DNA of 61,963 nucleotides, taken from the IMG/VR virus record IMGVR_UViG_3300050331_000115, positions 1 through 61,963 of that record; one strand, given 5' to 3'. Below are positions 1 through 61,963 of the stretch, in pieces. Within the stretch, counting starts at the first letter, position 1; the number at the start of each line of letters is the position of its first letter. The notes below the pieces were generated by a model. That model ran no database searches. It was not told the origin of the DNA and worked only from the letters and a program-made list of their open reading frames with translations. This stretch comes from a virus (taxonomy: Duplodnaviria > Caudoviricetes). A program made the translations under genes and the position numbers.

Positions 1-198
1 ATGTCGCACGCTTACACGGATAAGTACGGCTACCCCATCAGCTCGGTTGAGGCGCTGCGGCGCCTCAACGCTAGGCGCCCCTACAGCGTCTACGTCGACG
101 GCAAGTGGGTGCCGGTAACGCCGCTGCGTCGGCGAGCCGACGAGAGGATGTCCGCTAGCATAATTGCCTCGGCGAAGAAGGAGAGCCCCACCACATGA
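1..198 (+). CDS. Hypothetical protein
   Basis: 65-aa ORF whose stop overlaps the next start (ATGA). Confidence 0.55.
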   Translation: MSHAYTDKYGYPISSVEALRRLNARRPYSVYVDGKWVPVTPLRRRADERMSASIIASAKKESPTT

Positions 199-1205
199 CC
201 TACGTTGTTTTTGATCTCGACGGAACGCTGGCCGACTGCCGGCATCGCGTCCACTTCGTGCGGGACGGCAACCGCGATTGGAAATCGTTCTTCGCCGCCT
301 GCGTCGAGGATCTTCCCATCCGCACCACCATCGCCGCGCTCAACGCGCACTACGACGCCGGCCACCGCGTCGAGATATGGTCGGCGCGCTCCGACGAGGT
401 CCGCAAGGAGACCATCGGGTGGCTGGTTGCGCAGAAGATCGACCCTGCGCTCCTCGCCCACATGCGCTCCGCTGGCGACTACACGCCGGATGTCGACCTC
501 AAGCGGTCGTGGCTGCTCGCGCTCCATCCTGACGAGCGCCCCGACATCGTCTACGACGATCGGCAGCGCGTCGTAGATATGTGGCGCGATGAGGGCATCA
601 CCTGCTTCCATGTGGCGCCGGATTGGGAATCCGACAAGCGCATGATCGCGCCGATCTGCGATCCACTGCTCACCATCATGGTGGGGCCGAGCGGCGGCGG
701 GAAGTCGAGTTGGTGTTACCATAACATCCCGGTCGACGAATACCTGTCCAGCGACGAGCTTCGCCTCGCCTACTGCGGCTCCGTGCAGGACCAGTCCCGC
801 AACGACGACGTGTTCTACGCCCTGCACAAGCTCGCCAAGGCCCGTCTCGAGTGCGGGCTGCCGGTCACCATCGATGCGACCAACCTCCGGCGCAAAGACC
901 GTCTGGCGTGCGTAGCACTGGCTCCGGCCGGCGTGGGCGTTCGGTACGTGGTCTGCAACCGGCCTATGGCAGAAAAGGTCCGCGATGCCGGGCGCCGGGC
1001 TGGCGTTGTGATGGCCGACGGCAAGTCGCTGATCGAAGCCCACGAGCAGCGGTTCCAGTCGCAGCTTCGCGAGATACTGCATGGCGACGGGCTGCCGCAG
1101 GTGACGGTGGTGGATGCGCGCACCAAGGAGGTGACGCAGGCGGTGCATGGAGACCCGTGCGCCTTCCTTGAGACGGTCACCGTCCCGTGGGGAGAGGCGG
1201 CATGA
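195..1205 (+). CDS. Polynucleotide 3'-phosphatase/5'-kinase (HAD phosphatase N-terminal, P-loop kinase C-terminal)
   Basis: HAD motif FDLDGT, SAR, YDDR; Walker A GPSGGGKS, SSDELR, IDATN. Confidence 0.9.
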   Translation: MTYVVFDLDGTLADCRHRVHFVRDGNRDWKSFFAACVEDLPIRTTIAALNAHYDAGHRVEIWSARSDEVRKETIGWLVAQKIDPALLAHMRSAGDYTPDVDLKRSWLLALHPDERPDIVYDDRQRVVDMWRDEGITCFHVAPDWESDKRMIAPICDPLLTIMVGPSGGGKSSWCYHNIPVDEYLSSDELRLAYCGSVQDQSRNDDVFYALHKLAKARLECGLPVTIDATNLRRKDRLACVALAPAGVGVRYVVCNRPMAEKVRDAGRRAGVVMADGKSLIEAHEQRFQSQLREILHGDGLPQVTVVDARTKEVTQAVHGDPCAFLETVTVPWGEAA

Positions 1206-1429
1206 GCATTCGCTTGCGAACGGTCGGCGGCGTTCGTGTCGCGCTCTGCGCCTACGAGACGGATGAGGCGGCAGGCGACACCTATCTGGACGACGCTGAC
1301 CACTACGCACTCGCCGCTAAGTTTCGGAGGGACTGGTGGCAGCAACGCAACGATTTCACATACCCAACGGAATGGGCAGTCATGGATACACAAAAGCTGC
1401 GAGACGCCACCACAAGGACCGATCTATGA
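1202..1429 (+). CDS. Small hypothetical protein between Pnk and ligase
   Basis: 75 aa, ATGA-coupled on both sides, SD GGAGAGG. Confidence 0.65.
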   Translation: MSIRLRTVGGVRVALCAYETDEAAGDTYLDDADHYALAAKFRRDWWQQRNDFTYPTEWAVMDTQKLRDATTRTDL

Positions 1430-2538
1430 CCTACCCCACCATCCACCACATCGACGACGTCCTGCCGCACATCGCCGGCCGCTCCGAGTTCGTCGTCGCC
1501 GAGCGCGACGGCTACACGGCGATCGACTACAACTTCGCGCTCGCCGACACGTTTGACGATCCAATGCGTCTCGAGTGCCGCGGGATAAAGTTCGACGCCG
1601 ACGGCAAGATCCTCGCGCGCCCGTTCCAGAAGTTCTTCAACATCGGCGAGCGGGAGGACACCCAGCCGCACCTGCTCGACTTCTCGCAGCCCCACGCCGT
1701 CACCTAGAAGCTCGACGGGTCGATGATCCACCCGGCAATCGTCAACGACGAGGTCGTGCTCATGACCCGCATGGGACGCACGGACGTCGCGATCAAGGCA
1801 GAGCGGCATCTCAACGAAGCGCTGCGCCGCGAGTGCCGGGTCGAGATTGAGGCCAACGTGACGCCGATCTTCGAGTTTACGGCGCCAGACAATCGAATCG
1901 TTGTGCGCTACGAACAGTCTGGCCTATCGCTTTTGGCGCTTCGCTGGAACAAGACGGGTGACTACCTCGACCGCGAGTACGCGGCAGCCGTAGCTCGCGC
2001 CATGGGCCTACCCCTCGTCACCCACCACCCATCCGACTGGAACAGCGGACAGGCGTTCCTCGACTACGCGCGCGCCGTCACCGGCCGCGAGGGCTTCGTG
2101 GTGCGCTTCGACAGCGGCCTGTGGGTCAAGGCGAAGGGCGAGGACTACGTGCTCAAGCACAAGGCCAAGGACTCAATCCTGCAGGAGAAGAACGTCCTGG
2201 CGCTCATCATCCGCGGCGAGCTCGACGACGTCCTGCCGCTGCTCGACGAGAGCGACCGTGAACACGTGGAGGCGTACCGCGACGATGTCAACGAAGGCAT
2301 GGCTGCAGCCGCAATAGGCGTATCGGGCATCGTCACTGCCGGCCAGCACCTCGACCAGAAGTCGTTCGCAACCGAGCATATCGCCAAGTGCGCTCCGGCT
2401 TACCGCCATCTCGCGTTCATGGTCCGCGCAGGTACGCCGGCACTCGACGCCGTGCGCAGCACAATAGAGAAGAACCTGGGGAGCCAGTCAGCGGTCGACG
2501 CCGCCCGCCACCTACACGGGGCGCAATGGTCGCTATAA
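1426..2538 (+). pseudogene. T4 Rnl1-like RNA ligase interrupted by in-frame TAG at 1705-1707
   Basis: ECRGIKF, RPFQKFFNIGE, *KLDGS, FEF, EGFVV and KAK in one frame; 370 codons if read through. Confidence 0.85.
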
Positions 2539-2555
2539 GCGTTCCGCAATTCCGT

Positions 2556-2587
2556 TATAACGGCCCGCCTCGCGCGGGCCTTGTTAT
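2556..2587. terminator. Probable bidirectional terminator
   Basis: GGCCCGC/GCGGGCC stem between convergent genes. Confidence 0.55.
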
Positions 2588-2988
2588 GACTGCAGGAACT
2601 CGACGCACTCACGGTACGCAGCAGCAAACCCGTCGATGGTTGTCTCGCCGATAATCTCGGCGCCGTGCGGCCAGTCTGTGTACGAGAAATCTATGACAGG
2701 GTCGTCCAGCAACGGCTCAGCGGGCATAGACAGGAACACCGACGAAGGCCCGGCGTACCGCTTCTCGTGGATCATGAAATAGATGTTCGATCGCGGGTCC
2801 GTGTCCGCTTCGACGGCCAAGCCAATGGTGCCATCCGGCTCGACGCTCGCGAACACGTTGCTGGTTGGGGACAACACCAAGCACGACTTGGTGCCCCTAG
2901 CTGGATTCTCGACAGGATCCGCGATGGCCTGCGCCGCGGCTGGGGCGGCTGGCAACAAGAGGCACATGACGGCCAAGAGCGTGCGCAT
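2584..2988 (-). CDS. Secreted/periplasmic hypothetical protein
   Basis: Signal peptide MRTLLAVMCLLLPAAPAAA. Confidence 0.65.
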   Translation of the reverse strand: MRTLLAVMCLLLPAAPAAAQAIADPVENPARGTKSCLVLSPTSNVFASVEPDGTIGLAVEADTDPRSNIYFMIHEKRYAGPSSVFLSMPAEPLLDDPVIDFSYTDWPHGAEIIGETTIDGFAAAYRECVEFLQS

Positions 2989-3031
2989 GGGCGGACAATA
3001 GGGCGCCGTCGGCGACTTGGCAACCGGCCGC

Positions 3032-3349
3032 CTACAGAGTCCATCTCTCTAGCGGAGGGTCCTCCGGCCACTCGCCGACGTCCGAAGACTCTGCGTCGTA
3101 GTTGCTCTCACAATCTTCGCAATCTGCGCCCCATAGGCACAGCCTCACGACATCCTCCGGAGACAACACTGCCTCCAGGAGGATGCCGCCGCGCTGCTCA
3201 GTCGTATGCGCGACCTCAACTATGTGCATGAGGATTGCCACTGCCTCCACGCGCGCTCTCTTGCGATGTGAGCACATGCCGTGAAGCCCGGTACGCGGTA
3301 TTCCAGAGTGGTACATTTCCAAGCCCGCCAAGTGGCGACCACGCACCAC
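3032..3349 (-). CDS. Possible small acidic hypothetical protein, start uncertain
   Basis: ORF with acidic C-terminus; weak support. Confidence 0.3.
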   Translation of the reverse strand: MVRGRHLAGLEMYHSGIPRTGLHGMCSHRKRARVEAVAILMHIVEVAHTTEQRGGILLEAVLSPEDVVRLCLWGADCEDCESNYDAESSDVGEWPEDPPLERWTL

Positions 3350-3400
3350 AGTAGGACTTGTGCGTACTTCGTCCAGAGCGAAGGTTGAGTCAAATACCGA

Positions 3401-4054
3401 TCAAACGATCTCAGCCACCCTCGAGCGCAGGTAGTGGATGGTCCCGCCGTTGTGCAGTACGACGTCCGGGTCTGTTGGTGGAGTCTCGGACGAGTGGCCA
3501 TTGACCGGACCGAAGCCTGGTCGGTCCACCAGAACGACGATGCCGCCGCGAGCTCGGATGGCGGCGGCCTCGTTGGGGAAGCGGCAGTCGTCGACGACGT
3601 AGCGTTCGGTTGCGTCGAGGCCGGCAGCCCACAGATCCACCCATAGGTTGTCGCCGAAGAAGCCACGGCCCCACTCTGTGCCCAACCACTGCATAGCCTG
3701 GCGTGGTGTGCGCCCTTGCAGCAGATCGTCAGGAACCTCCTTGAGGTCGCCCTCAATTCGACGCTCGATCTCTAGGCGCGGCATTCCAGCCGAGTTGTAG
3801 AGGGCGCGCATCATCGACTTGAGCGGGCCGGCGAACTTGGTGCGACGGAAACCGAATTGGTCGACAAGCACTTCGGCCGCCGTCGACTTGCCCGCCCCAC
3901 CGTAGCCCATCAGCCCGATGATACGCGGATGGCGCGCCAAGCCGTTGTCGTTGGCTGCCGGGGGTGGGGGCGGTGAGTAGGCAAAAGGGTGGCCCCGCCC
4001 AGCCTCGATCGACTCGCGTATCATCTGCGCGTTGTAGCTTTCCTTTGCGAGCAT
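3401..4054 (-). CDS. Deoxynucleoside monophosphate kinase
   Basis: IIGLMGYGGAGKST, FAGPLK, TPRQAMQWLGTEWGR, DDCRFPNE; AANDN in N-terminal extension. Confidence 0.9.
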   Translation of the reverse strand: MLAKESYNAQMIRESIEAGRGHPFAYSPPPPPAANDNGLARHPRIIGLMGYGGAGKSTAAEVLVDQFGFRRTKFAGPLKSMMRALYNSAGMPRLEIERRIEGDLKEVPDDLLQGRTPRQAMQWLGTEWGRGFFGDNLWVDLWAAGLDATERYVVDDCRFPNEAAAIRARGGIVVLVDRPGFGPVNGHSSETPPTDPDVVLHNGGTIHYLRSRVAEIV

Positions 4055-4056
4055 GC

Positions 4057-4665
4057 TCAGTGCCTCCTCGTCTCGATGAGCAACCAATAGGTCGCAAGGT
4101 ATTCCGCCTTCGCCCGCTCCGGCGCCCAGAACTGCAACGTGACGCCTAGGGGTTCCAATCCAGGCCACCCGCCCTCGTAGTTGCCGGGGGCCATGTTTTG
4201 GGCGCGCTCGTCGGACAGAATGCTGTTGTCCGCGAATACGACAATCTCCGGCAGAAGCGGCGATAGCCCGAACTTCTCCGCGATCACCGCCCACAGCCGC
4301 TGCTCGGCCTCTTTGTAGCCGGGCAAGAACGGCTTCACCGGCCGCGGCACGTCGACGAGATATGCCTCCATGTCGTCGTGGTGCAGGGCGTGTTCCGCCT
4401 CCAGCGTCATCCCCTGTTCGATGAACCATCGAGCCATGAGAGTGGCGTGCTCTGCCACGCTATGGAAGCGCAAGCAGTGGCCCGCATAGCGGCACTGCAT
4501 CGACAGGCTGTGGGCGATGTCGTTGATGTCGACCTCGTCGGCGCGCGGGTCCATCGGCCAGAACTGTCGCCCCGATGCGACCTGCATGAAATTGCCGATG
4601 CGGGTGGCGGGAGGCGGCGCGCCGCCCACCCATGTATTGTTGCGGAGTACGGGCTGGGAGGTCAT
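4057..4665 (-). CDS. HD-domain deoxynucleotide phosphohydrolase (YfbR/YfdR/DatZ-like)
   Basis: DIAHSLSMQCRYAGH, SVAEH, LHHDDMEAYLVDVPRPVK. Confidence 0.85.
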   Translation of the reverse strand: MTSQPVLRNNTWVGGAPPPATRIGNFMQVASGRQFWPMDPRADEVDINDIAHSLSMQCRYAGHCLRFHSVAEHATLMARWFIEQGMTLEAEHALHHDDMEAYLVDVPRPVKPFLPGYKEAEQRLWAVIAEKFGLSPLLPEIVVFADNSILSDERAQNMAPGNYEGGWPGLEPLGVTLQFWAPERAKAEYLATYWLLIETRRH

Positions 4666-4700
4666 CGTGGTGGGCTCCTCTGTGGTGGTGGTAGGTGTAT

Positions 4701-6593
4701 TCAGGCGCTCTTTTGGTTGTCCCCGCCGGCGGGTGGCGCTGGAGCGTTATCGTTGGCCGCGGCCGGTACGCGCAGGGTTGGCTTGGCGGCTCGCCACTTG
4801 CCTTTCTGGAGTGTGACTAGGGTCCGCTTGCCGTTTGGGTACTGCACGATGTGCGTGACAGCCCATGAGCTCGGTCCTTTGTTGTAGCCGTGCCGCAGGT
4901 TCATGGCGCCGGCGCAATAGACGCCGTCCATGATTTCCGGGGAGTGCTTGTCGCCGATGCTCATTCGCCTGCCAATGCGAGCGAAACCGGAGATCGTGCC
5001 CTTTGCTCCGTTCGCTCCCCGGAAGCCGTGATTCCCGCACTCGATTCCGTCGATGAGGAACGACTGGCCATCATGGACCCATTCAATCCCGAGCAGGCCG
5101 GTGTCGTCTGCCCGTCGGGCCGCGTGCTCGAGAAGGGAGAACGTCGGCACCGGCAACCCGCCGTCGAGCGCGAGCGCTTGCTCCTCTCTGGACGCCATGT
5201 ACGCGTCTTCAAGTTGCAAACCGTACCGAGCGTTGGCCCCGTCGTTGCGATACCTCCCCTCGCGAATGTATCGCTCGAGGCCGAGATCGTGGTTGCTCTC
5301 CACGACGACGGGCTTCGTGCCAGGACGGGCAACGCGACGGAGGAATGCCGCGACGTCAGCGACCTCCTGCATCACGCTGTCGCGGCCGCGGATGGTCATC
5401 TCGTAGAAGTGCGCATTATCGTTCACGTGGTGATGGCTGCGCGACTCGTTGTCGAACACGTCATGCACGAGCAAGTAGTCAGGTCGCAGGGTATCGATGA
5501 GGTTGTCACGATAGATCCAGCCGTCCTCCGTGCCGAAGCCGAAGGTCGCGAGCGCGTTGTGGTGGTCTAGCTTGCGCACATGCGCGTCAGCGCAGACCAC
5601 CGCCCTTACCGGGTGGCCGGTGGTGACGACTCCACCCGACACGAAGACGTCCAGGTCGTAGAAACTCCCGTCGTCGGCGGCGCTGATCTGGCGCGGGAAA
5701 ATATCACCCCAACTGTCGAACTCAATGAGCGTTGCGCCGATGATGTGGTGGAAGATCGACTTGATGCCTGCCTTGCGCGGGATGACCTTCGGCTGAGTGA
5801 CGGCGCCGGTTGTCATCACCTGGTGCGCCTGCACGTTGGGGTCAGTCGACGGGACGCTCTTAAGTTGGAGTTTAGCGTGCGGGAACACCCCCCACCTGCC
5901 GCGGCTGTACGTCACGAGGTCTGAGATGGGACGGGCAGCGGTCGGCAGAGTGTTCATTTCGCCGCAGAAGACGAAGTTGTCGCCAATTGCCATCTGACCG
6001 AAGGCGATGTAGTTCTGGATTTCCTCGGCGTAGTCACGGGACTGCGGGTTGTTCTCGTTGAACCACGACGTCTCGTATGTCCACGGCCCAACAACAATCT
6101 CCGCACCGATATGGGCGGCGAACGCCCGGAGGTTCTCCCAGAAGGCAGGGTGGATCGGGGCGTCGTTCTGCGCGCCAGTGAACAGGAAGCGTCGGTCGCG
6201 CGCGTCGGTGATGGGGGCGACACGTAGGGTGTCCGACACCCATGTTTTTGGCGCCCGCTCTGACTCGACGTATTCACCGGCGTCTCGGTCGTACCGCAAT
6301 CCGGTCTGCGCCTCGACGTGTACCGCCTCTGGGTTGACGACTGGATACCGAGTGCCTGTCATCATCTGCACAAGCCACTCTCGCATCGCGTCGGCGCGAG
6401 CGGTCGCATGCTCACCGGCGCTGCGGCTGTTGGCGGCTGTAACCAGCCCACGCTCCTCTGCCTGACGCATGTGTCGCTGCACTGTCTCTCGCGATACGCC
6501 AAGCGCCGCGGCCGTCAGCGTCTGTTTCCGGCCGTTTGCATCATACGCCGCGACAGTGGCGAGCAGCACCTCATCGGGGGTCTTGGGGGTCAT
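4701..6593 (-). CDS. N-terminal HTH plus calcineurin-like metallophosphoesterase
   Basis: HTH TAAALGVSRETVQRH; ADAH, HDVFD, SNHD, NHG, GDKHS metal-ligand pattern. Confidence 0.7.
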   Translation of the reverse strand: MTPKTPDEVLLATVAAYDANGRKQTLTAAALGVSRETVQRHMRQAEERGLVTAANSRSAGEHATARADAMREWLVQMMTGTRYPVVNPEAVHVEAQTGLRYDRDAGEYVESERAPKTWVSDTLRVAPITDARDRRFLFTGAQNDAPIHPAFWENLRAFAAHIGAEIVVGPWTYETSWFNENNPQSRDYAEEIQNYIAFGQMAIGDNFVFCGEMNTLPTAARPISDLVTYSRGRWGVFPHAKLQLKSVPSTDPNVQAHQVMTTGAVTQPKVIPRKAGIKSIFHHIIGATLIEFDSWGDIFPRQISAADDGSFYDLDVFVSGGVVTTGHPVRAVVCADAHVRKLDHHNALATFGFGTEDGWIYRDNLIDTLRPDYLLVHDVFDNESRSHHHVNDNAHFYEMTIRGRDSVMQEVADVAAFLRRVARPGTKPVVVESNHDLGLERYIREGRYRNDGANARYGLQLEDAYMASREEQALALDGGLPVPTFSLLEHAARRADDTGLLGIEWVHDGQSFLIDGIECGNHGFRGANGAKGTISGFARIGRRMSIGDKHSPEIMDGVYCAGAMNLRHGYNKGPSSWAVTHIVQYPNGKRTLVTLQKGKWRAAKPTLRVPAAANDNAPAPPAGGDNQKSA

Positions 6594-6619
6594 TCGATCG
6601 CCTCGCTGCGCTTGCTGAC

Positions 6620-6654
6620 AATAAAAAATGCCGGCAGCCCGAAGGCCGCCGGCG
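6620..6654 (-). terminator. Intrinsic terminator
   Basis: GCCGGCGGCC-TTCG-GGCTGCCGGC followed by ATTTTTT on minus strand. Confidence 0.85.
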
Positions 6655-6661
6655 TGAACGA

Positions 6662-6766
6662 TTACGCAAACACGAGATAGCCGACGGCCAACATGGTGAC
6701 GACGACGATTGCGGCGACGAACCAGTCGGTGTCATCAAGCGGCACCTTGGGCGGTATGCTCTGCAT
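6662..6766 (-). CDS. 34-aa single-TM peptide MQSIPPKVPLDDTDWFVAAIVVVTMLAVGYLVFA (not in ORF track)
   Basis: Strong SD AGGAGAGG, hydrophobic C-terminal helix, own terminator. Confidence 0.7.
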   Translation of the reverse strand: MQSIPPKVPLDDTDWFVAAIVVVTMLAVGYLVFA

Positions 6767-6852
6767 AGAGGTCCTCTCCTATTAAGAGGAGATCATCGGA
6801 GCAGTGTTAATCCATATGCGTAAATATGCGTTTTGGACTTATGAACAAAAAT

Positions 6853-7140
6853 CTACTGCGAGCGCGATCGGCCGGGCTTGCTTTCGGCAACACGATCAAT
6901 GCGATCACTCACGCGATCAATGGTCTGCTTGATGTCGGATATCGCGCCCATGATCTGCTCAACGGCCTTGTCGAGGCCGGATTTCGGCAGGTAGGTTTCC
7001 GCGACATGCGTCTTATATGCGGCCAGTTCATCTTTCACCTTGGCTGCGCTTTCTATCTTCGCCTCGATCCTCCACCAGAGGCCAGCGATGAATCCGAACA
7101 CCAGAATGAACCCGCCGATCATCTCCATAGTCAGGTTCAT
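6853..7140 (-). CDS. Lysis-module membrane protein (N-terminal TM plus coiled coil)
   Basis: TM MIGGFILVFGFIAGLWW; downstream of endolysin. Confidence 0.7.
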   Translation of the reverse strand: MNLTMEMIGGFILVFGFIAGLWWRIEAKIESAAKVKDELAAYKTHVAETYLPKSGLDKAVEQIMGAISDIKQTIDRVSDRIDRVAESKPGRSRSQ

Positions 7141-7271
7141 TTCGCGCGCTCCAGATTGGAGTTGAGTGGCGTCGGCGGCTGGCGTAGCGTCGGCATGGGG
7201 CCGTGCTCCTGTGCGTTCAGGGGGATGGTTCAAGGCCCGGCCGGCGTTCGCGCGTCGGTCGGGCCGCTGGC

Positions 7272-7607
7272 TTAGCGCGTGAAGATGCCTTTGAGCTTGC
7301 GCCGCTTGGGCACAGACTGGCGGCGCCGCGGCTTCGGCGGGGATGGGGCTGCATCAGCCCCCGTCACGTCGCCCACGAAGTCGTCATCCCGCGAGCGCCG
7401 GCCGAAGATGAAGCCGACAGCCCCGGAGAAGGCAGCAAGCCCACCCGGCCCCGCGAGACGCCAAGACACCCCGGCGCCGACGATGATGAAGGCCCACGGC
7501 CAGTAGGGCAGCAGCGGCCATACCCAATCCGGCACCCAGCCGAAGGCGATGGCGCCGGCACTGGCGGCAGCAGCGGCAATGGCGGCAGCTACAGCGCGCT
7601 TGATCAC
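7272..7607 (-). CDS. Lysis-module membrane protein
   Basis: GTG start coupled to upstream gene; hydrophobic segments and basic tail. Confidence 0.6.
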   Translation of the reverse strand: MIKRAVAAAIAAAAASAGAIAFGWVPDWVWPLLPYWPWAFIIVGAGVSWRLAGPGGLAAFSGAVGFIFGRRSRDDDFVGDVTGADAAPSPPKPRRRQSVPKRRKLKGIFTR

Positions 7608-7828
7608 TTCATCGCCTCCGGATCGCCGGCCCTCACGGCCGGACGAGGGCGCATCCAGATGTTGAGGATGAATACGCCGGCGATGACGTACTTCTGGTAG
7701 CCGGCCGGGATCACGGCGAGGATTTCCGGCGCCGACAACAGGTCGGGCAGGAAGATCAGCAGGGCGCCACCGAGATTGACCACCCATGTGCGGAACCGCA
7801 CGAGAAAGTCCCAGATCTTGTCGAGCAT
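7604..7828 (-). CDS. Putative holin
   Basis: 74 aa, two TM segments, coupled to endolysin. Confidence 0.6.
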   Translation of the reverse strand: MLDKIWDFLVRFRTWVVNLGGALLIFLPDLLSAPEILAVIPAGYQKYVIAGVFILNIWMRPRPAVRAGDPEAMK

Positions 7829-8742
7829 CAGAATATCCTTTCGATGATGGTCCCGAGCCACCCCCAGCCGGCCGCAATGGCCGCCCCGATGGCGCTGAGG
7901 GCGAGAACGATGAAGCCTACCCAGCCACGGACGTTGTCCTTGCCAGCAGGATCATCCGTACGGGGCAAGGCTGGCTCGGCTGGTGCGGTGGCAGGCGGGG
8001 CGGATGGCGCCTTCTGTGCGGCCGCGAGGGCGGCGAGGGTGACAGGCCCGGCATAGCCGTCCGGCTTCAGGTTGTGGGCGCGCTGAAATTCGAGCACGGC
8101 CGCCTCGGTCCCGTAGCCGAAGATGCCGTCGACGGCGCCGACATAGAGTCCGATGGCGGCAAGGTTCCGCTGCAGGTCTGCAACCGGCTCGCCGCGTTCA
8201 CCGCGCACAAGAATGCCGTCTTTCAGCGGGTCCTTGGCGGCGCTGCCCAGCGTGTAGTCGCCGTGCTCCAGCAACTCGCCTTCCTCGCGTCGGCGGGTAA
8301 CAAGGCCGGCCAGGCGCTTGCCCTTGGCGGTAATGCCGGTATTGCGCAGCCGCGCGGCCGCCGTGTGCAGATCGCCGTCACGGACAGCTGCAGCCCATTT
8401 CCAGTCGAGCGCGCCGGGGCCGAGGTTGTAGACCGGCGAGACCATGCCGTCGAAGACGTGCTGCGCAACCTTGGCGCCGAGGAAGCCGTTTACGGCCTTC
8501 CCATACTCCTTGACGCACAGGAAGGTGAGGCAGTCGTCGGCTTCCGCGCGGGTCATCTTGGCGCCCTTGGCGAATGCCTGCCCCGGCCGGTTCCTCGCCC
8601 ACCAGTCACGGAAGGACTCCGACCGCCAGGTGAACCCCGTACCGATGGTGCCGACGCCCACCGGGTCCAGATACCAGTGGTCGACGAAGCCCTCGTGGTG
8701 GCGCACGAATGCGGCCCCAGGCTTGCTGAGGGTCATGGCCAT
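7828..8742 (-). CDS. Endolysin: GH24 lysozyme, peptidoglycan-binding domain, C-terminal TM
   Basis: HEG...YLDPVGVGTIGTG, GLVTRRREE, DGIFGYGTEAAVLEFQ. Confidence 0.92.
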   Translation of the reverse strand: MAMTLSKPGAAFVRHHEGFVDHWYLDPVGVGTIGTGFTWRSESFRDWWARNRPGQAFAKGAKMTRAEADDCLTFLCVKEYGKAVNGFLGAKVAQHVFDGMVSPVYNLGPGALDWKWAAAVRDGDLHTAAARLRNTGITAKGKRLAGLVTRRREEGELLEHGDYTLGSAAKDPLKDGILVRGERGEPVADLQRNLAAIGLYVGAVDGIFGYGTEAAVLEFQRAHNLKPDGYAGPVTLAALAAAQKAPSAPPATAPAEPALPRTDDPAGKDNVRGWVGFIVLALSAIGAAIAAGWGWLGTIIERIF

Positions 8743-8767
8743 ATCCGGCCTCCTGATGATGGGGATG

Positions 8768-8795
8768 CAAAAAGCCCGCCGGTGGGGGGCGGGCT
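8768..8795 (-). terminator. Intrinsic terminator upstream of lysis genes
   Basis: AGCCCGCC/GGCGGGCT stem plus T tract on minus strand. Confidence 0.75.
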
Positions 8796-8965
8796 GGGGT
8801 CGTTAGGCTGCAGTGCCGGCGGCTGTTGTCAGTCGTTCAGCGGGAGCGAGCGCGGCCTACCCCCCTGCGCTCGCTCTTCCTCGTCGGGAATGAGGATAGG
8901 AGGGCTGACTGGACGGTTGAGCCGGACCGGACTAGGGTCTCCCCGCGATACCAGGGGGGCCGGGC

Positions 8966-9679
8966 ATGATCGCTTCGTTCAGCAACAACTTCATCTTCAT
9001 CAAGACACGCAAGACTGCCGGGACCAGTATCGAGATCGTCCTCAGCGCATGGTGCTCCGGTAGGGACATCTGCACGCCGATCAGCGAAGCGGACGAGGCT
9101 ATGAGGGCAAACTACGGCGGATCGCCCATCAACTATTCTCGTGGGCTGATCGCCCGCCTGCTGCGCCGCCGCGACTTCTACAACCACATGCCGGCGACGG
9201 ACGTCCGCGCGGCCCTGCCGGCGCTTTGGTCATCAGCGATCACCTTTGCTGTCGACCGACACCCCTATGAAAAGGTCGTGTCGCTTGCGTATTTCTATCT
9301 GGGTAGGAGCCATGGCATCGATAATGTCACCGACGAGTTGCTGTCAGAACAGATCTCGACGGTGGTCGGCACGAAGAAATATCTCAACTTCCCGCTCTAT
9401 ACGGAGAACGGCTCGGTGATCGTTGACGAGCTTGTGCCCTACGCAGCGGCGTGGAGACAGGTCGAGGACCTGGCACGGCGGATCGGTCGCGAAATGCCGA
9501 CAAAACTGCCCCAGGCAAAGACGCAGTATCGGAAGGATCTCAGACCGGCCGAGGCGATCCTGTCCGATAGGCACATGCGGCAAATACGGCAGGATGCGGC
9601 CGCCGAATTTGACCTGTTCGGGTGGCCTGAGCATTCCACTACTGCCGGGATCAGCGGGCTAGGCTACGCTTCGATGTAG
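8966..9679 (+). CDS. Sulfotransferase-family protein (moron)
   Basis: FIFIKTRKTAGTSIE and DRHPYEKVVS PAPS-binding motifs; antisense to tail operon. Confidence 0.8.
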   Translation: MIASFSNNFIFIKTRKTAGTSIEIVLSAWCSGRDICTPISEADEAMRANYGGSPINYSRGLIARLLRRRDFYNHMPATDVRAALPALWSSAITFAVDRHPYEKVVSLAYFYLGRSHGIDNVTDELLSEQISTVVGTKKYLNFPLYTENGSVIVDELVPYAAAWRQVEDLARRIGREMPTKLPQAKTQYRKDLRPAEAILSDRHMRQIRQDAAAEFDLFGWPEHSTTAGISGLGYASM

Positions 9680-10347
9680 CAGATGCCTTGGCCCCGGATG
9701 GCTGTGCCGCCACCAGGTGCATTAACCGTGTGATCGGCTGGCGCAGCATTGTAGACTTTATAGCTCGCTCGCAAATGTAGTTCCCCGCCCGTGGCACCAG
9801 CATTGTCGGCGACTGCGCTGGCATCGGCGGCCGGCGAGAGTGTCGCGGCAAACAGCGCGAGTTGTGCTACCGCTTCAAGGGCGATGACAACAAGAGGCGC
9901 CTTGCCAGCGCTTGCCCCTGTGGTTTGCGCCGCGAGGTCCTCCCCACCATCATGAACAACCGACCCTTTTGCGTCCCTGTGGTTTGCCTCCGTGCCACCG
10001 CCCGAGAATGCAAGGCAGGCTGTCACCACGTCGCTTTCCGAGCTGAACAGTTGTTGCCCAGCGTCCCCAGCGCCGTCGAGCCGCTTGTAGATGATGCGCA
10101 GCGCATAGTTGTTGGACGATGGATTTGCGCGCGGGATAAATACTGCTTCTTTCCAGCCGTTCGCCAGCGCGGCAGCGGTGGGATCAGAGCTGGCCCTGCG
10201 CGCCCACCCACATGCAACAACGAGGTCGCCGCTGCCTGCACCCGTAGGGACGGCAGTCGCGTCCAAGGTGCTAGTCGTAGAGTCGATGAAGTCGACCGGG
10301 CGCGTCCCGTACGATGCCAAGAGCGCCATATGCGATACCCCGGCCAT
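9664..10347 (-). CDS. Tail fibre-associated/receptor-binding protein
   Basis: TAATG-coupled to tail fibre gene; beta-rich. Confidence 0.6.
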   Translation of the reverse strand: MAGVSHMALLASYGTRPVDFIDSTTSTLDATAVPTGAGSGDLVVACGWARRASSDPTAAALANGWKEAVFIPRANPSSNNYALRIIYKRLDGAGDAGQQLFSSESDVVTACLAFSGGGTEANHRDAKGSVVHDGGEDLAAQTTGASAGKAPLVVIALEAVAQLALFAATLSPAADASAVADNAGATGGELHLRASYKVYNAAPADHTVNAPGGGTAIRGQGICYIEA

Positions 10348-12221
10348 TACGACAGCCCCGCCCCGGATATCATCCACACGGTCGACTGCACCTTGATGGC
10401 CGTCGCGATGCCCTGGGCAGCGAGGGTGCGGGAGCCAGTGGTCCCGGCCCCGGCGAAGACCAGCGTATCGGTGTCGATTGCGATGGTGAGCGTATTGATC
10501 CGGTTCACGAAGGTGATCGCCGTCCCAACCGGGAAGGCGACGGCCGCATTGGCGGGGATGGTGAAGGTTCGAGGGTTGTTGTCCGTCGAGGGGTGCAGGA
10601 CGTGCTTTTGCGCATCGCCGAGTACCAGCGTGTAGGCTGCGCTCTGGCTGGTCTGCGGCATGTTCGGCAGCACCGGCACGCCGCCCACCGCGAGCCCGGC
10701 AAATGATGGGCTGTCCGCGATGCCCAGCCCCGAAACGTCCGCCTGGGCGATGGCGAGCGCCGTCTTGAGCGCCGCCACGCTGATCGTCCCGGTGAGCCCG
10801 GCGACGGACTGCACCAGGTCGGTGGGGCTCAGCAGCTCCTTCCAGTCGGCCAGCGTCGAGGGGCTGTTCGTCGAGAGGATGAAGCACTTGTTGATGTCGC
10901 TGCGGATGGCAACGTCGCCCTTTTCAGCGACCAACGCCAGCATCGCCGCCTGGCTCGCCACCACGAAGGTATCCGTGATGGCCAGCGCAGGCAGCACCGC
11001 CGTGTCCAGCTTGCCGCTGCCGTCCAGGACCGGGATGTTGCCGGCGGCCGTGCCCGTATCCCCGGCAGCCGCCGTGCCCAGATCGCCTGGCTGCACCGCA
11101 CTGTCGGCAAGCGCACCTTGGGCCGCCGTGGCGAAGTCCGCCGCTGACGTGCCGCTATCCTTGATCAGCTTGCCGGTTGCGAGGTCGAAAGCGGCGAAGT
11201 TCCCGTCGACGGCGCCGGCCGGCCCCACGACGTCGCCCGTGCCGGAGCCCGATGGGCCGCGCACGTCGATGCCATCGCCGATGAGGTCGACGAGGCCGGT
11301 CGCCCCCACATATTTGCCGGTGGCCGGCTTGGCGCCCTCGCCGCCGGTCCAGTCGACCACCTGCTGCACATAGCGGGCCCCATCGGCGACGATCGCCAGC
11401 ACCGGCGTCCAGCCGTCATTGCCGGTCGCGCCGGTCGGCAGCACGAGGTTGAGCGTCTGGTTCGGCGCCGCGCCGGTGATCGTCGCATCTGCGGCGGCTC
11501 CGCCCGTGACGGTGCCAATAGCGAGGCTGTTGGCCGGGCCGGGGTCGCCCTGGATGCCTTGCGGCCCGACGATATTGGCAACCGCCGCACCCCATGCTCC
11601 GGCCGCCTTGGGGCCGTACACGTCGCCCGTCGTCGTATCGAGGTACATGTCGCCGTCGGCGCCGGTCGCGCCCGCCGGAGCGCCTGCAGCGGCCAGCCAA
11701 ACGACATTGGTGCCGGTGTCGCCCTTGGCGCCCTCCATCGGCTGTCCGGCATCCCAATCGCCCGAGGTGGCGCTGAGCTTGGCATAGAGCGTCCAGGCCG
11801 TGGCGAGCGCCCCGTCGCCATTGAGCGACAGGAAGATGTACCCGGCCGGCTTGTCGTCATAGGCCGCCCGGTCGGCGAACAGGCCGAAGGCGTCGGGCTG
11901 GATGCCGAGGGCGTCCAATTGGCCCAACTGCTCGAGGTAGCGCCGCGTCTGTGCAGTGGAGCGCTCCACAGCGCCCACGAAGCGGACCTCGAAGGGTGCG
12001 CCCACCATGCTCGCCCCGGGCCAGCCCACCGCCAGTTCGCCTGTTCTGGCGGCATAGTCGACGCTGGCGATGCGCTGCGCCGGCACCAGCGGCTGAGCCG
12101 GGTCGCCATACAGGTCGCCCGCCATCACGACGGGGGACGCCTCAGACCCGAGCGAGACCGAGAAGGTGACGGTGGTTCCGCCGGCGGCGACTGAGGCGGT
12201 GCCAATGTCGTAGTAGGTCAT
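10347..12221 (-). CDS. Tail fibre protein
   Basis: G/A/T-rich, collagen-like GPQGIQGDPGP, position after tail tip gene. Confidence 0.85.
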   Translation of the reverse strand: MTYYDIGTASVAAGGTTVTFSVSLGSEASPVVMAGDLYGDPAQPLVPAQRIASVDYAARTGELAVGWPGASMVGAPFEVRFVGAVERSTAQTRRYLEQLGQLDALGIQPDAFGLFADRAAYDDKPAGYIFLSLNGDGALATAWTLYAKLSATSGDWDAGQPMEGAKGDTGTNVVWLAAAGAPAGATGADGDMYLDTTTGDVYGPKAAGAWGAAVANIVGPQGIQGDPGPANSLAIGTVTGGAAADATITGAAPNQTLNLVLPTGATGNDGWTPVLAIVADGARYVQQVVDWTGGEGAKPATGKYVGATGLVDLIGDGIDVRGPSGSGTGDVVGPAGAVDGNFAAFDLATGKLIKDSGTSAADFATAAQGALADSAVQPGDLGTAAAGDTGTAAGNIPVLDGSGKLDTAVLPALAITDTFVVASQAAMLALVAEKGDVAIRSDINKCFILSTNSPSTLADWKELLSPTDLVQSVAGLTGTISVAALKTALAIAQADVSGLGIADSPSFAGLAVGGVPVLPNMPQTSQSAAYTLVLGDAQKHVLHPSTDNNPRTFTIPANAAVAFPVGTAITFVNRINTLTIAIDTDTLVFAGAGTTGSRTLAAQGIATAIKVQSTVWMISGAGLS

Positions 12222-12281
12222 TCTTGCCTCGACTGGTTAGGGGGCATTAGTGGAAGGAGGCGGCGACCGGGTGCGATGAAG

Positions 12282-12494
12282 TTACCGCCGCGCCTCAATG
12301 ACGAAGATGGGGCCTTCCGGAGGCGCTTTCGGCGGCGCGGGTACATCGTCGGTAACCAGCCGATATCCGACGAGGTGGCCGATCATCACGCCCTCGTCAT
12401 CGGCGATCTGGTGCTCCAACTCGCTCAGCGGGGAGACGGTCACAAACCGCCTGATCTCTCCGGTTGCCTTTTCGTAGATGGTGAACTGGTACAT
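12282..12494 (-). CDS. Small tail-associated protein
   Basis: 70-aa ORF between tail tip and fibre genes. Confidence 0.55.
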   Translation of the reverse strand: MYQFTIYEKATGEIRRFVTVSPLSELEHQIADDEGVMIGHLVGYRLVTDDVPAPPKAPPEGPIFVIEARR

Positions 12495-12498
12495 TGGC

Positions 12499-15483
12499 CT
12501 ATTTCTTCGCGTAGCTCACGAGGAGGATCATCCCCGAGTAACTGCTCGTCGCAGTGATGTTCGTCCACATTTCGAGACGATAGGTGTAGCTGCCAGCGGC
12601 AGTCGGAATGTCGAGGCGCGATATGTTGAGCGGGGCGTCAACGGCACCGCCTGAACCCGACTGGATTCTTGCTCTGCCAATCTCCACTTCCACCCCAGTT
12701 GCGTTGTTCTTGCGATGGGCCACCGCAAGGAGTTCCCCCGGAGTTCCGGTCGCTGGGACGTGCCCATTGCCTTGGACGACAACCTGCACAACGCCGCTGA
12801 CATAGGAGCTCAGCGTCACAGTGGCGTTACGAGGGGACTCGACGTACTGAAAGTTCGTGTCGTCAGACAGGGTGGTGGAGATGGTGACGGTGACCGCGCC
12901 CTCTGCCAGGTTGATCGTGTCGACCGCGAGGGTGCCGATTTTGGCATTGGTGATGGCGGCGTTAGCGATCTTCGCTTCTGTGATCGCTGCGCCGGCGATC
13001 TTGGCCGAGGTCACTGCAAGGTCGTCGATCTTGCCAGCCGTCACCGCAAGGTCCGCTATCTTGGCCGTCTCGATAGAGGCGTCCCCGATCCGGGCCTTGG
13101 CAATGGTCGTGGTCCCCGCCGCGAACAGCGCAGCAACGGTGCCCCCGCCATCCGTGGTGATGACGGTCTGGCCGGCATCCAGCACGATGCGGGAGACGCC
13201 AAGGTCGCTCACTTCCAGGTAGATGCCGGCGGAGGCGAAGGCGGCACCGTCGACCGACAGCTGCAGCGCCCAGCGTGCGGCCACGCCCGCGGGGGTGGCG
13301 ACGGCCTCCCAGCGCACCAGCACCTCGGCCGTGCTGCCGCCCATGGCTGCGTACAGCGACGACAGCGCCGTCGCGATCGCCCCGCCCGGGCCGATGGCAG
13401 TCTCTATCACCTCATCGAAGCTGGCGCGCAGGTCGCCCATTTCGACAGCGATCTGCCGCGCCAATACCTGCCGCAAATTGTAGTTGGCCAGGCTCTCCTC
13501 TTCGAGGATCGTGCCGAGCCGCTTGAAGCCTTCGAGCGCCTGTCGGAGGCCGCCCTTGACCCAGTCGAGCTGCTGCACCACGTCCGCCGCGATGTCGGCC
13601 AGTTCGATGCTGATGTCCCTTGCGCCAAGCTTAACGTCGGGCGTCGTGACGGCGAGCCACGAAGACCACTCGGTGTCCCTGTTGCTGACAGGGACGTACT
13701 TGCCCCGCACCTCATAGGCGGTGTTCGGCAGGAACACGGGCGGCAGCGGCGCCGTCGACGCCGCCACATCGAGTATTTCGCCAGACGTGACGACGACGCC
13801 AGTGCTGGCCAGACGAACCTGATATGCGACGGCTCTGACGTCCGGCTGATCGCCATCCCATGAGATGCGGATAGATGGCCGGCGTTCCACACCGTCGTCG
13901 TCGAGTACAGCCTCGCCGACGACAGACCATGCGACCATCGGCTGCGGCGCGGGCAGAACCCGCGTAACCGGGCCATCGACCGGCGCTGTGTAGTCCGTGG
14001 CTTGGTCCCAGTCGTAGTCGACCGGGTCCACCTCGGTGATGTCGACCATCACGTCCAAGTCGCCGCGGTCGACAATGCCATCGACGCGGAACAGCTTGAC
14101 GGCATAGCCGTTGCGATCGCTGGTCCAGTCGATGATGTCGCCGGGCTCGAGTGCGAACGCTTCCGGTGGCAGAACAAATGTATGCCTGCGTGCGCGGCGC
14201 GCCTCCGCAAGGGAGGACTTCATTAGCCGCTGCACCTGCCCCGGATACGGCACGAGATCCAGCGACACGTCGGCCATCAGGCGGCGGTTGCCGTCAAGCG
14301 CCTCGTACGAGGCATTGTAGAGCGGCGGCGCAACCTTCTGGTTCCAGCCTTCGGCCGGTGACGGATGGCTGGCCGAAATGCCGTTGATCGTGTCGGCAAG
14401 ACCGAAGAACGGCGTGAATGTCTGCTCGTCGGTCGAGATGATGTCGTCGTCGCTGAACGAGAACACCGACGCACCGGGTTCTCCGACATGGACCTTGTAG
14501 ACTCCACCAATCTCGGCGAGACGCCCTTGGCAAGTGGTCAGTATCGCCTCAAGGGCATCGGCTATGGGCGCGCCAACTGTGATCTCGCCGCCAGAGCGGT
14601 ACGTGGCCTCTGCGCCCTGCGGGCCAGTTACCGTCGCGCGGCACTTCTCGATCTGCGCGATCCAGTGGGCGTTCGGCAGGCGCGCGGACGGGAGATTTTG
14701 CAGGCCGTAAAGCCAAGCGCCGCCATAGGTGACGCCGCGCAGCAGGTTGTACATCTGGACAACGGGCAGATGGTCGCCGTCGCCGCCCCATGTTGAGGGA
14801 TCGGCCCACCGCTGCACACCGACACCACCAGCCGTCGTGTCCTTGCTCGGGTCGTAAAGTTTGGCGCCGTTGAGGGCGAACTTGAACTGCGGGAAGCCGG
14901 TGAACAACGTCTCGTTAACGCGCGCCGTCACGATCGCATAAGCGCAACCAACGCCAACCCTGGTGGAGGCGTAGGGGCGCTCCACGGAGGCCACGGTGTC
15001 GGCGAGGAACGCGTCGGCTGTCGTTTGCGTGCCGTCGTAGAACTTCACCCAGAGGTGGTCGACGCCGTCTTTGCTGTATTCGACGACAGGGTAGCCATAA
15101 CTTGCGTGCAGGGCGGCATCGAGCGTAACGAGCTCGCCATTGACCCAAACCTGCGCCAACCCGCTGACGGGGTAATCGGACAGGCAAATGACCTGCGTCA
15201 GGTAGGCATTGTCCGCCTGGTTGGCTGCGCCCCATGTGTTCGCATAGACGAGCGAACCGGCAGTTGCGCCATAGCCGAACATGATGCTGCGCGGCAGCGT
15301 ACCGCCGGCCTGGAGGCGCCCCTGCACACCGAAGCCGGGCTTGTCCGAGTTCTTGCCGGACACAGACTGGGCGATAAGGTTGACGGCAATCCCGGCAGCG
15401 ACCTGGAGTGCTGCAGCAGTCGCAAGCGCGGCGAACGTACCGGCGCCAAAAATTGCCGCCCCGATCGCGGTAAAGACAGCCAT
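12499..15483 (-). CDS. Tail tip/host-specificity protein (lambda J-like)
   Basis: 994 aa, GAKLYDP, LEPGDII, FN3-like region, repeated ITxAKI motifs. Confidence 0.88.
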   Translation of the reverse strand: MAVFTAIGAAIFGAGTFAALATAAALQVAAGIAVNLIAQSVSGKNSDKPGFGVQGRLQAGGTLPRSIMFGYGATAGSLVYANTWGAANQADNAYLTQVICLSDYPVSGLAQVWVNGELVTLDAALHASYGYPVVEYSKDGVDHLWVKFYDGTQTTADAFLADTVASVERPYASTRVGVGCAYAIVTARVNETLFTGFPQFKFALNGAKLYDPSKDTTAGGVGVQRWADPSTWGGDGDHLPVVQMYNLLRGVTYGGAWLYGLQNLPSARLPNAHWIAQIEKCRATVTGPQGAEATYRSGGEITVGAPIADALEAILTTCQGRLAEIGGVYKVHVGEPGASVFSFSDDDIISTDEQTFTPFFGLADTINGISASHPSPAEGWNQKVAPPLYNASYEALDGNRRLMADVSLDLVPYPGQVQRLMKSSLAEARRARRHTFVLPPEAFALEPGDIIDWTSDRNGYAVKLFRVDGIVDRGDLDVMVDITEVDPVDYDWDQATDYTAPVDGPVTRVLPAPQPMVAWSVVGEAVLDDDGVERRPSIRISWDGDQPDVRAVAYQVRLASTGVVVTSGEILDVAASTAPLPPVFLPNTAYEVRGKYVPVSNRDTEWSSWLAVTTPDVKLGARDISIELADIAADVVQQLDWVKGGLRQALEGFKRLGTILEEESLANYNLRQVLARQIAVEMGDLRASFDEVIETAIGPGGAIATALSSLYAAMGGSTAEVLVRWEAVATPAGVAARWALQLSVDGAAFASAGIYLEVSDLGVSRIVLDAGQTVITTDGGGTVAALFAAGTTTIAKARIGDASIETAKIADLAVTAGKIDDLAVTSAKIAGAAITEAKIANAAITNAKIGTLAVDTINLAEGAVTVTISTTLSDDTNFQYVESPRNATVTLSSYVSGVVQVVVQGNGHVPATGTPGELLAVAHRKNNATGVEVEIGRARIQSGSGGAVDAPLNISRLDIPTAAGSYTYRLEMWTNITATSSYSGMILLVSYAKK

Positions 15484-15511
15484 CGATTACACCTGGGATT
15501 CTGGCGCCGGC

Positions 15512-15973
15512 CTACGGCTGCAGCGCCTTGATAAAATGTGTCTCTGCCTGCGAGTAGCCGCGGCGCTCGTAGATGAGTGATGCGCGGAGGAACGCAGCGA
15601 GCGAGGCGACGCCGACGAAGGCACATCGCCTCTCCGCCGCCCATGCCTCGTAGGCATCGAGCATGCCGCCAGACATTCCTCGATGTTCCGGCGCTACCCA
15701 CCACGCCAACTCCTGCGCGATGCGGAATGGGCCGAGAGGACTGTTGCCGCTGGTGGCCAGCAGTACGCCTACGGCGGCCCCGTCGACGTCGAGGATGAAC
15801 GCTGCCTTATCCGGTTGTTCGCAGTGCGCCTGAAACAGCCCTGCGGCCCACGGGGCGCTAAATGGGAACGGCATGGCGCTCGCGGTGTGGAAGTTGCGCA
15901 GCAGCCCGACGACGTTGGCGCGGTCGGTGATCTTGCCGCGGCGGACTACAGGAAGCCGAGGAAGTTGTTCCAC
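15512..15973 (-). CDS. GNAT-family acetyltransferase, start uncertain
   Basis: AQELAWWVAPEHRG and LIYERRGY. Confidence 0.7.
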   Translation of the reverse strand: MEQLPRLPVVRRGKITDRANVVGLLRNFHTASAMPFPFSAPWAAGLFQAHCEQPDKAAFILDVDGAAVGVLLATSGNSPLGPFRIAQELAWWVAPEHRGMSGGMLDAYEAWAAERRCAFVGVASLAAFLRASLIYERRGYSQAETHFIKALQP

Positions 15974-16626
15974 CCGAACAGCCCCTTCTTCTGCGTCTCG
16001 ATCTTGCCATCCGACGCGCCCCACTTGATGTCCCAATCTGCAACGACCGTAGCGTCGACGAAGAAATCGTCGGTGGCCGAGCGTTGTTTTTGGCTCTCGT
16101 GGGATCGGGTGTCCGGGTTGGAGCGCAGCATCTCCTGAGTGTGCGAAGCGCAGGTCAGGATGACCGCGCCCTCCTCATTTTCCGAGGCGGTTCGTATCTC
16201 GACTTCATCGGCGAAGCCGACAAAGCGCGGTACGGCCGGCGCGACCAGAAGCCGTGTGTCCGGGTCGAACATCCCACGGAATATTTCGACACGCGCCTGG
16301 CGCACGTCGTATGTTCTGATCAGCGCCTCGACGCGGTCATCGACCTGCGACATGGTTATGGTGACGCGCTGCACCGTCACGTTGCTGACGAGCGGTATGT
16401 CGCTGACTTGCACCAGCGTACCGCTGCCGTAGAACGTGCGCGAGACGGCCATCCCTGTATCTGGGTCGATCACTTCGGCGGTGACGTTCCCGACGTCTGA
16501 CCACATGCCGTCCGTGACGGGGGCGCCGGTGCTGCGATCGCGCGCGACGATCCACAGGAAGTCACGCGCAACGAGTGCGCGGGCAGCGAGGGCCGTTGTG
16601 ACGTTGGCTTCGAGCGATCGGGCCAT
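15946..16626 (-). CDS. Minor tail/baseplate hub protein
   Basis: Position after distal tail gene; FYGSG, RFVGFAD. Confidence 0.75.
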   Translation of the reverse strand: MARSLEANVTTALAARALVARDFLWIVARDRSTGAPVTDGMWSDVGNVTAEVIDPDTGMAVSRTFYGSGTLVQVSDIPLVSNVTVQRVTITMSQVDDRVEALIRTYDVRQARVEIFRGMFDPDTRLLVAPAVPRFVGFADEVEIRTASENEEGAVILTCASHTQEMLRSNPDTRSHESQKQRSATDDFFVDATVVADWDIKWGASDGKIETQKKGLFGWNNFLGFL

Positions 16627-16639
16627 GGTTCCTCTCGGT

Positions 16640-17284
16640 CTAAATGTACTGCGTGGCCTCGAAGGCAATCTCGCCGCGCCCGACCCGATTGACTGACTTT
16701 GCCAGCGTGCCTTGGTCGATCGTCATTAGACAGAACGGTCGCTTCACGCTGACCACGTCATTTACGGCGAGTCCGACCGGCAGGTGCGGACGAACTTCAA
16801 ACTCAGAGGTGGTTCCGGTTCCATCGGCCGTCGCCGCCTCCATCACCTGGAATAGTTGGTACTTATCGGCCGAGTAGTTAACTGAGATGAAATCCCCCAC
16901 GCTTAGCGTGTAACCAACCGGAAGCAGGTCAAGTTTCAGGGACTTGTTGCTCGCGCCGACGGTGTGGACTATTGCGCTAGCACCATCGAACGAAGCCCCG
17001 GTTGGCCACGACCCGTTCGGATAGAGAATGGGGAATGACCGGAAGGACGGGGAGCCCTTGAACGTTTTCTCGCCGCCGTCCGTCGAGAGCAGCCGAGCGT
17101 ACCAGTAGTCCAGCACGCTCGGCTTCATTTCACGCGACGTGTAGGTGGCCCGCCATAGCGGCGTTCCCATATCCTTGACCCTGGTGGCGCCGCTCGCCTG
17201 ACGCGAGATTTCCTTACGCCAGAGTAGGTCGAACACGTTGGTGCCCGGCCAGTCGGCGATGTCGAGCGGGAAGGTTAGTGCCAT
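16640..17284 (-). CDS. Distal tail protein
   Basis: Follows tape measure gene; MALTFPL start, FEVRPHL. Confidence 0.75.
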   Translation of the reverse strand: MALTFPLDIADWPGTNVFDLLWRKEISRQASGATRVKDMGTPLWRATYTSREMKPSVLDYWYARLLSTDGGEKTFKGSPSFRSFPILYPNGSWPTGASFDGASAIVHTVGASNKSLKLDLLPVGYTLSVGDFISVNYSADKYQLFQVMEAATADGTGTTSEFEVRPHLPVGLAVNDVVSVKRPFCLMTIDQGTLAKSVNRVGRGEIAFEATQYI

Positions 17285-17293
17285 GCGGCGCCT

Positions 17294-19666
17294 CTACAGG
17301 TTGCGGGTCTTCTTGGCCTCGCGCACAGCCTTGACCACTTGCGCAGGAAGTTCCGCCCGAGACTTTGCGAGCGCCGTCTCGAGCCGGACGATGGCCGCCT
17401 GGTCGGCGCCCGTCGCGTCGACGGGCTGGTTGACGTTCACCGTGATGCCCCCGCCAGTGCCACCATGCGGCATACGCAGATCGACCGGAATTCGGCGCCC
17501 GTCGGGAAGCGGGACTGCGGCTTCGGGGCCGGCCTCACCGAAGATGGCTGCCGTCTTTGAAATCCCGCCGCTGGCGAACTTCCGCGGCCGGCCATGGGCG
17601 GCGACACCACCGTCCGCAAACCCGAACGCATTGCCGAGCAGCCCAAACGGGTTCGACCCAGAGCCAGTGCCGAAGATGGCATTGAGGCCCATGTCAATGA
17701 GCTTGTTGCCAATGTTAGACAGCGCATTGCCGAGGGCTTCCGCAGCGGACTTGCCTTGCAGCAGGTCGCTGATAAACCCCTGCGTGACGTCGCGCATTGT
17801 GGCAAAGGCGTCGATCGCCTTGTCGCGTATCTCGCCCTGCGCCTCGGCCAGTTTCTTGGCCTCGACGCCGGCCCCGGCGTAGGACTCAGCCAACATGGCG
17901 ACTGCAGCACGCAACTGCGGCGTGATCTCAAGCCCCGCCTCATGGGCGGCGGCCAGCAGTTCGGTCTCGGCCTTGGCGCGCTCGACGGCGAACCCATAGT
18001 CGTTGATCAGCGGGTTGAGGCCGGCTTGAGCCGCAGTCTCGGCTTGGAGCGCTGCGGTGCGCTTCAGGATGGACTCGGTAGCCTTCTCGTATTCGTTCTT
18101 CTTGTCTTTGGAACCGGAACCGCCCCCTCCGCCTGGCAGTTTGCCGCCGCCAGCGCTGTCGCCCGTGCCTTCCGGAGTTAGCCGGATGTTGTCGATCTCC
18201 GCCAACTGGCGGCGGAAGTCTGCCACGCGCTGCTTGGCGGCCTCCAACCTGGCCCTCGCCTCACTGGTAGCGGCGTCGCGGATCGCGCTCGTCGTCGCGA
18301 TCGCTGGCGCTTGCCCGGAAGCGCCGGGGCCAATCATCGTGGCCGCGCCGGACTCGAAATTCTGCGCCCCTAGATCGGCTCTGGCCTCGGCGGCTTCGAG
18401 TTGTGCCGAAGCTTCGGCCAGCGCGGCGTCGGCAGCCGCCAACTGGAGCGCGATCTGCTTCTGCAGCGCCTTGCGGTACTTGTCCGAAGACTCCCGCGCG
18501 AGATCCAGTTTGCTCTGGTTCTCGACGAGCGCCTCGCTGTGCGCGTCTGCCGCCCGCTGCGCGTCAAACTGGGCGTTATACAGCAGCACCATAGCCGCCG
18601 CGGCGGCACCTGCCAGCAGCCCAATCGGGCCGAGCGCGGCGGTGAACGTCACAGCCGTAAGCGTGCCGGCGCGCAGGGCCGTCAGAAACGCACCCAGCGC
18701 AACTGTAGCGGCGCCGATGCCGCCTACGATGGCCTTGCCAGCGAACGCCCCCGCCAGGATCGCGGAGAACTGCACAACGGTGTTGGAGATGTCCTTGAAA
18801 TTGTCGGCGACGTAGTTGAGAGCCTCGATCAGGCCCTGCGTCGCGCCCTCCGCCTGCCCAGCTGTGCCCACATAGGCTATGAACTCGTTTTCGATGCGCG
18901 TGAACGCATCCTGAATCGTGCTCTGGGTACGGGCGAAGGCAGCGTCGATGCCCTCACCGCCAGCCAGGATGGCCTTGAACACGCGGGCGGAAGTAACCTC
19001 GCCCTCGGCGCCGAGTTTCTTGAGTTCGCCGATAGTCACGCCGAATTCGTCGGCGATTGCCTGCGCCAGCAGCGGAGCATTCTCGCGAATGGACCGCAGT
19101 TCGTCGCCCTGCAGGAAGCCAGACCCGATGGCCTGTCCCAACTGGATAAGTCCCGCCGCCTGCTCCTGCGCCGATGCGCCACCGGCCTTGAACGACCTCG
19201 ACACAATATCAGCCGCTCGGGCGACTTCTAACTCGGTGGCGGCAACGCCAGGTGACACGCGCAACAGGCGTGAATAGAGGTCGACGTACTCAGCAAACTC
19301 GACACGAGCGCCGTTGGCGCTCGTCTTCAACTCGTCGAGGCTGCGCCCCTCAATACCAGCGACCTGAGAAGCTGCGGCAACCTTGTTCGACGCCTCCGTC
19401 CAAGCATCCGAAAAGCGGACGATCTCGCGCACGCCAAGCGTGCCAACAACAGGGGCGATAAAACCCTGCAGCCTACCAAGCGACCCACGAACGGAAGCAT
19501 TCAACTTCTCGAACGACGCGGCATTGCGCGCGTTCATCTGCTCAAATCGGCGCTCTGTAGCCGCGGCGAACCGATCTATATTACGGTTGACTTGTACGAG
19601 GGAGTTCTGGAGCTTTTTTGACTGTGCTTCTAGGACAATTACTAGCTTAGTGGCGTCAGTTGCCAT
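17294..19666 (-). CDS. Tape measure protein
   Basis: QLGQAIGSGFLQGDELRSIRENAP, Ala-rich helices, GEAGPEA. Confidence 0.93.
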   Translation of the reverse strand: MATDATKLVIVLEAQSKKLQNSLVQVNRNIDRFAAATERRFEQMNARNAASFEKLNASVRGSLGRLQGFIAPVVGTLGVREIVRFSDAWTEASNKVAAASQVAGIEGRSLDELKTSANGARVEFAEYVDLYSRLLRVSPGVAATELEVARAADIVSRSFKAGGASAQEQAAGLIQLGQAIGSGFLQGDELRSIRENAPLLAQAIADEFGVTIGELKKLGAEGEVTSARVFKAILAGGEGIDAAFARTQSTIQDAFTRIENEFIAYVGTAGQAEGATQGLIEALNYVADNFKDISNTVVQFSAILAGAFAGKAIVGGIGAATVALGAFLTALRAGTLTAVTFTAALGPIGLLAGAAAAAMVLLYNAQFDAQRAADAHSEALVENQSKLDLARESSDKYRKALQKQIALQLAAADAALAEASAQLEAAEARADLGAQNFESGAATMIGPGASGQAPAIATTSAIRDAATSEARARLEAAKQRVADFRRQLAEIDNIRLTPEGTGDSAGGGKLPGGGGGSGSKDKKNEYEKATESILKRTAALQAETAAQAGLNPLINDYGFAVERAKAETELLAAAHEAGLEITPQLRAAVAMLAESYAGAGVEAKKLAEAQGEIRDKAIDAFATMRDVTQGFISDLLQGKSAAEALGNALSNIGNKLIDMGLNAIFGTGSGSNPFGLLGNAFGFADGGVAAHGRPRKFASGGISKTAAIFGEAGPEAAVPLPDGRRIPVDLRMPHGGTGGGITVNVNQPVDATGADQAAIVRLETALAKSRAELPAQVVKAVREAKKTRNL

Positions 19667-19701
19667 GTAATTGTCCTATCTATACTTGCGCGGGTTCGGC
19701 C

Positions 19702-19944
19702 TTAGCCGAACCCTTCAATGCCTAGTTCTGCCGCTTCTTCGTCAGACATCGCTGGTGGCTTGTCTTCAGCGCCGTGGGCCGCTTTCCAGCCGTCAACAGC
19801 CGCCTGAAACTCCCACAGGGTACAGGTGCCGACCTCCCGCGGAGACATGCCCATCACGGCGCCTATTCCGTAGAACCGGCTCCAGCGCCACTTTCCGCGG
19901 GGAAGGTCGGGGTCGCTGTTGCCGCCTCCCCCGTCGCTTCCCCC
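19702..19944 (-). CDS. Tail assembly chaperone -1 frameshift extension (gpGT-like)
   Basis: Open -1 frame ending TLWEFQAAVDGW; slippery G-GGG-GAA at 19938-19944. Confidence 0.65.
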   Translation of the reverse strand, partial: GGSDGGGGNSDPDLPRGKWRWSRFYGIGAVMGMSPREVGTCTLWEFQAAVDGWKAAHGAEDKPPAMSDEEAAELGIEGFG

Positions 19945-20255
19945 ACGCGGTCGTCCCCGTGGTCGTAAAGGGCCGCCATGAGAATTGCCTGCGCGGTGAG
20001 CACAGACAGCGACAGCGGTCGATCTTCGACGTACTGCTGGACCTTCTTGCGGGCGGCGTCCTTGGACATCCCGCCGCCCTCGATCCCGTAGCGAATGGTC
20101 GACACGACATCGTCCACGCGCCACTGCTGGTTGGCGAGCCGCGCGAGTATCCACATAGGGCCGGCATCGCAACGCTGCTCGAGCGCGCGCAGGAGGTCGA
20201 TGGTGAGGAGGAACGAGTCCTCACCCCCGGCCCATGTGAGGTCTATGGCGCGCAT
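19863..20255 (-). CDS. Tail assembly chaperone (GTA gp10-like)
   Basis: Between tail tube and tape measure genes; LRALEQRCDAGP. Confidence 0.8.
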   Translation of the reverse strand: MRAIDLTWAGGEDSFLLTIDLLRALEQRCDAGPMWILARLANQQWRVDDVVSTIRYGIEGGGMSKDAARKKVQQYVEDRPLSLSVLTAQAILMAALYDHGDDRVGEATGEAATATPTFPAESGAGAGSTE

Positions 20256-20260
20256 CTAGA

Positions 20261-20707
20261 CTACGCCTTGGCCGTCCTGGTGGGCACCCCGTCGAACTGG
20301 ATGTCGAGCTCGGCAGTGACCTTCGAGCCCCTGTCGCCCTGGTTGTTGACCGACACGAGATAGGCGGGGCCGGATTCGTACTCGGTGTCGCCGCTTTCGG
20401 CGTTAACGTGCTGGATGCGGACGTTCTTCGTGGCGCCGCCGTACCACCAATCGAGGATATTCTCGTGGCTCTCTTTCGACCAGACGCCGGTGCCGGAGAT
20501 GGTCACCTCGGACGACTGCACGGCACGCTCCACGGCCGCGGGCAAGGACTCATCGTCGCAATCCGGCACTTCCGTAGTGCTCATGTTGTGCGAACGGTTG
20601 ATGCCGCGGCCGGTGAGCCCGCACACGCGGGCGTAGGTGCCGGACGAGGCGACCCATTCGACTTCGAGGACGAACTTGTCAAAAGTGGCGGTAGTAGCCC
20701 GAGCCAT
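20261..20707 (-). CDS. Major tail tube protein
   Basis: 148 aa, VCGLT, EVPDCDD, ISGTGV. Confidence 0.85.
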   Translation of the reverse strand: MARATTATFDKFVLEVEWVASSGTYARVCGLTGRGINRSHNMSTTEVPDCDDESLPAAVERAVQSSEVTISGTGVWSKESHENILDWWYGGATKNVRIQHVNAESGDTEYESGPAYLVSVNNQGDRGSKVTAELDIQFDGVPTRTAKA

Positions 20708-20725
20708 GCGGGGTTCTCCTGTGAG

Positions 20726-20750
20726 AAAAACCCCGCTCGATGGCGGGGCT
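20726..20750 (-). terminator. Intrinsic terminator
   Basis: CCCCGC/GCGGGG stem plus T tract on minus strand. Confidence 0.7.
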
Positions 20751-20772
20751 TATGTGGTGGGGATGGTGGTGG

Positions 20773-20979
20773 TTACTTGCGCTTACGGCGCTTACGCGGT
20801 GCCGTGTCGGACGTCATGGTGACGCGCGTTGCGGCGCCCGCCGCCACCGCGGCATCCACAAAGTCGTGGACACGCGATTGCGGTTCCGTGCTGGGCTTGG
20901 CATTGAATGAGAAGCGAGACCTAGGTCTCGACCAGTTGAATTCTCGATGGAAGACCGCCCATCCCATCTGCTCATCCAT
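20773..20979 (-). CDS. Small virion-module protein
   Basis: Overlaps upstream stop; basic C-terminus. Confidence 0.6.
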   Translation of the reverse strand: MDEQMGWAVFHREFNWSRPRSRFSFNAKPSTEPQSRVHDFVDAAVAAGAATRVTMTSDTAPRKRRKRK

Positions 20980-21385
20980 CGTGAGATTCGATGCTCGCCG
21001 TGAACTGCATCGCCCCGTGAGTTGTGAGGCCGTCCGGGTCGGTCATGATGCGCTGTAGCGTTAGACGAACCTCGACAAGCGCGTTTGTGGTTAGTTCGAG
21101 CGCGGCCAGGTGCAGCGCCTTCTTGACGGCGGCGCAGACGTTCTTGCAGTGGACCCGCCCGACGGCGCGGGACCAAATGTCCAGTTGGAAATTGTGTTCC
21201 TCGCCCTCGATGCACTCCGGATCTTCCGGAACCATGTCGGATGGACCGAAAGAGATATAGGCGAGTTTGGTGCCCCATGGGTTGTCGGGGACGCGATCGT
21301 AGACCCCGTCCACGAGCGCCATGACACCCGCGTCAGCCTTGAGGGTGGTGTAGAGCAGCCGCTGCAGTTCCTCGCCGGGGGTCAT
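20972..21385 (-). CDS. Tail terminator (DUF3168-like)
   Basis: VYDRVP, YISFG, QLDIWSR, DPDGLTTHG. Confidence 0.88.
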   Translation of the reverse strand: MTPGEELQRLLYTTLKADAGVMALVDGVYDRVPDNPWGTKLAYISFGPSDMVPEDPECIEGEEHNFQLDIWSRAVGRVHCKNVCAAVKKALHLAALELTTNALVEVRLTLQRIMTDPDGLTTHGAMQFTASIESHDG

Positions 21386-21807
21386 TTGACTGCCTTTGCA
21401 ACGGCGCGCTTCACGGCTACCGTCGCACGTCGCTTAACGGACGACTTAGTGTGGCGATACGCCGGGAAGAAAAACGGCTGGGCCAGCATGTCTTGAGTTC
21501 CCAGCTCCTGGGCCATGGCGTAGTCGTAAAGCGGCGCCTTGCTGGTGTTCCGCACCGGCTTCATGGTGGTCGGGCCGCCGGCCTTGACGATCACCCCGAT
21601 GCCGCCTCGATTGAACGGCTCAACGCGGATGGAGGCGCGCAGCGTTCCTTCCTTGACCGGCACCAGCGACCTCTGACGATCGGCGAGTTTCTCGCCCGAC
21701 TCGTTCATAGCCTGCTGAAGTTCCTGCCGGGCGGCGACTGGCAGTTCCTTGAGCACTGCACGCAAGCGTTGCCGCCCCAGCAGTGCCTTGCCTTTCAGGA
21801 CCGCCAT
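21382..21807 (-). CDS. HK97 gp10-like tail completion protein
   Basis: PVKEGTLRASI, QELGT, QPFFFPA. Confidence 0.88.
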   Translation of the reverse strand: MAVLKGKALLGRQRLRAVLKELPVAARQELQQAMNESGEKLADRQRSLVPVKEGTLRASIRVEPFNRGGIGVIVKAGGPTTMKPVRNTSKAPLYDYAMAQELGTQDMLAQPFFFPAYRHTKSSVKRRATVAVKRAVAKAVK

Positions 21808-21812
21808 GCTCC

Positions 21813-22190
21813 TTACCCTTCCGTGTCTGCCACGCCCTCGGAGATGAGCATGTCGATGTAGTCCCTGCGCGATCGCGGAACGTGCGTAATAATCGCGTAC
21901 GTCTGCCCCGTGCGCGTATCCAGGCAGCGCCAGGATGGCGTCACAGCCGCACTGGCGGCGCTGTAGCGGACGGTGAGCAGATAGGGCTGCTTGCCCTCGA
22001 GGCGCGACGCCTGCACGGCCTCACCTCCGCGCAGCGCCATTCTGGCTGCTGCCGCGGTGAATTGCGACTGCCACGAGCCAACGGTATTGCCTGCGCCGTC
22101 ATCAACCTCGACACGCTTCTCGAAAGCGAAACGTTCTCGGAGGGGGCCGGCGCCTGTCTTTGTCTCTGGACGAAAGGCGCCGGTAGCCAT
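21813..22190 (-). CDS. Head closure/head-tail adaptor
   Basis: GPLRERFAFE, DDGAG, GGEAVQASRLEG. Confidence 0.85.
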   Translation of the reverse strand: MATGAFRPETKTGAGPLRERFAFEKRVEVDDGAGNTVGSWQSQFTAAAARMALRGGEAVQASRLEGKQPYLLTVRYSAASAAVTPSWRCLDTRTGQTYAIITHVPRSRRDYIDMLISEGVADTEG

Positions 22191-22607
22191 TTACACCAGG
22201 ACCACGTTCGGCGCCTGAATGTTGACGTTCAGGACGCTCGTCGAAACACCCATGCCGATGATCGCCGGATAGTCACCTGGCGCGACGTCGGCCACCGGAC
22301 AGATGCCCCCCGGAGTGCCAGATAGGTAATAGGCCACACCAGCCGCAACCGTCGCGCCGATGGTCACCGGCCCGGATTTCACGATGGAGAGCGGCTGGCC
22401 AGCCGCAGCATCGTTCAGGGCGATGCCGCGAGGTTTGCGCGCCGCAGCGGTCGCGGAGTCGGTGTCGCAGAGTTGGTACTTGCCAGTCGTGGCTTCGTCC
22501 AGGTAGACAACCTGCCCTGCGGTGATTGCGGCGCCGGCGGTTCCATGCTCAACGACGGCGCCGACGCCGGCAACGACCGACGTGGCGGTGATAACGAGGT
22601 CAGTCAA
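22191..22607 (-). CDS. Putative capsid decoration/structural protein
   Basis: AGAAITAGQVVY beta-rich pattern in head module. Confidence 0.6.
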   Translation of the reverse strand: MTDLVITATSVVAGVGAVVEHGTAGAAITAGQVVYLDEATTGKYQLCDTDSATAAARKPRGIALNDAAAGQPLSIVKSGPVTIGATVAAGVAYYLSGTPGGICPVADVAPGDYPAIIGMGVSTSVLNVNIQAPNVVLV

Positions 22608-22643
22608 TGACGACTCCTATTGTGGGGGATGGTGGCGCGGCGA

Positions 22644-23189
22644 CTAGCGCCGGAAATTGCAGAGCAGATTGTCGAACGTCGTCCGATCGCCGATTGGCGT
22701 CGGCTCCCTCTGCTCGTAGGATTCGGAGATATTGAGGATGACCGCCTGCATCACCGCAGGCGGCACGGTCGCGTACCCGACGACGGCCGTGAGCGTGATT
22801 CTCGACCCCGGAAGAATGGCCGGCCACTGCTGCCCGTACTTGAGAACGATGGACGCCTCCAGGCCATCGGCTCTAAGTTCGTACACCGTATCGGCCAACG
22901 TCTGCTCGGCGCCCGCGGTGTCGGTGTAGACAATCGACGTGACCGACTGGACTGGAGCGTCCGGAAGCCACGCCATGTCGGAGAATGCGTCGCACTTGGC
23001 CGTCACCGTTTCGGTAGCGAGCCTTATGCCGCAGTATTTCTCCACATGGTTTCTGGACGCCTCGATCAGGCGCTCGATCAGTTCGTTGTCGTCATCGAAA
23101 TCAACCCGCAACTGCGCCTTGGCGGTCGCCAAATCGATCGGCTCAGACGCCGCCGCCACCGTGACTGTCGACGGATACCACATGGACAT
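22644..23189 (-). CDS. Head-tail connector (HK97 gp6-like)
   Basis: EPIDLATAKAQLRVD, VPPAVMQAVIL, YEQRE. Confidence 0.9.
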   Translation of the reverse strand: MSMWYPSTVTVAAASEPIDLATAKAQLRVDFDDDNELIERLIEASRNHVEKYCGIRLATETVTAKCDAFSDMAWLPDAPVQSVTSIVYTDTAGAEQTLADTVYELRADGLEASIVLKYGQQWPAILPGSRITLTAVVGYATVPPAVMQAVILNISESYEQREPTPIGDRTTFDNLLCNFRR

Positions 23190-23379
23190 TCCTCTTGGGG
23201 CGCGAGCGCCTCTCGGCGGGAGGTGCGGCGGTCGCGTGCTCGATCTTCTGCTCTGCGACCGGCACCGCGAACCCCGCATTGATGATGCGCACGGCCTCAT
23301 CCTGCGGGAAGTCGCGCTCATCCCCAGGCCCGAGCGAATACTCGGACCCAGAGAGGCCGACCAACATGCGGATTAGCAT
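23143..23379 (-). CDS. Small head-module protein
   Basis: TAATG-coupled; EAVRIINAGFA. Confidence 0.65.
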   Translation of the reverse strand: MLIRMLVGLSGSEYSLGPGDERDFPQDEAVRIINAGFAVPVAEQKIEHATAAPPAERRSRPKRNVHVVSVDSHGGGGV

Positions 23380-23585
23380 TACGGGCCGGTCGAGATGGTC
23401 AGAACGCCGACGTTGCTGTAGAGAGCGCCGACCTTTGCCGGGTCAACTGTCGGAATGCCGGTGACAATGATGTCGCCGTCGGCGTCGATGGTGAACGTGG
23501 TGTCACCCCGCTTGATCACGGCGCCTGGCGCCGCAACTTCGCGGTCGCCGCCCGCATCCTTATAGATTTTGGTGTTGTAACTCAT
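23379..23585 (-). CDS. Small head-module protein
   Basis: SD GGAG; IPTVDPAKVGALY. Confidence 0.65.
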   Translation of the reverse strand: MSYNTKIYKDAGGDREVAAPGAVIKRGDTTFTIDADGDIIVTGIPTVDPAKVGALYSNVGVLTISTGP

Positions 23586-23606
23586 GCTGTTCTCCGGAGG
23601 TGGGGA

Positions 23607-23628
23607 GGGGCGGCCTCACGACCGCCCC
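23607..23628 (-). terminator. Stem-loop after capsid gene
   Basis: GGGGCGG/CCGCCCC stem; no strong T tract. Confidence 0.45.
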
Positions 23629-23634
23629 AACTGA

Positions 23635-24915
23635 TTACGCCTGAGCGAGGTGCTTGACCGCGGCAGTGTCGGAGAGCTCGCCGTCGAAGCGGATCAGCCC
23701 GGCAATGCCGAGGTCCGGCCAGAAACGCTCGCGGAGGACCCCGATAGTCGGGGTGCCGACCTTGCGGACGAAATACTTGCCGAAGTCGCCGAACAGCATC
23801 GTCTTGGCGCCGGCACCAAGGTTCGCCATGACCTGGTTGATGCTGTAGCGGTAACCCAGGATGGTGCCCGGAACGCCCTTCTGAACGTCACCGGCCGTCC
23901 AGATGTAGTTGCCGGCGCCGTCCTTCAGCTTGCGGATTGCCGCCAGCGTCAGGTCGTTGAACATGAACCGCACCTTGGGCGCGGAACGGTAGGCCGGGTC
24001 GACAGAGTGGACCAGGTCGATGATCTCGTCGTAGGTTACGGCTGCAGCCGCCGCCGCGGTCTTGCCGAGCGTAGAGGCGGTCACGATGCCGTTCGGGTCA
24101 TCGACGCCGTCGGCGGTGGTGAGTTCGGTGTTCGCGATGCGGCCGAGACGCTCGCCGAGCAGATCGCCGAGAAGGGATTCCATCGAGAAGATGGAGTCCT
24201 GCGCCAGTTCCATGGAGAACCGGACGAACTCGGTGTCGTAGGCGTACGCACCCAGATCCTTTTGCCCGAAGGTGACGTCCTTGCCGCCATCGTCAGTGAG
24301 TGCCGTAGCCTCGGTGTGCTTGCCGGCGGTCACCGCAGTGTCGTCGACCGTCGGAATCTTGATGACATTGCCGCTCGTGGTCGAAATGACCGTGCAGATG
24401 TCCTCGTCGTACATCGGACCCCACGCCTTCATCGACTTGACGATGAAGTTGGCGAGCTCGGTCGGGACGGTGTAGCCGCCGGCCGTGCCAGCGCCGCCCG
24501 TGGTCGTCTGCGCGCGGAACTCCTTGGCCGACTGAACGCCAGCTTTCAGAACCGAGCGCTCCTCGGTGGAAAGCTCGTCCAGCGAAGCGCCGGAGGCGAG
24601 ATACTTGTAGAACACCTCGCGGTATTCCGGGGGCGCGCCCTCGTCGCGGGCATCGGCCTCGACGTTCGTGCCGGTCGGGCGCTGCTTACTGCGCTCCTCT
24701 TCGGCGCGGTCTGCGAGACGCTTTTCGGCGTCAGCGACACGCTGCTCACGCGCGATCATGGCTTCGACCTTGTCGAATTCGGCCATGATGGTGTCGTGGC
24801 GAGTATCGAGTTCTGCGGAACGGGCTTCGTCGGTATTGGCCTTGATCTCGTCAAGGGCCTCGCGAGCGTCATGGACGAGCTTCTCGCGGCGTTCCTGAAG
24901 TTCCTTCAGGCTCAT
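23635..24915 (-). CDS. Major capsid protein, HK97 fold
   Basis: Coiled-coil delta domain, GGYTVP, LKDGAGNYIW, FGDF. Confidence 0.96.
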   Translation of the reverse strand: MSLKELQERREKLVHDAREALDEIKANTDEARSAELDTRHDTIMAEFDKVEAMIAREQRVADAEKRLADRAEEERSKQRPTGTNVEADARDEGAPPEYREVFYKYLASGASLDELSTEERSVLKAGVQSAKEFRAQTTTGGAGTAGGYTVPTELANFIVKSMKAWGPMYDEDICTVISTTSGNVIKIPTVDDTAVTAGKHTEATALTDDGGKDVTFGQKDLGAYAYDTEFVRFSMELAQDSIFSMESLLGDLLGERLGRIANTELTTADGVDDPNGIVTASTLGKTAAAAAAVTYDEIIDLVHSVDPAYRSAPKVRFMFNDLTLAAIRKLKDGAGNYIWTAGDVQKGVPGTILGYRYSINQVMANLGAGAKTMLFGDFGKYFVRKVGTPTIGVLRERFWPDLGIAGLIRFDGELSDTAAVKHLAQA

Positions 24916-24933
24916 TGTGGTGGTCTCCAAATG

Positions 24934-24958
24934 AAAAAGGCCCGCTAGATGCGAGCCT
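24934..24958 (-). terminator. Terminator-like hairpin before capsid gene
   Basis: AGGCTCGC/GCGGGCCT stem plus T tract on minus strand. Confidence 0.55.
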
Positions 24959-25042
24959 GTATGGTGGGGTGGTGGGTGGGATTGGCAGGACTGCCGTCCG
25001 GCCCTCCGGCGTGCGCCGGGTGACTACAGCCGCTAGGGCTGA

Positions 25043-25675
25043 CTACGGAGCGTCCTGCCGGATGCCCCGAATTCTCTGCTCCTGCCGCGCCTCGCGCTCG
25101 GCGATGCGCCGACGGGCCGCAGCAGCGTTTTCCTGCTTGCGCTTCTCCTCGGCCTGCGCTGACTCCGCCTCGGCGCGGGCGCTCTCGAGGGAGCGCAGTC
25201 CTATATCCGTGCCCTCATAGGCCGGCGTGGTAACAACAGAAACGTCGTGCAGAGATGCCTTTTTGATAGTGCGCAATGGGGGGTCTTGTTCTTCGTCCCA
25301 CTCCTGCACTTCAGCCAGGAACGCAAATGACATTTTATCTAGGTCACCGCGCTTCATTTTACCGACGATCGACCGTACATCCGGATCATCCGGATCAAGC
25401 GACGTCTCCATTTTCAAGCCGTGGCTGTCTTCGGTCAGCGTGAGTGTGCCAGAGCGGGTTCGAGCTAGAGGCAAGCCCTCGTGGTTGATGAGAAAAACTA
25501 CATCATCTCGACCAATTGCATCACGGAATGCACCCGGCTCAATCACCTCGCGAAAATAGCCACCTATGTCAGCGACTTGGCCAAAGACAGCCGCGTATCC
25601 GCTAACTTTAACGCCGTCTGCGTCTGCGCGGATCTCCGCGGGAATGCCACCGCGACGCTCGAGATTGGTTGTCAT
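25043..25675 (-). CDS. HK97-family prohead protease
   Basis: GYAAVF, FLINH, MSFAF, DVSVVTTPAY. Confidence 0.95.
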   Translation of the reverse strand: MTTNLERRGGIPAEIRADADGVKVSGYAAVFGQVADIGGYFREVIEPGAFRDAIGRDDVVFLINHEGLPLARTRSGTLTLTEDSHGLKMETSLDPDDPDVRSIVGKMKRGDLDKMSFAFLAEVQEWDEEQDPPLRTIKKASLHDVSVVTTPAYEGTDIGLRSLESARAEAESAQAEEKRKQENAAAARRRIAEREARQEQRIRGIRQDAP

Positions 25676-26400
25676 GCGGCTTGTTCCAATTCGTTGCCGA
25701 AGTTCAGGTAACAGTCTCTCCCCCATGCAGCGAGCGCTGCCGAGTCGTAAGCGCGAGCGGCGTCCTCTGGAGATGGGAAGGTGCCGAGGTGGGAAGTCAC
25801 GCCGTCGGCCTTAATTGTGGCCTGCCACTTTCTGCCACACGCATGAATGCCCTTGAAGCCGCCATTCCGGGGCGGTCGGAGCTGGGCTATTTTTCGCATG
25901 GCCTCAGATATTTTGAGTCGAGATTCCTCGCCCATTACCTTGCCGCGGTGCGCAGCGCCAATTCTTTCGCGAACCTCTGGCGTGACCAGCGCCTTCTGAA
26001 TTGCCGATAGCCTCAGCCTGTGCTCCGGTGTCATTGCTGCTGAGGCCGCAGCAGCCATCTTAGCTCTGGTCTCGGCGGTTGGAGAAAACCCGACTGTCCC
26101 GTCTCCCCCATCTGTCGAGTTTACCAATCGGGCTCCACCCTCTCGATAGGACGCGATCAGATCAACCTCCTTAGACTTAGCCTCTTGCTCCGTAAGGCCG
26201 TCCATTAGGGGCGTCATCACCACATCGGCGCCTTCGCGCCTAACTGCACCGATCCAGTTTGTTCTGTGATTTTGACGTCTGTCACTCAGATGTCTCGCCA
26301 TCCTGCGAGCCGGGGTGGTACTCGTGATGCCAACATATCGTACGTCAGATGGTGAACGGCTGTCCGCAAGCGTGTACACCGTCCAACTTTTTTCAGTCAT
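25672..26400 (-). CDS. Free-standing GIY-YIG homing endonuclease with NUMOD3 repeats and AP2 domain
   Basis: VYTL...RYVGIT, LVNSTDGGDG, ETRAKM/ESRLKIS, HLGTFPSPEDAARAYD. Confidence 0.85.
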   Translation of the reverse strand: MTEKSWTVYTLADSRSPSDVRYVGITSTTPARRMARHLSDRRQNHRTNWIGAVRREGADVVMTPLMDGLTEQEAKSKEVDLIASYREGGARLVNSTDGGDGTVGFSPTAETRAKMAAAASAAMTPEHRLRLSAIQKALVTPEVRERIGAAHRGKVMGEESRLKISEAMRKIAQLRPPRNGGFKGIHACGRKWQATIKADGVTSHLGTFPSPEDAARAYDSAALAAWGRDCYLNFGNELEQAA

Positions 26401-27674
26401 TCGGCGTTCGCCTCGTCGTCATCGTTGTCGGTGGACGGGGCCGGCGCTCCATCCTGTTGCTTCTCCTGCGGCTCCGGAGGCTGCGATCCAAGGGGCACTG
26501 TGGCCCCTTGGATGAGCAGATCGTCTCCGTGCGGCAGGGCCGGCCGGTTCTCCTTGGCGCGAACCTCGTTCGGGGTCATCTGCGCCGTCTGGATCGCCCT
26601 GGCGTACCCCTCGGTGCGGCTCTTGAAGTCGCCACGCATCAGCCCGTCGAGGTTGTGCTCGATGTACCGGCTGCCGCGGTCGCGCCCGAACACCTTCAGG
26701 TTGAGTTCGTCCTCGAACGCCTCCGTCCACTGCCCGATCAAGTGCTTGACCAGATGCAGATCCTGCTGCTCGGCGTTGTTGAGCGTGGCGCGGGTCAAGT
26801 CCTGCAAGAAGATCGGCGGCAACTGGTAGGCTCGCGCGATTTCCTCGATCTGAAACCGACGCGCGTCGGTCATCTGACTCTTTTCGGGGTCCAGCCCAAC
26901 CGCCTTGAGTTCATAGCCGGGCGGGATGGCGAACACCGCCTCGCCGGCGTTTTTGGCGCCGTCGACGGAGCGCTTGATGTCCGCCTGCGCCCGCTTCATC
27001 GCCTCCGGGCTGGCCGGAAGCGGCCCCGTAAGGGCCAACGGCGGCACGCCGCCACCGGCGAAGAAGTTGCTGGCATAATCGTTCATGGCGAGGGCCAACT
27101 GGATGGCCTTGGCCGCCAGCGTGACGGGGCCATAGTGGCTGATGCCGTCCGGCTTCAGCATGAACGGGACGTCAATCACGTCCTCGGCTGCGTACGTCTT
27201 GCTCTCGTGCGCGTAGGTTACCCGACCAGCGGTGCGCTTGATCGTCGTCTTGGTGGGGTCGAGCGGCCACATGGCCTCGACGCCACTAGAACTGCGCTCG
27301 ATCCACGCCAGCCCGCGCCCGCCGGTGAACACCTGCTGCCAGAAATACTGGCGGAACTTGAAGCTCCCCATGCCGGGGTTCGGGGCGTCGTGAACGACCG
27401 TTCCCAGCCGCCCGCCAACCTTAACCGCGTTGCCCTGCCTGTCCCGTCGATACGGGTGGAGCGGCAGGGCGGCCAGCGTGCGCGACAGGAACGCCACGGC
27501 CGCCGACACAGCCGGCACCGTGAGCGCGCTATCGATGGTGACGGCAGGAACGTTGCCATTATTGACCCCGAAGAACGCCAGAAAGTTCTCGGCGCTCACC
27601 GGGATCGTCGGATTCTCGATAGACGCCCTGGCCTCTGCCGCCTGCGATCGCGCCAGTTCGACAGAGAACTTCAT
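26397..27674 (-). CDS. Portal protein, HK97 family
   Basis: IEEIARAYQLPP, NAEQQ, TPNEVRAKEN. Confidence 0.96.
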   Translation of the reverse strand: MKFSVELARSQAAEARASIENPTIPVSAENFLAFFGVNNGNVPAVTIDSALTVPAVSAAVAFLSRTLAALPLHPYRRDRQGNAVKVGGRLGTVVHDAPNPGMGSFKFRQYFWQQVFTGGRGLAWIERSSSGVEAMWPLDPTKTTIKRTAGRVTYAHESKTYAAEDVIDVPFMLKPDGISHYGPVTLAAKAIQLALAMNDYASNFFAGGGVPPLALTGPLPASPEAMKRAQADIKRSVDGAKNAGEAVFAIPPGYELKAVGLDPEKSQMTDARRFQIEEIARAYQLPPIFLQDLTRATLNNAEQQDLHLVKHLIGQWTEAFEDELNLKVFGRDRGSRYIEHNLDGLMRGDFKSRTEGYARAIQTAQMTPNEVRAKENRPALPHGDDLLIQGATVPLGSQPPEPQEKQQDGAPAPSTDNDDDEANAE

Positions 27675-27692
27675 TCAATCATCCAATCGGTG

Positions 27693-29630
27693 TTATGCCG
27701 CCAGAAGCGAAAACTCCGGATCGTCCCACGGGGAGGACGCCGGGGTTGGCTTGGCCAACCCGTCTAGCGCCGCCCCTACAGCCATGGCGGCAGCGACCGC
27801 AGGGTCAATGCGCACCGTCGCCTTCTTCTTGGAGAACCACTGGTTTCCTAGTAGCGGGTCTGTTTCCATCGACACGCCCATAAGGGCAGTCAACGTCACG
27901 GGACTGCGCCGAATGCGGATGCGATCTTCAAGAATGAGCGCCTCGATCGCAGCCACCGAGCCTGGCATCCAGAGCCCCTGCGGGGGCTCCAATCCAAGCG
28001 CCTTGGCCTCGTCGACCTTCTCCTGCTGCGGTCTGGCCCGGCGCTTTCCGCCCTGCGGATGCGCCACCTGCGCGATCTCGACGCCGAAGTTGTCGAGTTC
28101 CTCTGCGAACTTGTCGTAGGCATAGCGGTCGTACGCCAGCACACCGATGCCGTGCTCGGTGTTAAGCCTCGCAAACAGCGCCGCAACGTGGTCGTATCGA
28201 ACCCGCGATCCTTCCGGGGCGTGCAGGTACGGTTGGCCGGTATTCTCGCCGGTGGCGTTCTTATGGAACGACTCCGCCCACAGCCGATACGGCACATGGT
28301 CGACTTTGGAACGTTCGTCCATCGTGTCGCGCGGGGTCCACGCCTCGACCCAAAGGTCGTAGGTCGGCAAGTCCGCTTCCTCGCCGTCGGCGCGTCTGAC
28401 ACGCCTGGTGCCGGTCTCGATAATGAAGGCCGCAGCCGTGAGATCCTTTGCCCCCGAGAGGTCGAGCCCGGCCGCGGTGATCTCTTTGCCGGCGTGCTCC
28501 ACATAGGGGTCGAAGTCCGCCATCACCTTTTCGAGAAGCGGGCGCGGTATCCATGCTTCGTCGCTTTCGGTCCACACACAGAAGTGCAGCCGAAGGATAT
28601 TGTTGCGCTTCGACGGGATGTCGCGCGCCTGGGCGACGACACCCTCGATATACTCGTACTTGAGCGTGACGCCGAGGAGCGGATTGGCCTTGATCCAGCA
28701 CGACGGGTCCGTAAAGGGATCGTCGTCCTTGTCTAGGGCGCAAACGTAGCTGAACGTCTCGTCACTCGACCCGAACACCTCACCAACGTAGGTGAAGTCC
28801 TCGTCAGGCGTCTCCGTGCCGGCAGCCACCTTGACTGCCCACTCGTGCTCCGCCCAGCACACGCTGTTGCGGTCAGAGCCGGAGTTCGTGATCATGAGCA
28901 GGAGCGGCTGATCGCGGAACTTGAAGCCGCGCTCGAGCATCTCGATTACCCGGCTGTCCGGGTGCTCATGGATTTCATCGCAGAGGGCGACATACGGGCG
29001 CGGGCCGCTGTGCGCTCCCTCGCGGGAAATGGGCCGGAAGAACGACCGCGTCCGCAGGTCACTGAGGTTCCATATCGGATTACCGCCAGAGGGCGTTAGC
29101 CGCGCTTTCAACGCCGGCGACTGGTCGTACATCGCGACCGCGTCGCGATAGAGGACCATGGCCTGCGCCTTGTCCTTCCCGGCGGCGTAGATTTCCGCGG
29201 CGGACTCGCCGTCGGCGGTCATGCAGTAGAGCCCTACCGCGCCGGCGCCGGGGCTTTTTCCGTTCCCCTTGGCTTCTTCGATGTAGGCACGACGAAACCG
29301 GCGAACGACCTTCCCCTCGTCGTTGGTCCGCTTCCAACCAAATATCGAGCCGTACTTGAAAGCCTGACTCGAATGCAGGATGAACGGCTTGCCCTCGAAC
29401 TGCCCACCGTTGAGGCGGAGCACGTCGCGACAGAAGCCGATAAACCTATTGGCGGCGTCGACGTCCCAGATTAGCCCGCGCTCAGGGCCATGCGCCAGGT
29501 CGTCGAGATGCCGGCGGCAGGCGTTGCGAACATGCGGGCCGGCGACTATCTCGCCGGCGACGACAGCTTTGGCGTAGTCCGTGACCGGGTCAGGTGAAGT
29601 AGTCTTCCGCTGGGTCTCTGCCTTCGTCAC
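27693..29630 (-). CDS. terL: Terminase large subunit
   Basis: AKGNGKS, DEIHEH, WIKANP, GLDLS, RIDPAVA. Confidence 0.96.
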   Translation of the reverse strand: MTKAETQRKTTSPDPVTDYAKAVVAGEIVAGPHVRNACRRHLDDLAHGPERGLIWDVDAANRFIGFCRDVLRLNGGQFEGKPFILHSSQAFKYGSIFGWKRTNDEGKVVRRFRRAYIEEAKGNGKSPGAGAVGLYCMTADGESAAEIYAAGKDKAQAMVLYRDAVAMYDQSPALKARLTPSGGNPIWNLSDLRTRSFFRPISREGAHSGPRPYVALCDEIHEHPDSRVIEMLERGFKFRDQPLLLMITNSGSDRNSVCWAEHEWAVKVAAGTETPDEDFTYVGEVFGSSDETFSYVCALDKDDDPFTDPSCWIKANPLLGVTLKYEYIEGVVAQARDIPSKRNNILRLHFCVWTESDEAWIPRPLLEKVMADFDPYVEHAGKEITAAGLDLSGAKDLTAAAFIIETGTRRVRRADGEEADLPTYDLWVEAWTPRDTMDERSKVDHVPYRLWAESFHKNATGENTGQPYLHAPEGSRVRYDHVAALFARLNTEHGIGVLAYDRYAYDKFAEELDNFGVEIAQVAHPQGGKRRARPQQEKVDEAKALGLEPPQGLWMPGSVAAIEALILEDRIRIRRSPVTLTALMGVSMETDPLLGNQWFSKKKATVRIDPAVAAAMAVGAALDGLAKPTPASSPWDDPEFSLLAA

Positions 29631-29985
29631 CTGGCATCGCTCCTGCCTTCGATGCGTCGGCCGGCGTAGCCCCCATCTGCCCAAGGCATTGTCGCAGGAG
29701 GTTGAGGGCCTGCACCCCGACTTCACCGCCAGCCATCAACCGTCCGCGAATGGTGGCTGCGATTTCGACGAGCGATCGGTGCGAACTGTTGAGCCACGGA
29801 ATCTCGTCGCGGATGATCGCCCAGGCCGTGGCTGCCTTGCTGCTGTCGGTGTCCTTCATCCACTTCGGAGGATCACCGAGCGGCTCCTTGACAACCGGTT
29901 CATTCCGGCCCTCGAAGCGGGCCGGGTTCACTTTGTCGCGGCCCGTCGCCCTGGCTTTCGCCTTTGGCGTGCGGGGTCTTGGCAT
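29590..29985 (-). CDS. terS: Terminase small subunit (P27-like)
   Basis: PPKWM and MGATPADASK; directly upstream of terL. Confidence 0.85.
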   Translation of the reverse strand: MPRPRTPKAKARATGRDKVNPARFEGRNEPVVKEPLGDPPKWMKDTDSSKAATAWAIIRDEIPWLNSSHRSLVEIAATIRGRLMAGGEVGVQALNLLRQCLGQMGATPADASKAGAMPGDEGRDPAEDYFT

Positions 29986-29994
29986 TTCCCGCTC

Positions 29995-30195
29995 CTATCT
30001 CATCGCCCGCACCATCGGGATCACGTTGGTGAGCTCGCTGACGGTGATGTCGCGCATGGGCACGATGATCGTCACGCCCATGCCGATGTCGTTGAACGAC
30101 GTGATGTCCTTGACGATCGCGCCTGCGATCGGCGACCCGTCGACGACGGCGTGCAGCTTGCCGAGATGGTCACGCTGCAGTTCAAGTTTGCTCAT
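29995..30195 (-). CDS. Hypothetical protein
   Basis: SD GAGGAGG, 66 aa. Confidence 0.55.
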   Translation of the reverse strand: MSKLELQRDHLGKLHAVVDGSPIAGAIVKDITSFNDIGMGVTIIVPMRDITVSELTNVIPMVRAMR

Positions 30196-30217
30196 GCCTG
30201 CCGCGCCTCCTCTGCGC

Positions 30218-30529
30218 TCAGATTGGCCAGCCATCAGGCCCAAACTGAATGACCCGCTTTCCGTGGTCCTCGAGTTGCCCCTGGCTGTTATGGTGGGGGG
30301 CGCACAACCCCTCGAATGGCCCGCCCCAGAATTTCTCAAGATCGCCCTTATGGGGATCGATGTGGTGGACCACCGTCGCCGGCTCGACGATGCCAGATGT
30401 CAGGCACCTGCCGCATAGCGGGTGTTCCGCAAGGAACGCGATGCGAAGGTTGCGCCAACGTTCCGTGCCGTAGAGGTGCTTCCATGCGTCCTGCGGGCGT
30501 GCATCCTGGGCGCGTGTGTCGTCAGGCAC
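30218..30529 (-). CDS. Terminase-associated HNH endonuclease (HK97 gp74-like)
   Basis: HPLCGRC, ATVVHHIDPHKGD, LCAPHHN, DGWP. Confidence 0.9.
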   Translation of the reverse strand: MPDDTRAQDARPQDAWKHLYGTERWRNLRIAFLAEHPLCGRCLTSGIVEPATVVHHIDPHKGDLEKFWGGPFEGLCAPHHNSQGQLEDHGKRVIQFGPDGWPI

Positions 30530-30699
30530 CCGCAGGCAACCTGATGTCGACGGCGCGTTCATCCATGCCTTCGACGAACGGACGCTCGATCTCTCGCGGT
30601 AGCTTGATGTCAGTCATCCGCCATATCCTTCCATTACCAAATCCGGCGCCCACCCACCCATTGCGCCGCGGAGGCGGGCCAGGATGCGATCGAGCAGGG

Positions 30700-30861
30700 T
30701 CATCTCAGCGCCCCGAAAGCAATGCCGCCGACCCACGCTGCGCCGACCACCCAGAACGCCGCCATATCGGCGAAGAAGGACACGACACCGAGGATGGTGG
30801 CGATAGCGATGAAGCCGAATGCGGCCCTGCCGATGAAGTCCAGCATGGTTGCGAAATCCAT
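30700..30861 (-). CDS. Small membrane protein
   Basis: Two hydrophobic segments; in a chain of coupled micro-ORFs at about 30520-30930. Confidence 0.5.
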   Translation of the reverse strand: MDFATMLDFIGRAAFGFIAIATILGVVSFFADMAAFWVVGAAWVGGIAFGALR

Positions 30862-30952
30862 CACTCGTCCTCCACCAGCTTGTCGGCGAGCACGAAGGTG
30901 CGAAGGGTGAGTGTGGACAGTGCCATGGGTAGTCTCCTCGTGGTGGTAAGGG

Positions 30953-31341
30953 CTGGCCATGCCCGTGCAGCGCCGCCCAAGGCGTCACTAGTCGGGTGTC
31001 TCGAATGCAGTTGCGGATGGCCAGTGTGGGGTGCCCCATACGGGGGCGAATACCAACCGTGCGGAAACCGTCTCTGGGCCTGCCCCATTGCTCCCGCCGC
31101 ACGGCGGGCCGCAGCGATCCAGCAACGGCTGGCACGTAGTTGCTGCGGTTCTTCCAACGGATGCCCGTTCGGGCAAATCTGATGGCGAGCTCAACGCCGA
31201 TGCCATTTCCGGCTTCAGACGGAGCTCGCCGACCACCAAGTCGCTGGAGGAGACAGCGCCACGGTGATTGGGTAGACCAACGTCGGACGTCACAGGCCGC
31301 ACTGCGCTCAGGTCGCGACCCCAAGCCGGATATCGTTGGTC
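30953..31341 (-). ncRNA. Candidate structured RNA in the late transcript
   Basis: Seven consecutive inverted-repeat domains tile the interval; no convincing ORF. Confidence 0.45.
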
Positions 31342-31346
31342 GTTCG

Positions 31347-31706
31347 TTACGCGGCCTCCGCCGCAATCTTGTGGTTGTCGTTGGCCGCGCGACATACGTG
31401 CAATGCAATTTGCTTGCCGTGTCTATCAAGCGCGCCACCAGCGTGGACTAGCCCAGCGTTCTTCGCCGCCACATGGAACGGCACGGCACCATCGACGCCG
31501 AGCGCCACCAGTAGCGCCTTGTCGCGAGCCCATGTCCGCGGCGCGTCCTTGTCGAGGTAGATGCCGGCCTTGAACGCGCGGCTGCGATCACCATCCCCGC
31601 TAGCAGCGGCCGTGTCGCTCGTCTGCCGCGCCGGAACCATGGCATCCAGGCGTTCCAGATCAGGGGCGCGCATCCGCTTGCCGCCGATCACTGCCAGTTT
31701 GCTCAC
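31347..31706 (-). CDS. First late gene, hypothetical, with C-terminal ssrA-like tag AANDNHKIAAEAA
   Basis: SD GGAGG plus GTG start. Confidence 0.7.
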   Translation of the reverse strand: MSKLAVIGGKRMRAPDLERLDAMVPARQTSDTAAASGDGDRSRAFKAGIYLDKDAPRTWARDKALLVALGVDGAVPFHVAAKNAGLVHAGGALDRHGKQIALHVCRAANDNHKIAAEAA

Positions 31707-31770
31707 GGCCGCCTCCACAAAAACAACGCCCGCACACCTTCCGGTGCCGGGCGTAAAAATCGACTATGCA

Positions 31771-31827
31771 ATACTATCGACATATTGCCGGTTCGCTGTC
31801 AAGCGGAAATTCGCATAAAGACGCATA
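31771..31827 (-). promoter_or_regulatory. Putative late promoter with upstream CGCATA direct repeat
   Basis: TTGACA at 31797-31802, weak -10, CGCATA-N4-CGCATA at 31812-31827. Confidence 0.55.
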
Positions 31828-31832
31828 ATTTT

Positions 31833-32060
31833 TCACGAGCCACTGCGGATGGCGGCGGCGATGGCCGTACCAAGTTCGAAGTGGAATGCGTCTTTCGCGT
31901 AGGTTCGTTCAGCCACCGTCGCGCACCGCTCGCGCTCTGACATGATGGCGCGAGCCGTGATGCCTGTCATCTTGCCAACCCATGACGGCTGAACAGAGCC
32001 AACAGCGTAGCCGTGCGCCGCATAGGCAGCAGCCAGCACATCCGCAGGAATGTCGTCCAT
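31833..32060 (-). CDS. Hypothetical protein
   Basis: ERERCA...IAAAIR motif common in phage early proteins. Confidence 0.6.
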   Translation of the reverse strand: MDDIPADVLAAAYAAHGYAVGSVQPSWVGKMTGITARAIMSERERCATVAERTYAKDAFHFELGTAIAAAIRSGS

Positions 32061-32065
32061 CTCAC

Positions 32066-32584
32066 TCACCTCACCAGCCCGTACCGCCGCGCCAGGACGT
32101 CCAGCCCCAGCCGCAACCTGTCGGTGGCCACAGCCCGCCTCTGGCTTGCGCCGGTCCATCCGAGATCCGCGCCCGCCGCCTCGAGCGATTGCTCCTCCAG
32201 CACGACGCGATCGACGACCTGGCCGAGCGCGCCAAGATCGGTTCGCGCGCGGCGCCACCGCTGTGCGGCGCCCACCCTGTAGTCGCTCTCGGTTTTGGGA
32301 CTGTGCCCATCCACCATCGGCCTGCCGTAGTCCACGGCTCCTAGCGGGGCCATCCCCGCGGCATACCAGTCTGCGTAGTACCTCTCGGCGGCATCAAGCT
32401 GCGCATCCGTCAGCCGCCCATCCTTGTGCATTCGTCTGACCGGCGAGTCCTGCATCGTGTGGGTGCCGGTCTTGCGATCCACCACGAAGTTATCGTTGGC
32501 CGCCCTGAGCCGCTCTGGCGTTGGCACGACCGCCTCGTCGTCAAAGCTGAACTTCGGCATAGCGGGCTTGGTTTTCGCCTTCAT
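32066..32584 (-). CDS. Late gene regulator, DUF6456/Q-like
   Basis: QLDAAERYYADW, LRLGLDVLARRYG; upstream of late operon; internal AANDNF. Confidence 0.75.
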   Translation of the reverse strand: MKAKTKPAMPKFSFDDEAVVPTPERLRAANDNFVVDRKTGTHTMQDSPVRRMHKDGRLTDAQLDAAERYYADWYAAGMAPLGAVDYGRPMVDGHSPKTESDYRVGAAQRWRRARTDLGALGQVVDRVVLEEQSLEAAGADLGWTGASQRRAVATDRLRLGLDVLARRYGLVR

Positions 32585-32804
32585 GGGTGTTCCCGAGTTC
32601 GAGTTAGTCTACGTCCGGCACCACCAGACACGAATATCCAAGACGTGTTGCCGGCCATACGTCAAGGACGAAATGCGAGAATATGCGCAGGTGGCCAAAT
32701 TGGTGGGAAAATCCCACTAATGGGGGCTGGCCGCCCATCCGGGGCTCCGGCTGTCCCAATTGTGGCAATTTATAGGCACCCAGTTTTACCCTTCTGCCCA
32801 CTCA

Positions 32805-32863
32805 CCTCCCCCCCTTCCCCCAACCCCCACCCCCTATAGGGGGTGTTGGGGGTGGTGGGGAGG
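32805..32863. repeat. Long C/G-tract inverted repeat
   Basis: Perfect 18-bp palindrome CACCCCCTATAGGGGGTG at 32828-32845 with complementary flanks. Confidence 0.8.
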
Positions 32864-33027
32864 ATGCCTCGGAGAGGTCGTTTCGACCCCTGTTTCCCAC
32901 CACCTTTGTGTTCGGGAAGTGTTCGGGGTGTGGCGAAATTATGGCAAACGAGGGGCGATGCGTTTCGACGAAAAACGAGAGAAAATCCAGCAAGTTAACG
33001 CTCAGTTATGCACATTTGCCCCAACAT

Positions 33028-33106
33028 CTGAATTGCAGCGCTGCACGCAGAGGGGGGCGCGCGGTGTGCGGTCCTGTAGGTCAGTGCTGTTGACCTACCC
33101 CCTACC
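33028..33106 (-). other. Putative cos/packaging site
   Basis: Minus strand GGGGGTAGGTCAA...GGACCGCACACCGCGCGCCCCCC...GCAATTC resembles 3'-cos contexts. Confidence 0.5.
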
Positions 33107-33651
33107 TACTATATGTAGTGCCTGTTATGTGATGGGCAGACTAGATGTAGTGTGCCAGGCGATGCATGCGAGCATGACGCCATTCTAACAAATCGCATGT
33201 TTGTAGAATTACATTCCAAGGGGCAATTTGTCCCGCCAGCCCCGCATGCGGGTGTGTGTGGGGAAATTGTGCATAAGTCTGAAATGCTCAAAACGAGCCA
33301 ATCGACGCAAAATGTTTGCTTTGGCAAATAGCCGGTCGCCAGTAGGGCAAACATGCCGGCCGGCATGGCGAACTGCGGCATGGGCGGCCTGGCCGGAGCC
33401 GGCCTGGCTCGATCGCATTTGGCCGGCATGGCGCTGACAAGGCGAGCGCATGCGACTGGGCGAGCCTAAGCGCATGCCGCTAGGCGCCTGCAACGGCCGT
33501 CCCCATGGCGCATGCCACCTAGCGGGCGGATGGCCGGCAATCGCCTAGCGGCCGCTTGTGGTGGCCATGGCGCGAGCCTAGCTGCTCGAGGCAATGCGCC
33601 ATAGGTGGCGCACTAGACGCAATGGCAGGCGCAAGGCGCCAGATATGGCGC

Positions 33652-33678
33652 AAAAGAAAACGGCGCCCGAAGGCGCCT
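33652..33678 (-). terminator. Intrinsic terminator at left end of the ArdA island
   Basis: GGCGCC-TTCG-GGCGCC plus GTTTTCTTTT. Confidence 0.85.
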
Positions 33679-33704
33679 AGTTGGGAGGTAACAGGGGAAG
33701 GTGG

Positions 33705-33875
33705 TTAGAGCTGAATTTCGCTGTAAGAAATTTGAACCACCATTGTGGTTGTGGGGTGAATGCTGGCAACCACAGATCTATCCGGGCTCACCCAATTGCC
33801 GTTTTTGATGCGGCGGAAGTCAGATTTGCGCAGGTGGTCAACGGCTTCAGTCTGTGAGTTAAAATGAATGATCAT
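33705..33875 (-). CDS. Small hypothetical protein, 56 aa
   Basis: SD GGGAG; own promoter. Confidence 0.65.
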   Translation of the reverse strand: MIIHFNSQTEAVDHLRKSDFRRIKNGNWVSPDRSVVASIHPTTTMVVQISYSEIQL

Positions 33876-33896
33876 TTCGTTTTTCTCCCGTTTCGA

Positions 33897-33932
33897 TGGC
33901 CAATATATAGGCCATCGCCCGAGTCGCGTCAA
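33897..33932 (-). promoter_or_regulatory. Sigma70 promoter with operator TGGCCAATATATAGGCCA
   Basis: TTGACG-N17-TATATA; operator covers the -10. Confidence 0.75.
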
Positions 33933-34013
33933 CAACAAAATGCGAAATAATGCGCGCGCCGAAACGGCCGCTTGTGGCGGCCGCTTGGCTTGTGGTGGAT
34001 GGATGACGCGCGC

Positions 34014-34157
34014 CTATTTCTGCCGGCGCCATGTCCGATAATCGTTGACGGACTCGAACGCGATAAACCCGCCGGAGACGGCCGCGATAACGGCCGCCCA
34101 TGGCGCGCGGCGCCTGGCAGTAGACCGCGATTTGCACTCAATGAATGTTTGCCTCAT
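34014..34157 (-). CDS. 47-aa protein MRQTFIECKSRSTARRRAPWAAVIAAVSGGFIAFESVNDYRTWRRQK (not in ORF track)
   Basis: SD GAGGAG preceded by (CCA)4. Confidence 0.7.
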   Translation of the reverse strand: MRQTFIECKSRSTARRRAPWAAVIAAVSGGFIAFESVNDYRTWRRQK

Positions 34158-34271
34158 GTCGGACTCCTCTTGTGTGGTGGTGGTGGCGATACTGCTACAG
34201 CACGCCTAGCGCATGCAAGACGGCCGATACGACGCACAAGGCGCAAAAGGCCGCGGTCAAGTGATAGGCGG

Positions 34272-34592
34272 TCACGGGAGGGCACGCGAAACGGCCGCGA
34301 GTCGGCCGCCCTCGAGCCAATCGCCGCGCTCGGAGATGAATTCGGAATAGAGCGACTCCCAGTCGTCGCCGGCCAGAAGGAATCCGTCCGAGTCGTCGTT
34401 CGGATCCCACAACACCCATTCGCCTGGAAATGCGCTAGCGCGCGCCTTCAATTCGTCGCCGGCATCGGCTTCAAAGTCGCCGCGCCTATCCAGCGCATAG
34501 CCGTTGTGCTCGAGCTTGCCTTTCGCCGCTCGCAGTCGTTCGCCTTGATGGCTGGCAAATTCTCCGGCGGCCGCCTCATTGATCGTTTTCAT
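34272..34592 (-). CDS. Small acidic hypothetical protein
   Basis: SD GAGGAG plus CCA tract; D/E-rich. Confidence 0.7.
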   Translation of the reverse strand: MKTINEAAAGEFASHQGERLRAAKGKLEHNGYALDRRGDFEADAGDELKARASAFPGEWVLWDPNDDSDGFLLAGDDWESLYSEFISERGDWLEGGRLAAVSRALP

Positions 34593-34683
34593 AATCGACT
34601 CCTCTTGCGTGGTGGTGGTGGTGTGATGGTGGTGACTGGCATAACGCCATAAAGCCGGCCGATTGCGCGGCCGGCCGAAAGCG

Positions 34684-35364
34684 TTAGGTGGTGCGGAAGA
34701 AATAGAGCTCGCCGAATTCGCCGTCGCGATAGGCGGACCAATCGCCGCTTATCTCCCAGTCTCGAGCAAGCGAGTCCCAGTCAATATGGCCTTCCAGCCA
34801 TGCAGGAACGGCCGACATGTCGAAACAATCGTCCGCCCGTTCCTGAACAAAATCTTTCCAGGTTTCGGCCGTGCCATCATATTGATCGGAAATGAAATCT
34901 TCCGGATCTTCGGCGCCGGCATCGTTCATTGCCTCAATGAGAACGGCCGCCGGAATTCCGGCATCATCTGCCGCTTCCACAATGGCGACGCGGCGCGCCA
35001 CCTCCTCGAGGCCGGCATATTCGCCAATGTCGCCGAGTCCTTCCGAGTCGTGAATTGCCCATTCTTCGGCGGAAGGGAAGGGTTTGCCTTGCAGCTTTTC
35101 CATATGATCGCAGGCCGGGCATTCCATTGACTCGGGGAAGCCCTCGCCAGCGCCGCGCGTATAGGTATGGCCGGCGCCGCATGCGTCGCAATGGTAGTTG
35201 GCGCGCGTCACGTTGGGCTCCGGCGACGCGGCGAGCATGGCGTTTATTTCCGCCTGCATTGCGTCGACGTCCGTGGTGGCGTCAATCCATAGGCCATGCA
35301 AGCGGCCGGCGTTGTAGCTGGCAAGACAAGCGGCATAGATGCGCGGGTTTGTGGTGGTGGTCAT
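34684..35364 (-). CDS. ardA: Antirestriction protein ArdA with CxxC...CxxC insertion
   Basis: RIYAACLASYNAGRLHGLWIDA, EWAIHDSEG, IDWDSLARD; very acidic. Confidence 0.92.
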   Translation of the reverse strand: MTTTTNPRIYAACLASYNAGRLHGLWIDATTDVDAMQAEINAMLAASPEPNVTRANYHCDACGAGHTYTRGAGEGFPESMECPACDHMEKLQGKPFPSAEEWAIHDSEGLGDIGEYAGLEEVARRVAIVEAADDAGIPAAVLIEAMNDAGAEDPEDFISDQYDGTAETWKDFVQERADDCFDMSAVPAWLEGHIDWDSLARDWEISGDWSAYRDGEFGELYFFRTT

Positions 35365-35416
35365 AGTGGACTCCTCTGGTGGTGGTGTTGCGCGCCGTGG
35401 TGCGGCGCCGTGATGG

Positions 35417-35788
35417 TTAGTGGGAAAGCGAAATGTAGAGCCGGCCGTTATGCGGAAATAGATTGCCGGCGCACGTGCCTTGCTCGGCGAGCTTTTCCGC
35501 CTCATCCCAGTCAATGGCGCCGACTCCATCGCCGGGCGCCAGAGACTGCAATTCGCGCAAATCGCCGGCCGCGTATTGAAGCGTAAGCGCTTCAATTTCG
35601 ATGGCTGACATAGCCTGCGCATGGTCGCGCGCCTTGTCCAATTGGTCGCGCCTCAAAAGGCGCCTTGCGCCTTCTTTGGCATTGTCCCAGGTGAACCGCG
35701 CGGCGCCATGGCCGAGCTCGGCGATAGAGCCGCTAATCATGGCCGGCTCGAGCGTGGTTATCAGGCGCGTTACGTCAACTTCCAACAT
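35417..35788 (-). CDS. Hypothetical protein
   Basis: SD AAGGAG; first gene after leftward promoter. Confidence 0.7.
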   Translation of the reverse strand: MLEVDVTRLITTLEPAMISGSIAELGHGAARFTWDNAKEGARRLLRRDQLDKARDHAQAMSAIEIEALTLQYAAGDLRELQSLAPGDGVGAIDWDEAEKLAEQGTCAGNLFPHNGRLYISLSH

Positions 35789-35817
35789 TTCCGACTCCTT
35801 GTGGTGGCGCGGTGCGA

Positions 35818-35918
35818 TGGCCTATCTATTGGCCATCACGGCTTCACGTCAAGCGCGAAATGCGCCTATATGTATCTATGGTGTTGACACAAGCGCGCGT
35901 TGGCCAATAGATAGGCCA
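35818..35918. promoter_or_regulatory. Divergent promoter pair, each with an 18-bp operator
   Basis: TTGACG (-) and TTGACA (+); operators at 35818-35835 and 35901-35918. Confidence 0.75.
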
Positions 35919-35947
35919 TTGAGAACGCGAATTGAGGAGTCGAGCAG

Positions 35948-36196
35948 ATGGACATTAGGGCAAAGATTGAAGCGCGCATCGCCGCCGAGCATGCCAAGCC
36001 CGACACCCACGTTGGAGTCGTTACGTTCACGGATGGCACGGATTGGCGCCAGCCGTGCAAGAGCGCTGCAGCGGCGGAAAATTTCGTTAGCAGCTATCGC
36101 CGCTTGATTGGCACGCATGAATTCATCAGCCGCAAGACTGGCCAAAAAATCCGCGTCGCTAGCGTCGCTGTGGTGGCGCTGGCAATCGGCGACTAA
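35948..36196 (+). CDS. Small hypothetical protein
   Basis: SD GAGGAG. Confidence 0.7.
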   Translation: MDIRAKIEARIAAEHAKPDTHVGVVTFTDGTDWRQPCKSAAAAENFVSSYRRLIGTHEFISRKTGQKIRVASVAVVALAIGD

Positions 36197-36227
36197 CCAC
36201 CACCACCACAAAAAAGGAACATCGCAG

Positions 36228-36575
36228 ATGGAACGCAAGACATGCACCGGCGAGAGATATACCGGCGAATGGCAATCGCTTTCGGCTCTGCCAAAGTGGC
36301 ACGGCAAGTTTGGCCACCTGAATGCCTATCGTCTTGACCACGAAGACCCGTGCACTGGGTTCGGCCGGCACGATCGTGTGGTTGCGTTCGTTCCAGACGC
36401 GGAGGGTCTTTATTGCCGCGTTGACCACGTCTGGAGTCTCGGAATGCCCACCGAACGCCAGATTTTGGCAGTCGCGAAGCATGACAACGGCACGCGCGGC
36501 AAGTGGCGCCTAGACCGAATTGAGCCGTGGGACAACGGCAAGTCTACCGACTGCCATTTTGTGCGCGTGACATGA
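36228..36575 (+). CDS. Hypothetical protein
   Basis: (CCA)4 plus AAGGA SD. Confidence 0.65.
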   Translation: MERKTCTGERYTGEWQSLSALPKWHGKFGHLNAYRLDHEDPCTGFGRHDRVVAFVPDAEGLYCRVDHVWSLGMPTERQILAVAKHDNGTRGKWRLDRIEPWDNGKSTDCHFVRVT

Positions 36576-36673
36576 AAACCGAGCGGCCGCAGGGCACGGC
36601 CGCTCCCTTGCATGCCCACCACCACCACCACAGCCGCGCAAGCGGCGCCACCACCACCACAAGGAGTCTTGAT

Positions 36674-36919
36674 ATGCAAACGGAATTGGACATGTCGCGC
36701 TTGCCGCTCGGGCTGCGGCACGACTCATATTTCGAGAGAACCGGAAAGCTCGGGCCGAAGATCGACGTCTATTTTGTGACGGACGAACGGCCGCTTTCGC
36801 TCACCTATAAGCATTCGACAAACTGGCACAAGACGTGCCGAGAGGCGATCGCCGCGGCCGCGCGGCACTATGGATTGCCGCGCCATACCTTGCGCGCATA
36901 TTTCTACCGGGGGCGCTGA
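36674..36919 (+). CDS. Small hypothetical protein
   Basis: CCA tracts plus AAGGAG SD. Confidence 0.65.
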   Translation: MQTELDMSRLPLGLRHDSYFERTGKLGPKIDVYFVTDERPLSLTYKHSTNWHKTCREAIAAAARHYGLPRHTLRAYFYRGR

Positions 36920-36921
36920 TC

Positions 36922-37125
36922 ATGGCGAAAGCAACGCACAGAATCCGCCGCTGCGGTGGCAACAAAGACGCGTGGTGCCTTATCGCTTTGCGCGATGATG
37001 GCAGCGAGATTGACAACTATGGGGGGTACACCACGTCCCTTAGCCTCGACTCGCTCTTGAAGCGTGCCGGCGGGTTACTGCCCGCGCCCGGTGACACAAT
37101 CGAGCTTGTCTATTATCCGGCCTAG
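36922..37125 (+). CDS. Small hypothetical protein
   Basis: Starts 2 nt after upstream stop. Confidence 0.6.
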   Translation: MAKATHRIRRCGGNKDAWCLIALRDDGSEIDNYGGYTTSLSLDSLLKRAGGLLPAPGDTIELVYYPA

Positions 37126-37207
37126 CCGCGGCGCCCTATCAGCGGCGCCCTATCAGGCGCCGTCAATAGAACGCCACCACCCACCACGCCACCACGGAGT
37201 CCAGCAA

Positions 37208-37537
37208 ATGAACGTCTACATGTACGCGGCCGCGCTCTATTGCGCCGATTGCGGCGAGTCCATCCGCCAAACGCTTGACCGTGAAGGCAAGCGGCCGGCC
37301 GATCCTGGCGACGAGTCCAGCTATGACTCGGACCAATATCCCAAAGGTCCGTTCGGCGATGGCGGCGGCGAGTCGGACTCGCCTTGCCACTGCGGCGCAT
37401 GCGGCCGCTTTCTCGAGAATCCGTTGACGCCTGATGGCGTCGACTATGTGCGCGACGCGATCGCAAGCGGCGATGGCGCGCCGGATGTTCTGGCCACCTG
37501 GCGCGCGTTCTATGGCGCCGAGATTGAGCACGCTTGA
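37208..37537 (+). CDS. Acidic protein with two CxxC motifs
   Basis: YCADCG...HCGACG; CCA tract plus GGAG SD. Confidence 0.7.
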   Translation: MNVYMYAAALYCADCGESIRQTLDREGKRPADPGDESSYDSDQYPKGPFGDGGGESDSPCHCGACGRFLENPLTPDGVDYVRDAIASGDGAPDVLATWRAFYGAEIEHA

Positions 37538-37718
37538 ACCAATATCGCGGCGCCGCGGGCCGGCGCCGTTCCTATTGGCTCAACCTGGCAAGAGGAGGGA
37601 CGTTGACTAGCACAAGCGGCCGCGCATGCAAGGCGGTCGGATCTACCGGGCGCCACGAGTCCAAAGCGTGGCGCCCGTCCCACGCCACCACAAGCCTAAC
37701 CACCACAAGGAGTCCACT

Positions 37719-37952
37719 ATGCCCACAATCGCCGAATTCCTGGCCGGCCATCCGCTCGCCTATCGTTCATTCGATGGCGTCGCCGTGGTCGCCACCTATC
37801 ACAAGGCCGGCCGCGACGCGATCGGCCACCTGGCCATCTGTGACGCGCAAGGCCGGCGCCTGGCGTCGCCAGTAATGGGCGAACATGGCGCGGCGCAATT
37901 CCATGGCAGCATTGCCGCGGATCCGGCCGCGCGGCCGCTCGAGCTCGCCTAG
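37719..37952 (+). CDS. Small hypothetical protein
   Basis: CCACCACAAGGAG SD. Confidence 0.65.
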   Translation: MPTIAEFLAGHPLAYRSFDGVAVVATYHKAGRDAIGHLAICDAQGRRLASPVMGEHGAAQFHGSIAADPAARPLELA

Positions 37953-38060
37953 CATCTAGGCGCCACCACGGCCGCCGGCCTAACCGCCTGGCGGCCGTTT
38001 GCTATGGCGCGGCCGCTCGAGCGCTCGAGCTCGGCGGATGGCGGCCGGCCGCTATGTCGC

Positions 38061-38233
38061 AATTTTTCTGTGTCGCAGAATCTCAAAACAGCTTTGACAC
38101 TTAAAATTTCTCTGTGTCGAAAAATCTCAAAACAGCTTCGACACTTGAATTTTTCGCTTCGACTGTGTATCAAAACCCCTTCGACACTTGAAATTTTCTG
38201 TGTCGCAAAATCTCAAAAGAGCTTCGACACTTG
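38061..38233. repeat. Four tandem ~43-bp AT-rich repeats
   Basis: Unit about AATTTTCTGTGTCGCAAAATCTCAAAACAGCTTCGACACTTG; third copy diverged. Confidence 0.9.
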
Positions 38234-38248
38234 AGTTTTACACGTCCT

Positions 38249-38728
38249 CTACACTGCCTCGGGTTCTGCATTTTGCTTATTATCATTCGCCGCCAACCAC
38301 CCGCACACCAGCCCCACCGCGGCAGCAGCAGCCTCCTCCTCTGTGGAGGCGCGGACCACCTCGACGGTGTGACCGATCGCGCGCAGGGCGTCGTGCCGCT
38401 CGACCTGTGCCGGCGACAAGCGCCCTTTGGCAGTTTTGTTCTCGATGAACGCGCACCGCCCGCCAGGCAGGAAGATGGTGAGATCCGGGTGCCCCGCGGT
38501 TAGTCCGGTTGCCTTCGCCTTTACCTGCTCCTGCGGCCCGCGGCGCCCTGCCTCCATGCCACCAACCAATAGGAATTGTCTGCCGTAGGTGGGCAGGGCG
38601 CGCAGTGACCGAATTTGGGCGGCTTGTAAGCGCCACTCGAGCACCGGCGCCTCGACAAGCGTTGTTTTTACGACGCGGCTGCCGTTTGGCAGGGTCGTCG
38701 TGGTGCATTTGAGGCGGGTGCGGGTCAA
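38249..38728 (-). CDS. VRR-NUC domain nuclease
   Basis: GLTAGHPDL, FIENKT, GRLSPAQ; ends AANDNKQNAEPEAV. Confidence 0.88.
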   Translation of the reverse strand: MTRTRLKCTTTTLPNGSRVVKTTLVEAPVLEWRLQAAQIRSLRALPTYGRQFLLVGGMEAGRRGPQEQVKAKATGLTAGHPDLTIFLPGGRCAFIENKTAKGRLSPAQVERHDALRAIGHTVEVVRASTEEEAAAAAVGLVCGWLAANDNKQNAEPEAV

Positions 38729-39000
38729 GGTTCGAGCGCCTTGTCGATCATGGCTTGCCATGCCTCCGTCATGGCCCACGATGTTACGCCGTCGCCGTCC
38801 ACCTCGTCTGTGGTCGCCATCCCTCGACGCACCACCTCCGCAGCCGGCTCCCGCATGGCCTCGATGGCAGCGCGGGCGAGGTCGCGGCACACGTCCACCC
38901 CCAAAGCCTGCGTCCGCATATGCGACCCCGGCTCTCTCCCAGCCGTTGGGGAACGGTCGCGGATCGCCCTCGCCACTCGCTCGATCATCTCGCTTGCCAT
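38725..39000 (-). CDS. Hypothetical protein
   Basis: MIERVARAI...ARAAIEAMREP...WQAMIDKAL. Confidence 0.7.
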   Translation of the reverse strand: MASEMIERVARAIRDRSPTAGREPGSHMRTQALGVDVCRDLARAAIEAMREPAAEVVRRGMATTDEVDGDGVTSWAMTEAWQAMIDKALEP

Positions 39001-39002
39001 CG

Positions 39003-39404
39003 TCACCACCCGTAGTCCTTCCCGTCGTTCACGTCGCGGAAGTTGACGCTTTCCGAGTAGTAGCCATTACTCGATCCGTACCAGCGGATGTCGACGTAAC
39101 CCTTGCCGGTGGCGAGCTTGTAGAACGTCCATGTCGAGGATTCGTCGGTGTACTCATGGTCACCATACTTTTCGGTCTTCGGACTCTCCGTGTCGCTCGA
39201 CTCCTCGGCCACCAGTACCGGCGAGCCGATAAGGTCAGCGAGGTCGCCGTTGATGTCCTCGATCGATACGCTCTCGCAGCAATCCTGCGAATGGTACATC
39301 AAGTATTCGCCGCCGTCGGCGGTCTTGAACCTGATCTCGTCCTTCACGTCGTTCACTTCGACGGCGGTCAACGTCTTGCCGATCAGCGTCTCGAACTTTG
39401 CCAT
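39003..39404 (-). CDS. Conserved phage hypothetical protein
   Basis: HSQDCCESV...WTFYKL...[11 protein letters not shown]. Confidence 0.75.
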
Positions 39405-39506
39405 TTGTGGTGCTCCGTGGTGGTGTGGCGGGCTACCCACCCATCCCACCAGCGTTAACACCTGTTCGTCAAGTATGCGCATACATGCGCCCCACACCAT
39501 GCGGCG

Positions 39507-39716
39507 CTAATGCTGTGCCCGCTCCATGAATTCTAAAAGCCGACACGCAAGTTCGATGTACTTCGGCACCTCGCGTGCGCCCGTCAACCTGGGGCGCAAG
39601 CTCTCGCGGTTCCAGCCCAGCAACTCCGCCGCCTCGCGCTCGGAGAGCCGGTCCTTTCCGCGCATCCGGCCCATGCGTTTCATCCAGGCGTTCAGGTCTT
39701 CTTTGGTCATGGTCAT
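39507..39716 (-). CDS. Small HTH DNA-binding protein (Aca-like repressor candidate)
   Basis: LSEREAAELLGWNRESL...VPKYIELAC; operator in its own promoter. Confidence 0.75.
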   Translation of the reverse strand: MTMTKEDLNAWMKRMGRMRGKDRLSEREAAELLGWNRESLRPRLTGAREVPKYIELACRLLEFMERAQH

Positions 39717-39739
39717 GGTGGTGATTCCGTGTGGTGGTG

Positions 39740-39824
39740 TGGCCAATATATAGGCCAGAGAGGCGCGGGTGGCAATCGCATAAATAGGTGTTGACTCCAA
39801 CCTGCAGGCGCATATAGTCGCATT
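39740..39824. promoter_or_regulatory. Divergent promoters; leftward one carries the 18-bp operator
   Basis: TTGCCA-N17-TATATA (-), operator 39740-39757; TTGACT...TATAGT (+). Confidence 0.7.
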
Positions 39825-39857
39825 TATCCACCACCCACCACCACGAAGGAGTCCACC

Positions 39858-40100
39858 ATGACCATCGCTTTCGCCCCATACTGGCGCGGTCTGTCCGACG
39901 ACTACCTCGACCACGCCGGCCGCGCGATCCGCGCGCACTGCTACAACGATGCCATCGACAGCCTGAAGCGCGCCCTGAGCTGCGCCAATCGCGCCAAGGA
40001 TCTCAACCGCGCGGGCCGGTGCTGTGCTGCCATTCGCCGCCTGCAGTGGCTCATGTCGAAGATCCCTGCGGCACCGGCGCCGTGGCAGGAGGTGGCGTGA
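39858..40100 (+). CDS. Hypothetical protein
   Basis: CCA tract plus AAGGAG SD. Confidence 0.65.
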   Translation: MTIAFAPYWRGLSDDYLDHAGRAIRAHCYNDAIDSLKRALSCANRAKDLNRAGRCCAAIRRLQWLMSKIPAAPAPWQEVA

Positions 40101-40459
40101 TGGGCACGAGCAAGCACACGACCGAACGCTGGGTCTACGGTCAGGACTGGGCGCAGCGCAAGACGGGCAGCGCACATTGGTCCATTGGGCTCGACCGCGA
40201 TCCGCTGGACCCGGCCGGGGTAACCGGGTGCAGCCCTGACCGGGAGAGCGACGACTACATGCTTATGACCGGCATCTGCGGCGAGGACCGCGCCCGCCTG
40301 ATCGCCGCCGCGCCGGAACTGCTCTATGCCGCCAAGATCGGTCTCGAGGTGGCCGAAAAATGGATCCGCGATCAATTGGACGGCACCAGCGAACTCGACG
40401 ATGCGCTTTCCGCCCTAGCGCCCGTCCGCGCCGCTCTCGCCAAGGCTGAGGGCGCGTAG
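40100..40459 (+). CDS. Hypothetical protein
   Basis: ARLIAAAPELL...RAALAKAEG phage motif. Confidence 0.7.
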   Translation: MGTSKHTTERWVYGQDWAQRKTGSAHWSIGLDRDPLDPAGVTGCSPDRESDDYMLMTGICGEDRARLIAAAPELLYAAKIGLEVAEKWIRDQLDGTSELDDALSALAPVRAALAKAEGA

Positions 40460-40608
40460 CCAACTAGCAGTTACCACGCCCGGACCTTCCTCCGCCAAGA
40501 CCGATACGGCGGAATCGCAGCAGCGGTTCCCTCTCGCGCAAGCGTAGGGCAAACCTCTCCGGGGACGTGGGTCATGACAGGGGAAAATCGCTGCACTCGG
40601 TAGACTAA

Positions 40609-40642
40609 AGGGGCGCCATCTCAGTGGCGCCCCTACTTCTTT
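40609..40642. terminator. Terminator between convergent units
   Basis: GGGGCGCCA/TGGCGCCCC stem. Confidence 0.7.
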
Positions 40643-40765
40643 ATGCGTCAGGCGGCATAAAGGTGAGTTATACGGTGTAGCGCATAATCGGCGCCCGATC
40701 TTACCCTTTGCGTATCCCAAAGACGGGAAAGTGAGGCTCAATTGTCTTCGCTATTTGCTGCTCTA

Positions 40766-40948
40766 CTAAGAGTACCACTTGCCCACAGCGTCGTATGCGG
40801 CTGCGATGTCGTGATACCCAAGCCTGCGCACGACATCAGAGAGTAGGCCGTCGGCCTCGATATGTGCAGCCTCGAAGTCACTTTTGGCCGCAAGCTCACG
40901 CAGTCGGTCCAACACGTCCTTGCGTTCGTCGTCGGTAATGTCGGTCAT
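40766..40948 (-). CDS. Small hypothetical protein
   Basis: ATGA-coupled to primase; EAAHIEADGLL...KWYS. Confidence 0.7.
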   Translation of the reverse strand: MTDITDDERKDVLDRLRELAAKSDFEAAHIEADGLLSDVVRRLGYHDIAAAYDAVGKWYS

Positions 40949-43122
40949 ATATCCTCTCCTTCTGTTCGCTTTGCCACCCTAACCACCTTCACCATTCTGC
41001 CTGCGTGCCTGGGGTCGTCAGCATCCTCGACAACCAAGACGCCGGACTCGATCCACGCGCGCACCATGTTCGCCACCCTTACCTTCTCTGGCGACTTCGA
41101 CCTCGACACAGGCAGGTCGATCCCGAGCGCCGCCGCGACGGTGTAGCCCACCCACTGTTCGGACTGATCCGACAGGCGACATTCGGTGTTGGCGACGCGC
41201 ACCTTCATCAGTGCAATGCCATCCTCTGGCACGGCGGCGGCGATCTCCTCCTTGCCCGGCCACTCCCACTCGACGACCACGCCGGCGAAGTCCTGCGGCG
41301 CCTGCAGGCCGCGTCCGTTGCCGATCGGCACGCTCTCGAGGCGTCGCCATTCAGCTTCAGCAGAGATGGGCGCCAGGTTCGCCTTGCCGCGCTGCACGTT
41401 GAAGGTACGCATGCGCTCGTCGGCGCTCACACCAGCTTTGGCAGCCTGATCCTCTGTCATCCGGTTCAGCACTCTGGCCGAGCGGACAGCGGCCAGCAGG
41501 GCGCTCGCACCGCGGCCGTCGTCTACCGTGATTTCTCTGCCCTCGGTCTTCTTGACGTGGTGGATGACCTCGATCGCCGCGTCGGTGTCGTCTGCGATCT
41601 GGCTCCACAGCTTCGCCACCCTGTCGATAGCGCCGTTGTCGTTCTCGGCGACGGCATGGCTGGAGACGAACGGATCGATGATCAGCACGTCGATACCGTT
41701 GCTGCGCATCGTATCCATGACCTGGTTCACCACCGGCGTGGCAATGATGGTGCGGTTGCGATCGTCGTGGGCGATGACGATGCCGCGCTCGCGGCCGGTG
41801 TCAATGAATAGCCGGTCGCCGATCTCGTCGGGCTTGATGTTGTAGTGGATGCAGGCGGCCGCGATTCTGCGTTCGAGCTCGTCGCGGGGATCTTCACCAT
41901 TGTACAGCCAGCAGCGCAACGGCTTCACCGGCTTCACGCCGCCGAGCAGCGCGCGGCCGGTGACCATGGAGAGCGCCTCGACGATGGCGAGTGACGACTT
42001 GCCAACGCCGCCTGGCGCCACTGTTACAGACAGGTAACGGCGGATCAGGTGGGTCCCGAACACGAACTCGCGCCGCGGCAGGCTCGACGGGTCCTTCCAC
42101 TCGAACGGCGTGGCGCGGATGGTTTTGTCTTCGAGGGGGCGTGTAGTAGCGCGGTCGCTATCCGCGATTGTGTCCACGTTAGTGAACACGCCGGCATCTT
42201 CGCTCGCCACGGTCTGTGTCTGGCCCTCCAGCACCTTCGCGATCAGTTTGGAAGCCAGCCGGGCGCCCTCCGCAGCCATGCCGTCGTCGGCCTGCTGAGG
42301 GATGGCGCGGGGCTGTGCTGCGCCAGAGTCTAGACCCGACTTGATGGTTTGCCGGGCGGCGCGCTCACCATCCTTGGCTGTGTAGCCGCAAGCAGTGGCC
42401 GCAGCATACAACCGCGCCTCGGCTTCGTGGCGCTGGAGGACGCCGGCACCGACAAAGGTTCCCAAGGCGAACGCAGCATCGTTGAGCGCGCCGTTCCGGC
42501 CGGCGCGCGTCGAAGCCAGCCGGCCGAGTTCGCTGGCGACCGCGGCCTCGACGTAGGAGGTGCTGGGGGCGCCGGCTGTGGCAACAGGTGGCGTGTAGGC
42601 TGGTTTCTTGATGATGTCGATCAGCCACTCGGGGGCGTCGGCGATGGGGGCTGCAGGGTCGGGGCAGTCGTAGAACTCGCCGGTGCCCATGACAGAGCCG
42701 GGTGCCAGGACGTAGCCGCCGTCGCCGCGAATGTCGCAAGCTGGGGCGAACCTGCCGCGGTTGCCGATGCCGTCCACATGCTTGAACAGGAGGTGCTTGC
42801 CGCCGCTCGGCGTGAGCACCGTACGGGTGGGCGGCAGCGGTTCGTGGGTGGCCTCGAGGCGCGCGAGTTCGGCCTCGCCATCGGCGTCTGCTTTTTTATC
42901 GAGGTCGACAACGAAGAACCCAGACGTCGGGCCGGTGGGGATGCCGACTGCGGCTTCGGGGTTATCCCTCCACCAGCGTTCGATGATGAACTTGCGGGTG
43001 GTGGCCGCGCGCAATCCATTACCCGTTAGGGGCGTCTTGGCGGCGCCGTCCGGGGAGTCGGACGCGCGAACGGGGAACACGGGGATGCCCTGTTGCGCGT
43101 AGGAGAGTGCGAGGTCGAGCAT
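40945..43122 (-). CDS. Prim-Pol primase fused to RepA/AAA_25 helicase
   Basis: VVDLD, TPSGGKH, DIRGDGGYV; APGGVGKS, IIDPF, HHVKK, RGASAL. Confidence 0.92.
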   Translation of the reverse strand: MLDLALSYAQQGIPVFPVRASDSPDGAAKTPLTGNGLRAATTRKFIIERWWRDNPEAAVGIPTGPTSGFFVVDLDKKADADGEAELARLEATHEPLPPTRTVLTPSGGKHLLFKHVDGIGNRGRFAPACDIRGDGGYVLAPGSVMGTGEFYDCPDPAAPIADAPEWLIDIIKKPAYTPPVATAGAPSTSYVEAAVASELGRLASTRAGRNGALNDAAFALGTFVGAGVLQRHEAEARLYAAATACGYTAKDGERAARQTIKSGLDSGAAQPRAIPQQADDGMAAEGARLASKLIAKVLEGQTQTVASEDAGVFTNVDTIADSDRATTRPLEDKTIRATPFEWKDPSSLPRREFVFGTHLIRRYLSVTVAPGGVGKSSLAIVEALSMVTGRALLGGVKPVKPLRCWLYNGEDPRDELERRIAAACIHYNIKPDEIGDRLFIDTGRERGIVIAHDDRNRTIIATPVVNQVMDTMRSNGIDVLIIDPFVSSHAVAENDNGAIDRVAKLWSQIADDTDAAIEVIHHVKKTEGREITVDDGRGASALLAAVRSARVLNRMTEDQAAKAGVSADERMRTFNVQRGKANLAPISAEAEWRRLESVPIGNGRGLQAPQDFAGVVVEWEWPGKEEIAAAVPEDGIALMKVRVANTECRLSDQSEQWVGYTVAAALGIDLPVSRSKSPEKVRVANMVRAWIESGVLVVEDADDPRHAGRMVKVVRVAKRTEGEDI

Positions 43123-43123
43123 G

Positions 43124-44845
43124 CTAGGCGACACGGGCGGCCTCGCTGGTGTTGTTGTCGTTGGCGGGTTGGCGCAAGTGCGGCATCAGTCGGTCGATGC
43201 GCTTGCCGAGCCACACAAACATCGGGACTGCCCAAGAATTGCCAAGTGCCTTGTAGCGGGGGCCATCCGGGCAAAGTTCGGCTGGCTTATTGCGCTACGG
43301 GATGGCGGTGTAGTCGTCTGGAAATCCCTGCAACCGCTCGCACTCGACGGGGGTTAGGCGGCGGACTGCCGATGGGGTCATTACCGACTGGATTTGACCG
43401 CCTCCGGTTGGCGACTGTTTGGTGATCGTAAGGGCGCAGTCCTCATTGAACTTGGGAGTCTGCTCCGTGGTGAAGGCAATCGCCGGTGGCGCTCCGGCAT
43501 TCGCGTGGGACTCGGTGTGGCCGCTCGCTCGCAGCGTCGGGCTGACGTCAACGGAGGCGTCGGCGCCGTAGTCTTTGGAGGAGAAGCATACCACCGACGC
43601 GCTCGGATCGGTGCCGGTCGTGAGCGGAGCGGCGCGGTCTCCCTCGCGGTAGACCGCGCCGTCGCCTGCAACTCGGTAGGCTTCTGCCACGATAGGAGTC
43701 CCCCTGCCCGTGCCGTCCTCGCTGGCATCCGCCCCCTCGGCCTTGAGGGTATGCGTCACCGCGCCGGTGACGCATACTGCTTGCGCAACCATCGTCGTGG
43801 TCTCGTAGTCCTGCGATGAACCCTCGCGCGTTGCGACGCAACGCGCGATCTCTGGGGCGTAGACTGCCGGCACATGCGACGTACTCACGGTCGGCGACGG
43901 GTCGCCGGCGGAACCAATGCCAGTGCCTGGAGCACCGCCGCTAGTGCCCTCTGGCCGGTTGTTGGTCATCGTAGCGCCACGGCTCGCCTGGCGCATGTCG
44001 ATGGGGATAGGCATGGCGGCCTCAATCACCCCACCGTCTAGATCGAAGTCGGTTCCAAGTCCGCCACCGCCCTTAGTGCGAGCGCTAATTGTGGGGGCAA
44101 CGTCTTTCCGCGCTTCTCTGCTCGGCGGAGTATACCCCGGCACGCCAAAGAGCTCAAAAAGAACCGCTGCGGGATCTGCCCCGTCTCCAAAATCTGCGAC
44201 AAGGACGACACGACGGCGTCGCTGGGGAACTCCGAAAAATTCTGCGTTCTTGACAGCCCATGCGGCACGACCTTTCGGTCCAGAGACCATACCGTGACTG
44301 GGCCATCTGCGTCCGTCCGGAGGAGGAAGGGCGTCATCTGCGCCGACAAACGCCCCCAGGAGACATCCGAAGGCGTTGTCCTTGGTGTTGAGGACTCCTG
44401 GAACGTTTTCCCAGATGACGTTGCGGAGTCCATTTCCGGGCCGCCGTGCGGCTCGTCCTCCCACATCAGCATCTGCAGCGGATCCATTGTTGCGCGGCGG
44501 CGAGATGCCAGCGAGCTCATGTGCAAGCCTCACGAATTCGAGGGAAAGGTTACCGCGGGCATCGGCCAGCGAGTTGCGTAGGCCGGCGATGCTGAACGCC
44601 TGGCATGGCGTGCCGCCGCAAAGAATGTCCACGCGACCGAGTTGCGTGGTGTCGATCATGGTGAAGTCGCCGAGGTTCGGCACATCAGGGTAGTGGTGCG
44701 CCAGGACGGCGGACGGGAACTTCTCGATCTCGCTGACTGCGACGCACTGCCAGCCGAGAGGCCCCCAAGCTACGGAGGCGGCCTCGATGCCGGAGCAAAC
44801 CGAGAGGAAGCGGATGGGGTCATTATCATTCGCTGCTTCGGTCAA
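43124..44845 (-). pseudogene. C5-cytosine DNA methyltransferase interrupted by in-frame TAG at 43295-43297
   Basis: SVCSGIE, GGTPCQ, WENVPG, PQRRRR, ECERLQGFPDDYT; YKALGNS lies after the TAG in the same frame. Confidence 0.88.
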
Positions 44846-45207
44846 AATGGTACTTCTCCCTCACGAACCTGCTTGCGTATGCTGCTGCCGAACTCCAAAA
44901 TCACCGACGTCACGAACTCGGTGACCTGCTGCTCCGACCAGTCGGCAAGGTCGCTTCCGTTGCGCTCGATCAGCGGGCCGACGGCCTCGATCGCGGCCTG
45001 CACCGCATTGTCCTCGTAGACATCGAAGCGCATGGTGGCCTTGATCTGCTGGATGAGGGGCGCGCACTGCTGACAGATGTAATGGGGGTCGCCGTCACCA
45101 TTCCATCCGAACCCTTCAAGTCCGATGCCGGTGGCGTGTCGGCCGCAGCAGAAACAGGTCGTGGGTTTGTGGAGCGGCGGGCCGTTGGTGGTGGGGGTAT
45201 GGGTCAC
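44842..45207 (-). CDS. Zn-binding hypothetical protein
   Basis: CFCCGR...CQQC; ends EVPF. Confidence 0.65.
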   Translation of the reverse strand: MTHTPTTNGPPLHKPTTCFCCGRHATGIGLEGFGWNGDGDPHYICQQCAPLIQQIKATMRFDVYEDNAVQAAIEAVGPLIERNGSDLADWSEQQVTEFVTSVILEFGSSIRKQVREGEVPF

Positions 45208-45848
45208 GCTGCTTGCTCCAGATTGTCGTTCGCCGCAACCACTTGCGTGGTGGCGGGCACGTGGTCCTTCCAGTCGAACCACTGGATTGCCGGCCGGCCC
45301 TCGTGCCGCTCATCCCAGACGAACCACGCGTGGCAGACGGCCGAGCCGGCTTTCGGCCCATCCCATCCATGGCGGTGCATCATGGGCAGGCGCCGACTGG
45401 AGACATGAACGCGCGCCAGCGACCCGTGCTCGAACCAGAACTGGCGCTTCCCTCCCTCGAGGAACGCCAGGCGCAGGAGCATAGCGACATAGCCGCACTC
45501 CATGAGCGCGCGGTCGACGAACTCCTTGGCGAGTTTGAACGGCGGGTTGGTGATGACGCCCTCGACGTTTGATGGATGTCGACCGTCGCGCACGAAGTCC
45601 AGGCCGCTCATGCTGTCGGGGCACCCGCGGTCCACGAGGTCGGTGGCCTCGACGTTCCACCCTGCTGCGCGCAGCGGCAGGACAATCGCGCCGTCGCCAC
45701 ATGCCGGCTCCCAGATCGTGCCGCGCGGCAACCACTTCGACTCAATGGCGAGCAGCGCATGCACCGCCTCCGGTGGGGTGGCATAGAAGTCGTCGCCGCG
45801 CTCGGCGTGCGTGTGCGTGCCGACGCCGGCCACCATCCTGCTACTCAT
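45204..45848 (-). CDS. Amino (N6-A/N4-C) DNA methyltransferase
   Basis: DFYATP, IWEPACGDG, ITNPPF; ends AANDNLEQAA. Confidence 0.85.
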   Translation of the reverse strand: MSSRMVAGVGTHTHAERGDDFYATPPEAVHALLAIESKWLPRGTIWEPACGDGAIVLPLRAAGWNVEATDLVDRGCPDSMSGLDFVRDGRHPSNVEGVITNPPFKLAKEFVDRALMECGYVAMLLRLAFLEGGKRQFWFEHGSLARVHVSSRRLPMMHRHGWDGPKAGSAVCHAWFVWDERHEGRPAIQWFDWKDHVPATTQVVAANDNLEQAA

Positions 45849-46500
45849 CCTCGCTTCTCCATTCCTTCTTGCCTTCATGTGCCACCACGACCGGCTCAAT
45901 CTTCTTCCCGCCGCGCGCGTCCAGCGACGCCAGCCATTTCTCGTCCAGCTTCCGCGCTGGTTTGTATGCGATCGCATAGTGCGCCTCGCAGTAGTGGCTA
46001 CGCTTGCGCTTCTTCGCGCCGCAGAAGGCTCGTCCGTGGCCGTCGATCGGCCACTGGCATCCTGTGCCGTTGTAGGACGGCTTCTGCCCAGGCAACGGTT
46101 GCCACACCGCCGGGTCGACCGGATCGGCGGGCACTTCCGGTGGGCCGCCACGACGCACCACAACCACCTGTTCCGAGATCCCGCGCATGTTGTTGCGCCA
46201 GGCAAAGTGCCGCAGCGCGGCCGGTGTGATGCCGAGTTCCTTGGCAGTCTCAGACGTCAGTTTGCCGTTGTCGTTCGCGGCCTGGATGTGCTCGGCGCGC
46301 TGCTCGTTGGTCATCCCGTACCAGCCGGTCTTTGGGCGGTTGGCGACGCCGGGGATCTGATGGCGGTAACAAAATCCATGAAGCGCGTTTGGTGTGATGC
46401 TGAAGGCCGCGGCGATCTCGGCCTTGGTGTGGCCGGCGTCACGGAGGTCGGTGACGGCAACGATGCGCGCCGCCGTGGTGAGTTTGGGCCAGGGAGTCAA
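45841..46500 (-). CDS. GcrA-like transcription regulator
   Basis: Two HTH-like repeats plus CQWPI...FCG...YCEAHYAIAY. Confidence 0.75.
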   Translation of the reverse strand: MTPWPKLTTAARIVAVTDLRDAGHTKAEIAAAFSITPNALHGFCYRHQIPGVANRPKTGWYGMTNEQRAEHIQAANDNGKLTSETAKELGITPAALRHFAWRNNMRGISEQVVVVRRGGPPEVPADPVDPAVWQPLPGQKPSYNGTGCQWPIDGHGRAFCGAKKRKRSHYCEAHYAIAYKPARKLDEKWLASLDARGGKKIEPVVVAHEGKKEWRSEDE

Positions 46501-46685
46501 CGCCCCGCCTCAATCAAATACGCACCGACGATGCGACGCACGAAGCCAACCGGCGTCTCGGTCGCTGACTGGCGCAGTGAGACCGTGGCGGCGACCATGG
46601 AGATGGCGCGCTCGTCGATGAATCGGCGGGGCGCCGCCGTAGTGGGCACGACTGCCGCCGGGGCGGCCGTTGCCTCCCCGCTCAT
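46497..46685 (-). CDS. Small hypothetical protein
   Basis: Coupled on both sides. Confidence 0.5.
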   Translation of the reverse strand: MSGEATAAPAAVVPTTAAPRRFIDERAISMVAATVSLRQSATETPVGFVRRIVGAYLIEAGR

Positions 46686-46858
46686 TCTGCACCTGCCTGC
46701 TCGGCCTCGTCGGCGAGCATGGCAAGGTTTGTCGCCTTGTCGAGTTCTTCGCGGGCCGCTCGCGCATCGGTGGGCAGCAGTTCTCGCCACCTGGCGAGGT
46801 GCTGCTTGCCGCGAGCGCGGAGTTCTTCGGGTGTGGCGTGGTGGTGGGTGGTGTTCAT
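46682..46858 (-). CDS. Small hypothetical protein
   Basis: CCA tract plus AGGA SD. Confidence 0.55.
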   Translation of the reverse strand: MNTTHHHATPEELRARGKQHLARWRELLPTDARAAREELDKATNLAMLADEAEQAGAE

Positions 46859-46884
46859 TTCAGCGCATTCCTGTGGTGGTGGCG

Positions 46885-47640
46885 TTAGATGGCTACCTTG
46901 CCCTCGGTAACCTCGAAGCCGGGGATGACACGCAGGCCAGACCGGACGGCTTCTTCTGCCATCTGCTGCGCCAACGCCTCGAAGCGACTGGGGTCTCGGC
47001 CGTAGGCCCAGTCCATGGCCTGCTCGGCGTTCGTCATCCGGGCGCCCCACACCGTTCGCAGGCCGGTTCCAGTGGTGGCGCGCCTCTCCTGCCGGCTAGC
47101 GAAGCGGTCTGCTTCCTTGGCGAGAGCAAGTTGTTCTTCGGCGCGCTCGCGCTCATCGAGGTTGCCAGCCGACGCCCTGATTGCCGCCTCGGCTTCGGCG
47201 CGTAGCGCCTCTGCTTCCAATCTTGCGGCCTCTGCCTTTGCGGCGGCCTCGCGCTGTAACTTCGTGCGCCATGCGGCGAGCAGCGTACTGAGCGACTCCT
47301 TGCCGATCGCTACCTTGCCGCGCTTGGGCTGAACGTATGGGTTCCAGAGTTGCTGGACGGCAGCGGCGGCCTCGTCGTGCGGGCGCTTCTCTTCGACGCG
47401 CAAGGCGTCGGCTCGCTTGCCGGCATCGTGCAGACTGTCATAGAGTTTGGTCAACGCCTCGGCCGCCTCGGGGCTGTCGATGGCATTGCCATCTGCCCAG
47501 TGCCTGGCCTCATCATAGAGGTCGTCGATCTCCTGGCGGACCAAGAAGGCTTCGTCATCGATGGGCGGCCCGCCATTGTGCCCCGCGAATGCGTCGGGCG
47601 TGGGTGCGTCGGCGGGTGTGGTGTCTGCGGTGGTGGTCAT
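46885..47640 (-). CDS. Coiled-coil recombination-module protein
   Basis: GHNGGP, helical, ends IPGFEV. Confidence 0.7.
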   Translation of the reverse strand: MTTTADTTPADAPTPDAFAGHNGGPPIDDEAFLVRQEIDDLYDEARHWADGNAIDSPEAAEALTKLYDSLHDAGKRADALRVEEKRPHDEAAAAVQQLWNPYVQPKRGKVAIGKESLSTLLAAWRTKLQREAAAKAEAARLEAEALRAEAEAAIRASAGNLDERERAEEQLALAKEADRFASRQERRATTGTGLRTVWGARMTNAEQAMDWAYGRDPSRFEALAQQMAEEAVRSGLRVIPGFEVTEGKVAI

Positions 47641-47888
47641 AGCCCGAGCTCCAGTTCGTGGGATTCGCGGGTGTCGGAGAGTTCAGTTTCCAGCGAGTCG
47701 ACCCTCTCGCGCAGCGCCTCGATCTCGGCGAAGGCGCAGTAGATCATCTTGTTGCCGGTGACATCCTGCCACCGCCCGCCATGCCGATAGACATGGCTCT
47801 CCGAGCGGGTCTGGACGTAGCGGTACTTCCCATCCTCGACTGACACGTCGAGCAGGACTTCATTCGGGTCTTGTGGCGTGGTGGTCAT
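47637..47888 (-). CDS. Small hypothetical protein
   Basis: SD GAGGAG. Confidence 0.65.
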   Translation of the reverse strand: MTTTPQDPNEVLLDVSVEDGKYRYVQTRSESHVYRHGGRWQDVTGNKMIYCAFAEIEALRERVDSLETELSDTRESHELELGL

Positions 47889-47927
47889 CGTATGCTCCTC
47901 GCATAAACACGCATAATTTTGGGCAAG

Positions 47928-49655
47928 TCAAAACGGAATTTCGTCCATTGCTGCCCAGTCTTCCTTGTTCATGTACGTGCGCAGTCCGCCGTCCCGCGGC
48001 AGCACCAGGTTCCCCTCGCGCTTCGGCGGAGGCACGTAGGACTCATCCTTGCTTTCGCCTGCCATGCTGTCGGTGACATTCCAGTAGCGCCCGTCCTTTT
48101 TCAGGACGACGTGGCTGGTGATCAGCAGTTCGCCGGCGCGATCGAGGAACTCGTCGACGGTCTTCGGGAACGGCGTCTTGCCGCCGTGCTTGGCCCACCA
48201 ACGGTTGGCCTTGCTATTGGCGTAGCTGCCTTTCGGGTGCTCGCCGTGCTGGGGACAAACCCATTCACTCGCCCGTACGCGCTCGGTCTCGTACGTCACC
48301 TTGACCGACGGCACGCCGCCTGGCTTGTCGTGGTAGGCGAAGGTGCGGCCGATGACGGGTTCCCACAGCGGCTCGTCGGTGGAGAGGATTGGGGCGACGT
48401 CGGCAGTGGTCGTGAACTTCTTTTCTTCGCTCGGCGGGAACTGGTAGCCGCAGCACGGGCAGACCATGACGGAAATATGCACGAGTTCGTCGCACCCACC
48501 ATCATCGCGCGGGCACTGCTTTATAGGAGGCTCTCCGTCACCATCTCCAGGTGCCTTTGGTCGGATGAGGTCGATTGGCCCAAACCGTCGAAGGTTCCCA
48601 CCATGGTCGAGCACGAGGCAGTCCTTCTTGCCGGGGAAGTTGCGCGTGCCGCGACCGAGGATCTGCACAAAGAGACCGGGAGACTTGGTGGCGCGGATGA
48701 CCGAGATCAGGTCCACGAACGGGAAGTTGGCGCCGGTGGTGATCATGTTCGCCGACGCGATTGACCATAACTTGCCTGCGCGAAAGTCCGACAGAATGCG
48801 ACGCTGATCTGCCTCAGACGTGCGGCTGGTGAGTGACTCGCACGTGCGGCCCTGAAGCCGAACTTCGTCGCGAACGTGGTCGGAGTGATCCTGCCCAGAA
48901 CAGAAGAAAAGCGCGGCGCGTCGATCTGCGCCCCACATGAGGGCCTCCCGAACTGCGGCCTCAGTGATCTCAGTCTTGTCCGCCGCGCGTGCCATCTGGC
49001 CTGGGACGAATTCTCCGCCGCGCGTGCCTACCCCCTTGAGGTCGATCGTGGTTTCGGTGTTCTTGTTGGACAGACGAGTCAGATACCCTCGATCGATTAG
49101 ATCGGTGATGCTAATCTCGTAGACGATGTCGTCGAACAGCGCGCCGTCACCATCGGTGAGCATGCCGGAGTCCATGCGGTACGCAGTGGCCGTCGTCCCA
49201 ACAATGCGACTGTCCGGGTTGGCTTTGCCGATGGCTGTAAAGAATTTCCCGTACTGGGTGTCCGCTTTGCGGCTGATGGCGTGGGCCTCGTCCACTATCA
49301 CGAGATCGACCTGCCCGAGGGCGGCGACTTTGTTGGCCACGCTCTGGATGCCACAGAACAGCACCTGCGCATTGCGGTCGCGGCGATTGAGGCCGGCGGA
49401 GTAAATTCCCGCTGGAGCGAACGGCGAGAGTCCGACGAACTCCTTGAAGTTCTGCTCGACCAAGGTTTTGCTATGAGTCACATTTAAGATACGCATATCG
49501 GGGTAATCGGCCAGCAGTTCCTCGATGATCTTGGCAATTACAAGGGCCTTGCCGCCGCCAGTCGGAAGCACGATCAGGCCATTGCCGCCACCGCCCGCCC
49601 AGTAGGCGTAGAGGGCGTCGATCGAGGCCCGCTGATAATCCCTAAGCTGCAGCAT
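47928..49655 (-). CDS. SF2 DEAH helicase with Zn finger (RadD/YejH-like)
   Basis: LRDYQ, PTGGGK, DEAH, TAT, QILGRGTR, Cys cluster. Confidence 0.93.
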   Translation of the reverse strand: MLQLRDYQRASIDALYAYWAGGGGNGLIVLPTGGGKALVIAKIIEELLADYPDMRILNVTHSKTLVEQNFKEFVGLSPFAPAGIYSAGLNRRDRNAQVLFCGIQSVANKVAALGQVDLVIVDEAHAISRKADTQYGKFFTAIGKANPDSRIVGTTATAYRMDSGMLTDGDGALFDDIVYEISITDLIDRGYLTRLSNKNTETTIDLKGVGTRGGEFVPGQMARAADKTEITEAAVREALMWGADRRAALFFCSGQDHSDHVRDEVRLQGRTCESLTSRTSEADQRRILSDFRAGKLWSIASANMITTGANFPFVDLISVIRATKSPGLFVQILGRGTRNFPGKKDCLVLDHGGNLRRFGPIDLIRPKAPGDGDGEPPIKQCPRDDGGCDELVHISVMVCPCCGYQFPPSEEKKFTTTADVAPILSTDEPLWEPVIGRTFAYHDKPGGVPSVKVTYETERVRASEWVCPQHGEHPKGSYANSKANRWWAKHGGKTPFPKTVDEFLDRAGELLITSHVVLKKDGRYWNVTDSMAGESKDESYVPPPKREGNLVLPRDGGLRTYMNKEDWAAMDEIPF

Positions 49656-49763
49656 TTAGACTCGTGTGGTGGCTGTGGTGGTCGGCTGGTTAGGCCGGTG
49701 GTGTGGTGTCGCATAAAGACGCATATGGTGAAAGCAGAATGCGCGACTTATGAACAATTTTCG

Positions 49764-50129
49764 TTACTGCACCAGGCGCACCTCGACGCCGGCCTTCTCT
49801 GCGCGTCGCACCATGTCGCGCGTTCCGGCTCCGCCAGGGAACGCGACGACAATGTCCGGCTTGCCCTCATCGAGCATCAGTTGGTTGCGGATGCCGCCGG
49901 CGCGCTTGCCGTAGGCGTCCCAGTCGGCGGGGTATGCCTCGCACTCCTGCCAGTTGGACACTGCCCATTGATCAGCCAACGCATCGGCGCCTCGTGCGGC
50001 TCCGTGGATGATGGTCAGCCGGTGCTCGCCAAGCGGGTATTGTCCACTGACGCACGCGATCTCATCGAGCACGTCGAACACCTTCTTGCCGTCCTCGTAG
50101 TCGCGGCCACCGCACACCAGAACTCTCAT
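49764..50129 (-). CDS. DUF2493/SLOG-family protein
   Basis: VLVCGGRDY, IHGAARGAD, IRNQLML, FPGGAGT. Confidence 0.88.
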   Translation of the reverse strand: MRVLVCGGRDYEDGKKVFDVLDEIACVSGQYPLGEHRLTIIHGAARGADALADQWAVSNWQECEAYPADWDAYGKRAGGIRNQLMLDEGKPDIVVAFPGGAGTRDMVRRAEKAGVEVRLVQ

Positions 50130-51067
50130 GCCGTTTCTCCTGTGGACGCCCCATCCGTCCACACCTCCCCCGTGGCGCGCAGCCTGTAAGTAATGGTTTC
50201 CGCCTCCTCGTCCGCATCTACCTGTTCGCCCGGCACCATGCCTGGCAAATACAGGTGCGCGCCGCACGCTGCCTTCTGTTCGTCGATCGACAGCGGCTTG
50301 CTGAAACGTGCGCATGACCAGTGGCCGTCGCCGGTCATCTCCGGGGTGGCGTGGATGCATGAGCGGCACGTCACCCGCGGCCATGCGCTGGCATGGCAGA
50401 CCGCCTTGTGTTTGCAGAACATGCAGCCGAAGAACTCCGGATCCTCGCTGATGCGAGCCGGCGGCTCGTGAGCGGCGATGATGCGCTCGGCTCGGGCCAG
50501 CAGTCGCAGGCAGAACTCCATGTCGTACTCGACACGTTCGCTGTAGAGTGTCTCGTCGTTCTTGTTCGTCACGAGATAGAGCCCGCGATCGAGGCCGAAC
50601 GCGTGCATGCCCATCTGCACCTGGACATAGTGCTTCGGTTGCGCCTCCTTGAGGCCCTTCTTGAGCAGGATGGCGAAGTTCTTGTCGTTCATCGACTTGA
50701 ACTCGGCGAGGTGCTCTGTCGCCGGCGCCTCTGGCAGGCCGCGCAGCTTGGCGTCGCACTTGCCACGGACGTGGCCGAAGACGAGCCTGATGCGGTCCTG
50801 CTGGCCGAACACCTCGACGCCGATCGCCTCGAGGTCGTCTATCAGGCGTTGTTCTTCGATGTCGCCGCGGCGGAAGATGCGGACCTTGCGGCCGTCGACC
50901 CGCTCTGGCGCCGAAGCCCAGCGAAAACTGTACCACAAGGCGCGATCACACTCGGTGCCGAGTTCGCCGACGCTGATGCCGTAGCCGTCATAGGCTTCGT
51001 TGGAGTCCTCATACGCCTGATAGATCGCGCGGACAGTCGATGGCTGGATAGGCGGGATGGGGGCCAT
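50126..51067 (-). CDS. Cas4-like PD-(D/E)XK exonuclease
   Basis: ECDRALWY, GKCD, AEFKS, QVQMGM, CMFCKHKAVC. Confidence 0.88.
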   Translation of the reverse strand: MAPIPPIQPSTVRAIYQAYEDSNEAYDGYGISVGELGTECDRALWYSFRWASAPERVDGRKVRIFRRGDIEEQRLIDDLEAIGVEVFGQQDRIRLVFGHVRGKCDAKLRGLPEAPATEHLAEFKSMNDKNFAILLKKGLKEAQPKHYVQVQMGMHAFGLDRGLYLVTNKNDETLYSERVEYDMEFCLRLLARAERIIAAHEPPARISEDPEFFGCMFCKHKAVCHASAWPRVTCRSCIHATPEMTGDGHWSCARFSKPLSIDEQKAACGAHLYLPGMVPGEQVDADEEAETITYRLRATGEVWTDGASTGETA

Positions 51068-51149
51068 TAGCGGGCGCTGCCCGCTAGGAACACGAGGGCC
51101 AGGCCGATTGCGAACGGAGTGAGCACGAGTAGCCATGAGATGTCGACCA

Positions 51150-51479
51150 TCACACCACCTCCCCACCAACTCCAGCCGACACGAATGCCACGAACTCCGG
51201 ATTGTCGCGCCACACCTGCGACAGCACGTCTGCCAGGCACGTCACGGCACGCTCCTCCGCTTCCTTGGCGTCGAGGTGTGCCGCATCCCACGCCGCATGC
51301 AGCGTCTCGTGCAGCAGCGTGGCCGCGGCCCGCGCCCGACCGTAGTGCGTCGCCACGCGGATGATGCCGTGGTTCGAGTCGTAATCGCCGAAGCGCTCGT
51401 CGGCGTCCGACTGCTGCCAGCCGAGTTCGACGATGTGGATGTCTCTCCATCCGACGCGAATGCTGGTTGGTAGGTTCAC
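51150..51479 (-). CDS. Small zincin-like HExxH protein
   Basis: TLLHETLHA...EE. Confidence 0.7.
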   Translation of the reverse strand: MNLPTSIRVGWRDIHIVELGWQQSDADERFGDYDSNHGIIRVATHYGRARAAATLLHETLHAAWDAAHLDAKEAEERAVTCLADVLSQVWRDNPEFVAFVSAGVGGEVV

Positions 51480-51676
51480 AACACCCCCTCCGGAAACATC
51501 TCGATCGTCCGTTCGCACCGCTTCGGCTTCGGCTTGGGCAGCAGACCGATGGCAACATCGAGCGCCGACCTGATGTCCCCGGCCACCAGTCTGCCCAGCA
51601 CGTCGGCGTCGCCGGTCTTCGCCCACAAGTGCAGTGTTTCGAGGACTTCTCTGGCTTCGTCGCGGTTCATGGTCAC
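51476..51676 (-). CDS. Small hypothetical protein
   Basis: Coupled on both sides. Confidence 0.55.
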   Translation of the reverse strand: MTMNRDEAREVLETLHLWAKTGDADVLGRLVAGDIRSALDVAIGLLPKPKPKRCERTIEMFPEGVL

Positions 51677-52773
51677 ACCGCCACCCGGTACGAGCCCATG
51701 ACGCCGACCCAGTTGTCGTTGCCTGGAACAGTCATCCGCGAGAAGCTCACCGCGTCCTTGATGGCGAGATCCACGACCTCACCCGGCGCCGCAGCGAGCA
51801 TGTCGCTCAGTAACCCAGACTGGAACGCCAGCGACACCTCGGCGCCGTCGTACTCAGTGGGGACCTCGTCGACGGCGTCACGGCCGTCCTTGTCGGCAGC
51901 CTTTAGCGTCACCGCTCCGGTCGCCACATAGACACGCACCGGCTTGCCGGAGATGTCGGCAGTCACGATACTGACTCGACCAACTGCATCTGCGAACTCC
52001 GCCTTGTCGAGCCGCACCACCTTGTCGCAGCCTTGCGGGAGGCCGCGCTCGTACTGCAGGTACGGCTGCTCGATCAGTTTGGCCGTCAGCGCCGTGCCGT
52101 CGGCCGTCACGGAAATCATGGACTTGCCGACGCGCAGATCGACGGCACCCTTGGGCAGCATGCCGACGACGCGACCCGGCACGACGACGCCGGGCATGCC
52201 TGCCGCGTCTTCCGGCAGGTCGGTGTCGTGGATGGCCATGCGCGCACCGTCTGCGCCAACGGCGCGCAACTTGCCGTCGTGGGCGTGCAGGTAGACGCCC
52301 TCTAGGCACGGCCGCTGCGGGTCGCTGGCGGACGCTGCGAACGCCACGGGAGCGAACAGTGCCGCAAGGTCAGCGGTGAACGTGGCGTCGAACGTGGCGC
52401 CGGCTAGCGTCGGCATGCTCTTGCTGGGAACGGACGGCAGCTTGAACCGCGAGCGTCCGGCCTTGATGGTCAACGTTCCGGTGTCGGCGACGGAGCCCGG
52501 CTCCAACTCCAGCGACACGGTGTCGCCGGCCAGGCGCTTGACGATGTCGTATAGGTTGCGCGCCGGAACGCAGGCTGTCCCCTGTCCGTGGACAGTGGCC
52601 GGGACGGTAGCGGTGATCTCGATGTCGAGGTCGGTGCCGCGGGCGGTCAGCGCACCATCTGCCGCTGTCAGGACGACGTGGCTCAGGATGGGGATGTGAT
52701 GACGGGTCTCGACAACCTTGGCGATCTGCGATAGGGCTTTCGACAGTTCTGCGCGTTGGACTTCTGCGTGCAT
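51673..52773 (-). CDS. dnaN: DNA polymerase III beta sliding clamp homologue
   Basis: IPILSHV, GTDLDI, GRSRFKL, LEGVYL, KLIEQPY; about 366 aa. Confidence 0.9.
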   Translation of the reverse strand: MHAEVQRAELSKALSQIAKVVETRHHIPILSHVVLTAADGALTARGTDLDIEITATVPATVHGQGTACVPARNLYDIVKRLAGDTVSLELEPGSVADTGTLTIKAGRSRFKLPSVPSKSMPTLAGATFDATFTADLAALFAPVAFAASASDPQRPCLEGVYLHAHDGKLRAVGADGARMAIHDTDLPEDAAGMPGVVVPGRVVGMLPKGAVDLRVGKSMISVTADGTALTAKLIEQPYLQYERGLPQGCDKVVRLDKAEFADAVGRVSIVTADISGKPVRVYVATGAVTLKAADKDGRDAVDEVPTEYDGAEVSLAFQSGLLSDMLAAAPGEVVDLAIKDAVSFSRMTVPGNDNWVGVMGSYRVAV

Positions 52774-52873
52774 GAGCTCGCTCCGTGGTGGAGTGTTGGG
52801 CCGCAAGGCCCGTGGTGGTTAGGACGGCGAGCCTCTGTGGTGGTGGCTCGCCGTCGCCGTTTCTGGCGGTGGT

Positions 52874-53464
52874 TTACTTCTTGGCACCCCATGGCCGCTT
52901 CGGCGCTTCACCGGCAGCAGGCGCCGCCTTCTGGCCGTTGTCGTTCGCGGCGGCCCGGTTGCCGTTGGCCGCGGCGGTCGGACGCGGTGCAGCCTTAGCC
53001 GCCGGCACCTGGCCCTCGTCGGGGAAGTAGAACTTCTTGATCTCGTTCTTGGCCGGGTACGTCGGCACGCCGTTGGCGTCCTTCTCCTTGCTCGGCTTGC
53101 CCATGCCGATCTTCGCGGTGAACGACTTGAACATCAGGTCGTCGGTGTCGCTCACCGGGTCACTGATGCCCATGGCGCGGCAGAGCGCCGCGAACTGCGA
53201 CTGGCCGATGGTCTGCGCCTGTGCCGTGGGGTGCTCGAGGTTGAAGTAATCGAACACCTTGCGGCCCTTGTAGTCCTCCGGCTCGATCACCTGGTAGGTG
53301 ACCTTGACGCCGACCTTGCGTGTCCTTGGGCTGTCAGGGTCGGTGATCTTGACGTCGGCGGTCTCGACCTCGAGCACGTAGTCGCCATCGGGCAGGTTCT
53401 CGAAATCGGCGCGCTGCTCGGTGTCGTGTTCGGTGGGGTTGAAGGAAGTGCCAAGACTGGCCAT
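52874..53464 (-). CDS. DUF669-like single-stranded DNA-binding protein
   Basis: LPDGDY, YKGRKVFD, KNEIK, tail ending RPW with AAANDN. Confidence 0.8.
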   Translation of the reverse strand: MASLGTSFNPTEHDTEQRADFENLPDGDYVLEVETADVKITDPDSPRTRKVGVKVTYQVIEPEDYKGRKVFDYFNLEHPTAQAQTIGQSQFAALCRAMGISDPVSDTDDLMFKSFTAKIGMGKPSKEKDANGVPTYPAKNEIKKFYFPDEGQVPAAKAAPRPTAAANGNRAAANDNGQKAAPAAGEAPKRPWGAKK

Positions 53465-53490
53465 TGGGTATGCTCCTGGTGGTGTGGCGG

Positions 53491-54693
53491 TTAGGCGGCG
53501 ATGGTGAGCGCGGAGGCGGGGAAGCCATGGCTGTTGTGGCCGGGGCGCGCCCCGTCGAGAACAACGTTGTAGTTGTCGGCGACGCCGGTGGTGATGCGGC
53601 CGGTGACGGTGCCGGAGATGGTGACCTTGGCGCCGACGGGGATGGCGGGCCTGGCCGCCCTGACCAGCGACCACTCCCCCAAGAAGACGCGGCGAGCCTC
53701 GCCGTCGGACGCGACGATTTTGCCGCTCGCATCCACCGTGTATTCGCGCCCAGCTGTGTAGAAGCGCCCGCCCCACGACTCGCATCGCACCACGTTGCCA
53801 GGCTTGGCGTCTTCGATGCTCCACGCTGCTGTTGCTTCCGCAACAGCAGCCGGTTCCGGTTCGACCCACTCGGCGACGAGGTCTTCGTGCGGTGAACGGC
53901 TGTCGTTCTGCACCAGACCCGCGTCGCTGTAGTAGCCGATATCGAAACTATAAGAGGTCCACGGGTAGCCATCGTCCCACCCACAGTTCTCCATCGGCCC
54001 CACCTTGCGACCGTCGCGCGTCCGGTAGAACTTGCCGGCCTCGATGGTGAGGGGCGCAGGCGCGATGTCATCCTCGCCGACCCAGTAGCCGAAGCCATCA
54101 TCGACGCGCCTTCCGCAGGTGTGCGCCCAGTCGAGTTTCTTGTCGAACTTGATCGCGATGCCGAGCTTACCATCGCCTACAGAGGCGATGGTCGCAGGCG
54201 CGTCGGTGAAGTTGCCGGCGACCTCGCGCACCATGACGACACGGTCGCCGACCTTCGGCCGCCACGCCTTGGTGGCGCGCGCGGCGGGCAGCAGTTCCAT
54301 ACCCTCGGTGGTGAGCCACCAGCCGCTTCCCGGTGTGATTTTGGCCCCAGACGAAAGTCCGTCATGTCCGTCGCGCCAGGCGTCGAACTCAACGAGGGCC
54401 GTGTCGCCGTCGACGCAGCGTACAGTCCCGACCTCACCTTTGGGCGCGCCCTCTGTGGCCCGCACCCTGTCGCCGACCTTCGGTGTATAGGTGGGCTTGT
54501 CCTCCGCGGGGGCATCGCCGTCGTCGATCACATACAGGTCGCTCTTGAACTGCCACAGTTCCGCACCCTCTTGGGCGAGCGGCCCCAAGCCGTTGTACTT
54601 GACCAGCCGCTCGCCCTTCCGCTTGTCGACGATCACGCCTTCGTCGCCATCCTGATCGCGCACTCGTGCGCCAATTCCGTATTTGCCGCCCAT
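53491..54693 (-). CDS. Modular protein with repeated KVGDRV (SH3/KOW-like) units
   Basis: Repeated GARVR/KVGDRVR/KVGDRVV/VGAKV modules. Confidence 0.7.
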   Translation of the reverse strand: MGGKYGIGARVRDQDGDEGVIVDKRKGERLVKYNGLGPLAQEGAELWQFKSDLYVIDDGDAPAEDKPTYTPKVGDRVRATEGAPKGEVGTVRCVDGDTALVEFDAWRDGHDGLSSGAKITPGSGWWLTTEGMELLPAARATKAWRPKVGDRVVMVREVAGNFTDAPATIASVGDGKLGIAIKFDKKLDWAHTCGRRVDDGFGYWVGEDDIAPAPLTIEAGKFYRTRDGRKVGPMENCGWDDGYPWTSYSFDIGYYSDAGLVQNDSRSPHEDLVAEWVEPEPAAVAEATAAWSIEDAKPGNVVRCESWGGRFYTAGREYTVDASGKIVASDGEARRVFLGEWSLVRAARPAIPVGAKVTISGTVTGRITTGVADNYNVVLDGARPGHNSHGFPASALTIAA

Positions 54694-54727
54694 AGCGGTT
54701 TCTCCTCGTGGTGGTGGTGGTGGTGGG

Positions 54728-55501
54728 TTAGTCGCCGACGCCCGTGGGCGCCGGAAAGTGCTTGCTGAGCTCGGCGTAGCCGGCGCCCTTTTTGAAGACG
54801 ATCGAGGCCGGCATCGAGTACCTGTTACCCGCGATGAAGCCGGCGCGCTCCTCGAGGTGGACCTGGCGCTCGGCGCCGCCCTCCGCGTGAGTTACCTTCT
54901 TGTTGAAGCCGACCTCCTTCTCCTTGAGTGAGACGCGGTAGTTCATGAAGCCGATGATGTCGGCCTTCTCCTGCGCGAGCGCCGCGGCACGCTTCTGGAG
55001 CTTGATGCCGTATCGCGAGTACGGGTCGCTGGTCGGCGAGTCGAAGCGCATGATCTCCGGATGGGCGATCAGCACCACGGCAAGCCCGGCGGACTTCATG
55101 GCAGAGACAGCTTGGAAGAACTCGTTCCACTCGGCGTCTGCGGCAAGGTAGCCCTTGCCAAATCCGGGCTCCTCGATATTCGCCCAGCCGTTGCGCCGGC
55201 AGGCCGCCGCCCACACCAGCGGCTCGAGGCCGTCGAGGCTGTCGACGATCACGGTCTTGCGGTCGTGGTCGGTGGTCAGCAGGTCGCCGAAGACGTTGAG
55301 CAGATCGTCGAATGACTCAACGGTGCCGGGGGTGGCGAGTTCGACGTCCTCCGGTGTGCGCTCCCCATCAGTGGGCAGGTAGATGGGGTCCGGAAACTCC
55401 GCGGCCAGAGACGTCTTGCCGACCTTGCCGACGCCATAGAGCAGGACGACGGGCGGATTGCTCGACTTGCTCGAGCGCAGCGATGAAAGCGAAAGGGCCA
55501 T
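54728..55501 (-). CDS. Sak4-like AAA ATPase/recombinase
   Basis: YGVGKVGKTS, VDSLD, GFGKGY, LIAH, AGNRY. Confidence 0.88.
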   Translation of the reverse strand: MALSLSSLRSSKSSNPPVVLLYGVGKVGKTSLAAEFPDPIYLPTDGERTPEDVELATPGTVESFDDLLNVFGDLLTTDHDRKTVIVDSLDGLEPLVWAAACRRNGWANIEEPGFGKGYLAADAEWNEFFQAVSAMKSAGLAVVLIAHPEIMRFDSPTSDPYSRYGIKLQKRAAALAQEKADIIGFMNYRVSLKEKEVGFNKKVTHAEGGAERQVHLEERAGFIAGNRYSMPASIVFKKGAGYAELSKHFPAPTGVGD

Positions 55502-55707
55502 CAGAGATACCCCAGGACCGCGCCGACGGGGGCGGCGAGGACGCCGACCACGCGGATGATGAAGAACGCCGTAATCGGTTCTGCTGCGGCGCCGAAAATC
55601 TTGACGATGTTCAGAATCCAGCCGAGCCCTGCGGCGATCCACAGCAGGATGAGCGCGATGGCGAGGAAGCCGCCGACGTTGCTGTCGGACGTTGTACGAT
55701 ATGACAT
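55501..55707 (-). CDS. Small membrane protein
   Basis: GWILNIVKI...RVVGV...GAVLG. Confidence 0.7.
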   Translation of the reverse strand: MSYRTTSDSNVGGFLAIALILLWIAAGLGWILNIVKIFGAAAEPITAFFIIRVVGVLAAPVGAVLGYL

Positions 55708-55752
55708 TGGTAGTGTCTCCTTAGTGGTGGTAATCAGATGATGGTGGGTAGC

Positions 55753-55980
55753 CTAGTTGACGGTGCCCGCAATATCGATCGCCGACCCGTAGACCCACTG
55801 CTGCGTCAGGACGCCAACGTCGTTGACGTACTCGACGAGATACTGCTGATCCTTGTGGACGTATTCGGTGCGCCCGATCACCTGGCCAGACGCGCCCGAC
55901 CACAGCAGTGTAACAACATCTCCCAGGTCGAACTCCCACGCTGCACCGTCGTCGACGGGAGCCCCGGCTTCCTGCATCAT
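55753..55980 (-). CDS. Small hypothetical protein
   Basis: FDLGDVV...GQVIGRTEY...YLVEY. Confidence 0.65.
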   Translation of the reverse strand: MMQEAGAPVDDGAAWEFDLGDVVTLLWSGASGQVIGRTEYVHKDQQYLVEYVNDVGVLTQQWVYGSAIDIAGTVN

Positions 55981-56014
55981 TTTCCAGCCTCACAATGTGA
56001 ATCAGTGCGAATAT

Positions 56015-56105
56015 CAAGACGCATTTATTCGCATATGCCAACCATAAAGGCGCATCTGCATTGACTTATGAACAAAAAAATGCGTATTGGGCAATTGGGC
56101 GTCAA
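56015..56105. promoter_or_regulatory. Immunity control region with divergent promoters
   Basis: AT-rich gap, TTGAC on both strands, CGCAT repeat, GACTTATGAACAA element. Confidence 0.65.
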
Positions 56106-56121
56106 CGAGGACCAACGAAAA

Positions 56122-56796
56122 ATGAGAAAAATCTCATCCAAGATCAAAGACTTGAGGTCCATCCTTGGTATGGACCAAACCGCATTCGGGAAGCTGATAG
56201 GGGACGTCGACCAGTCCACAGTCTCCCGGTGGGAGCGGAATGTGCAGAAACCAGGCGCCGGGCACATCATCCGGATGGCGGAATTAGCCGGGGTATCGCC
56301 GCAGCAGTTTCTTGGCATTGCGGCCCCCGGCGGGTCTGCTGCGGATCGCCGGGTTCGTGTGATCGGATCGCTGCAGGCCGGCGATTGGCGCGAGGCGTTG
56401 GAGTGGCCTACGGAAGAGCAGTACGAGGTGCCCGCGCCGCTGCCGCAGGATTTGCAGGACCGCGAACTGATCGGGTTTGAGATCCACGGCCCGAGCATGA
56501 ATCAGGTTTACCCAGACGGCTCTGTCGTCTACGTCGAGCCGCTGTTCAGCCTTGGGCGCGAGCCCAAGAGCGGCGAGCGCGTAGCCGTACAACGAGTGTC
56601 GGCCGACGGGACGTACGAAGCCACCTGCAAGGAATACGTTGTGGGGCCTGATGGCCATGCGTGGCTGTGGCCGAGGTCGAATGACCCTCAACATCAAACA
56701 CCGATTCCGTTTGTCGACGGTCGGCGCAGGACCCGCGAGGTGTTGATCATAGGTGTGGTCAGGGCCGCGCTTATCGTGGAAAATCCAAACACATAA
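56122..56796 (+). CDS. CI-like repressor (XRE HTH plus S24 peptidase)
   Basis: QSTVSRWE, QAG cleavage site, GPSM, TCK. Confidence 0.92.
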   Translation: MRKISSKIKDLRSILGMDQTAFGKLIGDVDQSTVSRWERNVQKPGAGHIIRMAELAGVSPQQFLGIAAPGGSAADRRVRVIGSLQAGDWREALEWPTEEQYEVPAPLPQDLQDRELIGFEIHGPSMNQVYPDGSVVYVEPLFSLGREPKSGERVAVQRVSADGTYEATCKEYVVGPDGHAWLWPRSNDPQHQTPIPFVDGRRRTREVLIIGVVRAALIVENPNT

Positions 56797-56828
56797 TCAC
56801 GGGATGGCGCATATTTGCGCCATCCTTG

Positions 56829-56858
56829 TTGACGTTTTTATGCGAATGCGTCTATAGT
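56829..56858 (+). promoter_or_regulatory. Sigma70 promoter of rightward early operon
   Basis: TTGACG-N17-CTATAG. Confidence 0.7.
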
Positions 56859-56955
56859 GACATAATTCGAGTCACACAGAGGGCGGAAAAATGCGCGGCG
56901 CACCACCACAGACGGCCTGCAACCAACTGGATGGGATGGTGCCGGAGTAAGCGCG

Positions 56956-57219
56956 GTGAACGCGCTTCGCGTCATAGACGCGGTGGCAGAGGAGACGCGC
57001 ATCCCGGCAAGGGAAATTCTAGGGAAAAGCAGGCTGCGGCCGATTGTGATGGCCAGGAGGAAAGCGATGCGAAAACTGTATGTCGAACATGGACGCAAGA
57101 CGCCGGAACTGGCGGAATTATTCGACTGTCTCGCCACCAGTGTGCGCCACCATCTGATTGCCGCCGGCGTCGAGCTTGGCGCCGCCACCCGCCCCATGAA
57201 GCGAAAGGAAGACGCATGA
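56956..57219 (+). CDS. DnaA C-terminal-like HTH protein
   Basis: EILGKSR...IVMARRKAM...TPELAELF...TSVRH. Confidence 0.75.
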   Translation: MNALRVIDAVAEETRIPAREILGKSRLRPIVMARRKAMRKLYVEHGRKTPELAELFDCLATSVRHHLIAAGVELGAATRPMKRKEDA

Positions 57220-57446
57220 CCACTGACCCCAAATCCATCCGCCCGGCCCGTGGGTTGTGGGCGGCGGTGCGACCGGCGAACCGGGGTGGGCACTACATCG
57301 ACCACCGCACCCTCTCCTACACCGCCCGTGACGCCCGCAACTACGCGGCCGAGTACATCCCCGGCGGCTGGCCATACCTCCGCAAGCGCGGCTGGCGGAT
57401 CGCCCATGTTGACGTGATCCCGAGCGAGGAGAAGGCCGGTGACTGA
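57216..57446 (+). CDS. Hypothetical protein
   Basis: ATGA-coupled. Confidence 0.55.
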   Translation: MTTDPKSIRPARGLWAAVRPANRGGHYIDHRTLSYTARDARNYAAEYIPGGWPYLRKRGWRIAHVDVIPSEEKAGD

Positions 57447-57804
57447 CAAGCGCGAACTGCTCGAAAGGGTGAAGGCGGCCCACGGGCCGGATCGGGAGTT
57501 GGACTGGCGCATCGCTGAGCATTTCGCCATCCCCGAGACGTGGAAGCACTCGTCCCTTTGGCCGCCGTTCATGGAAGGGTCGAAGTTCGATCTCTCAATC
57601 CCGGTATTTACCGGCTCCATCGACGCCGCTTGCGCCTTCGCTGAGAAGCTCCTGCCGGGCGAATGGCTCGGGATCATGGCGCGCGCAATCGAAGACGTTA
57701 AGCAACGCGCGACCCGCTCGTTCGAGTTTGACCTAGCGGCCCTCCCCCTCGCCATCATCGCCGCCACCCTCACAGCCCACACCCAGGAGACGACCAATGA
57801 CTGA
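57439..57804 (+). CDS. Hypothetical protein
   Basis: GPDRELD...FTGSIDAA motif. Confidence 0.65.
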   Translation: MTDKRELLERVKAAHGPDRELDWRIAEHFAIPETWKHSSLWPPFMEGSKFDLSIPVFTGSIDAACAFAEKLLPGEWLGIMARAIEDVKQRATRSFEFDLAALPLAIIAATLTAHTQETTND

Positions 57805-58612
57805 GACACTGACAGTGGAGCGGATCGAGGAGATCGAGCGCGGCCTCGAAGGCGTGACGCCGGGGCCGTGGGAGTTCGTGCCTGCTGGGAATAGACCTGT
57901 GGTGCAGAAGGCTGGCGCGTTTCCACACGGGTTCATCTGCAACATTGAGAGCCAACACTTCATCGAAGACGCCGCTCACATCGCCCGCCTCGACCCTGCC
58001 ACCATTCGCGCCCTTTGCACCCTCGCCCGCACGGCTCTTGCCGCAAGGGAGGGGGTACAGGTCAAGCCGCTGGAGTGGGGAAAGACCAGTTACGGCGCAC
58101 CAGAAGTGCACACCGTCGTGGGGATTTACCGTATCAACGAAGCCATCAACGGTGGTTGGGCGGCTGTCGCAAGGGGCGGCGTACTTCGGGGCGGCGACGG
58201 AAGAACGAATTTCGCCACCCTCGATTCCGCCAAAGCCGCCGCGCAGGCCGACTACGACTCTTGCATCCGCTCCGCGCTGACCCCCGCCCCCGCAATGGAG
58301 GGGGAGGCGGTGGCGTGGCAGATGAGGCCGCCGCTTGAAGATGGCCGTCCTAGCTGGCCATGGAACCGCTGGCGGGAATGCACAGAGGCGCTGGCGGCTG
58401 ACATGCGGCAACGGGGCTGGTCTGTACGCCCCCTCTACGCCCACCCTGCCCCCGACCGTGATGCGGTGGAGGCGCTGGAGAAGCTGGAAAAGGCGCGTGA
58501 CCTGTTCGGCGATATACGCGGCGACTTCTCCGACCCGCGCAGCGAGTGCCGCGAAGGCATGGAGTTGATCGCCGCCGCCCTCCGCACCCTCAAGGGAGAA
58601 CAGAATGACTGA
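57797..58612 (+). CDS. Mosaic hypothetical protein
   Basis: TPGPW, VKPLEW, AKAAAQADY, RPLYAHP modules. Confidence 0.7.
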   Translation: MTETLTVERIEEIERGLEGVTPGPWEFVPAGNRPVVQKAGAFPHGFICNIESQHFIEDAAHIARLDPATIRALCTLARTALAAREGVQVKPLEWGKTSYGAPEVHTVVGIYRINEAINGGWAAVARGGVLRGGDGRTNFATLDSAKAAAQADYDSCIRSALTPAPAMEGEAVAWQMRPPLEDGRPSWPWNRWRECTEALAADMRQRGWSVRPLYAHPAPDRDAVEALEKLEKARDLFGDIRGDFSDPRSECREGMELIAAALRTLKGEQND

Positions 58613-59030
58613 CCAGCAGATCAAGCACATGGTCGACCGCTTCCTAACATGGAGGCTGCCAGCCGATTTCGACCCGGACGGCGGCATCAGCTTCGAGCCC
58701 ACCTACAAGGGCATCAACAACATCCCCATCAAACGCGAGCCGGTCGGGACCAACCTGCTGACCGCAGCACAGGCCGAGGCGATGGTCCGCCATATGCTCG
58801 ACGGGCTTCCGACCGCCGCTCCCCAGCCTGCCCCTGTGGTGGGGGAGGTCGAGGCAGCGGTGCTGGCGGAACGGGAGCGCATCGCATCCGCGCTCGACGC
58901 TGAGGCTGAGACAACGCCTGACCCCGAGGATGCAAAGGTCGTGCGCGACTGCGCGCTGCTGGTCCGGGCCGACTTCTCCTACGATGGGGCCGAATCCCTC
59001 GCCGCCGCTCTCGCTGGGGAGGGGAAGTAG
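58605..59030 (+). CDS. Hypothetical protein
   Basis: MVDRFLTWRLP...GTNLL. Confidence 0.7.
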   Translation: MTDQQIKHMVDRFLTWRLPADFDPDGGISFEPTYKGINNIPIKREPVGTNLLTAAQAEAMVRHMLDGLPTAAPQPAPVVGEVEAAVLAERERIASALDAEAETTPDPEDAKVVRDCALLVRADFSYDGAESLAAALAGEGK

Positions 59031-59222
59031 ATGGGCGAACCAATCACCCTGCGGTGCTCGCACTGCGGCAACACCCAGCAATATGACCGCTCCGTTGACC
59101 CAGACCTACCGCCGGAGGTCGCCGTGATCGTCACCAACGAGTGCGACAAATGCGAGGCAGCAAACGGCGGCTTCGGAGAAGAGCACTGGTACGACGTAGA
59201 AGGCAAGGAGGTTGTTCCATGA
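59031..59222 (+). CDS. Small Zn-ribbon protein
   Basis: CSHC...CDKC. Confidence 0.6.
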   Translation: MGEPITLRCSHCGNTQQYDRSVDPDLPPEVAVIVTNECDKCEAANGGFGEEHWYDVEGKEVVP

Positions 59223-59833
59223 CCCACGACAAGGCACTAGAGGCGGCGGCGCGAGCGCTGTGTGACCCGGACAAGTGCGTTGCGGCGAATGAGCCGGATC
59301 GCGGCCGATGCACTGCGGAAAACTGCAACAGCGTCATCGCCGCCCAAAAGGCCATCACCGCCTATCTCTCCGCCATATCCGGGGAGCACGGGGATCTGGT
59401 GAAGCGGCTGCGTGGACATAGCTGCGGTTGCGGTGGAGCATGTGGGCAACAAACGCCCGCCTTCATATCCGAAGCCGCCGCCGCCCTCTCCGCAGCAGAT
59501 GCAGAGATAGAGAGGCTGCGGTTTCAGCTAGAGATAGAATCTGACGCTGCGAATAATTACTGCGAAGTGTGCGGAAGTTGCGGTTCTGAAGGTTGCGGGT
59601 GTGAGAGCAAATGCAAATTTGCCTTGTCTCATCCCGACGCCATCAAGGTGGTTGACGACCTGACCTCCCGCGCCGAAGCCGCCGAGGCCAAGGTGGCGGA
59701 CCTACTAGGGGCGATTGGGCCGTTCGCGAACATGCTTCCTGACAGCCAAGAGCCGAAGGATGCGTTGCAGCGAAAACTGCAAGAGTGGTGCCACCGCGCC
59801 CGCGCCGCCGCTATCCGGGCAAGGGAGGAGTAG
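59219..59833 (+). CDS. Cys-rich hypothetical protein
   Basis: Several Cys clusters; ATGA-coupled. Confidence 0.6.
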   Translation: MTHDKALEAAARALCDPDKCVAANEPDRGRCTAENCNSVIAAQKAITAYLSAISGEHGDLVKRLRGHSCGCGGACGQQTPAFISEAAAALSAADAEIERLRFQLEIESDAANNYCEVCGSCGSEGCGCESKCKFALSHPDAIKVVDDLTSRAEAAEAKVADLLGAIGPFANMLPDSQEPKDALQRKLQEWCHRARAAAIRAREE

Positions 59834-60118
59834 ATGAAGCTGACGAAAGAGGGAACATCGTTTGCTGATGTGATCCGGGCAGCTATCCCGGATGCCGACA
59901 CAGATGTTTGCGAGCACGTCCTATGGGGACGCACGCCGTATCCATTTGGACGTGTTTCAGCGAGGTCGCTGTTTAAGGCCGCTTCCGGTTGGCGTCGTGC
60001 CTGCGACAAGAAACAGGTGCTCTGCGATCATTGCGACAACCTCGCAGTGCCGGGAGAATTCGCGTGTCGGCGATGCGCGGATGCTCTCTGCGCCGCTCTC
60101 ACCAAGGTGAAGCCATGA
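59834..60118 (+). CDS. Zn-finger hypothetical protein
   Basis: LWGRTPYPF, CDHC...CRRC. Confidence 0.65.
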   Translation: MKLTKEGTSFADVIRAAIPDADTDVCEHVLWGRTPYPFGRVSARSLFKAASGWRRACDKKQVLCDHCDNLAVPGEFACRRCADALCAALTKVKP

Positions 60119-60288
60119 GCGGGGAGAGGTACTTTGGTCCGTTCCATGGTGTCTATTGGGAGCTACGGCGGGTGTGGTTCTGGCAAGCGCGCGATCTGGA
60201 ATTGCAGGGCTGGGTCGTACCGTTCGGACACCCCCTCAAGGTCAGGACGCCAATTCTCCGTCCGATGCCGGAAGGGTTCAAGCCATGA
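60115..60288 (+). CDS. Small hypothetical protein
   Basis: ATGA-coupled on both sides. Confidence 0.5.
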   Translation: MSGERYFGPFHGVYWELRRVWFWQARDLELQGWVVPFGHPLKVRTPILRPMPEGFKP

Positions 60289-60389
60289 CCCGCCAAGGCC
60301 GCTTCTTCGCCATTGGCTTTGCCATCATCCTCGCCCTCACCATTGGCGAGGCTGTGCTGGATCTGTTCGGATGGGGGATGGTGGGGTGA
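60285..60389 (+). CDS. Small membrane peptide
   Basis: Single TM segment, coupled. Confidence 0.4.
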   Translation: MTRQGRFFAIGFAIILALTIGEAVLDLFGWGMVG

Positions 60390-60478
60390 GTGCACACGAA
60401 AGCAAGGAACTGCTGGCGCTCATCAGCCGCGCCAGAGAGATCGCCGAGACCGTTGGACCGCTCCGGAAGGGAGGCGGC

Positions 60479-60727
60479 ATGAACCATGCAAATGATAACT
60501 ACCCACCCGTCCTCACGCGCTCTCAGGCGGCCGCCATGTGCCAACTGACTCCAGCCGGCTTTGATGTGTGGGTCAGGAAGCGTATCGTGCCGGCGGCGAT
60601 AGAGGGCACCCGCCGGTGGAGCCGCGACGCAATACTGCGAGCCCTGTCCGGCGCCGACGCCATCGGCGTAGATGCGGCGCTGTCGCCGTTCGAGCAGTGG
60701 GAAGCAGAGAATGCACGCACGGCTTAA
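60479..60727 (+). CDS. xis: Excisionase-like winged HTH
   Basis: LTRSQAAAMC...TRRWSRDAI; overlaps integrase start; begins MNHANDNY (in-frame GTG at 60386 is an alternative start). Confidence 0.75.
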   Translation: MNHANDNYPPVLTRSQAAAMCQLTPAGFDVWVRKRIVPAAIEGTRRWSRDAILRALSGADAIGVDAALSPFEQWEAENARTA

Positions 60728-61784
60728 AGGGATCCACACCGTCAAGCGCCAGGTCGCCGACGGCACGGTCAAGGTCCACTACTATCACCGTGCGAGCGGA
60801 ACAGCGCTGCAAGGCAAGCCTGGGTCTGCCGCGTTCGTCGCGTCACTCGCTGCCGCAGAGGCGGCGATGAAGTCGCGCGACGACGGCACACTGTCCGGGC
60901 TCATCCGCGCATTTGAAAAGACAACGAAGTGGCGCAAGCTCGCCGAGAGCACCAAGATCGAGTACCGCAGGATATTCAAATTCTGGGACGGCAAGTTCGG
61001 CACCGTGCCGCTTCGCGCGCTAGCCGACAAGACATTCCGCAAGCGCGTGCTCGAGTGGCACGACGACTTCTCTGCAGACAAGCCACGCGAGGCCGACAAC
61101 CGCGTGACGATCCTAGCACGTGTGTTGTCGTGGGCGGCGAGCGACGGCGACCTCGAGACCAACGTGCTGGACTCGTTCGACCGCGCCTACGCTGGCGACA
61201 GGTCCGACATGATCTGGTTTCCGGAACACGTCGAGGCGTTCATGTCGGCGGCCGAGCCGGAGATGCAGTTGGCGATGGTGCTTGCCCTCCACACCGGGCA
61301 GCGCCAAGCCGACATCCGCAAACTGGCGTGGACGCAGTATGACGGCGCCACCATCGGGCTACGGCAGGGCAAGACTGGGCGCGACGTGCGAGTGCCATGC
61401 ACCGCTGCGCTCAAGGCAACGTTGGATGCGGCGCCCCGCCGCGGCCTGCTGATCCTTCTGACCAAGACTGGCAAGGCGTTCCAGAAGCGGTACTTCGCCG
61501 AGCGGTGGGACGCTATCTACACCAAAGCAAAATTGCCAGGCGTAGCCAACGACGAGGCTGGTATCGCCGCCGATCCATCGAAGCGGCTTCACTTCCACGA
61601 CATCCGCGGCACCACGGTCACCATGCTGTTCGAGGCCGGCTGCACGGTCGCCGAGGTGGCATCGATCACCGGGCACAGCCTACGGCGAGCTCAGGAGATT
61701 CTTGACAAGTATCTGTCACGCACGAGCGGTATGGCCAAGAGCGCGATCGCGAAGTTTGAAGCCGGCATGGCGGGGAGGGAATGA
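60711..61784 (+). CDS. int: Tyrosine integrase
   Basis: TGQRQAD, KTG, FHDIR, TGHS, KY catalytic residues. Confidence 0.95.
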   Translation: MHARLKGIHTVKRQVADGTVKVHYYHRASGTALQGKPGSAAFVASLAAAEAAMKSRDDGTLSGLIRAFEKTTKWRKLAESTKIEYRRIFKFWDGKFGTVPLRALADKTFRKRVLEWHDDFSADKPREADNRVTILARVLSWAASDGDLETNVLDSFDRAYAGDRSDMIWFPEHVEAFMSAAEPEMQLAMVLALHTGQRQADIRKLAWTQYDGATIGLRQGKTGRDVRVPCTAALKATLDAAPRRGLLILLTKTGKAFQKRYFAERWDAIYTKAKLPGVANDEAGIAADPSKRLHFHDIRGTTVTMLFEAGCTVAEVASITGHSLRRAQEILDKYLSRTSGMAKSAIAKFEAGMAGRE

Positions 61785-61914
61785 TGGCGAGGGTGGATGA
61801 CCTGTCGGACGCCAAGGCGTTCCTATGCGCGGTTGGGTGCTCGCCGGCCGTTGACTGGCAGGTAAGACTACTCGTTGAGGCGGCCAAGATGCGTGAACCT
61901 TCCGGCAACAAACT

Positions 61915-61934
61915 CTGTAAACGCCCTGTAAACG
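61915..61934. repeat. Direct repeat CTGTAAACG x2, possible integrase arm-type sites
   Basis: 11-bp period, just downstream of int. Confidence 0.5.
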
Positions 61935-61963
61935 GTCCCCACACCGTCTCCTACGCGCCCTAA

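Follow-up and report, generated by a model that had tools for sequence, protein, structure and literature searches.

The start-associated sequences (SAS/ESAS) of Cluster K mycobacteriophages are a fixed 13-bp word, 5'-GGGATAGGAGCCC, found at gene starts (Pope et al. 2011, PMC3203893). In enterobacteria, 5' tails of CA dinucleotides serve as standby sites on which translation rates 'dramatically increase', with S1 the suspected reader (Sterk et al. 2018, PMC5934652), and ACA motifs just 5' of the SD, an enhancer motif defined in Salmonella, also enhance translation (Yang et al. 2014, PMC3879156). The CA and ACA cases concern engineered (CA)n tails or single host genes (yifK, dppA), whereas the (CCA)n tracts described below are used at many genes throughout a phage lineage and not by its hosts.

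The window, the whole stretch of 61,963 nt that was analysed, is an entire 62-kb provirus of a soil-bacterium phage related to Sinorhizobium phage 16-3, with a G+C content of 63% and strong hairpins in its intergenic spacers. The original prediction was of sense-strand (CCA)n tracts beside the ribosome-binding sites of more than 20 genes. Each tract that it proposed is present on the proposed strand, including the six repeats at 54708-54726, and so are a GCAA-loop hairpin flanked by tracts (36616-36660), a CACCA-loop hairpin near 35392-35408 and the tracts that run into the Thr/His N-termini MTTTTNP, MTTTAD, MTTTPQ and MNTTHHH (Table 1). Among the 98 genes of our own call, made with a simple codon-usage script whose SD bonus in start choice is a caveat on all positional counts, 22 (about a fifth) have a sense tract, 7 nt or longer, no more than 40 nt from the start, against 1 of 98 with an antisense tract. 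The sense-strand -40 to -1 compartment, 3,920 of 123,926 strand-positions, holds 30 of the 87 tracts that are 7 nt or longer (binomial p = 3e-23), which bears out the expected enrichment near starts. It also holds 11 of the 19 tracts of at least 9 nt; four more of these fall within the opening 30 nt of a coding sequence, and gene bodies have none. When 6-mer enrichment in this compartment was assessed without bias, CACCAC (50 observed vs 3.8 expected), CCACCA (48 vs 4.0) and ACCACC (31 vs 2.7) came out as the most enriched, all above every SD hexamer. In the window CCACCACCA has 24 matches, compared with a mean of 0.49 and a maximum of 3 in 100 dinucleotide shuffles, and the gene-call-free composite CCACCAC-N0-5-GGAG-N3-11-ATG has 13 matches against 0 for its backwards control. 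The tracts are genuine, strand-specific components of the phage's translation initiation regions.

Table 1. Tract-bearing start regions, leaders and N-termini in the window.
Feature	Positions	Strand	Arrangement
PNKP-like gene (195-1205) start region	188..197	+	CCACCAC between SD and ATG
Gene 1426-1707 start region (N-terminal piece, Rnl1-like RNA ligase)	1407..1428	+	CCACCAC abuts AAGGA
Gene 4057-4665 start region	4663..4692	-	11-nt tract before SD; 7-nt tract SD-to-ATG
Gene 20261-20707 leader	20705..20773	-	tracts 20754-20760 and 20764-20773, then terminator-like hairpin, then SD
Major capsid gene (23635-24915) start region	24913..24975	-	tract, hairpin, SD, ACCACCAC, ATG
21-codon ORF (30861-30926) start region	30924..30947	-	ACCACCAC abuts GAGGAG
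47-aa gene (34014-34157) start region	34155..34186	-	13-nt tract, then AGAGGAGTC
Gene 34272-34592 start region	34590..34634	-	tracts of 8 and 15 nt
ArdA antirestriction gene (34684-35364) start region	35351..35387	-	11-nt tract before SD; tract goes on into codons 2-5 (MTTTT)
Gene 35417-35788 start region	35786..35807	-	CCACCACAAGGAGTC
Gene 36228-36575 start region	36196..36230	+	14-nt tract from TAA of upstream gene
Gene 36674-36919 start region	36616..36676	+	16- and 13-nt tracts around hairpin GCCGC-GCAA-GCGGC, then AAGGAGTC
Gene 37208-37537 start region	37174..37210	+	two tracts, then GGAGTC
Gene 37719-37952 start region	37685..37721	+	hairpin, then two tracts
DUF7448 gene (39003-39404) start region	39402..39425	-	CACCACCAC abuts GGAG; CACCACAA is spacer to ATG
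Gene 39507-39716 start region	39714..39739	-	tracts both sides of weak SD
Gene 39858-40100 start region	39828..39860	+	17-nt C/A leader
Gene 46682-46858 start region	46838..46882	-	10-nt tract before SD; codons 3-7 (MNTTHHH) continue tract
Gene 46885-47640 N-terminal tract	47629..47640	-	MTTTAD
Gene 47637-47888 N-terminal tract	47878..47888	-	MTTTPQ
Helicase gene (47928-49655) leader	49653..49703	-	three tracts; no clear GGAG
DnaN-like sliding-clamp gene (51673-52773) leader	52771..52846	-	tract, TAA, tract, hairpin, CCACCAC, GGAG
DUF669 gene (52874-53464) start region	53462..53484	-	tract
400-aa gene (53491-54693) start region	54691..54726	-	longest tract, 19 nt (six CCA repeats), spanning upstream TAA to GAGGAG
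68-aa gene (55501-55707) start region; second gene of leftward early operon	55705..55731	-	ACCACCAC, then TAAGGAG

The tracts range from 7 to 19 nt and are about two thirds C with no G, and ACA is absent from the (CCA)n body. Most occupy spacers, 26-45 nt long, that separate a stop codon from the SD that follows it, with the 3' end mostly 12-16 nt 5' of the ATG and abutting GGAG (0-4 nt from the SD where abutting). Others lie between SD and ATG or within the first codons; since these parts are tract-filled as well, a role in the composition or structure of the entire start region fits better than a single binding site in fixed register. Near-identical blocks of 15-25 nt, SD and spacer included, stand ahead of non-homologous genes: a 25-nt block at the start of gene 34272-34592 is 96% identical to 34162-34186, and ACCACCACAAGGAGTC at gene 37719-37952 is identical to the block 36653-36668. 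The leader of gene 39858-40100 begins about 7 nt past a sigma70-like promoter (39791-39818), so that the tract would be most of its 5' UTR. Operator-like palindromes adjoin the start regions of gene 39507-39716 (39740-39757) and, together with a promoter-like site just upstream, of gene 35417-35788. The leader of gene 20261-20707 was left out of the 22 tract-bearing genes. The 21-codon ORF is coupled to the next gene and is an uncertain gene call.

Tracts are found at 21 of the 58 genes preceded by a gap of at least 15 nt but at only 1 of 40 coupled genes, and at 17 of 25 uncoupled early (and accessory) genes but at only 2 of 19 structural genes and at none of the 5 genes on the repressor-integrase arm. 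The proposal of a phage-wide translation enhancer thus loses its phage-wide scope; the enhancer part is taken up below. The motif is a phage feature that the hosts do not share: it occurs at 12 of 55 phage start regions against 3 of 261 host ones, and, within one bacterial genome, at 13 of 37 start regions of an Agrobacterium pusense prophage against 3 of 159 in the DNA of its own host.

The mycobacteriophage SAS are distributed in a like manner (PMC3203893). Both elements are short repeated sequences immediately 5' of the start that overlap or abut the SD core (AGGAG in SAS); both keep a single orientation, belong to the non-structural part of the genome, are attached to differing gene families and are essentially missing from the host genome, and the function proposed for each is translational. 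The start codon is ATG at 80 of 93 SAS and at all 22 tract-bearing genes; about half of SAS have upstream inverted repeats, and several CCA tracts follow or flank hairpins. The CCA element differs in being a C/A trinucleotide run of variable length beside an ordinary SD, placed also after the SD or in codons, and SAS belong to another phage lineage and host phylum. Because it cannot pair with itself, the CCA tract has an obvious biophysical property, and SAS have no such property.

Related phages, a survey of which had been suggested, retain a C/A tract at orthologous start regions while its exact sequence drifts around a nearly invariant CACCA core. CACCA-type tracts precede DUF669 genes in 8 of 9 genomes and DnaN genes in 8 of 9, although protein identity is only 27-55% and the tracts themselves vary in sequence; such retention despite sequence turnover indicates that the tracts are probably under selection. 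The hairpin and C/A-tract layout of the DnaN-like leader recurs among orthologues, and the capsid orthologues of 16-3, AP-16-3 and RHph_TM3_3_14B have a tract at the start. In relatives of lower G+C the tract shifts to ACCAACAC-like strings, still of C and A only. Its presence tracks that of an intergenic spacer and not the gene family: the Sak4-like and methyltransferase genes have a tract in 16-3 and none in the window, and the reverse holds for the helicase gene. Viral contigs whose proteins show no detectable homology to those of the window have the same layout (L133 at 9 of 23 start regions, L176 at 5 of 15). Many related loci are near-duplicates, which inflates some of the counts across relatives and would suit tracts that have no function of their own, as by-products of composition or shared spacer ancestry. 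We hold this to be extremely unlikely in view of the excess over shuffled sequence, the statistics on strand and position, the contrast between prophage and host DNA of a single bacterium, the persistence at orthologous sites and the recurrence in non-homologous contigs.

A role at the DNA level was also considered, the tracts being either boundary linkers for homologous or microhomology recombination of accessory genes, which the phage's Sak4-like annealase module could use, or trinucleotide microsatellites spread by slippage. They do lie at gene boundaries, chiefly in a mosaic accessory region whose genes are without homologues in 16-3; unrelated genes are flanked by the near-identical blocks, the repeat is perfectly periodic, and genes for an AAA_24 (Sak4-like) and a DUF669 protein lie close by. 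However, linkers for recombination would have no reason to abut the SD, to keep to the mRNA strand (22 vs 1), to fill the SD-ATG spacer or to avoid coupled genes, and a neutral microsatellite would not survive at the starts of such divergent orthologues while changing its sequence. In another viral contig (L335), a start module of hairpin, TAACTTT, CGGAG, 9-10 nt and ATG stands directly 5' of five early-type genes in a row, one of them an ArdA homologue (54% identity). This module resembles the CCA module in being lineage-specific and directly 5' of early-type gene starts but is of unrelated, A/T-rich sequence; its core is presumably similar to the epsilon enhancer of T7 gene 10. Since the ArdA homologue there carries that contig's own module, the start module belongs to the phage lineage and does not travel with the gene or cassette. 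We therefore regard a DNA-level role as improbable.

Predicted energies for opening -18 to +6 have a median of 5.9 kcal/mol at the 22 tract start regions, against 10.7 at 76 other phage start regions (p = 2e-5) and 10.8 at 260 host start regions (p = 6e-7), a saving of about 5 kcal/mol that is partly built in because C/A-only flanks give few pairing partners. The predicted energy is also lower for -11 to +12, whichever of three sequence contexts is used (p = 1e-4 to 3e-6). The 15-30 nt 5' of the SD form the mRNA contact zone of the 30S platform and protein S1. A tract within this zone would serve as a standby or landing site, and we are inclined, with only modest confidence, to see the tracts as a standby or enhancer platform for 30S binding that is free of G, of U and of structure. 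Each would be the 5' half of a lineage-specific initiation module in which (CCA)n is followed by a purine-rich SD (GGAG), then by a spacer rich in C and A, then by ATG and, in many cases, ACC codons. The C/A-only run, unable to self-pair, would keep the 15-30 nt 5' of the SD single-stranded, and often the SD-ATG spacer and first codons as well. Among the observations that count against this reading are the lack of ACA in (CCA)n, and a syntenic relative (L204) of similar G+C, with an exonuclease 72% identical, in which C/A runs of 8 nt or more occur at only 1 of 20 start regions.

By the same modestly favoured reading, the tracts may correspond, in nature, to CA-repeat tails and ACA enhancers. 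All are single-stranded C/A-only mRNA just 5' of the SD, of length-dependent character, in the binding zone of S1 and the 30S platform and in several cases next to structured RNA (PMC5934652, PMC3879156); the repeat unit, being without ACA, departs from the Salmonella-defined enhancer. Together with the predicted opening energies and the conservation among orthologues, these precedents fit the enhancer part of the original prediction, and we infer that the tracts enhance translation, with S1 or the 30S subunit as reader.

A generic benefit alone gives no account of phage-only use. Periodic CCA forms make up 129 of the 157 C/A-only hexamers of four C and two A in -40 to -1, where 3 of the 15 possible arrangements would be expected. 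This periodicity is stricter than avoidance of structure needs and, with the near-identical blocks, may be a sign of a specific reader or of tracts that spread through copying or slippage. The repeated CACCA by the SD could thus be a recognition site through which a dedicated trans-acting factor (an early protein of the phage, or an RNA-binding protein or GU-rich sRNA of the host) switches an early-mRNA regulon on or off together. T4 RegA and RegB, which act at early start regions, are models for such a factor, as is the role that has been suggested for the mycobacteriophage SAS. The near-invariant core, the identical modules ahead of unrelated genes, the early/accessory restriction, and the lack of the motif in host start regions and one syntenic relative, as if a lineage-specific partner were needed, all agree with this possibility, and the SAS authors left the same question open (PMC3203893). 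It is made unlikely, though it deserves more weight than the other alternatives, by the variable length and position of the tracts, their drift to irregular C/A strings in relatives and the sharing of the layout with contigs whose proteins have no homology to those of the window. A Pfam scan of 70 of the 98 proteins (the other 28 lie in the structural region) revealed no RNA-binding domain, many of the small phage proteins being without any family. The GU-rich complementary RNA that had been anticipated is not evident in the phage, which has just 5 short antisense intergenic tracts and no GGU-rich transcript in evidence; in this respect the tracts differ from the CA/ACA enhancer systems with their GcvB-like GU-rich regulator. 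A suggested link to the CCACCA 3' end of tRNA or tmRNA found no support: no tRNA or tmRNA gene was found in the window, Rfam gave no match, and the tracts lie inside mRNAs.

Hairpins without a U-run are flanked by several of the tracts (36616-36660, 37640-37706, 52785-52846), and the C-rich, G-free composition of the tracts would also suit Rho-loading (rut-like) segments, some with nut-like hairpins, for polarity or timed antitermination in early operons. The lambda tR1 rut site, with its two C-rich segments around the boxB hairpin, has a similar layout. Yet Rho needs about 60-80 nt of free RNA, far more than tracts mostly of 7-19 nt in 26-45 nt spacers afford; tracts within codons or from SD to ATG are covered by ribosomes, and adjacency to the SD is left unexplained. 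We consider such a function very unlikely.

As a platform, the tract would insulate SD and AUG against neighbouring structure and so raise initiation on genes that need a de novo start, those that come first after a promoter, hairpin or stop codon. A single-stranded stretch at these positions would matter to a phage whose genome is 63% G+C and whose spacers carry strong hairpins.

The original prediction placed (CCA)n tracts beside the ribosome-binding sites of more than 20 genes, on the mRNA-sense strand, and all of its coordinates and sequence details were confirmed on re-check. In the window, 87 maximal (CCA)-periodic tracts are 7 nt or longer and 19 are 9 nt or longer, and CCACCACCA occurs 24 times where 0.49 occurrences are expected. 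The sense-strand interval from -40 to -1 (counted 5' of the start codon) makes up 3.2% of the strand-positions, yet it has 30 of the 87 tracts (p = 3e-23), which bears out the enrichment near starts. The strand also follows gene direction as claimed: among 98 genes, called by a home-made codon-usage script with gap filling, the interval contains a tract on the sense strand in 22 and on the antisense strand in 1. An unbiased count of the 6-mers in this interval is led by CACCAC (50 observed, 3.8 expected), CCACCA (48 and 4.0) and ACCACC (31 and 2.7), and all Shine-Dalgarno (SD) hexamers rank below these three. Just 5 of the 44 intergenic tracts point away from the downstream gene, all of them short. 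The tract pattern is real and statistically overwhelming.

The 3' ends of the tracts cluster at -12 to -16, against the GGAG, while other tracts occupy the spacer between SD and ATG or continue as ACC/CAC codons. Some begin at the TAA that ends the preceding gene, some follow or flank a hairpin without a U-run, and some form almost the entire leader behind a sigma70-like promoter and an operator-like palindrome. A composite pattern that is independent of gene calls (CCACCAC-N0-5-GGAG-N3-11-ATG) is matched 13 times in the window, or about 210 times per Mb, and none when run backwards as a control. Across the 98 genes the commonest second codon by far is ACC (Thr, 19 genes), with ACT next (7), and because these two lead, the C/A bias reaches just beyond the ATG genome-wide.

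The genes marked by a tract are those obliged to initiate by themselves. Where the spacer 5' of the start is at least 15 nt (uncoupled genes), 21 of 58 genes have a tract; among coupled genes the count is 1 of 40. The uncoupled early genes carry tracts in 17 of 25 cases, as against 2 of 19 for the structural genes. All 22 tract genes start with ATG; the remaining 76 comprise 60 ATG, 12 GTG and 4 TTG starts.

Features of the window, with regional tract counts taken over uncoupled genes only
Feature	Position	Strand	Uncoupled genes with tract	Basis
Left end	1-8.8 kb		2/9	
Structural and lysis region	8.8-33 kb		2/19	
Accessory early region	33.0-40.7 kb		11/14	
Replication operon	40.7-56 kb		6/11	
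Repressor-integrase arm	56-62 kb		0/5	
PNKP-like gene and Rnl1-like RNA ligase	0.2-2.5 kb			Pfam
PNKP-like kinase/phosphatase adjoining Rnl1-type ligase	195-2538	+		
Two ORFs sharing the ligase matches	1426-1707; 1762-2538			
Lysis and HK97-type structural genes	~7.8-30 kb	minus		Pfam
Stretch with no convincing gene (~1.1 kb)	about 32585-33700			
Long imperfect G/C-run palindrome, centre CTATAG	~32800-32865			
GGCGC and CTAG repeat-rich stretch	33400-33700			
ArdA, VRR-NUC, DUF7448 and many small unknown genes (accessory early)	33.7-40.5 kb			Pfam
18-bp palindrome, four copies	33897-33914; 35818-35835; 35901-35918; 39740-39757			
GANTC sites at starts (examples)	34162; 34597; 35369; 35793; 36664; 37197; 37710; 39849			
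Gene-free gap with four tandem A/T-rich repeats, period 43-44 nt	38061-38246			
Leftward replication operon: PrimPol, two methylases, GcrA-like, helicase, exonuclease, DnaN, DUF669, Sak4-like AAA_24	40.7-56 kb			Pfam
GcrA-like protein	45841-46500			
G/C-rich hairpin without U-run before the DnaN-like gene's tract	52792-52811			
Arm from CI-like repressor to integrase	56-62 kb			Pfam

The window, 61,963 bp long, is an entire IMG/VR provirus record (98% complete by CheckV, G+C about 63%) and comes from a sediment metagenome run. In its major capsid protein the provirus shares 68-69% identity with Sinorhizobium/Rhizobium phage 16-3, and prophages of many Hyphomicrobiales encode capsid homologues, with the top identities (77-78%) in Pseudaminobacter and Mesorhizobium. 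A megablast of positions 33-41 kb against named phages found no close DNA relative, and the 400-aa protein downstream of the longest tract has no relatives among the viral contigs. Several further features of the map are worth recording. The PNKP-like gene and its Rnl1-type neighbour resemble the T4-style tRNA repair pair; the ligase matches divide between two ORFs, which may mean that the reading frame is shifted, that the gene is split or that the gene call is faulty. The gene-free stretch with the long palindrome could be a cos/pac or other cis site. The tandem A/T-rich repeats are iteron-like, and their gap may therefore be a replication origin or partition site. The four copies of the 18-bp palindrome TGGCCAATAKATAGGCCA overlap promoter-like hexamers at divergent gene pairs of the accessory early region and are probably operators for a second repressor governing ArdA and its neighbours.

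The start sites of the accessory region have a second peculiarity. GANTC is the target of CcrM-type methylases, and in most of these sites it overlaps the SD as GGAGTC; 13 of the 130 GANTC sites in the window lie in -22 to -1, and 39 fall in the bins from 32 to 40 kb. The phage itself encodes a GcrA-like protein and two methylases, and a link between methylation and early expression is possible.

CCA tracts are not a host habit. The comparison uses Hyphomicrobiales genomes as proxies for the phage's own host, and start regions were located in all sequences by one finder without gene calls, scoring a CCA hexamer up to 25 nt 5' of the SD. At host starts such hexamers are rare: over 400 kb of Mesorhizobium chromosome they occur at 3 of 261 start regions, versus 12 of 55 in the window (p = 8e-8). 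The same contrast is found within one genome, that of Agrobacterium pusense. A prophage there (G004:C10, ~509-565 kb), syntenic with the window and sharing 26 homologous proteins, carries the hexamer in 13 of its 37 start regions; in 280 kb of the host's own DNA the figure is 3 of 159 (p = 2e-8). The composite pattern has 2-7 matches in each of four Hyphomicrobiales genomes of 4.8-8 Mb; 5 of the 7 in A. pusense fall within one prophage. Among 201 Hyphomicrobiales genomes, 151 have at least one match; most of the 201 have 0-3, and none exceeds 13. Per 100 kb there are 30.7 tracts of 9 nt or more in the window versus 4.75 in the host sample. A Chi-like signal would be over-represented in the host chromosome and would take its orientation from DNA ends; it was rejected on the scarcity of tracts in the host and on their orientation, which flips gene by gene.

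The predicted motif recurs in related phages. Phage 16-3 has the same layout (for example ACCACCACCACtGAGGAGActtgaATG), and composite sites number 6 in AP-16-3 and 9 in Rhizobium phage RHph_TM3_3_14B; there are none in RHph_Y3_1, Labrenzia phage vB_LagS-V1 or RHph_N1_10. Structural-module loci around 80 capsid homologues are nearly bare of it, with 4 composite sites over 1.54 Mb and the CCA hexamer at 38 of 906 start regions. Of 80 early-region loci chosen around exonuclease homologues (the query being the window's exonuclease), 9 contain the exact composite and most have a C/A-only run of at least 8 nt before 20-60% of their SDs (hosts, 3-5%), counts that are not independent because many of these loci are near-duplicates. 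A few relatives in this set, including the syntenic L204, have almost no such runs. The layout is also seen in viral contigs without protein homology to the window, such as L133, L176, L162 and L126, which were picked by the composite pattern itself among at least 120 matching stretches and so document recurrence, not frequency.

Orthologous start sites keep a tract as its letters change, in 8 of 9 genomes for DUF669 and 8 of 9 for DnaN, at protein identities of 27-55%, and these tracts usually sit behind a conserved hairpin. Tract presence follows the existence of a spacer, not the identity of the gene. Phages 16-3 and AP-16-3 are about 91% identical over 33.6 kb, and exact-flank matching found 1 of 25 tract sites between them. 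From these comparisons the tracts appear to be a lineage trait kept by selection in 16-3-like temperate phages of Sinorhizobium, Rhizobium and Agrobacterium, whose hosts are without the device. The hairpin between the upstream gene and the DnaN-like gene's tract is conserved at the orthologous sites in loci L244 and L279, in RHph_TM3_3_14B and in the A. pusense prophage, and may act in processing, stability or attenuation. The tracts could instead be recombination linkers or microsatellites, as their position at gene boundaries and their periodicity would allow; however, this leaves the strand rule and the register with the SD unexplained, and the avoidance of coupled genes and retention at orthologous sites further make it quite improbable.

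A candidate role in translation initiation is well supported, in that position, conservation and predicted structure agree. A run of C and A only can form neither Watson-Crick nor wobble pairs with itself. Positioned upstream of the SD duplex, the tract would occupy the mRNA segment on the 30S platform and would insulate the SD against the strong hairpins of a high-G+C genome. The median predicted energy to open -18 to +6 is 5.9 kcal/mol for tract start regions (n = 22), compared with 10.7 kcal/mol for the other phage starts (n = 76) and 10.8 for host starts (n = 260). For -11 to +12 the predicted values are 4.8-6.2 with a tract versus 9.3-10.3, in three sequence contexts, and in silico folding gives a contrast robust to the choice of window. 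Yang et al. (PMC3879156) showed that ACA motifs directly 5' of the SD are enhancers, and Sterk et al. (PMC5934652), on CA-repeat standby tails, call their potency 'puzzling'. Because of the lower predicted opening energy, the position on the 30S platform and these published C/A enhancers, we infer that the tracts are most likely natural standby or enhancer platforms. They share with known C/A-rich enhancers and standby sites the sense strand and a place beside the SD, at most about 35 nt 5' of the start, and, by prediction, a single-stranded state with cheaper exposure of the ribosome-binding site. They differ in that the active motif of Salmonella yifK/dppA is ACA, which (CCA)n does not contain; in the window tracts it is confined to some of the 3' junctions (CCACAAGGAG, for example).

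The same leaders could be read as Rho-loading, rut-like segments, and the composition of the tracts (about 67% C and, by construction, 0% G) matches the C-rich, G-poor character of rut; the tracts that flank hairpins fit this reading as well. A rut site, however, needs about 60-80 nt of unstructured, ribosome-free RNA; the tracts measure 7-19 nt and adjoin the SD, and many stop-to-ATG spacers are just 26-45 nt, so that we hold Rho loading to be highly improbable.

Pairing with ribosomal RNA was considered as well. The 3' tail of 16S rRNA (...GGATCACCTCCTTT) offers no complement to CCA tracts. The sole complementary 8-mer, UGGUGGUG, lies at 16S positions 1184-1191 in both proxy hosts (L283, the 16S of G001, and L284) and pairs perfectly with CACCACCA in sequence. 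Folding, however, predicts that this 8-mer is taken up in a helix, and host genes make no use of CCA tracts. The complementarity is probably coincidence. The suggested link to the CCA end of tRNA or tmRNA was abandoned: ARAGORN found no tRNA or tmRNA gene and Rfam, at gathering thresholds, no match in the window, and the tracts are internal to leaders, running directly into SD and ATG. The CA-motif GTP aptamer, for which Curtis & Liu 2014 (PMC4156500) specify at least 6 perfect GCAACA-type or at least 10 ACAACA-type repeats, was rejected on both repeat type and copy number, the window having (CCA)2-6 only.

A further reading goes beyond a structure-free platform and takes the CACCA repeat beside the SD as a lineage-specific 'start code' for a dedicated partner, which would privilege or time the access of early mRNAs to ribosomes; the reader could be a host factor that the phage exploits, or a small early protein of the phage so far unrecognised. 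The repeat is far more regular than avoidance of structure needs, with 129 of 157 hexamers of four C and two A being periodic, and stretches of 15-25 nt that take in SD and spacer are repeated ahead of unrelated genes, ACCACCACAAGGAGTC three times. Moreover, the device goes unused by the hosts and is missing from one syntenic relative, and on these grounds a dedicated reader, whether protein or RNA, of phage or host, is conceivable. Against it, no RNA-binding Pfam domain was found in the 70 of 98 phage proteins scanned, and a search of the phage sequence for a GcvB-type GU-rich sRNA gave no GGU-rich intergenic transcript or antisense candidate, only five short antisense tracts. On balance we consider such a partner rather unlikely.

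The nearest phage parallel is the start-associated sequences of Cluster K mycobacteriophages. Described in PMC3203893, these share with the tracts a site directly upstream of starts, a single orientation, non-structural genes, a bias to ATG and absence from the host, and their function, including a dedicated reader, is treated there as an open question. They differ from the tracts in being a 13-bp word, 5'-GGGATAGGAGCCC, where the window has (CCA)n of 7-19 nt plus GGAG, of variable length. Another module is present in contig L335, where five consecutive genes (521-3520, +), one of them an ArdA homologue, each stand behind a GCACCT...GGTGC hairpin, AAGTAACTTT, CGGAG, 9-10 nt and ATG, in that order. 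We take the core of this module to resemble the T7 gene 10 epsilon enhancer. That an ArdA homologue has L335's own module implies that start modules go with the phage lineage rather than with the gene. It is a tentative idea, and on the whole a doubtful one, that the tracts, the start-associated sequences and the L335 hairpin-TAACTTT module are independent inventions by which temperate phages give their early accessory genes a private initiation signature.

The tracts are a novel natural variant of C/A-rich enhancers or standby sites and of start-associated sequences. The literature searched, which lay outside the 16-3 genome paper (PMC2832519), did not describe the motif, and the matches inspected were mostly His-tag primers. 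The known C/A-rich enhancers and CA-repeat standby tails come from a few enterobacterial genes or were engineered; in the tracts the same principle would be at work in nature and on the scale of a genome. If this is true, they would provide a second, independent case of start-associated sequences, and 16-3 in S. meliloti would be a tractable system for ribosome recruitment by C/A tracts in high-G+C bacteria. They would also offer a simple signature for better start-codon calls and for spotting prophage early regions in alphaproteobacterial genomes, and a guide to designing strong ribosome-binding sites for high-G+C hosts.

Follow-up and report, generated by a model that had tools for sequence, protein, structure and literature searches.

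Failed chains receive the tmRNA (ssrA) tag through trans-translation; the head of this tag is bound by the adaptor SspB, the terminal AA is bound by ClpX, and the Ala before the tag head is donated by the charged tmRNA. In Caulobacter, this tag is AANDNFAEEFAVAA (PMC9393093). A genome-encoded ssrA-like degron on anti-sigma factors of M. tuberculosis is a ClpX substrate signal (bioRxiv 10.1101/491043), and engineered, weakened ssrA tags with an intact SspB-binding head have been reported to cause SspB-dependent decay (PMC3064785). Among phages, Pseudomonas phage pf16 encodes an SspB, gp18 (PMC5587285). In this study, we analysed a 61,963-nucleotide stretch of viral DNA (hereafter the window), temperate and related to Rhizobium phage 16-3 (NC_011103.1), and found that about 10 of its roughly 80 proteins bear the tag head ANDN. 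A literature search returned no published description of this trait, and the annotation of the phage 16-3 record makes no mention of it.

Like the native alphaproteobacterial tag, the phage motif has Ala before ANDN and, in many copies, an AA end at the same spacing. Unlike the native tag, it is gene-encoded, occurs at N-terminal and internal positions as well as at C-termini, and does not copy the tag middle. The M. tuberculosis degrons are C-terminal ClpX signals on single host proteins, whereas the phage motif resembles an adaptor-binding head and is spread over many proteins. The engineered tags, whose SspB-dependent layout is shared by phage tails ending VA, AV, SA or CA, are synthetic, single and E. 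coli-based, whereas the phage motif is natural, multi-protein and predicted from sequence. Phage pf16 illustrates a further way in which a phage might engage the SspB pathway: it carries the adaptor itself, whereas the window has no SspB gene and bears the presumed ligand of the adaptor instead. On balance, we lean toward the view that the phage genome encodes its own copies of the host tmRNA tag, selected as a peptide in exposed ends of non-virion proteins.

When positions 1 to 61,963 were scanned, all 11 ANDN copies listed in the initial annotation were found where it had placed them, each in coding frame:

3944..3955, minus strand: AANDN at residue 34, in the N-terminal extension of the dNMP kinase (gene 3401-4054; PF21448 DNMK)
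4746..4757, minus strand: AANDN in gene 4701-6593 (HTH and PHROG 1745, 'DNA transfer protein'), 14 residues ahead of the stop
31374..31385, minus strand: AANDN followed by 8 residues, an AA end and the stop, in a 119-aa protein (31347-31706)
32489..32500, minus strand: AANDN at residue 29 of a DUF6456 protein (32066-32584)
38279..38290, minus strand: AANDN in a VRR-NUC nuclease (38249-38761), 9 residues ahead of the stop, the tail ending EAV
43154..43165, minus strand: PANDN in a C-terminal fragment of the C5 DNA methyltransferase (43124-43294), 9 residues ahead of the stop
44822..44833, minus strand: AANDN in the C5 DNA methyltransferase (43295-44845; TTG start; PF00145), residues 5-8
45222..45233, minus strand: AANDN followed by 5 residues, an AA end and the stop, in a DNA methyltransferase (45204-45836; PHROG 799)
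46267..46278, minus strand: AANDN at residues 75-78 of a GcrA-like protein (45841-46500)
52937..52948, minus strand: AANDN in the Ala/Pro-rich tail of a DUF669 SSB-like protein (52874-53464), 20 residues ahead of the stop
60488..60499, plus strand: ANDN (MNH-ANDN) at residues 4-7 of an Xis-like HTH protein (60479-60727)

Six-frame translation of the window gave no ANDN beyond these 11. The DNA pattern GCNAAYGAYAAY matched the same in-frame copies (1 plus, 10 minus), and the reversed window sequence gave 0 matches. The chance expectation had been put beforehand at well under one copy; 5000 within-protein shuffles of the 78 called proteins (16,535 aa) averaged 0.098 copies and never gave more than 3. 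Among 5-mers, AANDN (9 copies) stood out most strongly (Poisson p = 6e-15, a preliminary value from an incomplete gene set). As had also been claimed, the peptide rather than the DNA is conserved: NDN is written in five codon combinations (AAC GAC AAC five times, AAC GAT AAC and AAT GAT AAT twice each, AAC GAC AAT and AAT GAT AAC once each), and comparison of the 11 window copies found no DNA likeness between their flanks past the preceding Ala codon. ANDN thus reads as a peptide signal rather than a DNA signal, because all copies are in frame, the codons vary and the flanks are unrelated. It is very improbable that the copies instead represent a nucleic acid signal (DNA or RNA) or a mobile mini-cassette, or that they stem from compositional bias or chance. 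The placement of 10 of the 11 on one strand would suit a nucleic acid signal, but the strand follows gene orientation, with the single plus-strand copy lying within a plus-strand gene, the third codon positions vary, and orthologues keep ANDN with different codons. Bias is further opposed by the 74 ANDN copies across the window and nine close relatives, where each other order of the same residues occurs at most 10 times. The commonest of these, NDNA (10), overlaps ANDN-A.

Six copies are located 5-20 residues before the stop, four 3-33 residues past the start, and one is internal. None of the 11 falls in the virion/lysis block (6853-30562, 38% of the window), an avoidance with P = 0.005. The earlier statement that structural proteins lack the motif holds for the window but not for phage 16-3, which shares with the window its virion genes (capsid and portal matches 69-72% identical, record G407) and its replication module. 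Its 18 ANDN copies include a portal tail (ANDN, 8 residues, AA-stop) and a tape-measure protein, both free of the motif in the window, alongside xis, SSB-like p078, helicase p088, methyltransferases p096 and p097, and Cas4-like p085. The portal and tape-measure copies are odd for a simple degradation signal.

In the dNMP kinase, AANDN directly follows a PPPPP run ahead of the P-loop, and the sole orthologue found (p051 of NC_011103.1) keeps ANDN at the same position. Gene 4701-6593, previously labelled a phosphoesterase, matches PHROG 1745 and has no orthologue among the fetched loci. The 119-aa protein has no family match; its sole homologue, in relative G406, also ends in ANDN, 10 residues and AA-stop. 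What had been called a Q-like regulator belongs to DUF6456, a family without assigned function, and carries AANDN at the same site in its sole orthologue (L001, 35% identity). Nine orthologues of the VRR-NUC nuclease were less uniform, with ANDN in two, GNDN and SNDN in two more, and none in five. The copies reported at both ends of the C5 methyltransferase exist, but the gene is split by an in-frame TAG (43292-43294), which leaves the C-terminal copy in a 56-codon fragment downstream. All four orthologues have this copy at the corresponding site; the N-terminal one, which abuts motif I, is ANDN in one and DNDN in two of the three orthologues whose matches reach it. The GcrA-like copy is the weakest of the 11: it had been placed in a linker but is predicted at the end of a helix in the second HTH repeat (a poor model, mean pLDDT 49), and it is absent from the sole homologue. 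The Xis-like gene, with GGGAGG before its ATG, lies just upstream of and overlaps the integrase gene, whose product contains ANDE as had been noted, and the annotated xis of NC_011103.1 likewise begins M-R-V-A-ANDN.

The clearest conservation is seen in tails. The DUF669 tail keeps ANDN in 8 of 8 orthologues, and all 10 orthologous tails of the DNA methyltransferase (69-79% identity to the window protein) keep NDN unchanged while the other tail residues vary, a pattern that suggests purifying selection on the motif within variable tails. The tail of this methyltransferase (residues 192-210) is predicted to have no secondary structure (pLDDT < 50), and it is an added module, because orthologues from ANDN-poor phages end directly after the conserved WFDW core.

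For comparison with host tags, we used five alphaproteobacterial genomes with related methyltransferase loci as stand-ins for the window's own host, one with an ANDN-rich prophage and four with ANDN-poor prophages. All five contain an alpha-type tmRNA and SspB, and their tags (ANDNYAEARLAA, ANDNYAPVAQAA twice, ANDNFAQEYALAA and ANDNEALAIAA) all consist of ANDN plus 7-9 residues with an AA end, in agreement with the initial proposal that ANDN is the tag head. In the window and nine close relatives, 43 of 74 ANDN copies lie at most 17 residues from the stop, with a mode of 7-10, and ANDN is preceded by Ala in 44 copies and by Pro in 16. Furthermore, when coding-like ORFs were compared across the window and 10 relatives, those with ANDN 4-17 residues from the stop had an AA end in 17 of 33 cases, versus 33 of 386 others (Fisher p = 4e-9). 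Mimicry of the tmRNA tag is thus well supported, and the motif probably ties its bearers to the host SspB-ClpXP protease. We infer turnover or titration of the tagged proteins.

In an alternative scenario, the copies would act as a sponge that occupies SspB and, via it, ClpXP, slowing adaptor-dependent proteolysis in the host to protect the phage or the tagged proteins instead of having the bearers destroyed. Only two of the window's six C-terminal copies have an AA end, those in the full tag-like tails of proteins 31347-31706 and 45204-45836; the rest end AV, VA, SA and KK, and AA is likewise missing from 16 of 33 copies in the lineage. In addition, copies at N-termini or inside proteins cannot work as classical C-degrons, and the abundant SSB-like DUF669 protein bears the motif in all its orthologues. 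We nevertheless consider a sponge improbable, as AA ends, which a pure SspB sponge would not need, are strongly enriched beside ANDN, and low-copy enzymes and Xis also bear the motif.

The complex of R. aethiopicum SspB (residues 1-125), standing in for the SspB of the window's own host, with the window methyltransferase (residues 171-210) was also modelled, as had been suggested. It scored 0.33 against 0.01 for the best of three controls, with runs sharing at least 65% of contacts and a partner pLDDT of at least 44; the outcome, although above the controls, is classed as 'weak support'. Of 80 solved complexes, 58 attain this mark, as do 2 of 110 mismatched pairs; at scores of 0.60 or under, it is attained by only 7 of those 80 and by both passing mismatches. 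SspB structures exist (2qas, 2qaz, 2nys), and a passing score may reflect likeness to them.

The motif is confined to a lineage. Close relatives contain 10-21 ANDN sites per phage and the window has 0.18 copies per kb, whereas only 7 copies were counted in the roughly 2.3 Mb of 150 more distant loci (2 in 1.13 Mb and 5 in 1.19 Mb). These loci are prophages that carry a related methyltransferase, from Rhodoplanes, Sphingomonas, Xanthobacter, Caulobacter and others. The Rhizobium aethiopicum genome has 49 pattern matches, one of which is the tmRNA gene itself and 19 of which lie within 63 kb on contig 9, around prophage locus L081; the four other host genomes have 9-15 each in 3.7-6.5 Mb. DNA coding for AANDENY, the E. 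coli-type head, occurs in only 8 stretches in all of IMG/VR, and tag copying is therefore not a general phage habit. Since four tested hosts have the same tag head and SspB, yet carry ANDN-poor prophages, a lineage-specific factor is also needed.

This restriction is what would be expected if (A/P)ANDN-x-P were a docking motif for another reader, either a phage replication-module protein or another host protein, and the likeness to the tag were partly coincidental. The motif also goes with the shared replication module rather than with virion genes, and G406, which has only that module in common with the window, has 10 copies. The module comprises AAA_24, DUF669, a beta clamp, a Cas4-like exonuclease, a helicase, a methyltransferase and VRR-NUC. 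Residues around the motif likewise depart from the native tags of the five stand-ins: the following position is mostly R, E, G, A, K or T and rarely the Tyr/Phe of four of the five tags, and Pro, foreign to those tags at +2, is found there in 26 of 74 copies. The same phages, moreover, bear other short docking tails (DEIPF/EVPF ends and Q..DLF tails). However, no candidate reader was found, the window having no SspB-like gene and the phage beta clamp occurring also in ANDN-poor loci (L010, L011, L017), and a reader other than SspB would leave unexplained both the AA termini at tag-like spacing and the Ala before ANDN. We therefore regard another reader as unlikely.

ClpX is also known to remodel MuA complexes, and the tags could recruit SspB-ClpX to dismantle or place replication or recombination complexes without bulk degradation. 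The bearers are mostly DNA-handling proteins working in complexes, but nucleotide kinases and methyltransferases are improbable targets and no specific evidence points to remodelling, which we judge quite improbable.

Under the favoured reading, a genome-encoded copy of the tmRNA tag, the ANDN head would dock its bearer on host SspB. The AA-ended tails of proteins 31347-31706 and 45204-45836 would also be engaged directly by ClpX and degraded like tagged proteins, and tails without AA, as well as N-terminal or internal copies, would act as tethers making their bearers SspB-dependent ClpXP substrates. DNA-handling, excision and regulatory proteins would consequently be short-lived. If this is true, we speculate that such turnover would clear leaky expression in the lysogen and shut off early functions in time.

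We found that the tetrapeptide Ala-Asn-Asp-Asn (ANDN), with which alphaproteobacterial tmRNA (ssrA) tags begin, occurs 11 times in the six-frame translation of the window, each time matching a gene in both frame and strand, and every copy reported by the initial annotation is present where it had been placed. The preceding residue is Ala in nine copies, Pro in one and His in one; six copies stand 5-20 residues before a stop and four 3-33 residues past a start, and the remaining one is internal. This number is far above chance, as had been claimed, since 5000 shuffles within the 78 called proteins gave a mean of 0.098 copies and a maximum of 3. Residue permutations of ANDN show no enrichment, and a compositional artefact is ruled out by these two controls. 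NDN is written with five codon combinations, and likeness between copies at the DNA level stops at the preceding Ala codon. The DNA pattern GCNAAYGAYAAY never matches out of frame, nor does it match the reversed sequence. A DNA-level repeat or binding site is ruled out as well, because third codon positions vary, all 11 matches are in frame and the flanks are dissimilar; it is thus the peptide rather than the DNA that is conserved, as first thought, and a DNA signal or chance is hardly credible as the source of the copies.

The window, 61,963 bp long and 63% G+C, corresponds to a complete provirus record of IMG/VR. According to family matches, a PNKP-like kinase/phosphatase and an RNA ligase at the left end (plus strand) are followed on the minus strand by a dNMP kinase and a T5 A1-like 'DNA transfer protein', and then by a block of lysis and virion genes (lysozyme, tail, tape measure, HK97-type capsid, portal, large terminase). 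Small genes fill the stretch between this block and the replication module, which encodes VRR-NUC, a primase-polymerase, C5 and second DNA methyltransferases and a GcrA-like protein, together with an exonuclease, a helicase, a further, Cas4-like exonuclease, the phage's own beta clamp, an SSB-like DUF669 protein and AAA_24. An S24 repressor, a Xis-like HTH protein and an integrase occupy the right end. The features referred to here are as follows.

195-2538, plus strand: PNKP-like protein (HAD phosphatase and kinase; 195-1205) and T4-type RNA ligase domain protein, at the provirus left end
26397-27674: portal
27693-29630: large terminase
31347-31706: gene of the 119-aa protein, with a C-terminal ANDN copy
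43124-43294: fragment of the C5 methyltransferase gene
43292-43294, minus strand: in-frame TAG in the C5 methyltransferase
43295-44845: C5 methyltransferase
44842-45207, minus strand: small Zn-ribbon protein, PHROG 19707
45204-45836, minus strand: methyltransferase, PHROG 799 (meant below where no further label is given)
45841-46500: GcrA-like protein
47928-49655, minus strand: helicase
51673-52773: the phage's own DNA polymerase III beta clamp
52874-53464: DUF669 SSB-like protein
53491-54693: 400-aa protein

Because its capsid and portal are 69-72% identical to their best matches in the whole record G407 (portal 72%) and its methyltransferase shares 69% identity with p096 of Rhizobium phage 16-3 (NC_011103.1), the window phage is, as judged by sequence, a member of the 16-3 group. 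No near-identical prophage came up when 401 genomes from the order of record G001 were searched at the DNA level. The PNKP-like protein and the RNA ligase are likely an RNA-repair pair. The GcrA-like protein apparently has two HTH repeats followed by the Cys-rich GcrA C-terminal domain and, together with the CcrM-like methyltransferases of related phages, hints at a coupling to the host cell cycle. The C5 methyltransferase is broken by its TAG at a position where three of four orthologues have Trp and the fourth Tyr. Beyond it lie the final 56 codons, with a conserved motif and the ANDN tail of the C-terminus, which would go untranslated if the stop is real; the TAG marks either a pseudogene or a sequencing error.

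Five alphaproteobacterial genomes with related loci were examined as stand-ins for the host of the window; the prophage is ANDN-rich in one of them and ANDN-poor in the other four. All five contain an alpha-type tmRNA and the adaptor SspB, and the tags predicted by ARAGORN (ANDNYAEARLAA, ANDNYAPVAQAA in two genomes, ANDNFAQEYALAA and ANDNEALAIAA) all start with ANDN. In these stand-ins the proposed match to the host tag is therefore borne out for its head: the phage copies have the SspB-binding start (A)ANDN. In four of the five genomes sspB adjoins ssrA within a few hundred bases (L162/L168, L161/L167, L163/L166 and L164/L170, pairs of fetched loci).

The likeness extends beyond the head. In real tags the Ala before the head is the one donated by charged tmRNA, and among the 74 copies in the window and its relatives Ala precedes ANDN in 44 and Pro in 16. 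A stop follows within 17 residues in 43 of the 74, with a mode of 7-10. Among ANDN tails near a stop, 17 of 33 end in AA; for the remaining coding-like ORFs the figure is 33 of 386 (p = 4e-9), in a count that excludes ORFs failing the GC3 filter in their 3' part. In the window, two of the six C-terminal copies have an AA end at a tag-like distance, 5 and 8 residues past ANDN, and these full mimic tails belong, in that order, to the methyltransferase and to the gene at 31347-31706; the other four are head-only. The residues following ANDN are non-native, and 26 of the 74 copies have Pro at +2. A true tmRNA tag added by trans-translation is ruled out, as all copies lie in frame inside phage ORFs and no tmRNA gene is present in the window, where ARAGORN found no tRNA gene either. 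Taken as sequence, the mimicry of the tmRNA tag by phage proteins appears well supported. AA ends without ANDN also occur in the window, on the large terminase (SLLAA), the 400-aa protein (TIAA) and the PNKP-like protein (GEAA), and the share of AA ends in the ANDN-free coding-like ORFs of the lineage is above the prediction from their 13% Ala content.

The motif is retained where its surroundings are not. Ten methyltransferase orthologues, 69-79% identical to the protein of the window, have a common core up to WFDW and then a tail in which NDN alone is invariant; the Ala before it is 90% conserved, with a single VNDN exception. The orthologues of more distant phages (loci L010-L013 and L085) end within a few residues of the core, and therefore the ANDN-bearing tail is, by this alignment, an added module. 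ANDN stands at the equivalent place in 8/8 orthologues of the DUF669 tail, in 4/4 of the C5 methyltransferase C-terminus, and in the one orthologue each of the dNMP kinase, the DUF6456 protein and the 119-aa protein. At the C5 methyltransferase N-terminus, one of the three orthologues reaching that end has ANDN and two have DNDN; VRR-NUC has ANDN in two of nine orthologues and GNDN or SNDN in two more, and the single GcrA-like orthologue lacks ANDN. All the DUF669 proteins also share, 20-35 residues past ANDN, a basic tip of the form RPW..K or PWSK, a conserved terminal motif.

Relatives collected by methyltransferase search fall into two clear classes by ANDN content. The nine nearest IMG/VR loci (66-77% identity) contain 64 copies in 158 kb, and the remaining 71 contain 2 in 1.13 Mb. 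Among genome contigs, the Rhizobium aethiopicum prophage has 9 in 20.6 kb, and the other 79 loci, from Rhodoplanes, Sphingomonas, Xanthobacter, Caulobacter, Rhodobacterales, Acetobacteraceae and others, have 5 in 1.19 Mb. Whole records gave 10, 18 and 21 pattern matches in three rich phages, 1 and 0 in two poor ones, and none with the reversed pattern. In this whole-record comparison the trait tracks a common replication module and not the virion genes: the rich records G406 and G407, set against the poor G409 and G410, have only that module in common. ANDN is far denser in the phage than in host chromosomes. In the host-genome control count, 19 of the 49 matches in the R. aethiopicum genome fall within 63 kb of contig 9 around the prophage locus L081, and one of the 49 is the tmRNA gene.

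A wider IMG/VR scan for DNA coding AANDNxPA gave at least 120 matches; 80 loci among the matches listed hold 184 ANDN in 650 kb, with three or more in 29 loci and about 60% G+C in 62. DNA coding the E. coli-type head AANDENY was found in 8 stretches, and AANDNxPA is only about 4 times likelier by chance (our own arithmetic, equal base frequencies). At the level of coding DNA, the scan shows that the alpha-type motif is common in IMG/VR, but the two figures are not a matched 5-mer comparison.

The virion and lysis block of the window contains no ANDN (probability 0.005 under random placement). The earlier statement that structural proteins lack the motif thus holds for the window and fails for phage 16-3, whose 18 copies are on the portal tail, tape measure, p036, p044 exonuclease tail, p051, xis N-terminus, p056 tail, p057, p072, p074, p078, p085 tail, p088 helicase (two copies), p096, p097, p107 and one unannotated ORF. 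The 16-3 portal (NC_011103.1, 2202-3392) ends with ANDN, 8 residues and AA-stop, and its orthologue in the window has an acidic tail with TDND in place of ANDN; as read from the two sequences, a virion protein has either acquired the motif or lost it. That ANDN serves remodelling or localisation of its bearers is very unlikely in our estimate. Processing by a phage protease was rejected, as nothing in the window corresponds to the trypsin-like p036 of 16-3.

We lean towards the view that the head docks on SspB and that the bearers would be substrates of the protease ClpXP, directly if AA-ended and otherwise by tethering. Nucleases, methyltransferases, Xis and regulators would then be kept short-lived by the ANDN-SspB-ClpXP route. 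The SspB of R. aethiopicum has solved relatives (2nys, 2qas, 2qaz), and its residues 1-125 were modelled with residues 171-210 of the window methyltransferase, each given as an alignment. The three runs scored 0.36, 0.33 and 0.32 and the controls 0.00, 0.00 and 0.01; the proposed complex thus exceeds the best control (0.33 vs 0.01) and receives a verdict of 'weak support', the SspB not being that of the window's host. Of 80 solved complexes 58 reach the pass mark, as do 2 of 110 mismatched pairs, and passes scoring 0.60 or under comprise 7 of the 80 solved complexes and both passing mismatches. The runs have at least 65% of contacts in common, with a partner pLDDT of 44-47; the pass may be owed to a resemblance to SspB-peptide complexes that have been solved. 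AlphaFold models cover two of the 11 copies, both with low confidence, and give weak hints: the methyltransferase tail (192-210) lacks secondary structure and stays below a pLDDT of 50 in a weak model (mean pLDDT 57), and the GcrA-like copy lies at the end of a predicted helix (mean pLDDT 49).

The main doubts about the SspB-ClpXP reading are that ANDN is a one-lineage trait, yet all five host genomes have the same tag head and SspB; that the residues past ANDN, including the Pro at +2, are non-native; and that the 16-3 portal and tape measure carry copies. A reader different from SspB is unlikely, if worth keeping in mind. One encoded by the phage was rejected, as the window has no SspB-like gene and the beta clamp occurs also in ANDN-poor loci. 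A regular-expression search of the 78 window proteins found no SspB-like ClpX-binding tail, and the replication module common to G406 and G407 contains no obvious peptide-binding adaptor. Titration of SspB by the ANDN copies, under which the adaptor itself would be the target, seems to us quite improbable.

Other short tails of docking type were also observed. The helicase ends with DEIPF and the Zn-ribbon protein with EVPF, ends reminiscent of the acidic tip that bacterial SSB carries. Among the C-terminal dipeptides of the window and its relatives, PF ranks second with 13 occurrences, behind AA with 50, and PF-type ends look like a second borrowed docking motif. In relatives, the protein directly downstream of the methyltransferase has ANDN, then a Q..DLF or NLF stretch and AA-stop (locus L009 at 6445, L081 at 11419, L005 at 11272, L006 at 11233); we take this stretch to resemble a beta-clamp-binding motif.

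Single-protein ssrA-like degrons and engineered SspB-dependent tags are already known, and a literature search found nothing on ANDN or tmRNA-tag mimicry in phage proteomes. On the basis of the sequences, we tentatively entertain the broader idea that the 16-3 group and many uncultured relatives use a proteome-wide address code, borrowed from the ribosome-rescue tag of the host, which would tie the lifetimes of the bearers to the state of SspB-ClpXP, a machine that is cell-cycle regulated in Alphaproteobacteria. Full copies (ANDN ... AA-COOH) would make constitutively short-lived proteins, and head-only copies at N-termini, in linkers and on tails without AA would tether their bearers to SspB. 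The lifetime of at least a tenth of the phage proteome would then track the host machine, leaky lysogen expression would be cleared, and the early programme would be timed. These ideas are directly testable in 16-3, a cultured phage whose bearers include xis, portal and two methyltransferases. If true, they would supply adaptor-only tethering sites from nature and a rule by which unstable phage proteins could be predicted from sequence, and a virus that writes the quality-control tag of its host into many unrelated proteins would represent a new coupling of the viral programme to host proteolysis.

Follow-up and report, generated by a model that had tools for sequence, protein, structure and literature searches.

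Candidate repressor circuit around ardA in a temperate siphophage: one 18-bp palindrome at four promoters

Controller (C) proteins of restriction-modification systems are dimers that bind palindromic boxes at their own promoter. Aca proteins, according to an excerpt of PMC13551039, have several nearby anti-defence operons under their control (predicted or shown), and the HTH domain of Aca2 is there equated with DUF1870. On the IncN plasmid pKM101, repeated CUP elements let ArdK repress ardA, repA and its own gene (excerpt of PMC6289460). ArdK belongs to the KorA family and recognizes direct repeats located at the -35 box or close to it (partial text of PMC9723621). By analogy, the circuit proposed here is of a kind already known from the multi-operon Aca regulators (PMC13551039) and from ArdK and its CUP elements (PMC6289460), as far as these excerpts describe them.

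The window, a provirus record of 61,963 bp, is a whole temperate siphophage. It carries its own CI-like S24 repressor (56122-56796) and an integrase elsewhere, so the 69-aa HTH protein considered below would be a second, local regulator. Between the replication and packaging modules sits an accessory block, the island, with four palindromes and four promoters, P1 to P4. The latter are rated by their match to the sigma-70 consensus of S. meliloti, CTTGAC-N17-CTATAT, taken from an excerpt of PMC2873474.

33897-33914, putative operator O1, exact match to the 18-bp palindrome, with the P1 -10 CTATAT inside it at 33905-33910
35818-35835, putative operator O2, exact match, read on the minus strand as the K=G form, over the P2 -10
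35901-35918, putative operator O3, exact match, over the P3 -10
39740-39757, putative operator O4, exact match, over the P4 -10 (the HTH gene's own promoter)
33928-33933, minus strand, P1 -35 box GTTGAC (GTTGAC-17-CTATAT, 11/12 to the consensus)
35848-35853, minus strand, P2 -35 box CTTGAC (CTTGAC-18-ATAGAT, 10/12)
35883-35888, plus strand, P3 -35 box GTTGAC (GTTGAC-18-ATAGAT, 9/12)
39771-39776, minus strand, P4 -35 box ATTGCC (ATTGCC-17-CTATAT, 10/12)

The earlier note had placed an 18-bp site over the -10 at each of these positions, and on both counts it was correct. TGGCC-N8-GGCCA with an A/T core occurs in four exact copies against 0.01 expected in the record, a count reached in 0 of 100 shuffles. 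No further copy with up to two mismatches was found in the whole provirus record, and a relaxed rule (at most one arm mismatch and at least 6/8 A/T in the core) again returned O1-O4 as the sole sites. At all four the -10 hexamer lies inside the palindrome, a TTGAC or TTGCC -35 box stands 11-12 nt upstream and a start codon follows 21-29 nt downstream. This placement, over the -10 and the start site, is the geometry of a repressor. The coordinates put the centres of O2 and O3 83 bp apart, about eight helical turns.

Four copies could also be duplicated promoter cassettes, whose symmetric arms would be a by-product with no repressor bound. The partial sharing beyond 18 bp at P1 and P2, where the arms lengthen to GATGGCC/GGCCATC, would fit such an origin. 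However, the P1-P4 regions are otherwise dissimilar, with only 25 invariant columns in their alignment, nearly all in the -35 box and the palindrome. Moreover, each of the four sites keeps perfect 5-bp dyad arms around a variable core (ATATAT or ATAGAT), which points to selection on the arms. Duplication without a bound repressor thus appears very improbable.

The earlier note described P1-P4 as strong sigma70-like promoters. Matches of at least 9/12 were no commoner in the window (53) than in shuffles (mean 47.7), and a scan of the E. coli type missed all four. The evidence for P1-P4 is therefore not their strength but the constant spacing of -35 box, palindrome and start codon, which holds in 4/4 cases. 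One promoter-like sequence, CTTCAC-18-CTATAT (11/12, 35842-35871), has no palindrome over it and counts against our reading of O1-O4.

As the earlier note had it, P1 to P3 precede eleven small genes: one behind P1, four including ardA behind P2, and six behind P3.

33662-33677, minus strand, intrinsic-terminator-like hairpin closing the leftward unit, six G-C pairs and then a T-run
33705-33875, minus strand, 56-aa ORF behind P1, start 21 nt after O1, no Pfam or PHROG match
34014-34157, minus strand, 47-aa basic ORF, last gene of the P2 operon, pI 11.5, with a hydrophobic stretch
34272-34592, minus strand, 106-aa acidic orphan, pI 4.5, weak match to phrog_33439 (E 0.002), no PDB sequence match
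34684-35364, minus strand, ArdA anti-restriction protein, 226 aa, Pfam PF07275 (94.7 bits, cut-off 27), phrog_2059
35417-35788, minus strand, 123-aa orphan heading the P2 operon, matches phrog_24784 of unknown function (E 1e-13), pI 5.0
35948-36196, plus strand, 82-aa orphan heading the P3 operon, its start codon 29 nt past O3, no family match
36228-36575, plus strand, 115-aa orphan with four Cys, no family match
36674-36919, plus strand, 81-aa orphan, C-terminal HTH_psq-like match (20.3 bits, cut-off 20.4)
36922-37125, plus strand, 67-aa orphan, no family match
37208-37537, plus strand, 109-aa acidic Zn-ribbon-like orphan of a widespread phage-only family
37719-37952, plus strand, 77-aa orphan at the end of the P3 operon, no family match

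Judged by its sequence, the ArdA in the middle of the P2 operon is a genuine member of its family. It resembles Tn916 ArdA (ORF18, PDB 2w82; excerpt of PMC2731889) in its Pfam ArdA match and strong acidity (pI 4.1), and aligns to it over residues 8-40 and 99-218 (E 1.6e-6). Unlike Tn916 ArdA, the predicted phage protein has an insert of about 58 residues (41-98) that holds two CxxC pairs. The 56-aa ORF behind P1 is atypical in GC3 (0.56 vs 0.66-0.85 for the others) and may not be a protein gene; the 47-aa ORF has a (CCA)n tract and an SD ahead of its ATG.

P4 stands before the HTH gene, with three further genes downstream.

39507-39716, minus strand, 69-aa XRE-type HTH protein, proposed dimeric repressor of O1-O4 (from model, profile and dimer score)
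39003-39404, minus strand, 133-aa DUF7448 protein, encoded downstream of the HTH gene, PF24240 (E 2e-29), phrog_2650 (E 6e-51)
38725-39009, minus strand, 94-aa orphan of the P4 unit, scanned against Pfam and PHROGs
38249-38713, minus strand, VRR-NUC nuclease, last in the P4 unit, PF08774 (28.8 bits, cut-off 23.8), phrog_824

The 69-aa protein, Aca-like in the reading of the earlier note, has a model (pLDDT 93.8, four helices) that is confidently of the XRE type. Aca1, Aca2 and Aca10 are among its closest relatives of solved structure, none of them significant by fold; Foldseek gave no match at E 0.001 or better, and the XRE fold is generic. The best fold neighbours are NE0471 (TM 0.74), Aca10 (0.70 by query, 0.84 by target), Aca2 (0.68) and C.AhdI (0.48). 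With the family profile, a PDB-sized search gave E 3e-6 for NE0471 and E values of 6e-4 to 9e-4 for three sequences of Aca1. All Pfam and PHROG matches of the protein were sub-threshold or weak, and DUF1870 was absent among its Pfam matches at E <= 0.1.

As a homodimer the protein scored 0.67, against 0.01 for the best of three controls, and gave a symmetric model. Of 30 proteins solved as pairs of one chain, 20 reached that mark, and of 23 with a single-chain structure, 1 did; these counts are only approximate here because the HTH run used a custom alignment. The runs agreed in at least 95% of contacts, with a partner pLDDT of at least 92. Such a pass may reflect likeness to XRE-HTH dimers already solved. 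The modelled interface comprises residues 33-35 and 51-63, including the invariant L33, G34, P51, L56, A57 and C58, and a symmetric dimer fits a dyad operator.

It is thus reasonable to think, with a probability of roughly 0.6, that the 69-aa HTH protein has the palindrome as its operator and would act as a repressor. Alternatively, the palindrome could be bound by another factor, such as a regulator of the host, CI or Cro of the prophage, or a different island protein, and the HTH gene would merely be regulated. The pairing of palindrome and HTH protein is inferred, and a second motif speaks for the alternative. CGCATW-N4-CGCATW is found beside the P1 -35 box (CGCATT-N4-CGCATT just upstream, 33939-33954, minus strand), ahead of the DUF7448 gene, and over the -10 of a divergent plus-strand promoter at 39791-39818; from its presence at island promoters, at least one further regulator should act here. 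The borderline HTH_psq match of the 81-aa protein, the sole other HTH-like hint within the four operons, also favours another binder. However, its model (four strands, the fourth of them short, and one helix; pLDDT 54.7) is poor and not HTH-like, which counts against this candidate; the protein has five relatives besides the window's own copy. CI or Cro would have to lack sites at their own switch, as neither exact nor relaxed scans of the record found the palindrome in the CI/cro region, and among the regulator genes the HTH gene alone has it in its own promoter. Outside the window, exact matches to the pattern were single and unrelated (33 genome, 49 metagenome and 2 viral loci), with island proteins at none of the genome and metagenome loci, which argues against a conserved host-factor site. 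Finally, the called ORFs of two orthologues, P0003 and P0002 (78% identical), run upstream past the conserved MTMT start, and their extension residues (GLYIGH and MAYILP, respectively) fit a translation of the operator core, where the upstream frame of the window reads LAYILA. This comparison, a back-translation by eye at the protein level and not a DNA comparison, would put the site directly before the HTH gene. A different binding factor therefore seems quite unlikely.

If the HTH protein is the repressor, it would bind the palindrome as a symmetric dimer with one recognition helix per TGGCC arm, the arm centres being 13 bp apart. The A/T core would double as the -10 hexamer and the start site would fall in the downstream arm, so that a bound dimer would exclude RNA polymerase. 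O4 would autoregulate the HTH gene's own, weaker promoter P4, and O1-O3 would control P1 and the back-to-back P2 and P3, which drive ArdA and ten small ORFs in the accessory block. On entry of naive DNA, when repressor is lacking, the promoters would fire and ArdA could block type I restriction; as HTH protein accumulates, all four would shut down. In the lysogen it would keep them at a low, self-limited level. The circuit would thus resemble the known type of burst on entry followed by self-shut-off.

With Aca1, Aca2 and Aca10 this locus shares a small HTH protein encoded alongside accessory or counter-defence genes, an inverted-repeat putative operator in the promoters of its own and neighbouring operons, and the expected burst and shut-off; a dimer is predicted here, and the fold and profile matches point the same way. 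It differs from the Aca systems in having no known acr gene, ArdA being the cargo of known function, and in the HTH gene standing first in its unit, before DUF7448 and VRR-NUC, and not last after an acr gene. Four promoters would be under HTH control, and the protein belongs to a separate sequence family with no Pfam family at its cut-off. Also unlike Aca, the abundant relatives of this family are chromosomal genes of the order that contains Rhizobium. In the order around a Rhizobium genome, 401 genomes were sampled and 101 of them matched its profile; of 20 fetched loci eight were widened, and none of these adjoins island genes. Four matches of about 100 aa (L133-L136) lie among chromosomal genes, three of them adjoining an ORF of more than 1,100 aa read as carB. 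The HTH family is therefore not specific to mobile elements, a point against the repressor reading.

Like ArdK of IncN, with its CUP elements, and of IncW, one small proposed repressor would control its own gene and ardA, along with further genes (establishment genes in the case of ArdK), through an element repeated across promoters. An ArdK-type model is nonetheless a poor one at the family level, given the KorA family and the direct repeats at the -35 box of ArdK (partial text of PMC9723621): at this locus an inverted repeat covers the -10, the XRE-type HTH protein lacks any KorA-family match, and the carrier is a phage and not a plasmid leading region. The controller proteins C.AhdI, C.Kpn2I and C.BclI are XRE-type HTH proteins of the same size and give fold matches (profile E 0.22). 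Unlike in their setting, no restriction endonuclease gene adjoins the HTH gene, and the phage C5 methyltransferase is 3.5 kb away in a separate operon.

What the controlled genes do is a separate question. A local repressor with four operators could also serve an ordinary block of early or middle accessory and DNA-metabolism genes, with ArdA a passenger and the HTH protein a Cro-like timing switch. Many phages house miscellaneous genes between replication and packaging modules, where this block also lies. The proposal that the ten orphans are anti-CRISPR or anti-restriction candidates drew no support from HMM and structure searches: 0/10 matched known anti-defence or defence families or solved structures (Pfam and PHROGs covering 10/10, NCBIfam 8/10, PADLOC 4/10), which suits the accessory block. 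So do the neighbours of the relatives of the 109-aa Zn protein, a heterogeneous set in which nine of ten representatives have no Pfam family and one is AAA_24. Apart from the copy in the window, this family has 71 members, each of them unnamed or "hypothetical", with invariant C12, C15 and C62 and a GGGE motif; its Atlas clusters of 60, 69 and 277 members are 100%, 89% and 100% Viruses and have no common Pfam family. Homologue neighbourhoods, to which the earlier note had looked for acr or ard genes, offer weak guilt by association: of 67 viral loci, 4 have ArdA within 6 kb of these relatives and none has a member of the HTH family there.

Against an ordinary accessory block stand the bona fide ArdA in mid-operon and the small, acidic nature of several orphans, as many DNA mimics and inhibitors are small and acidic. 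Gene position elsewhere argues likewise. T7 carries ocr at its left end, and in three T7-like Pseudomonas phage records ArdA homologues lie 1.8 kb from the record's start. The 123-aa orphan has homologues in Xylella phage Salvo and Xanthomonas phage XacN1, each about 2.5-3 kb from where the record begins; the Salvo homologue is 2.8 kb from the annotated cos overhang. On balance, we consider an ordinary accessory role for the block unlikely. The unit of the HTH gene itself carries DUF7448 and VRR-NUC and not anti-defence genes, which favours that role; the P4 transcript probably also spans DUF7448, the 94-aa ORF and the nuclease. Ahead of DUF7448, a CGCATG-N4-CGCATA box with TTGACG at 39474-39489 may give this gene a promoter of its own.

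The 18-bp palindrome TGGCCAATA(T/G)ATAGGCCA is present as an exact copy at four places in the window (O1 to O4), and at all four the -10 hexamer of a sigma70-like promoter (P1 to P4) lies inside it, as the earlier note had described:

33897-33914: O1 at P1; sigma-70 match score 11/12; 21 nt from palindrome to start codon
35818-35835, minus strand: O2 at P2; score 10/12; 29 nt to start codon
35901-35918: O3 at P3; score 9/12; 29 nt to start codon
39740-39757: O4 at P4; score 10/12; 23 nt to start codon

Promoters were scored against the S. meliloti sigma-70 consensus CTTGAC-N17-CTATAT (PMC2873474). Four palindromes stand against 0.01 expected by chance, a count reached by no shuffle, and the record holds no further copy at two or fewer mismatches or under a relaxed rule. 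When oriented by their downstream genes, the four regions align at two elements only, a -35 box (TTGACG, TTGACG, TTGACA and TTGCCA) and the palindrome 11-12 nt later. It was also suggested that these promoters are strong. This description would rest on the register of the elements, most convincing for P1, whereas the window has about as many promoter-like matches as shuffles have (53 vs 47.7), so no enrichment, and an E. coli-style promoter scan picked up none of P1-P4.

From the centre of O2 to that of O3 it is 83 bp, or nearly eight turns of the helix, a spacing that would allow cooperative binding of the predicted repressor. Between the two operators there is an extra promoter-like sequence, CTTCAC-18-CTATAT (11/12; 35842-35871, plus strand), whose -10 is not covered by the palindrome; its transcripts would have to cross O3. 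Avoidance of GGCC and TGGCCA was not seen in the phage, and the possibility that the palindrome arms are restriction or methylation sites was set aside.

Three of the promoters precede 11 small genes including ArdA (one behind P1, four behind P2 and six behind P3), and P4 leads straight into the gene of the 69-aa HTH protein, both as had been proposed:

P2 unit, minus strand: 123-aa ORF (35417-35788), ArdA gene (34684-35364), 106-aa acidic ORF and 47-aa basic ORF (34014-34157)
P1 unit, minus strand, after the P2 unit: 56-aa ORF (33705-33875) and a terminator-like hairpin (33662-33677)
P3 unit, plus strand: six ORFs of 82, 115, 81, 67, 109 and 77 aa
P4 unit, minus strand: 69-aa HTH gene (39507-39716), DUF7448, 94-aa ORF and VRR-NUC nuclease

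The 56-aa ORF has a GC3 of 0.56, compared to 0.66-0.85 in the other ORFs of the island, and may be foreign or non-coding. Folding of the P1 transcript (z = -2.28) fits a small RNA or an mRNA alike, and no Rfam family was found in the window.

The HTH protein matches no Pfam family at cut-off (best HTH_31, 16.1 bits vs 27), and its PHROG matches are weak, including one to a 'transcriptional repressor' family (E 0.008). Its model, built from an 11-row alignment, is a four-helix XRE-type fold with pLDDT 93.8 and pTM 0.80. Foldseek against the PDB gave no match at E <= 0.001; the nearest folds were NE0471 (2auw, TM 0.74), Aca2 of phage ZF40 (0.68), Aca10 (TM 0.70 by query, 0.84 by target) and the controller protein C.AhdI (0.48). 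When the family profile was compared with 177,635 PDB sequences, NE0471 came up at 3e-6 and three sequences of Aca1 at 6e-4 to 9e-4. Predicted as a complex of two copies, the HTH protein scored 0.67, while the best of three controls reached 0.01. This mark was reached by 20 of 30 solved one-chain pairs and by 1 of 23 solved single chains, counts that are only roughly valid here because a custom alignment was used. Contacts agreed by at least 95% between runs, with partner pLDDT of at least 92, and among the interface residues (33-35 and 51-63) are the family-invariant L33, G34, P51, L56, A57 and C58. The pass may reflect likeness to XRE dimers that are already solved. As modelled, the symmetric dimer fits the dyad of the operator.

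We consider it fairly probable, at about 0.6, that the 69-aa HTH protein is the repressor acting at the 18-bp palindromes. Its dimer would bind the palindrome arms and occlude the -10 and start site, P4 would be autoregulated, and P1-P3 would fire on naive DNA and then be shut off. The interpretation given in the earlier note is supported in part.

Circuits of this kind are already known. For most Aca families, control is predicted to extend to adjacent operons that carry putative anti-defence genes, and for Aca14 this was shown (PMC13551039, 2026). The circuit proposed here is alike in function, with a small HTH protein, an inverted repeat in the promoter and a predicted dimer. Although Aca2 and Aca10 are fold neighbours and the profile matches Aca1, the HTH protein is not a sequence member of Aca1 (6e-4 to 9e-4), Aca2 or Aca10 (Foldseek E of at least 0.16 for the latter two), and the island has no known acr gene. 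In the IncN ArdK/CUP system, one repressor acts on ardA, its own gene and repA via repeated elements (PMC6289460), and the operator of ArdK is described as made up of direct repeats, placed at the -35 box or close to it (PMC9723621). The resemblance is again functional, one repressor over ardA and other operons. However, the HTH protein is a single domain of 69 aa with an XRE-like model and no ArdK/KorA-type Pfam match at E <= 0.1, and the site in the island has inverted arms and covers the -10, in place of direct repeats near the -35. At family level it is therefore not a KorA/ArdK protein. Direct CGCATW repeats do stand beside some -35 boxes, but nothing ties them to the HTH protein. The C proteins of restriction-modification systems differ in context, as their gene adjoins and controls an endonuclease or methyltransferase pair, whereas here DUF7448, the 94-aa ORF and VRR-NUC follow, and the phage methyltransferase at 43.3-44.8 kb is not beside the HTH gene.

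The principle of a small regulator over several counter-defence operons is already in print for Aca and ArdK/CUP; the proposed circuit is built on an HTH family that had no annotation before, and its marker cargo is ArdA. If the circuit works as proposed, it would extend this recently described pattern by a case centred on ArdA, with four promoters and a new HTH family.

When 1.84 billion representatives were searched exhaustively for relatives of the HTH protein, 11 proteins were retrieved at E <= 0.001 and two at E <= 1e-10, and a word-index search gave, besides the window's own HTH protein, two more with 78-79% identity. DNA of close relatives was not found in viral, genome or metagenome contigs (in viral contigs a 4-row alignment was also tried), nor did tblastn find relatives in phages and plasmids. 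The exact operator pattern occurs elsewhere as singletons only (2 viral, 33 genome and 49 metagenome loci); the genome and metagenome loci gave no tblastn match to any of 20 window proteins, and the 49 metagenome loci no match to the HMM of the HTH family either. In two orthologues with about 78% identity (P0002 and P0003), the called genes begin 5' of the conserved MTMT start. The added residues next to this start, GLYIGH in P0003 and MAYILP in P0002, fit the operator core when it is translated, each in a different frame, and the window's own upstream frame at the operator reads LAYILA. This match, obtained by back-translating the protein sequences by eye, would place the palindrome directly before the start codon in the contigs of both orthologues. 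With these extensions, the operator would end just 0-1 nt ahead of the start codon, while the window has a 23-nt leader with a (CCA)n tract; this suggests a leaderless HTH mRNA in the P0002 and P0003 contigs.

In a six-frame search of 401 genomes, a sample of the order to which a Rhizobium genome belongs, the family profile also matched in 101. These matches were mostly to a longer chromosomal paralogue and give no context for the phage protein. Four of them, of about 100 aa (L133-L136), lie among chromosomal genes, and three (L133, L135 and L136) adjoin an ORF of more than 1,100 aa that was read by eye as carB from its N-terminal sequence. Eight of the 20 loci fetched were widened, and no island proteins were found near the matches at those eight. 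Chromosomal paralogues (L112, L114-L122, L125-L127 and L133-L136) often have two or three GCAC-N5-GTGC palindromes upstream, which fits autoregulation in the HTH family. These chromosomal genes show that the family is not specific to mobile elements, and the paralogue of about 100 aa looks like an autoregulated regulator in a housekeeping context.

The window corresponds to an entire IMG/VR provirus record (61,963 bp; CheckV completeness 98%) from a sediment metagenome. Among the contigs of three sequencing runs, a source-like contig and, in a second run, low-depth fragments of the same phage were present; an RNA run contributed none, which gives no information on expression. Its main genes, those on the minus strand located by Pfam scan, are as follows:

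7.8-8.7 kb, minus strand: lysozyme
12.5-29.7 kb, minus strand: tail fibre, tape measure, HK97-type capsid, portal and large terminase
40.9-43.1 kb, minus strand: primase-polymerase/AAA_25 protein
up to 55.6 kb, minus strand: C5 methyltransferase (43.3-44.8 kb), helicase, sliding clamp, DUF669 and AAA_24 proteins
56122-56796, plus strand: CI-like HTH_3 and peptidase S24 repressor
60711-61784, plus strand: tyrosine integrase

From this layout, with a CI-like repressor and an integrase, the phage is therefore a temperate siphophage whose immunity switch, of the classical type, lies at 56 kb. The ArdA/HTH block spans 6.8 kb between the packaging and replication modules. When the island was compared by blastn with phages and plasmids, the sole phage DNA matches were short DUF7448 hits, the best in a Sinorhizobium phage; in the corresponding region of Sinorhizobium phage AP-16-3 all genes are labelled 'hypothetical'. 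The primase-helicase had no relatives in the viral contigs searched.

Between the late/packaging genes and the ArdA block, about 1.1 kb (32585-33704) is without any ORF of coding-like GC3, whereas short GC-rich repeats, both direct and inverted, are packed closely there, such as the arms 33595-33611 and 33636-33652. This stretch may hold the cos or pac site or may be structured for some other reason. When phages package DNA in the manner of lambda, the first end to enter the cell is the one opposite the terminase genes. Speculatively, the block, just upstream of the late/packaging genes beyond this stretch, might be among the first DNA to enter.

The CI/cro region is without any copy of the palindrome, which favours the HTH protein over CI or Cro as the factor that acts at O1-O4. 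A second motif, the direct repeat CGCATW-N4-CGCATW, has exactly eight copies in the window:

Exact copies: 6815-6830, 31812-31827, 32672-32687, 33939-33954, 39809-39824, 47900-47915, 49710-49725 and 56020-56035
One-mismatch copy: 39474-39489, ahead of DUF7448 and directly upstream of a TTGACG

CGCATW boxes lie directly upstream of the TTGACG -35 at P1 and in the late promoter region (32672-32687), one covers the -10 of a divergent plus-strand promoter (39791-39818), and one is in the CI/cro intergenic region. As such boxes are found at block promoters, a second regulator, perhaps CI, probably also acts on the ArdA block and links it to the immunity switch. The 81-aa protein of the P3 operon (36674-36919) was rejected as a regulator, since its HTH_psq match is borderline (20.3 vs 20.4 bits) and its model, from five aligned relatives, is poor (pLDDT 54.7) and not an HTH.

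ArdA is the sole island cargo of known function. It matches Pfam PF07275 with 94.7 bits (cut-off 27) over model positions 1-152 of 155 and belongs to phrog_2059, 'anti-restriction protein' (E 2.4e-22); judged from sequence, its family identity is solid. By composition it is strongly acidic, with 45 Asp+Glu against 13 Lys+Arg and a pI of 4.1, as fits the DNA-mimic surface of this family. The alignment to Tn916 ArdA falls into two parts, separated by an insert of about 58 residues (residues 41-98, window 35071-35244) that carries two CxxC pairs and a sub-threshold match to Pfam Zn_ribbon_8. A SoxR match was far under cut-off and was dismissed. ArdA homologues lie 1.8 kb from the record start in three T7-like Pseudomonas phage records.

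It was suggested that the ten orphans of the island are anti-CRISPR or anti-restriction proteins. As counter-defence proteins they are plausible candidates. None of the ten has a Pfam family above threshold, and no matches were found to NCBIfam models (eight orphans scanned), to PADLOC models (four scanned) or, by sequence, to solved structures. In the PDB, which includes many Acr structures, no island protein apart from ArdA was matched by sequence (four orphans searched). That the four-operator regulon marks new counter-defence proteins, with at least one orphan a new inhibitor of a bacterial defence system, we consider unlikely on balance. Within that reading, the strongest candidates would be a widespread, phage-only Zn-ribbon family (the 109-aa orphan, 37208-37537) and the 123-aa protein.

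The 109-aa protein has 71 unnamed relatives with invariant Cys pairs and a GGGE motif. Its Atlas clusters (60, 69 and 277 members) are without a common Pfam family and consist of viral members at 100%, 89% and 100%. For this family, the homologue neighbourhoods were checked as the earlier note had proposed: ArdA lies within 6 kb at 4 of 67 viral loci and a member of the HTH family at none, and the neighbours are heterogeneous, 9 of 10 representatives having no Pfam family and one being AAA_24. The 123-aa protein belongs to phrog_24784, a family of unknown function, and its Atlas search gave a poor model and scores all below 0.9. In Xylella phage Salvo, the homologue gp05 belongs to an operon of small unknown genes and is 2.8 kb away from the annotated cos overhang; that in XacN1 lies 2.5 kb from the record start, so that both are near genome ends.

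What is gained is one more instance together with a list of candidates; the concept is not new. Operators common with ArdA single out, in an uncultivated phage, a small set of co-regulated unknowns that can be tested, and one of these, the 109-aa protein, represents a phage family in dozens of viral contigs without annotation in the databases searched. Were new defence inhibitors indeed among them, operators shared with ArdA would provide a rule to find such genes in uncultivated phages.

Two weak matches among the other orphans were discarded. The TAL-effector match of the 115-aa protein (36228-36575) was summed over repeats from one 24-residue stretch (residues 75-98, window 36450-36521), and no stretch passes alone; the stretch resembles a single TAL-effector repeat, probably by chance. 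The NEDD4_Bsd2 match of the 47-aa ORF was far under cut-off.

CCACCAC(CAC)n tracts lie on the sense strand directly 5' of the Shine-Dalgarno sequence of most island genes and may be translation enhancers:

Tract positions, with further tracts elsewhere: 34158-34190, 34593-34625, 35365-35385, 35789-35810, 36197-36227, 36640-36673, 37174-37207, 37685-37718 and 39828-39857

In a pattern search of the window, the arrangement of tract and Shine-Dalgarno was found at 15 distinct gene starts; the plus strand holds 29 copies of CCACCAC and the minus strand 55. Finally, four head-to-tail repeats of about 43-44 bp each (38061-38246) lie in A/T-rich DNA, exactly at the junction between the convergent P3 and P4 units. 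Three of the four contain the inverted pair GTGTCG...CGACAC, and the array could represent iterons, a partition site or a protein-binding array.
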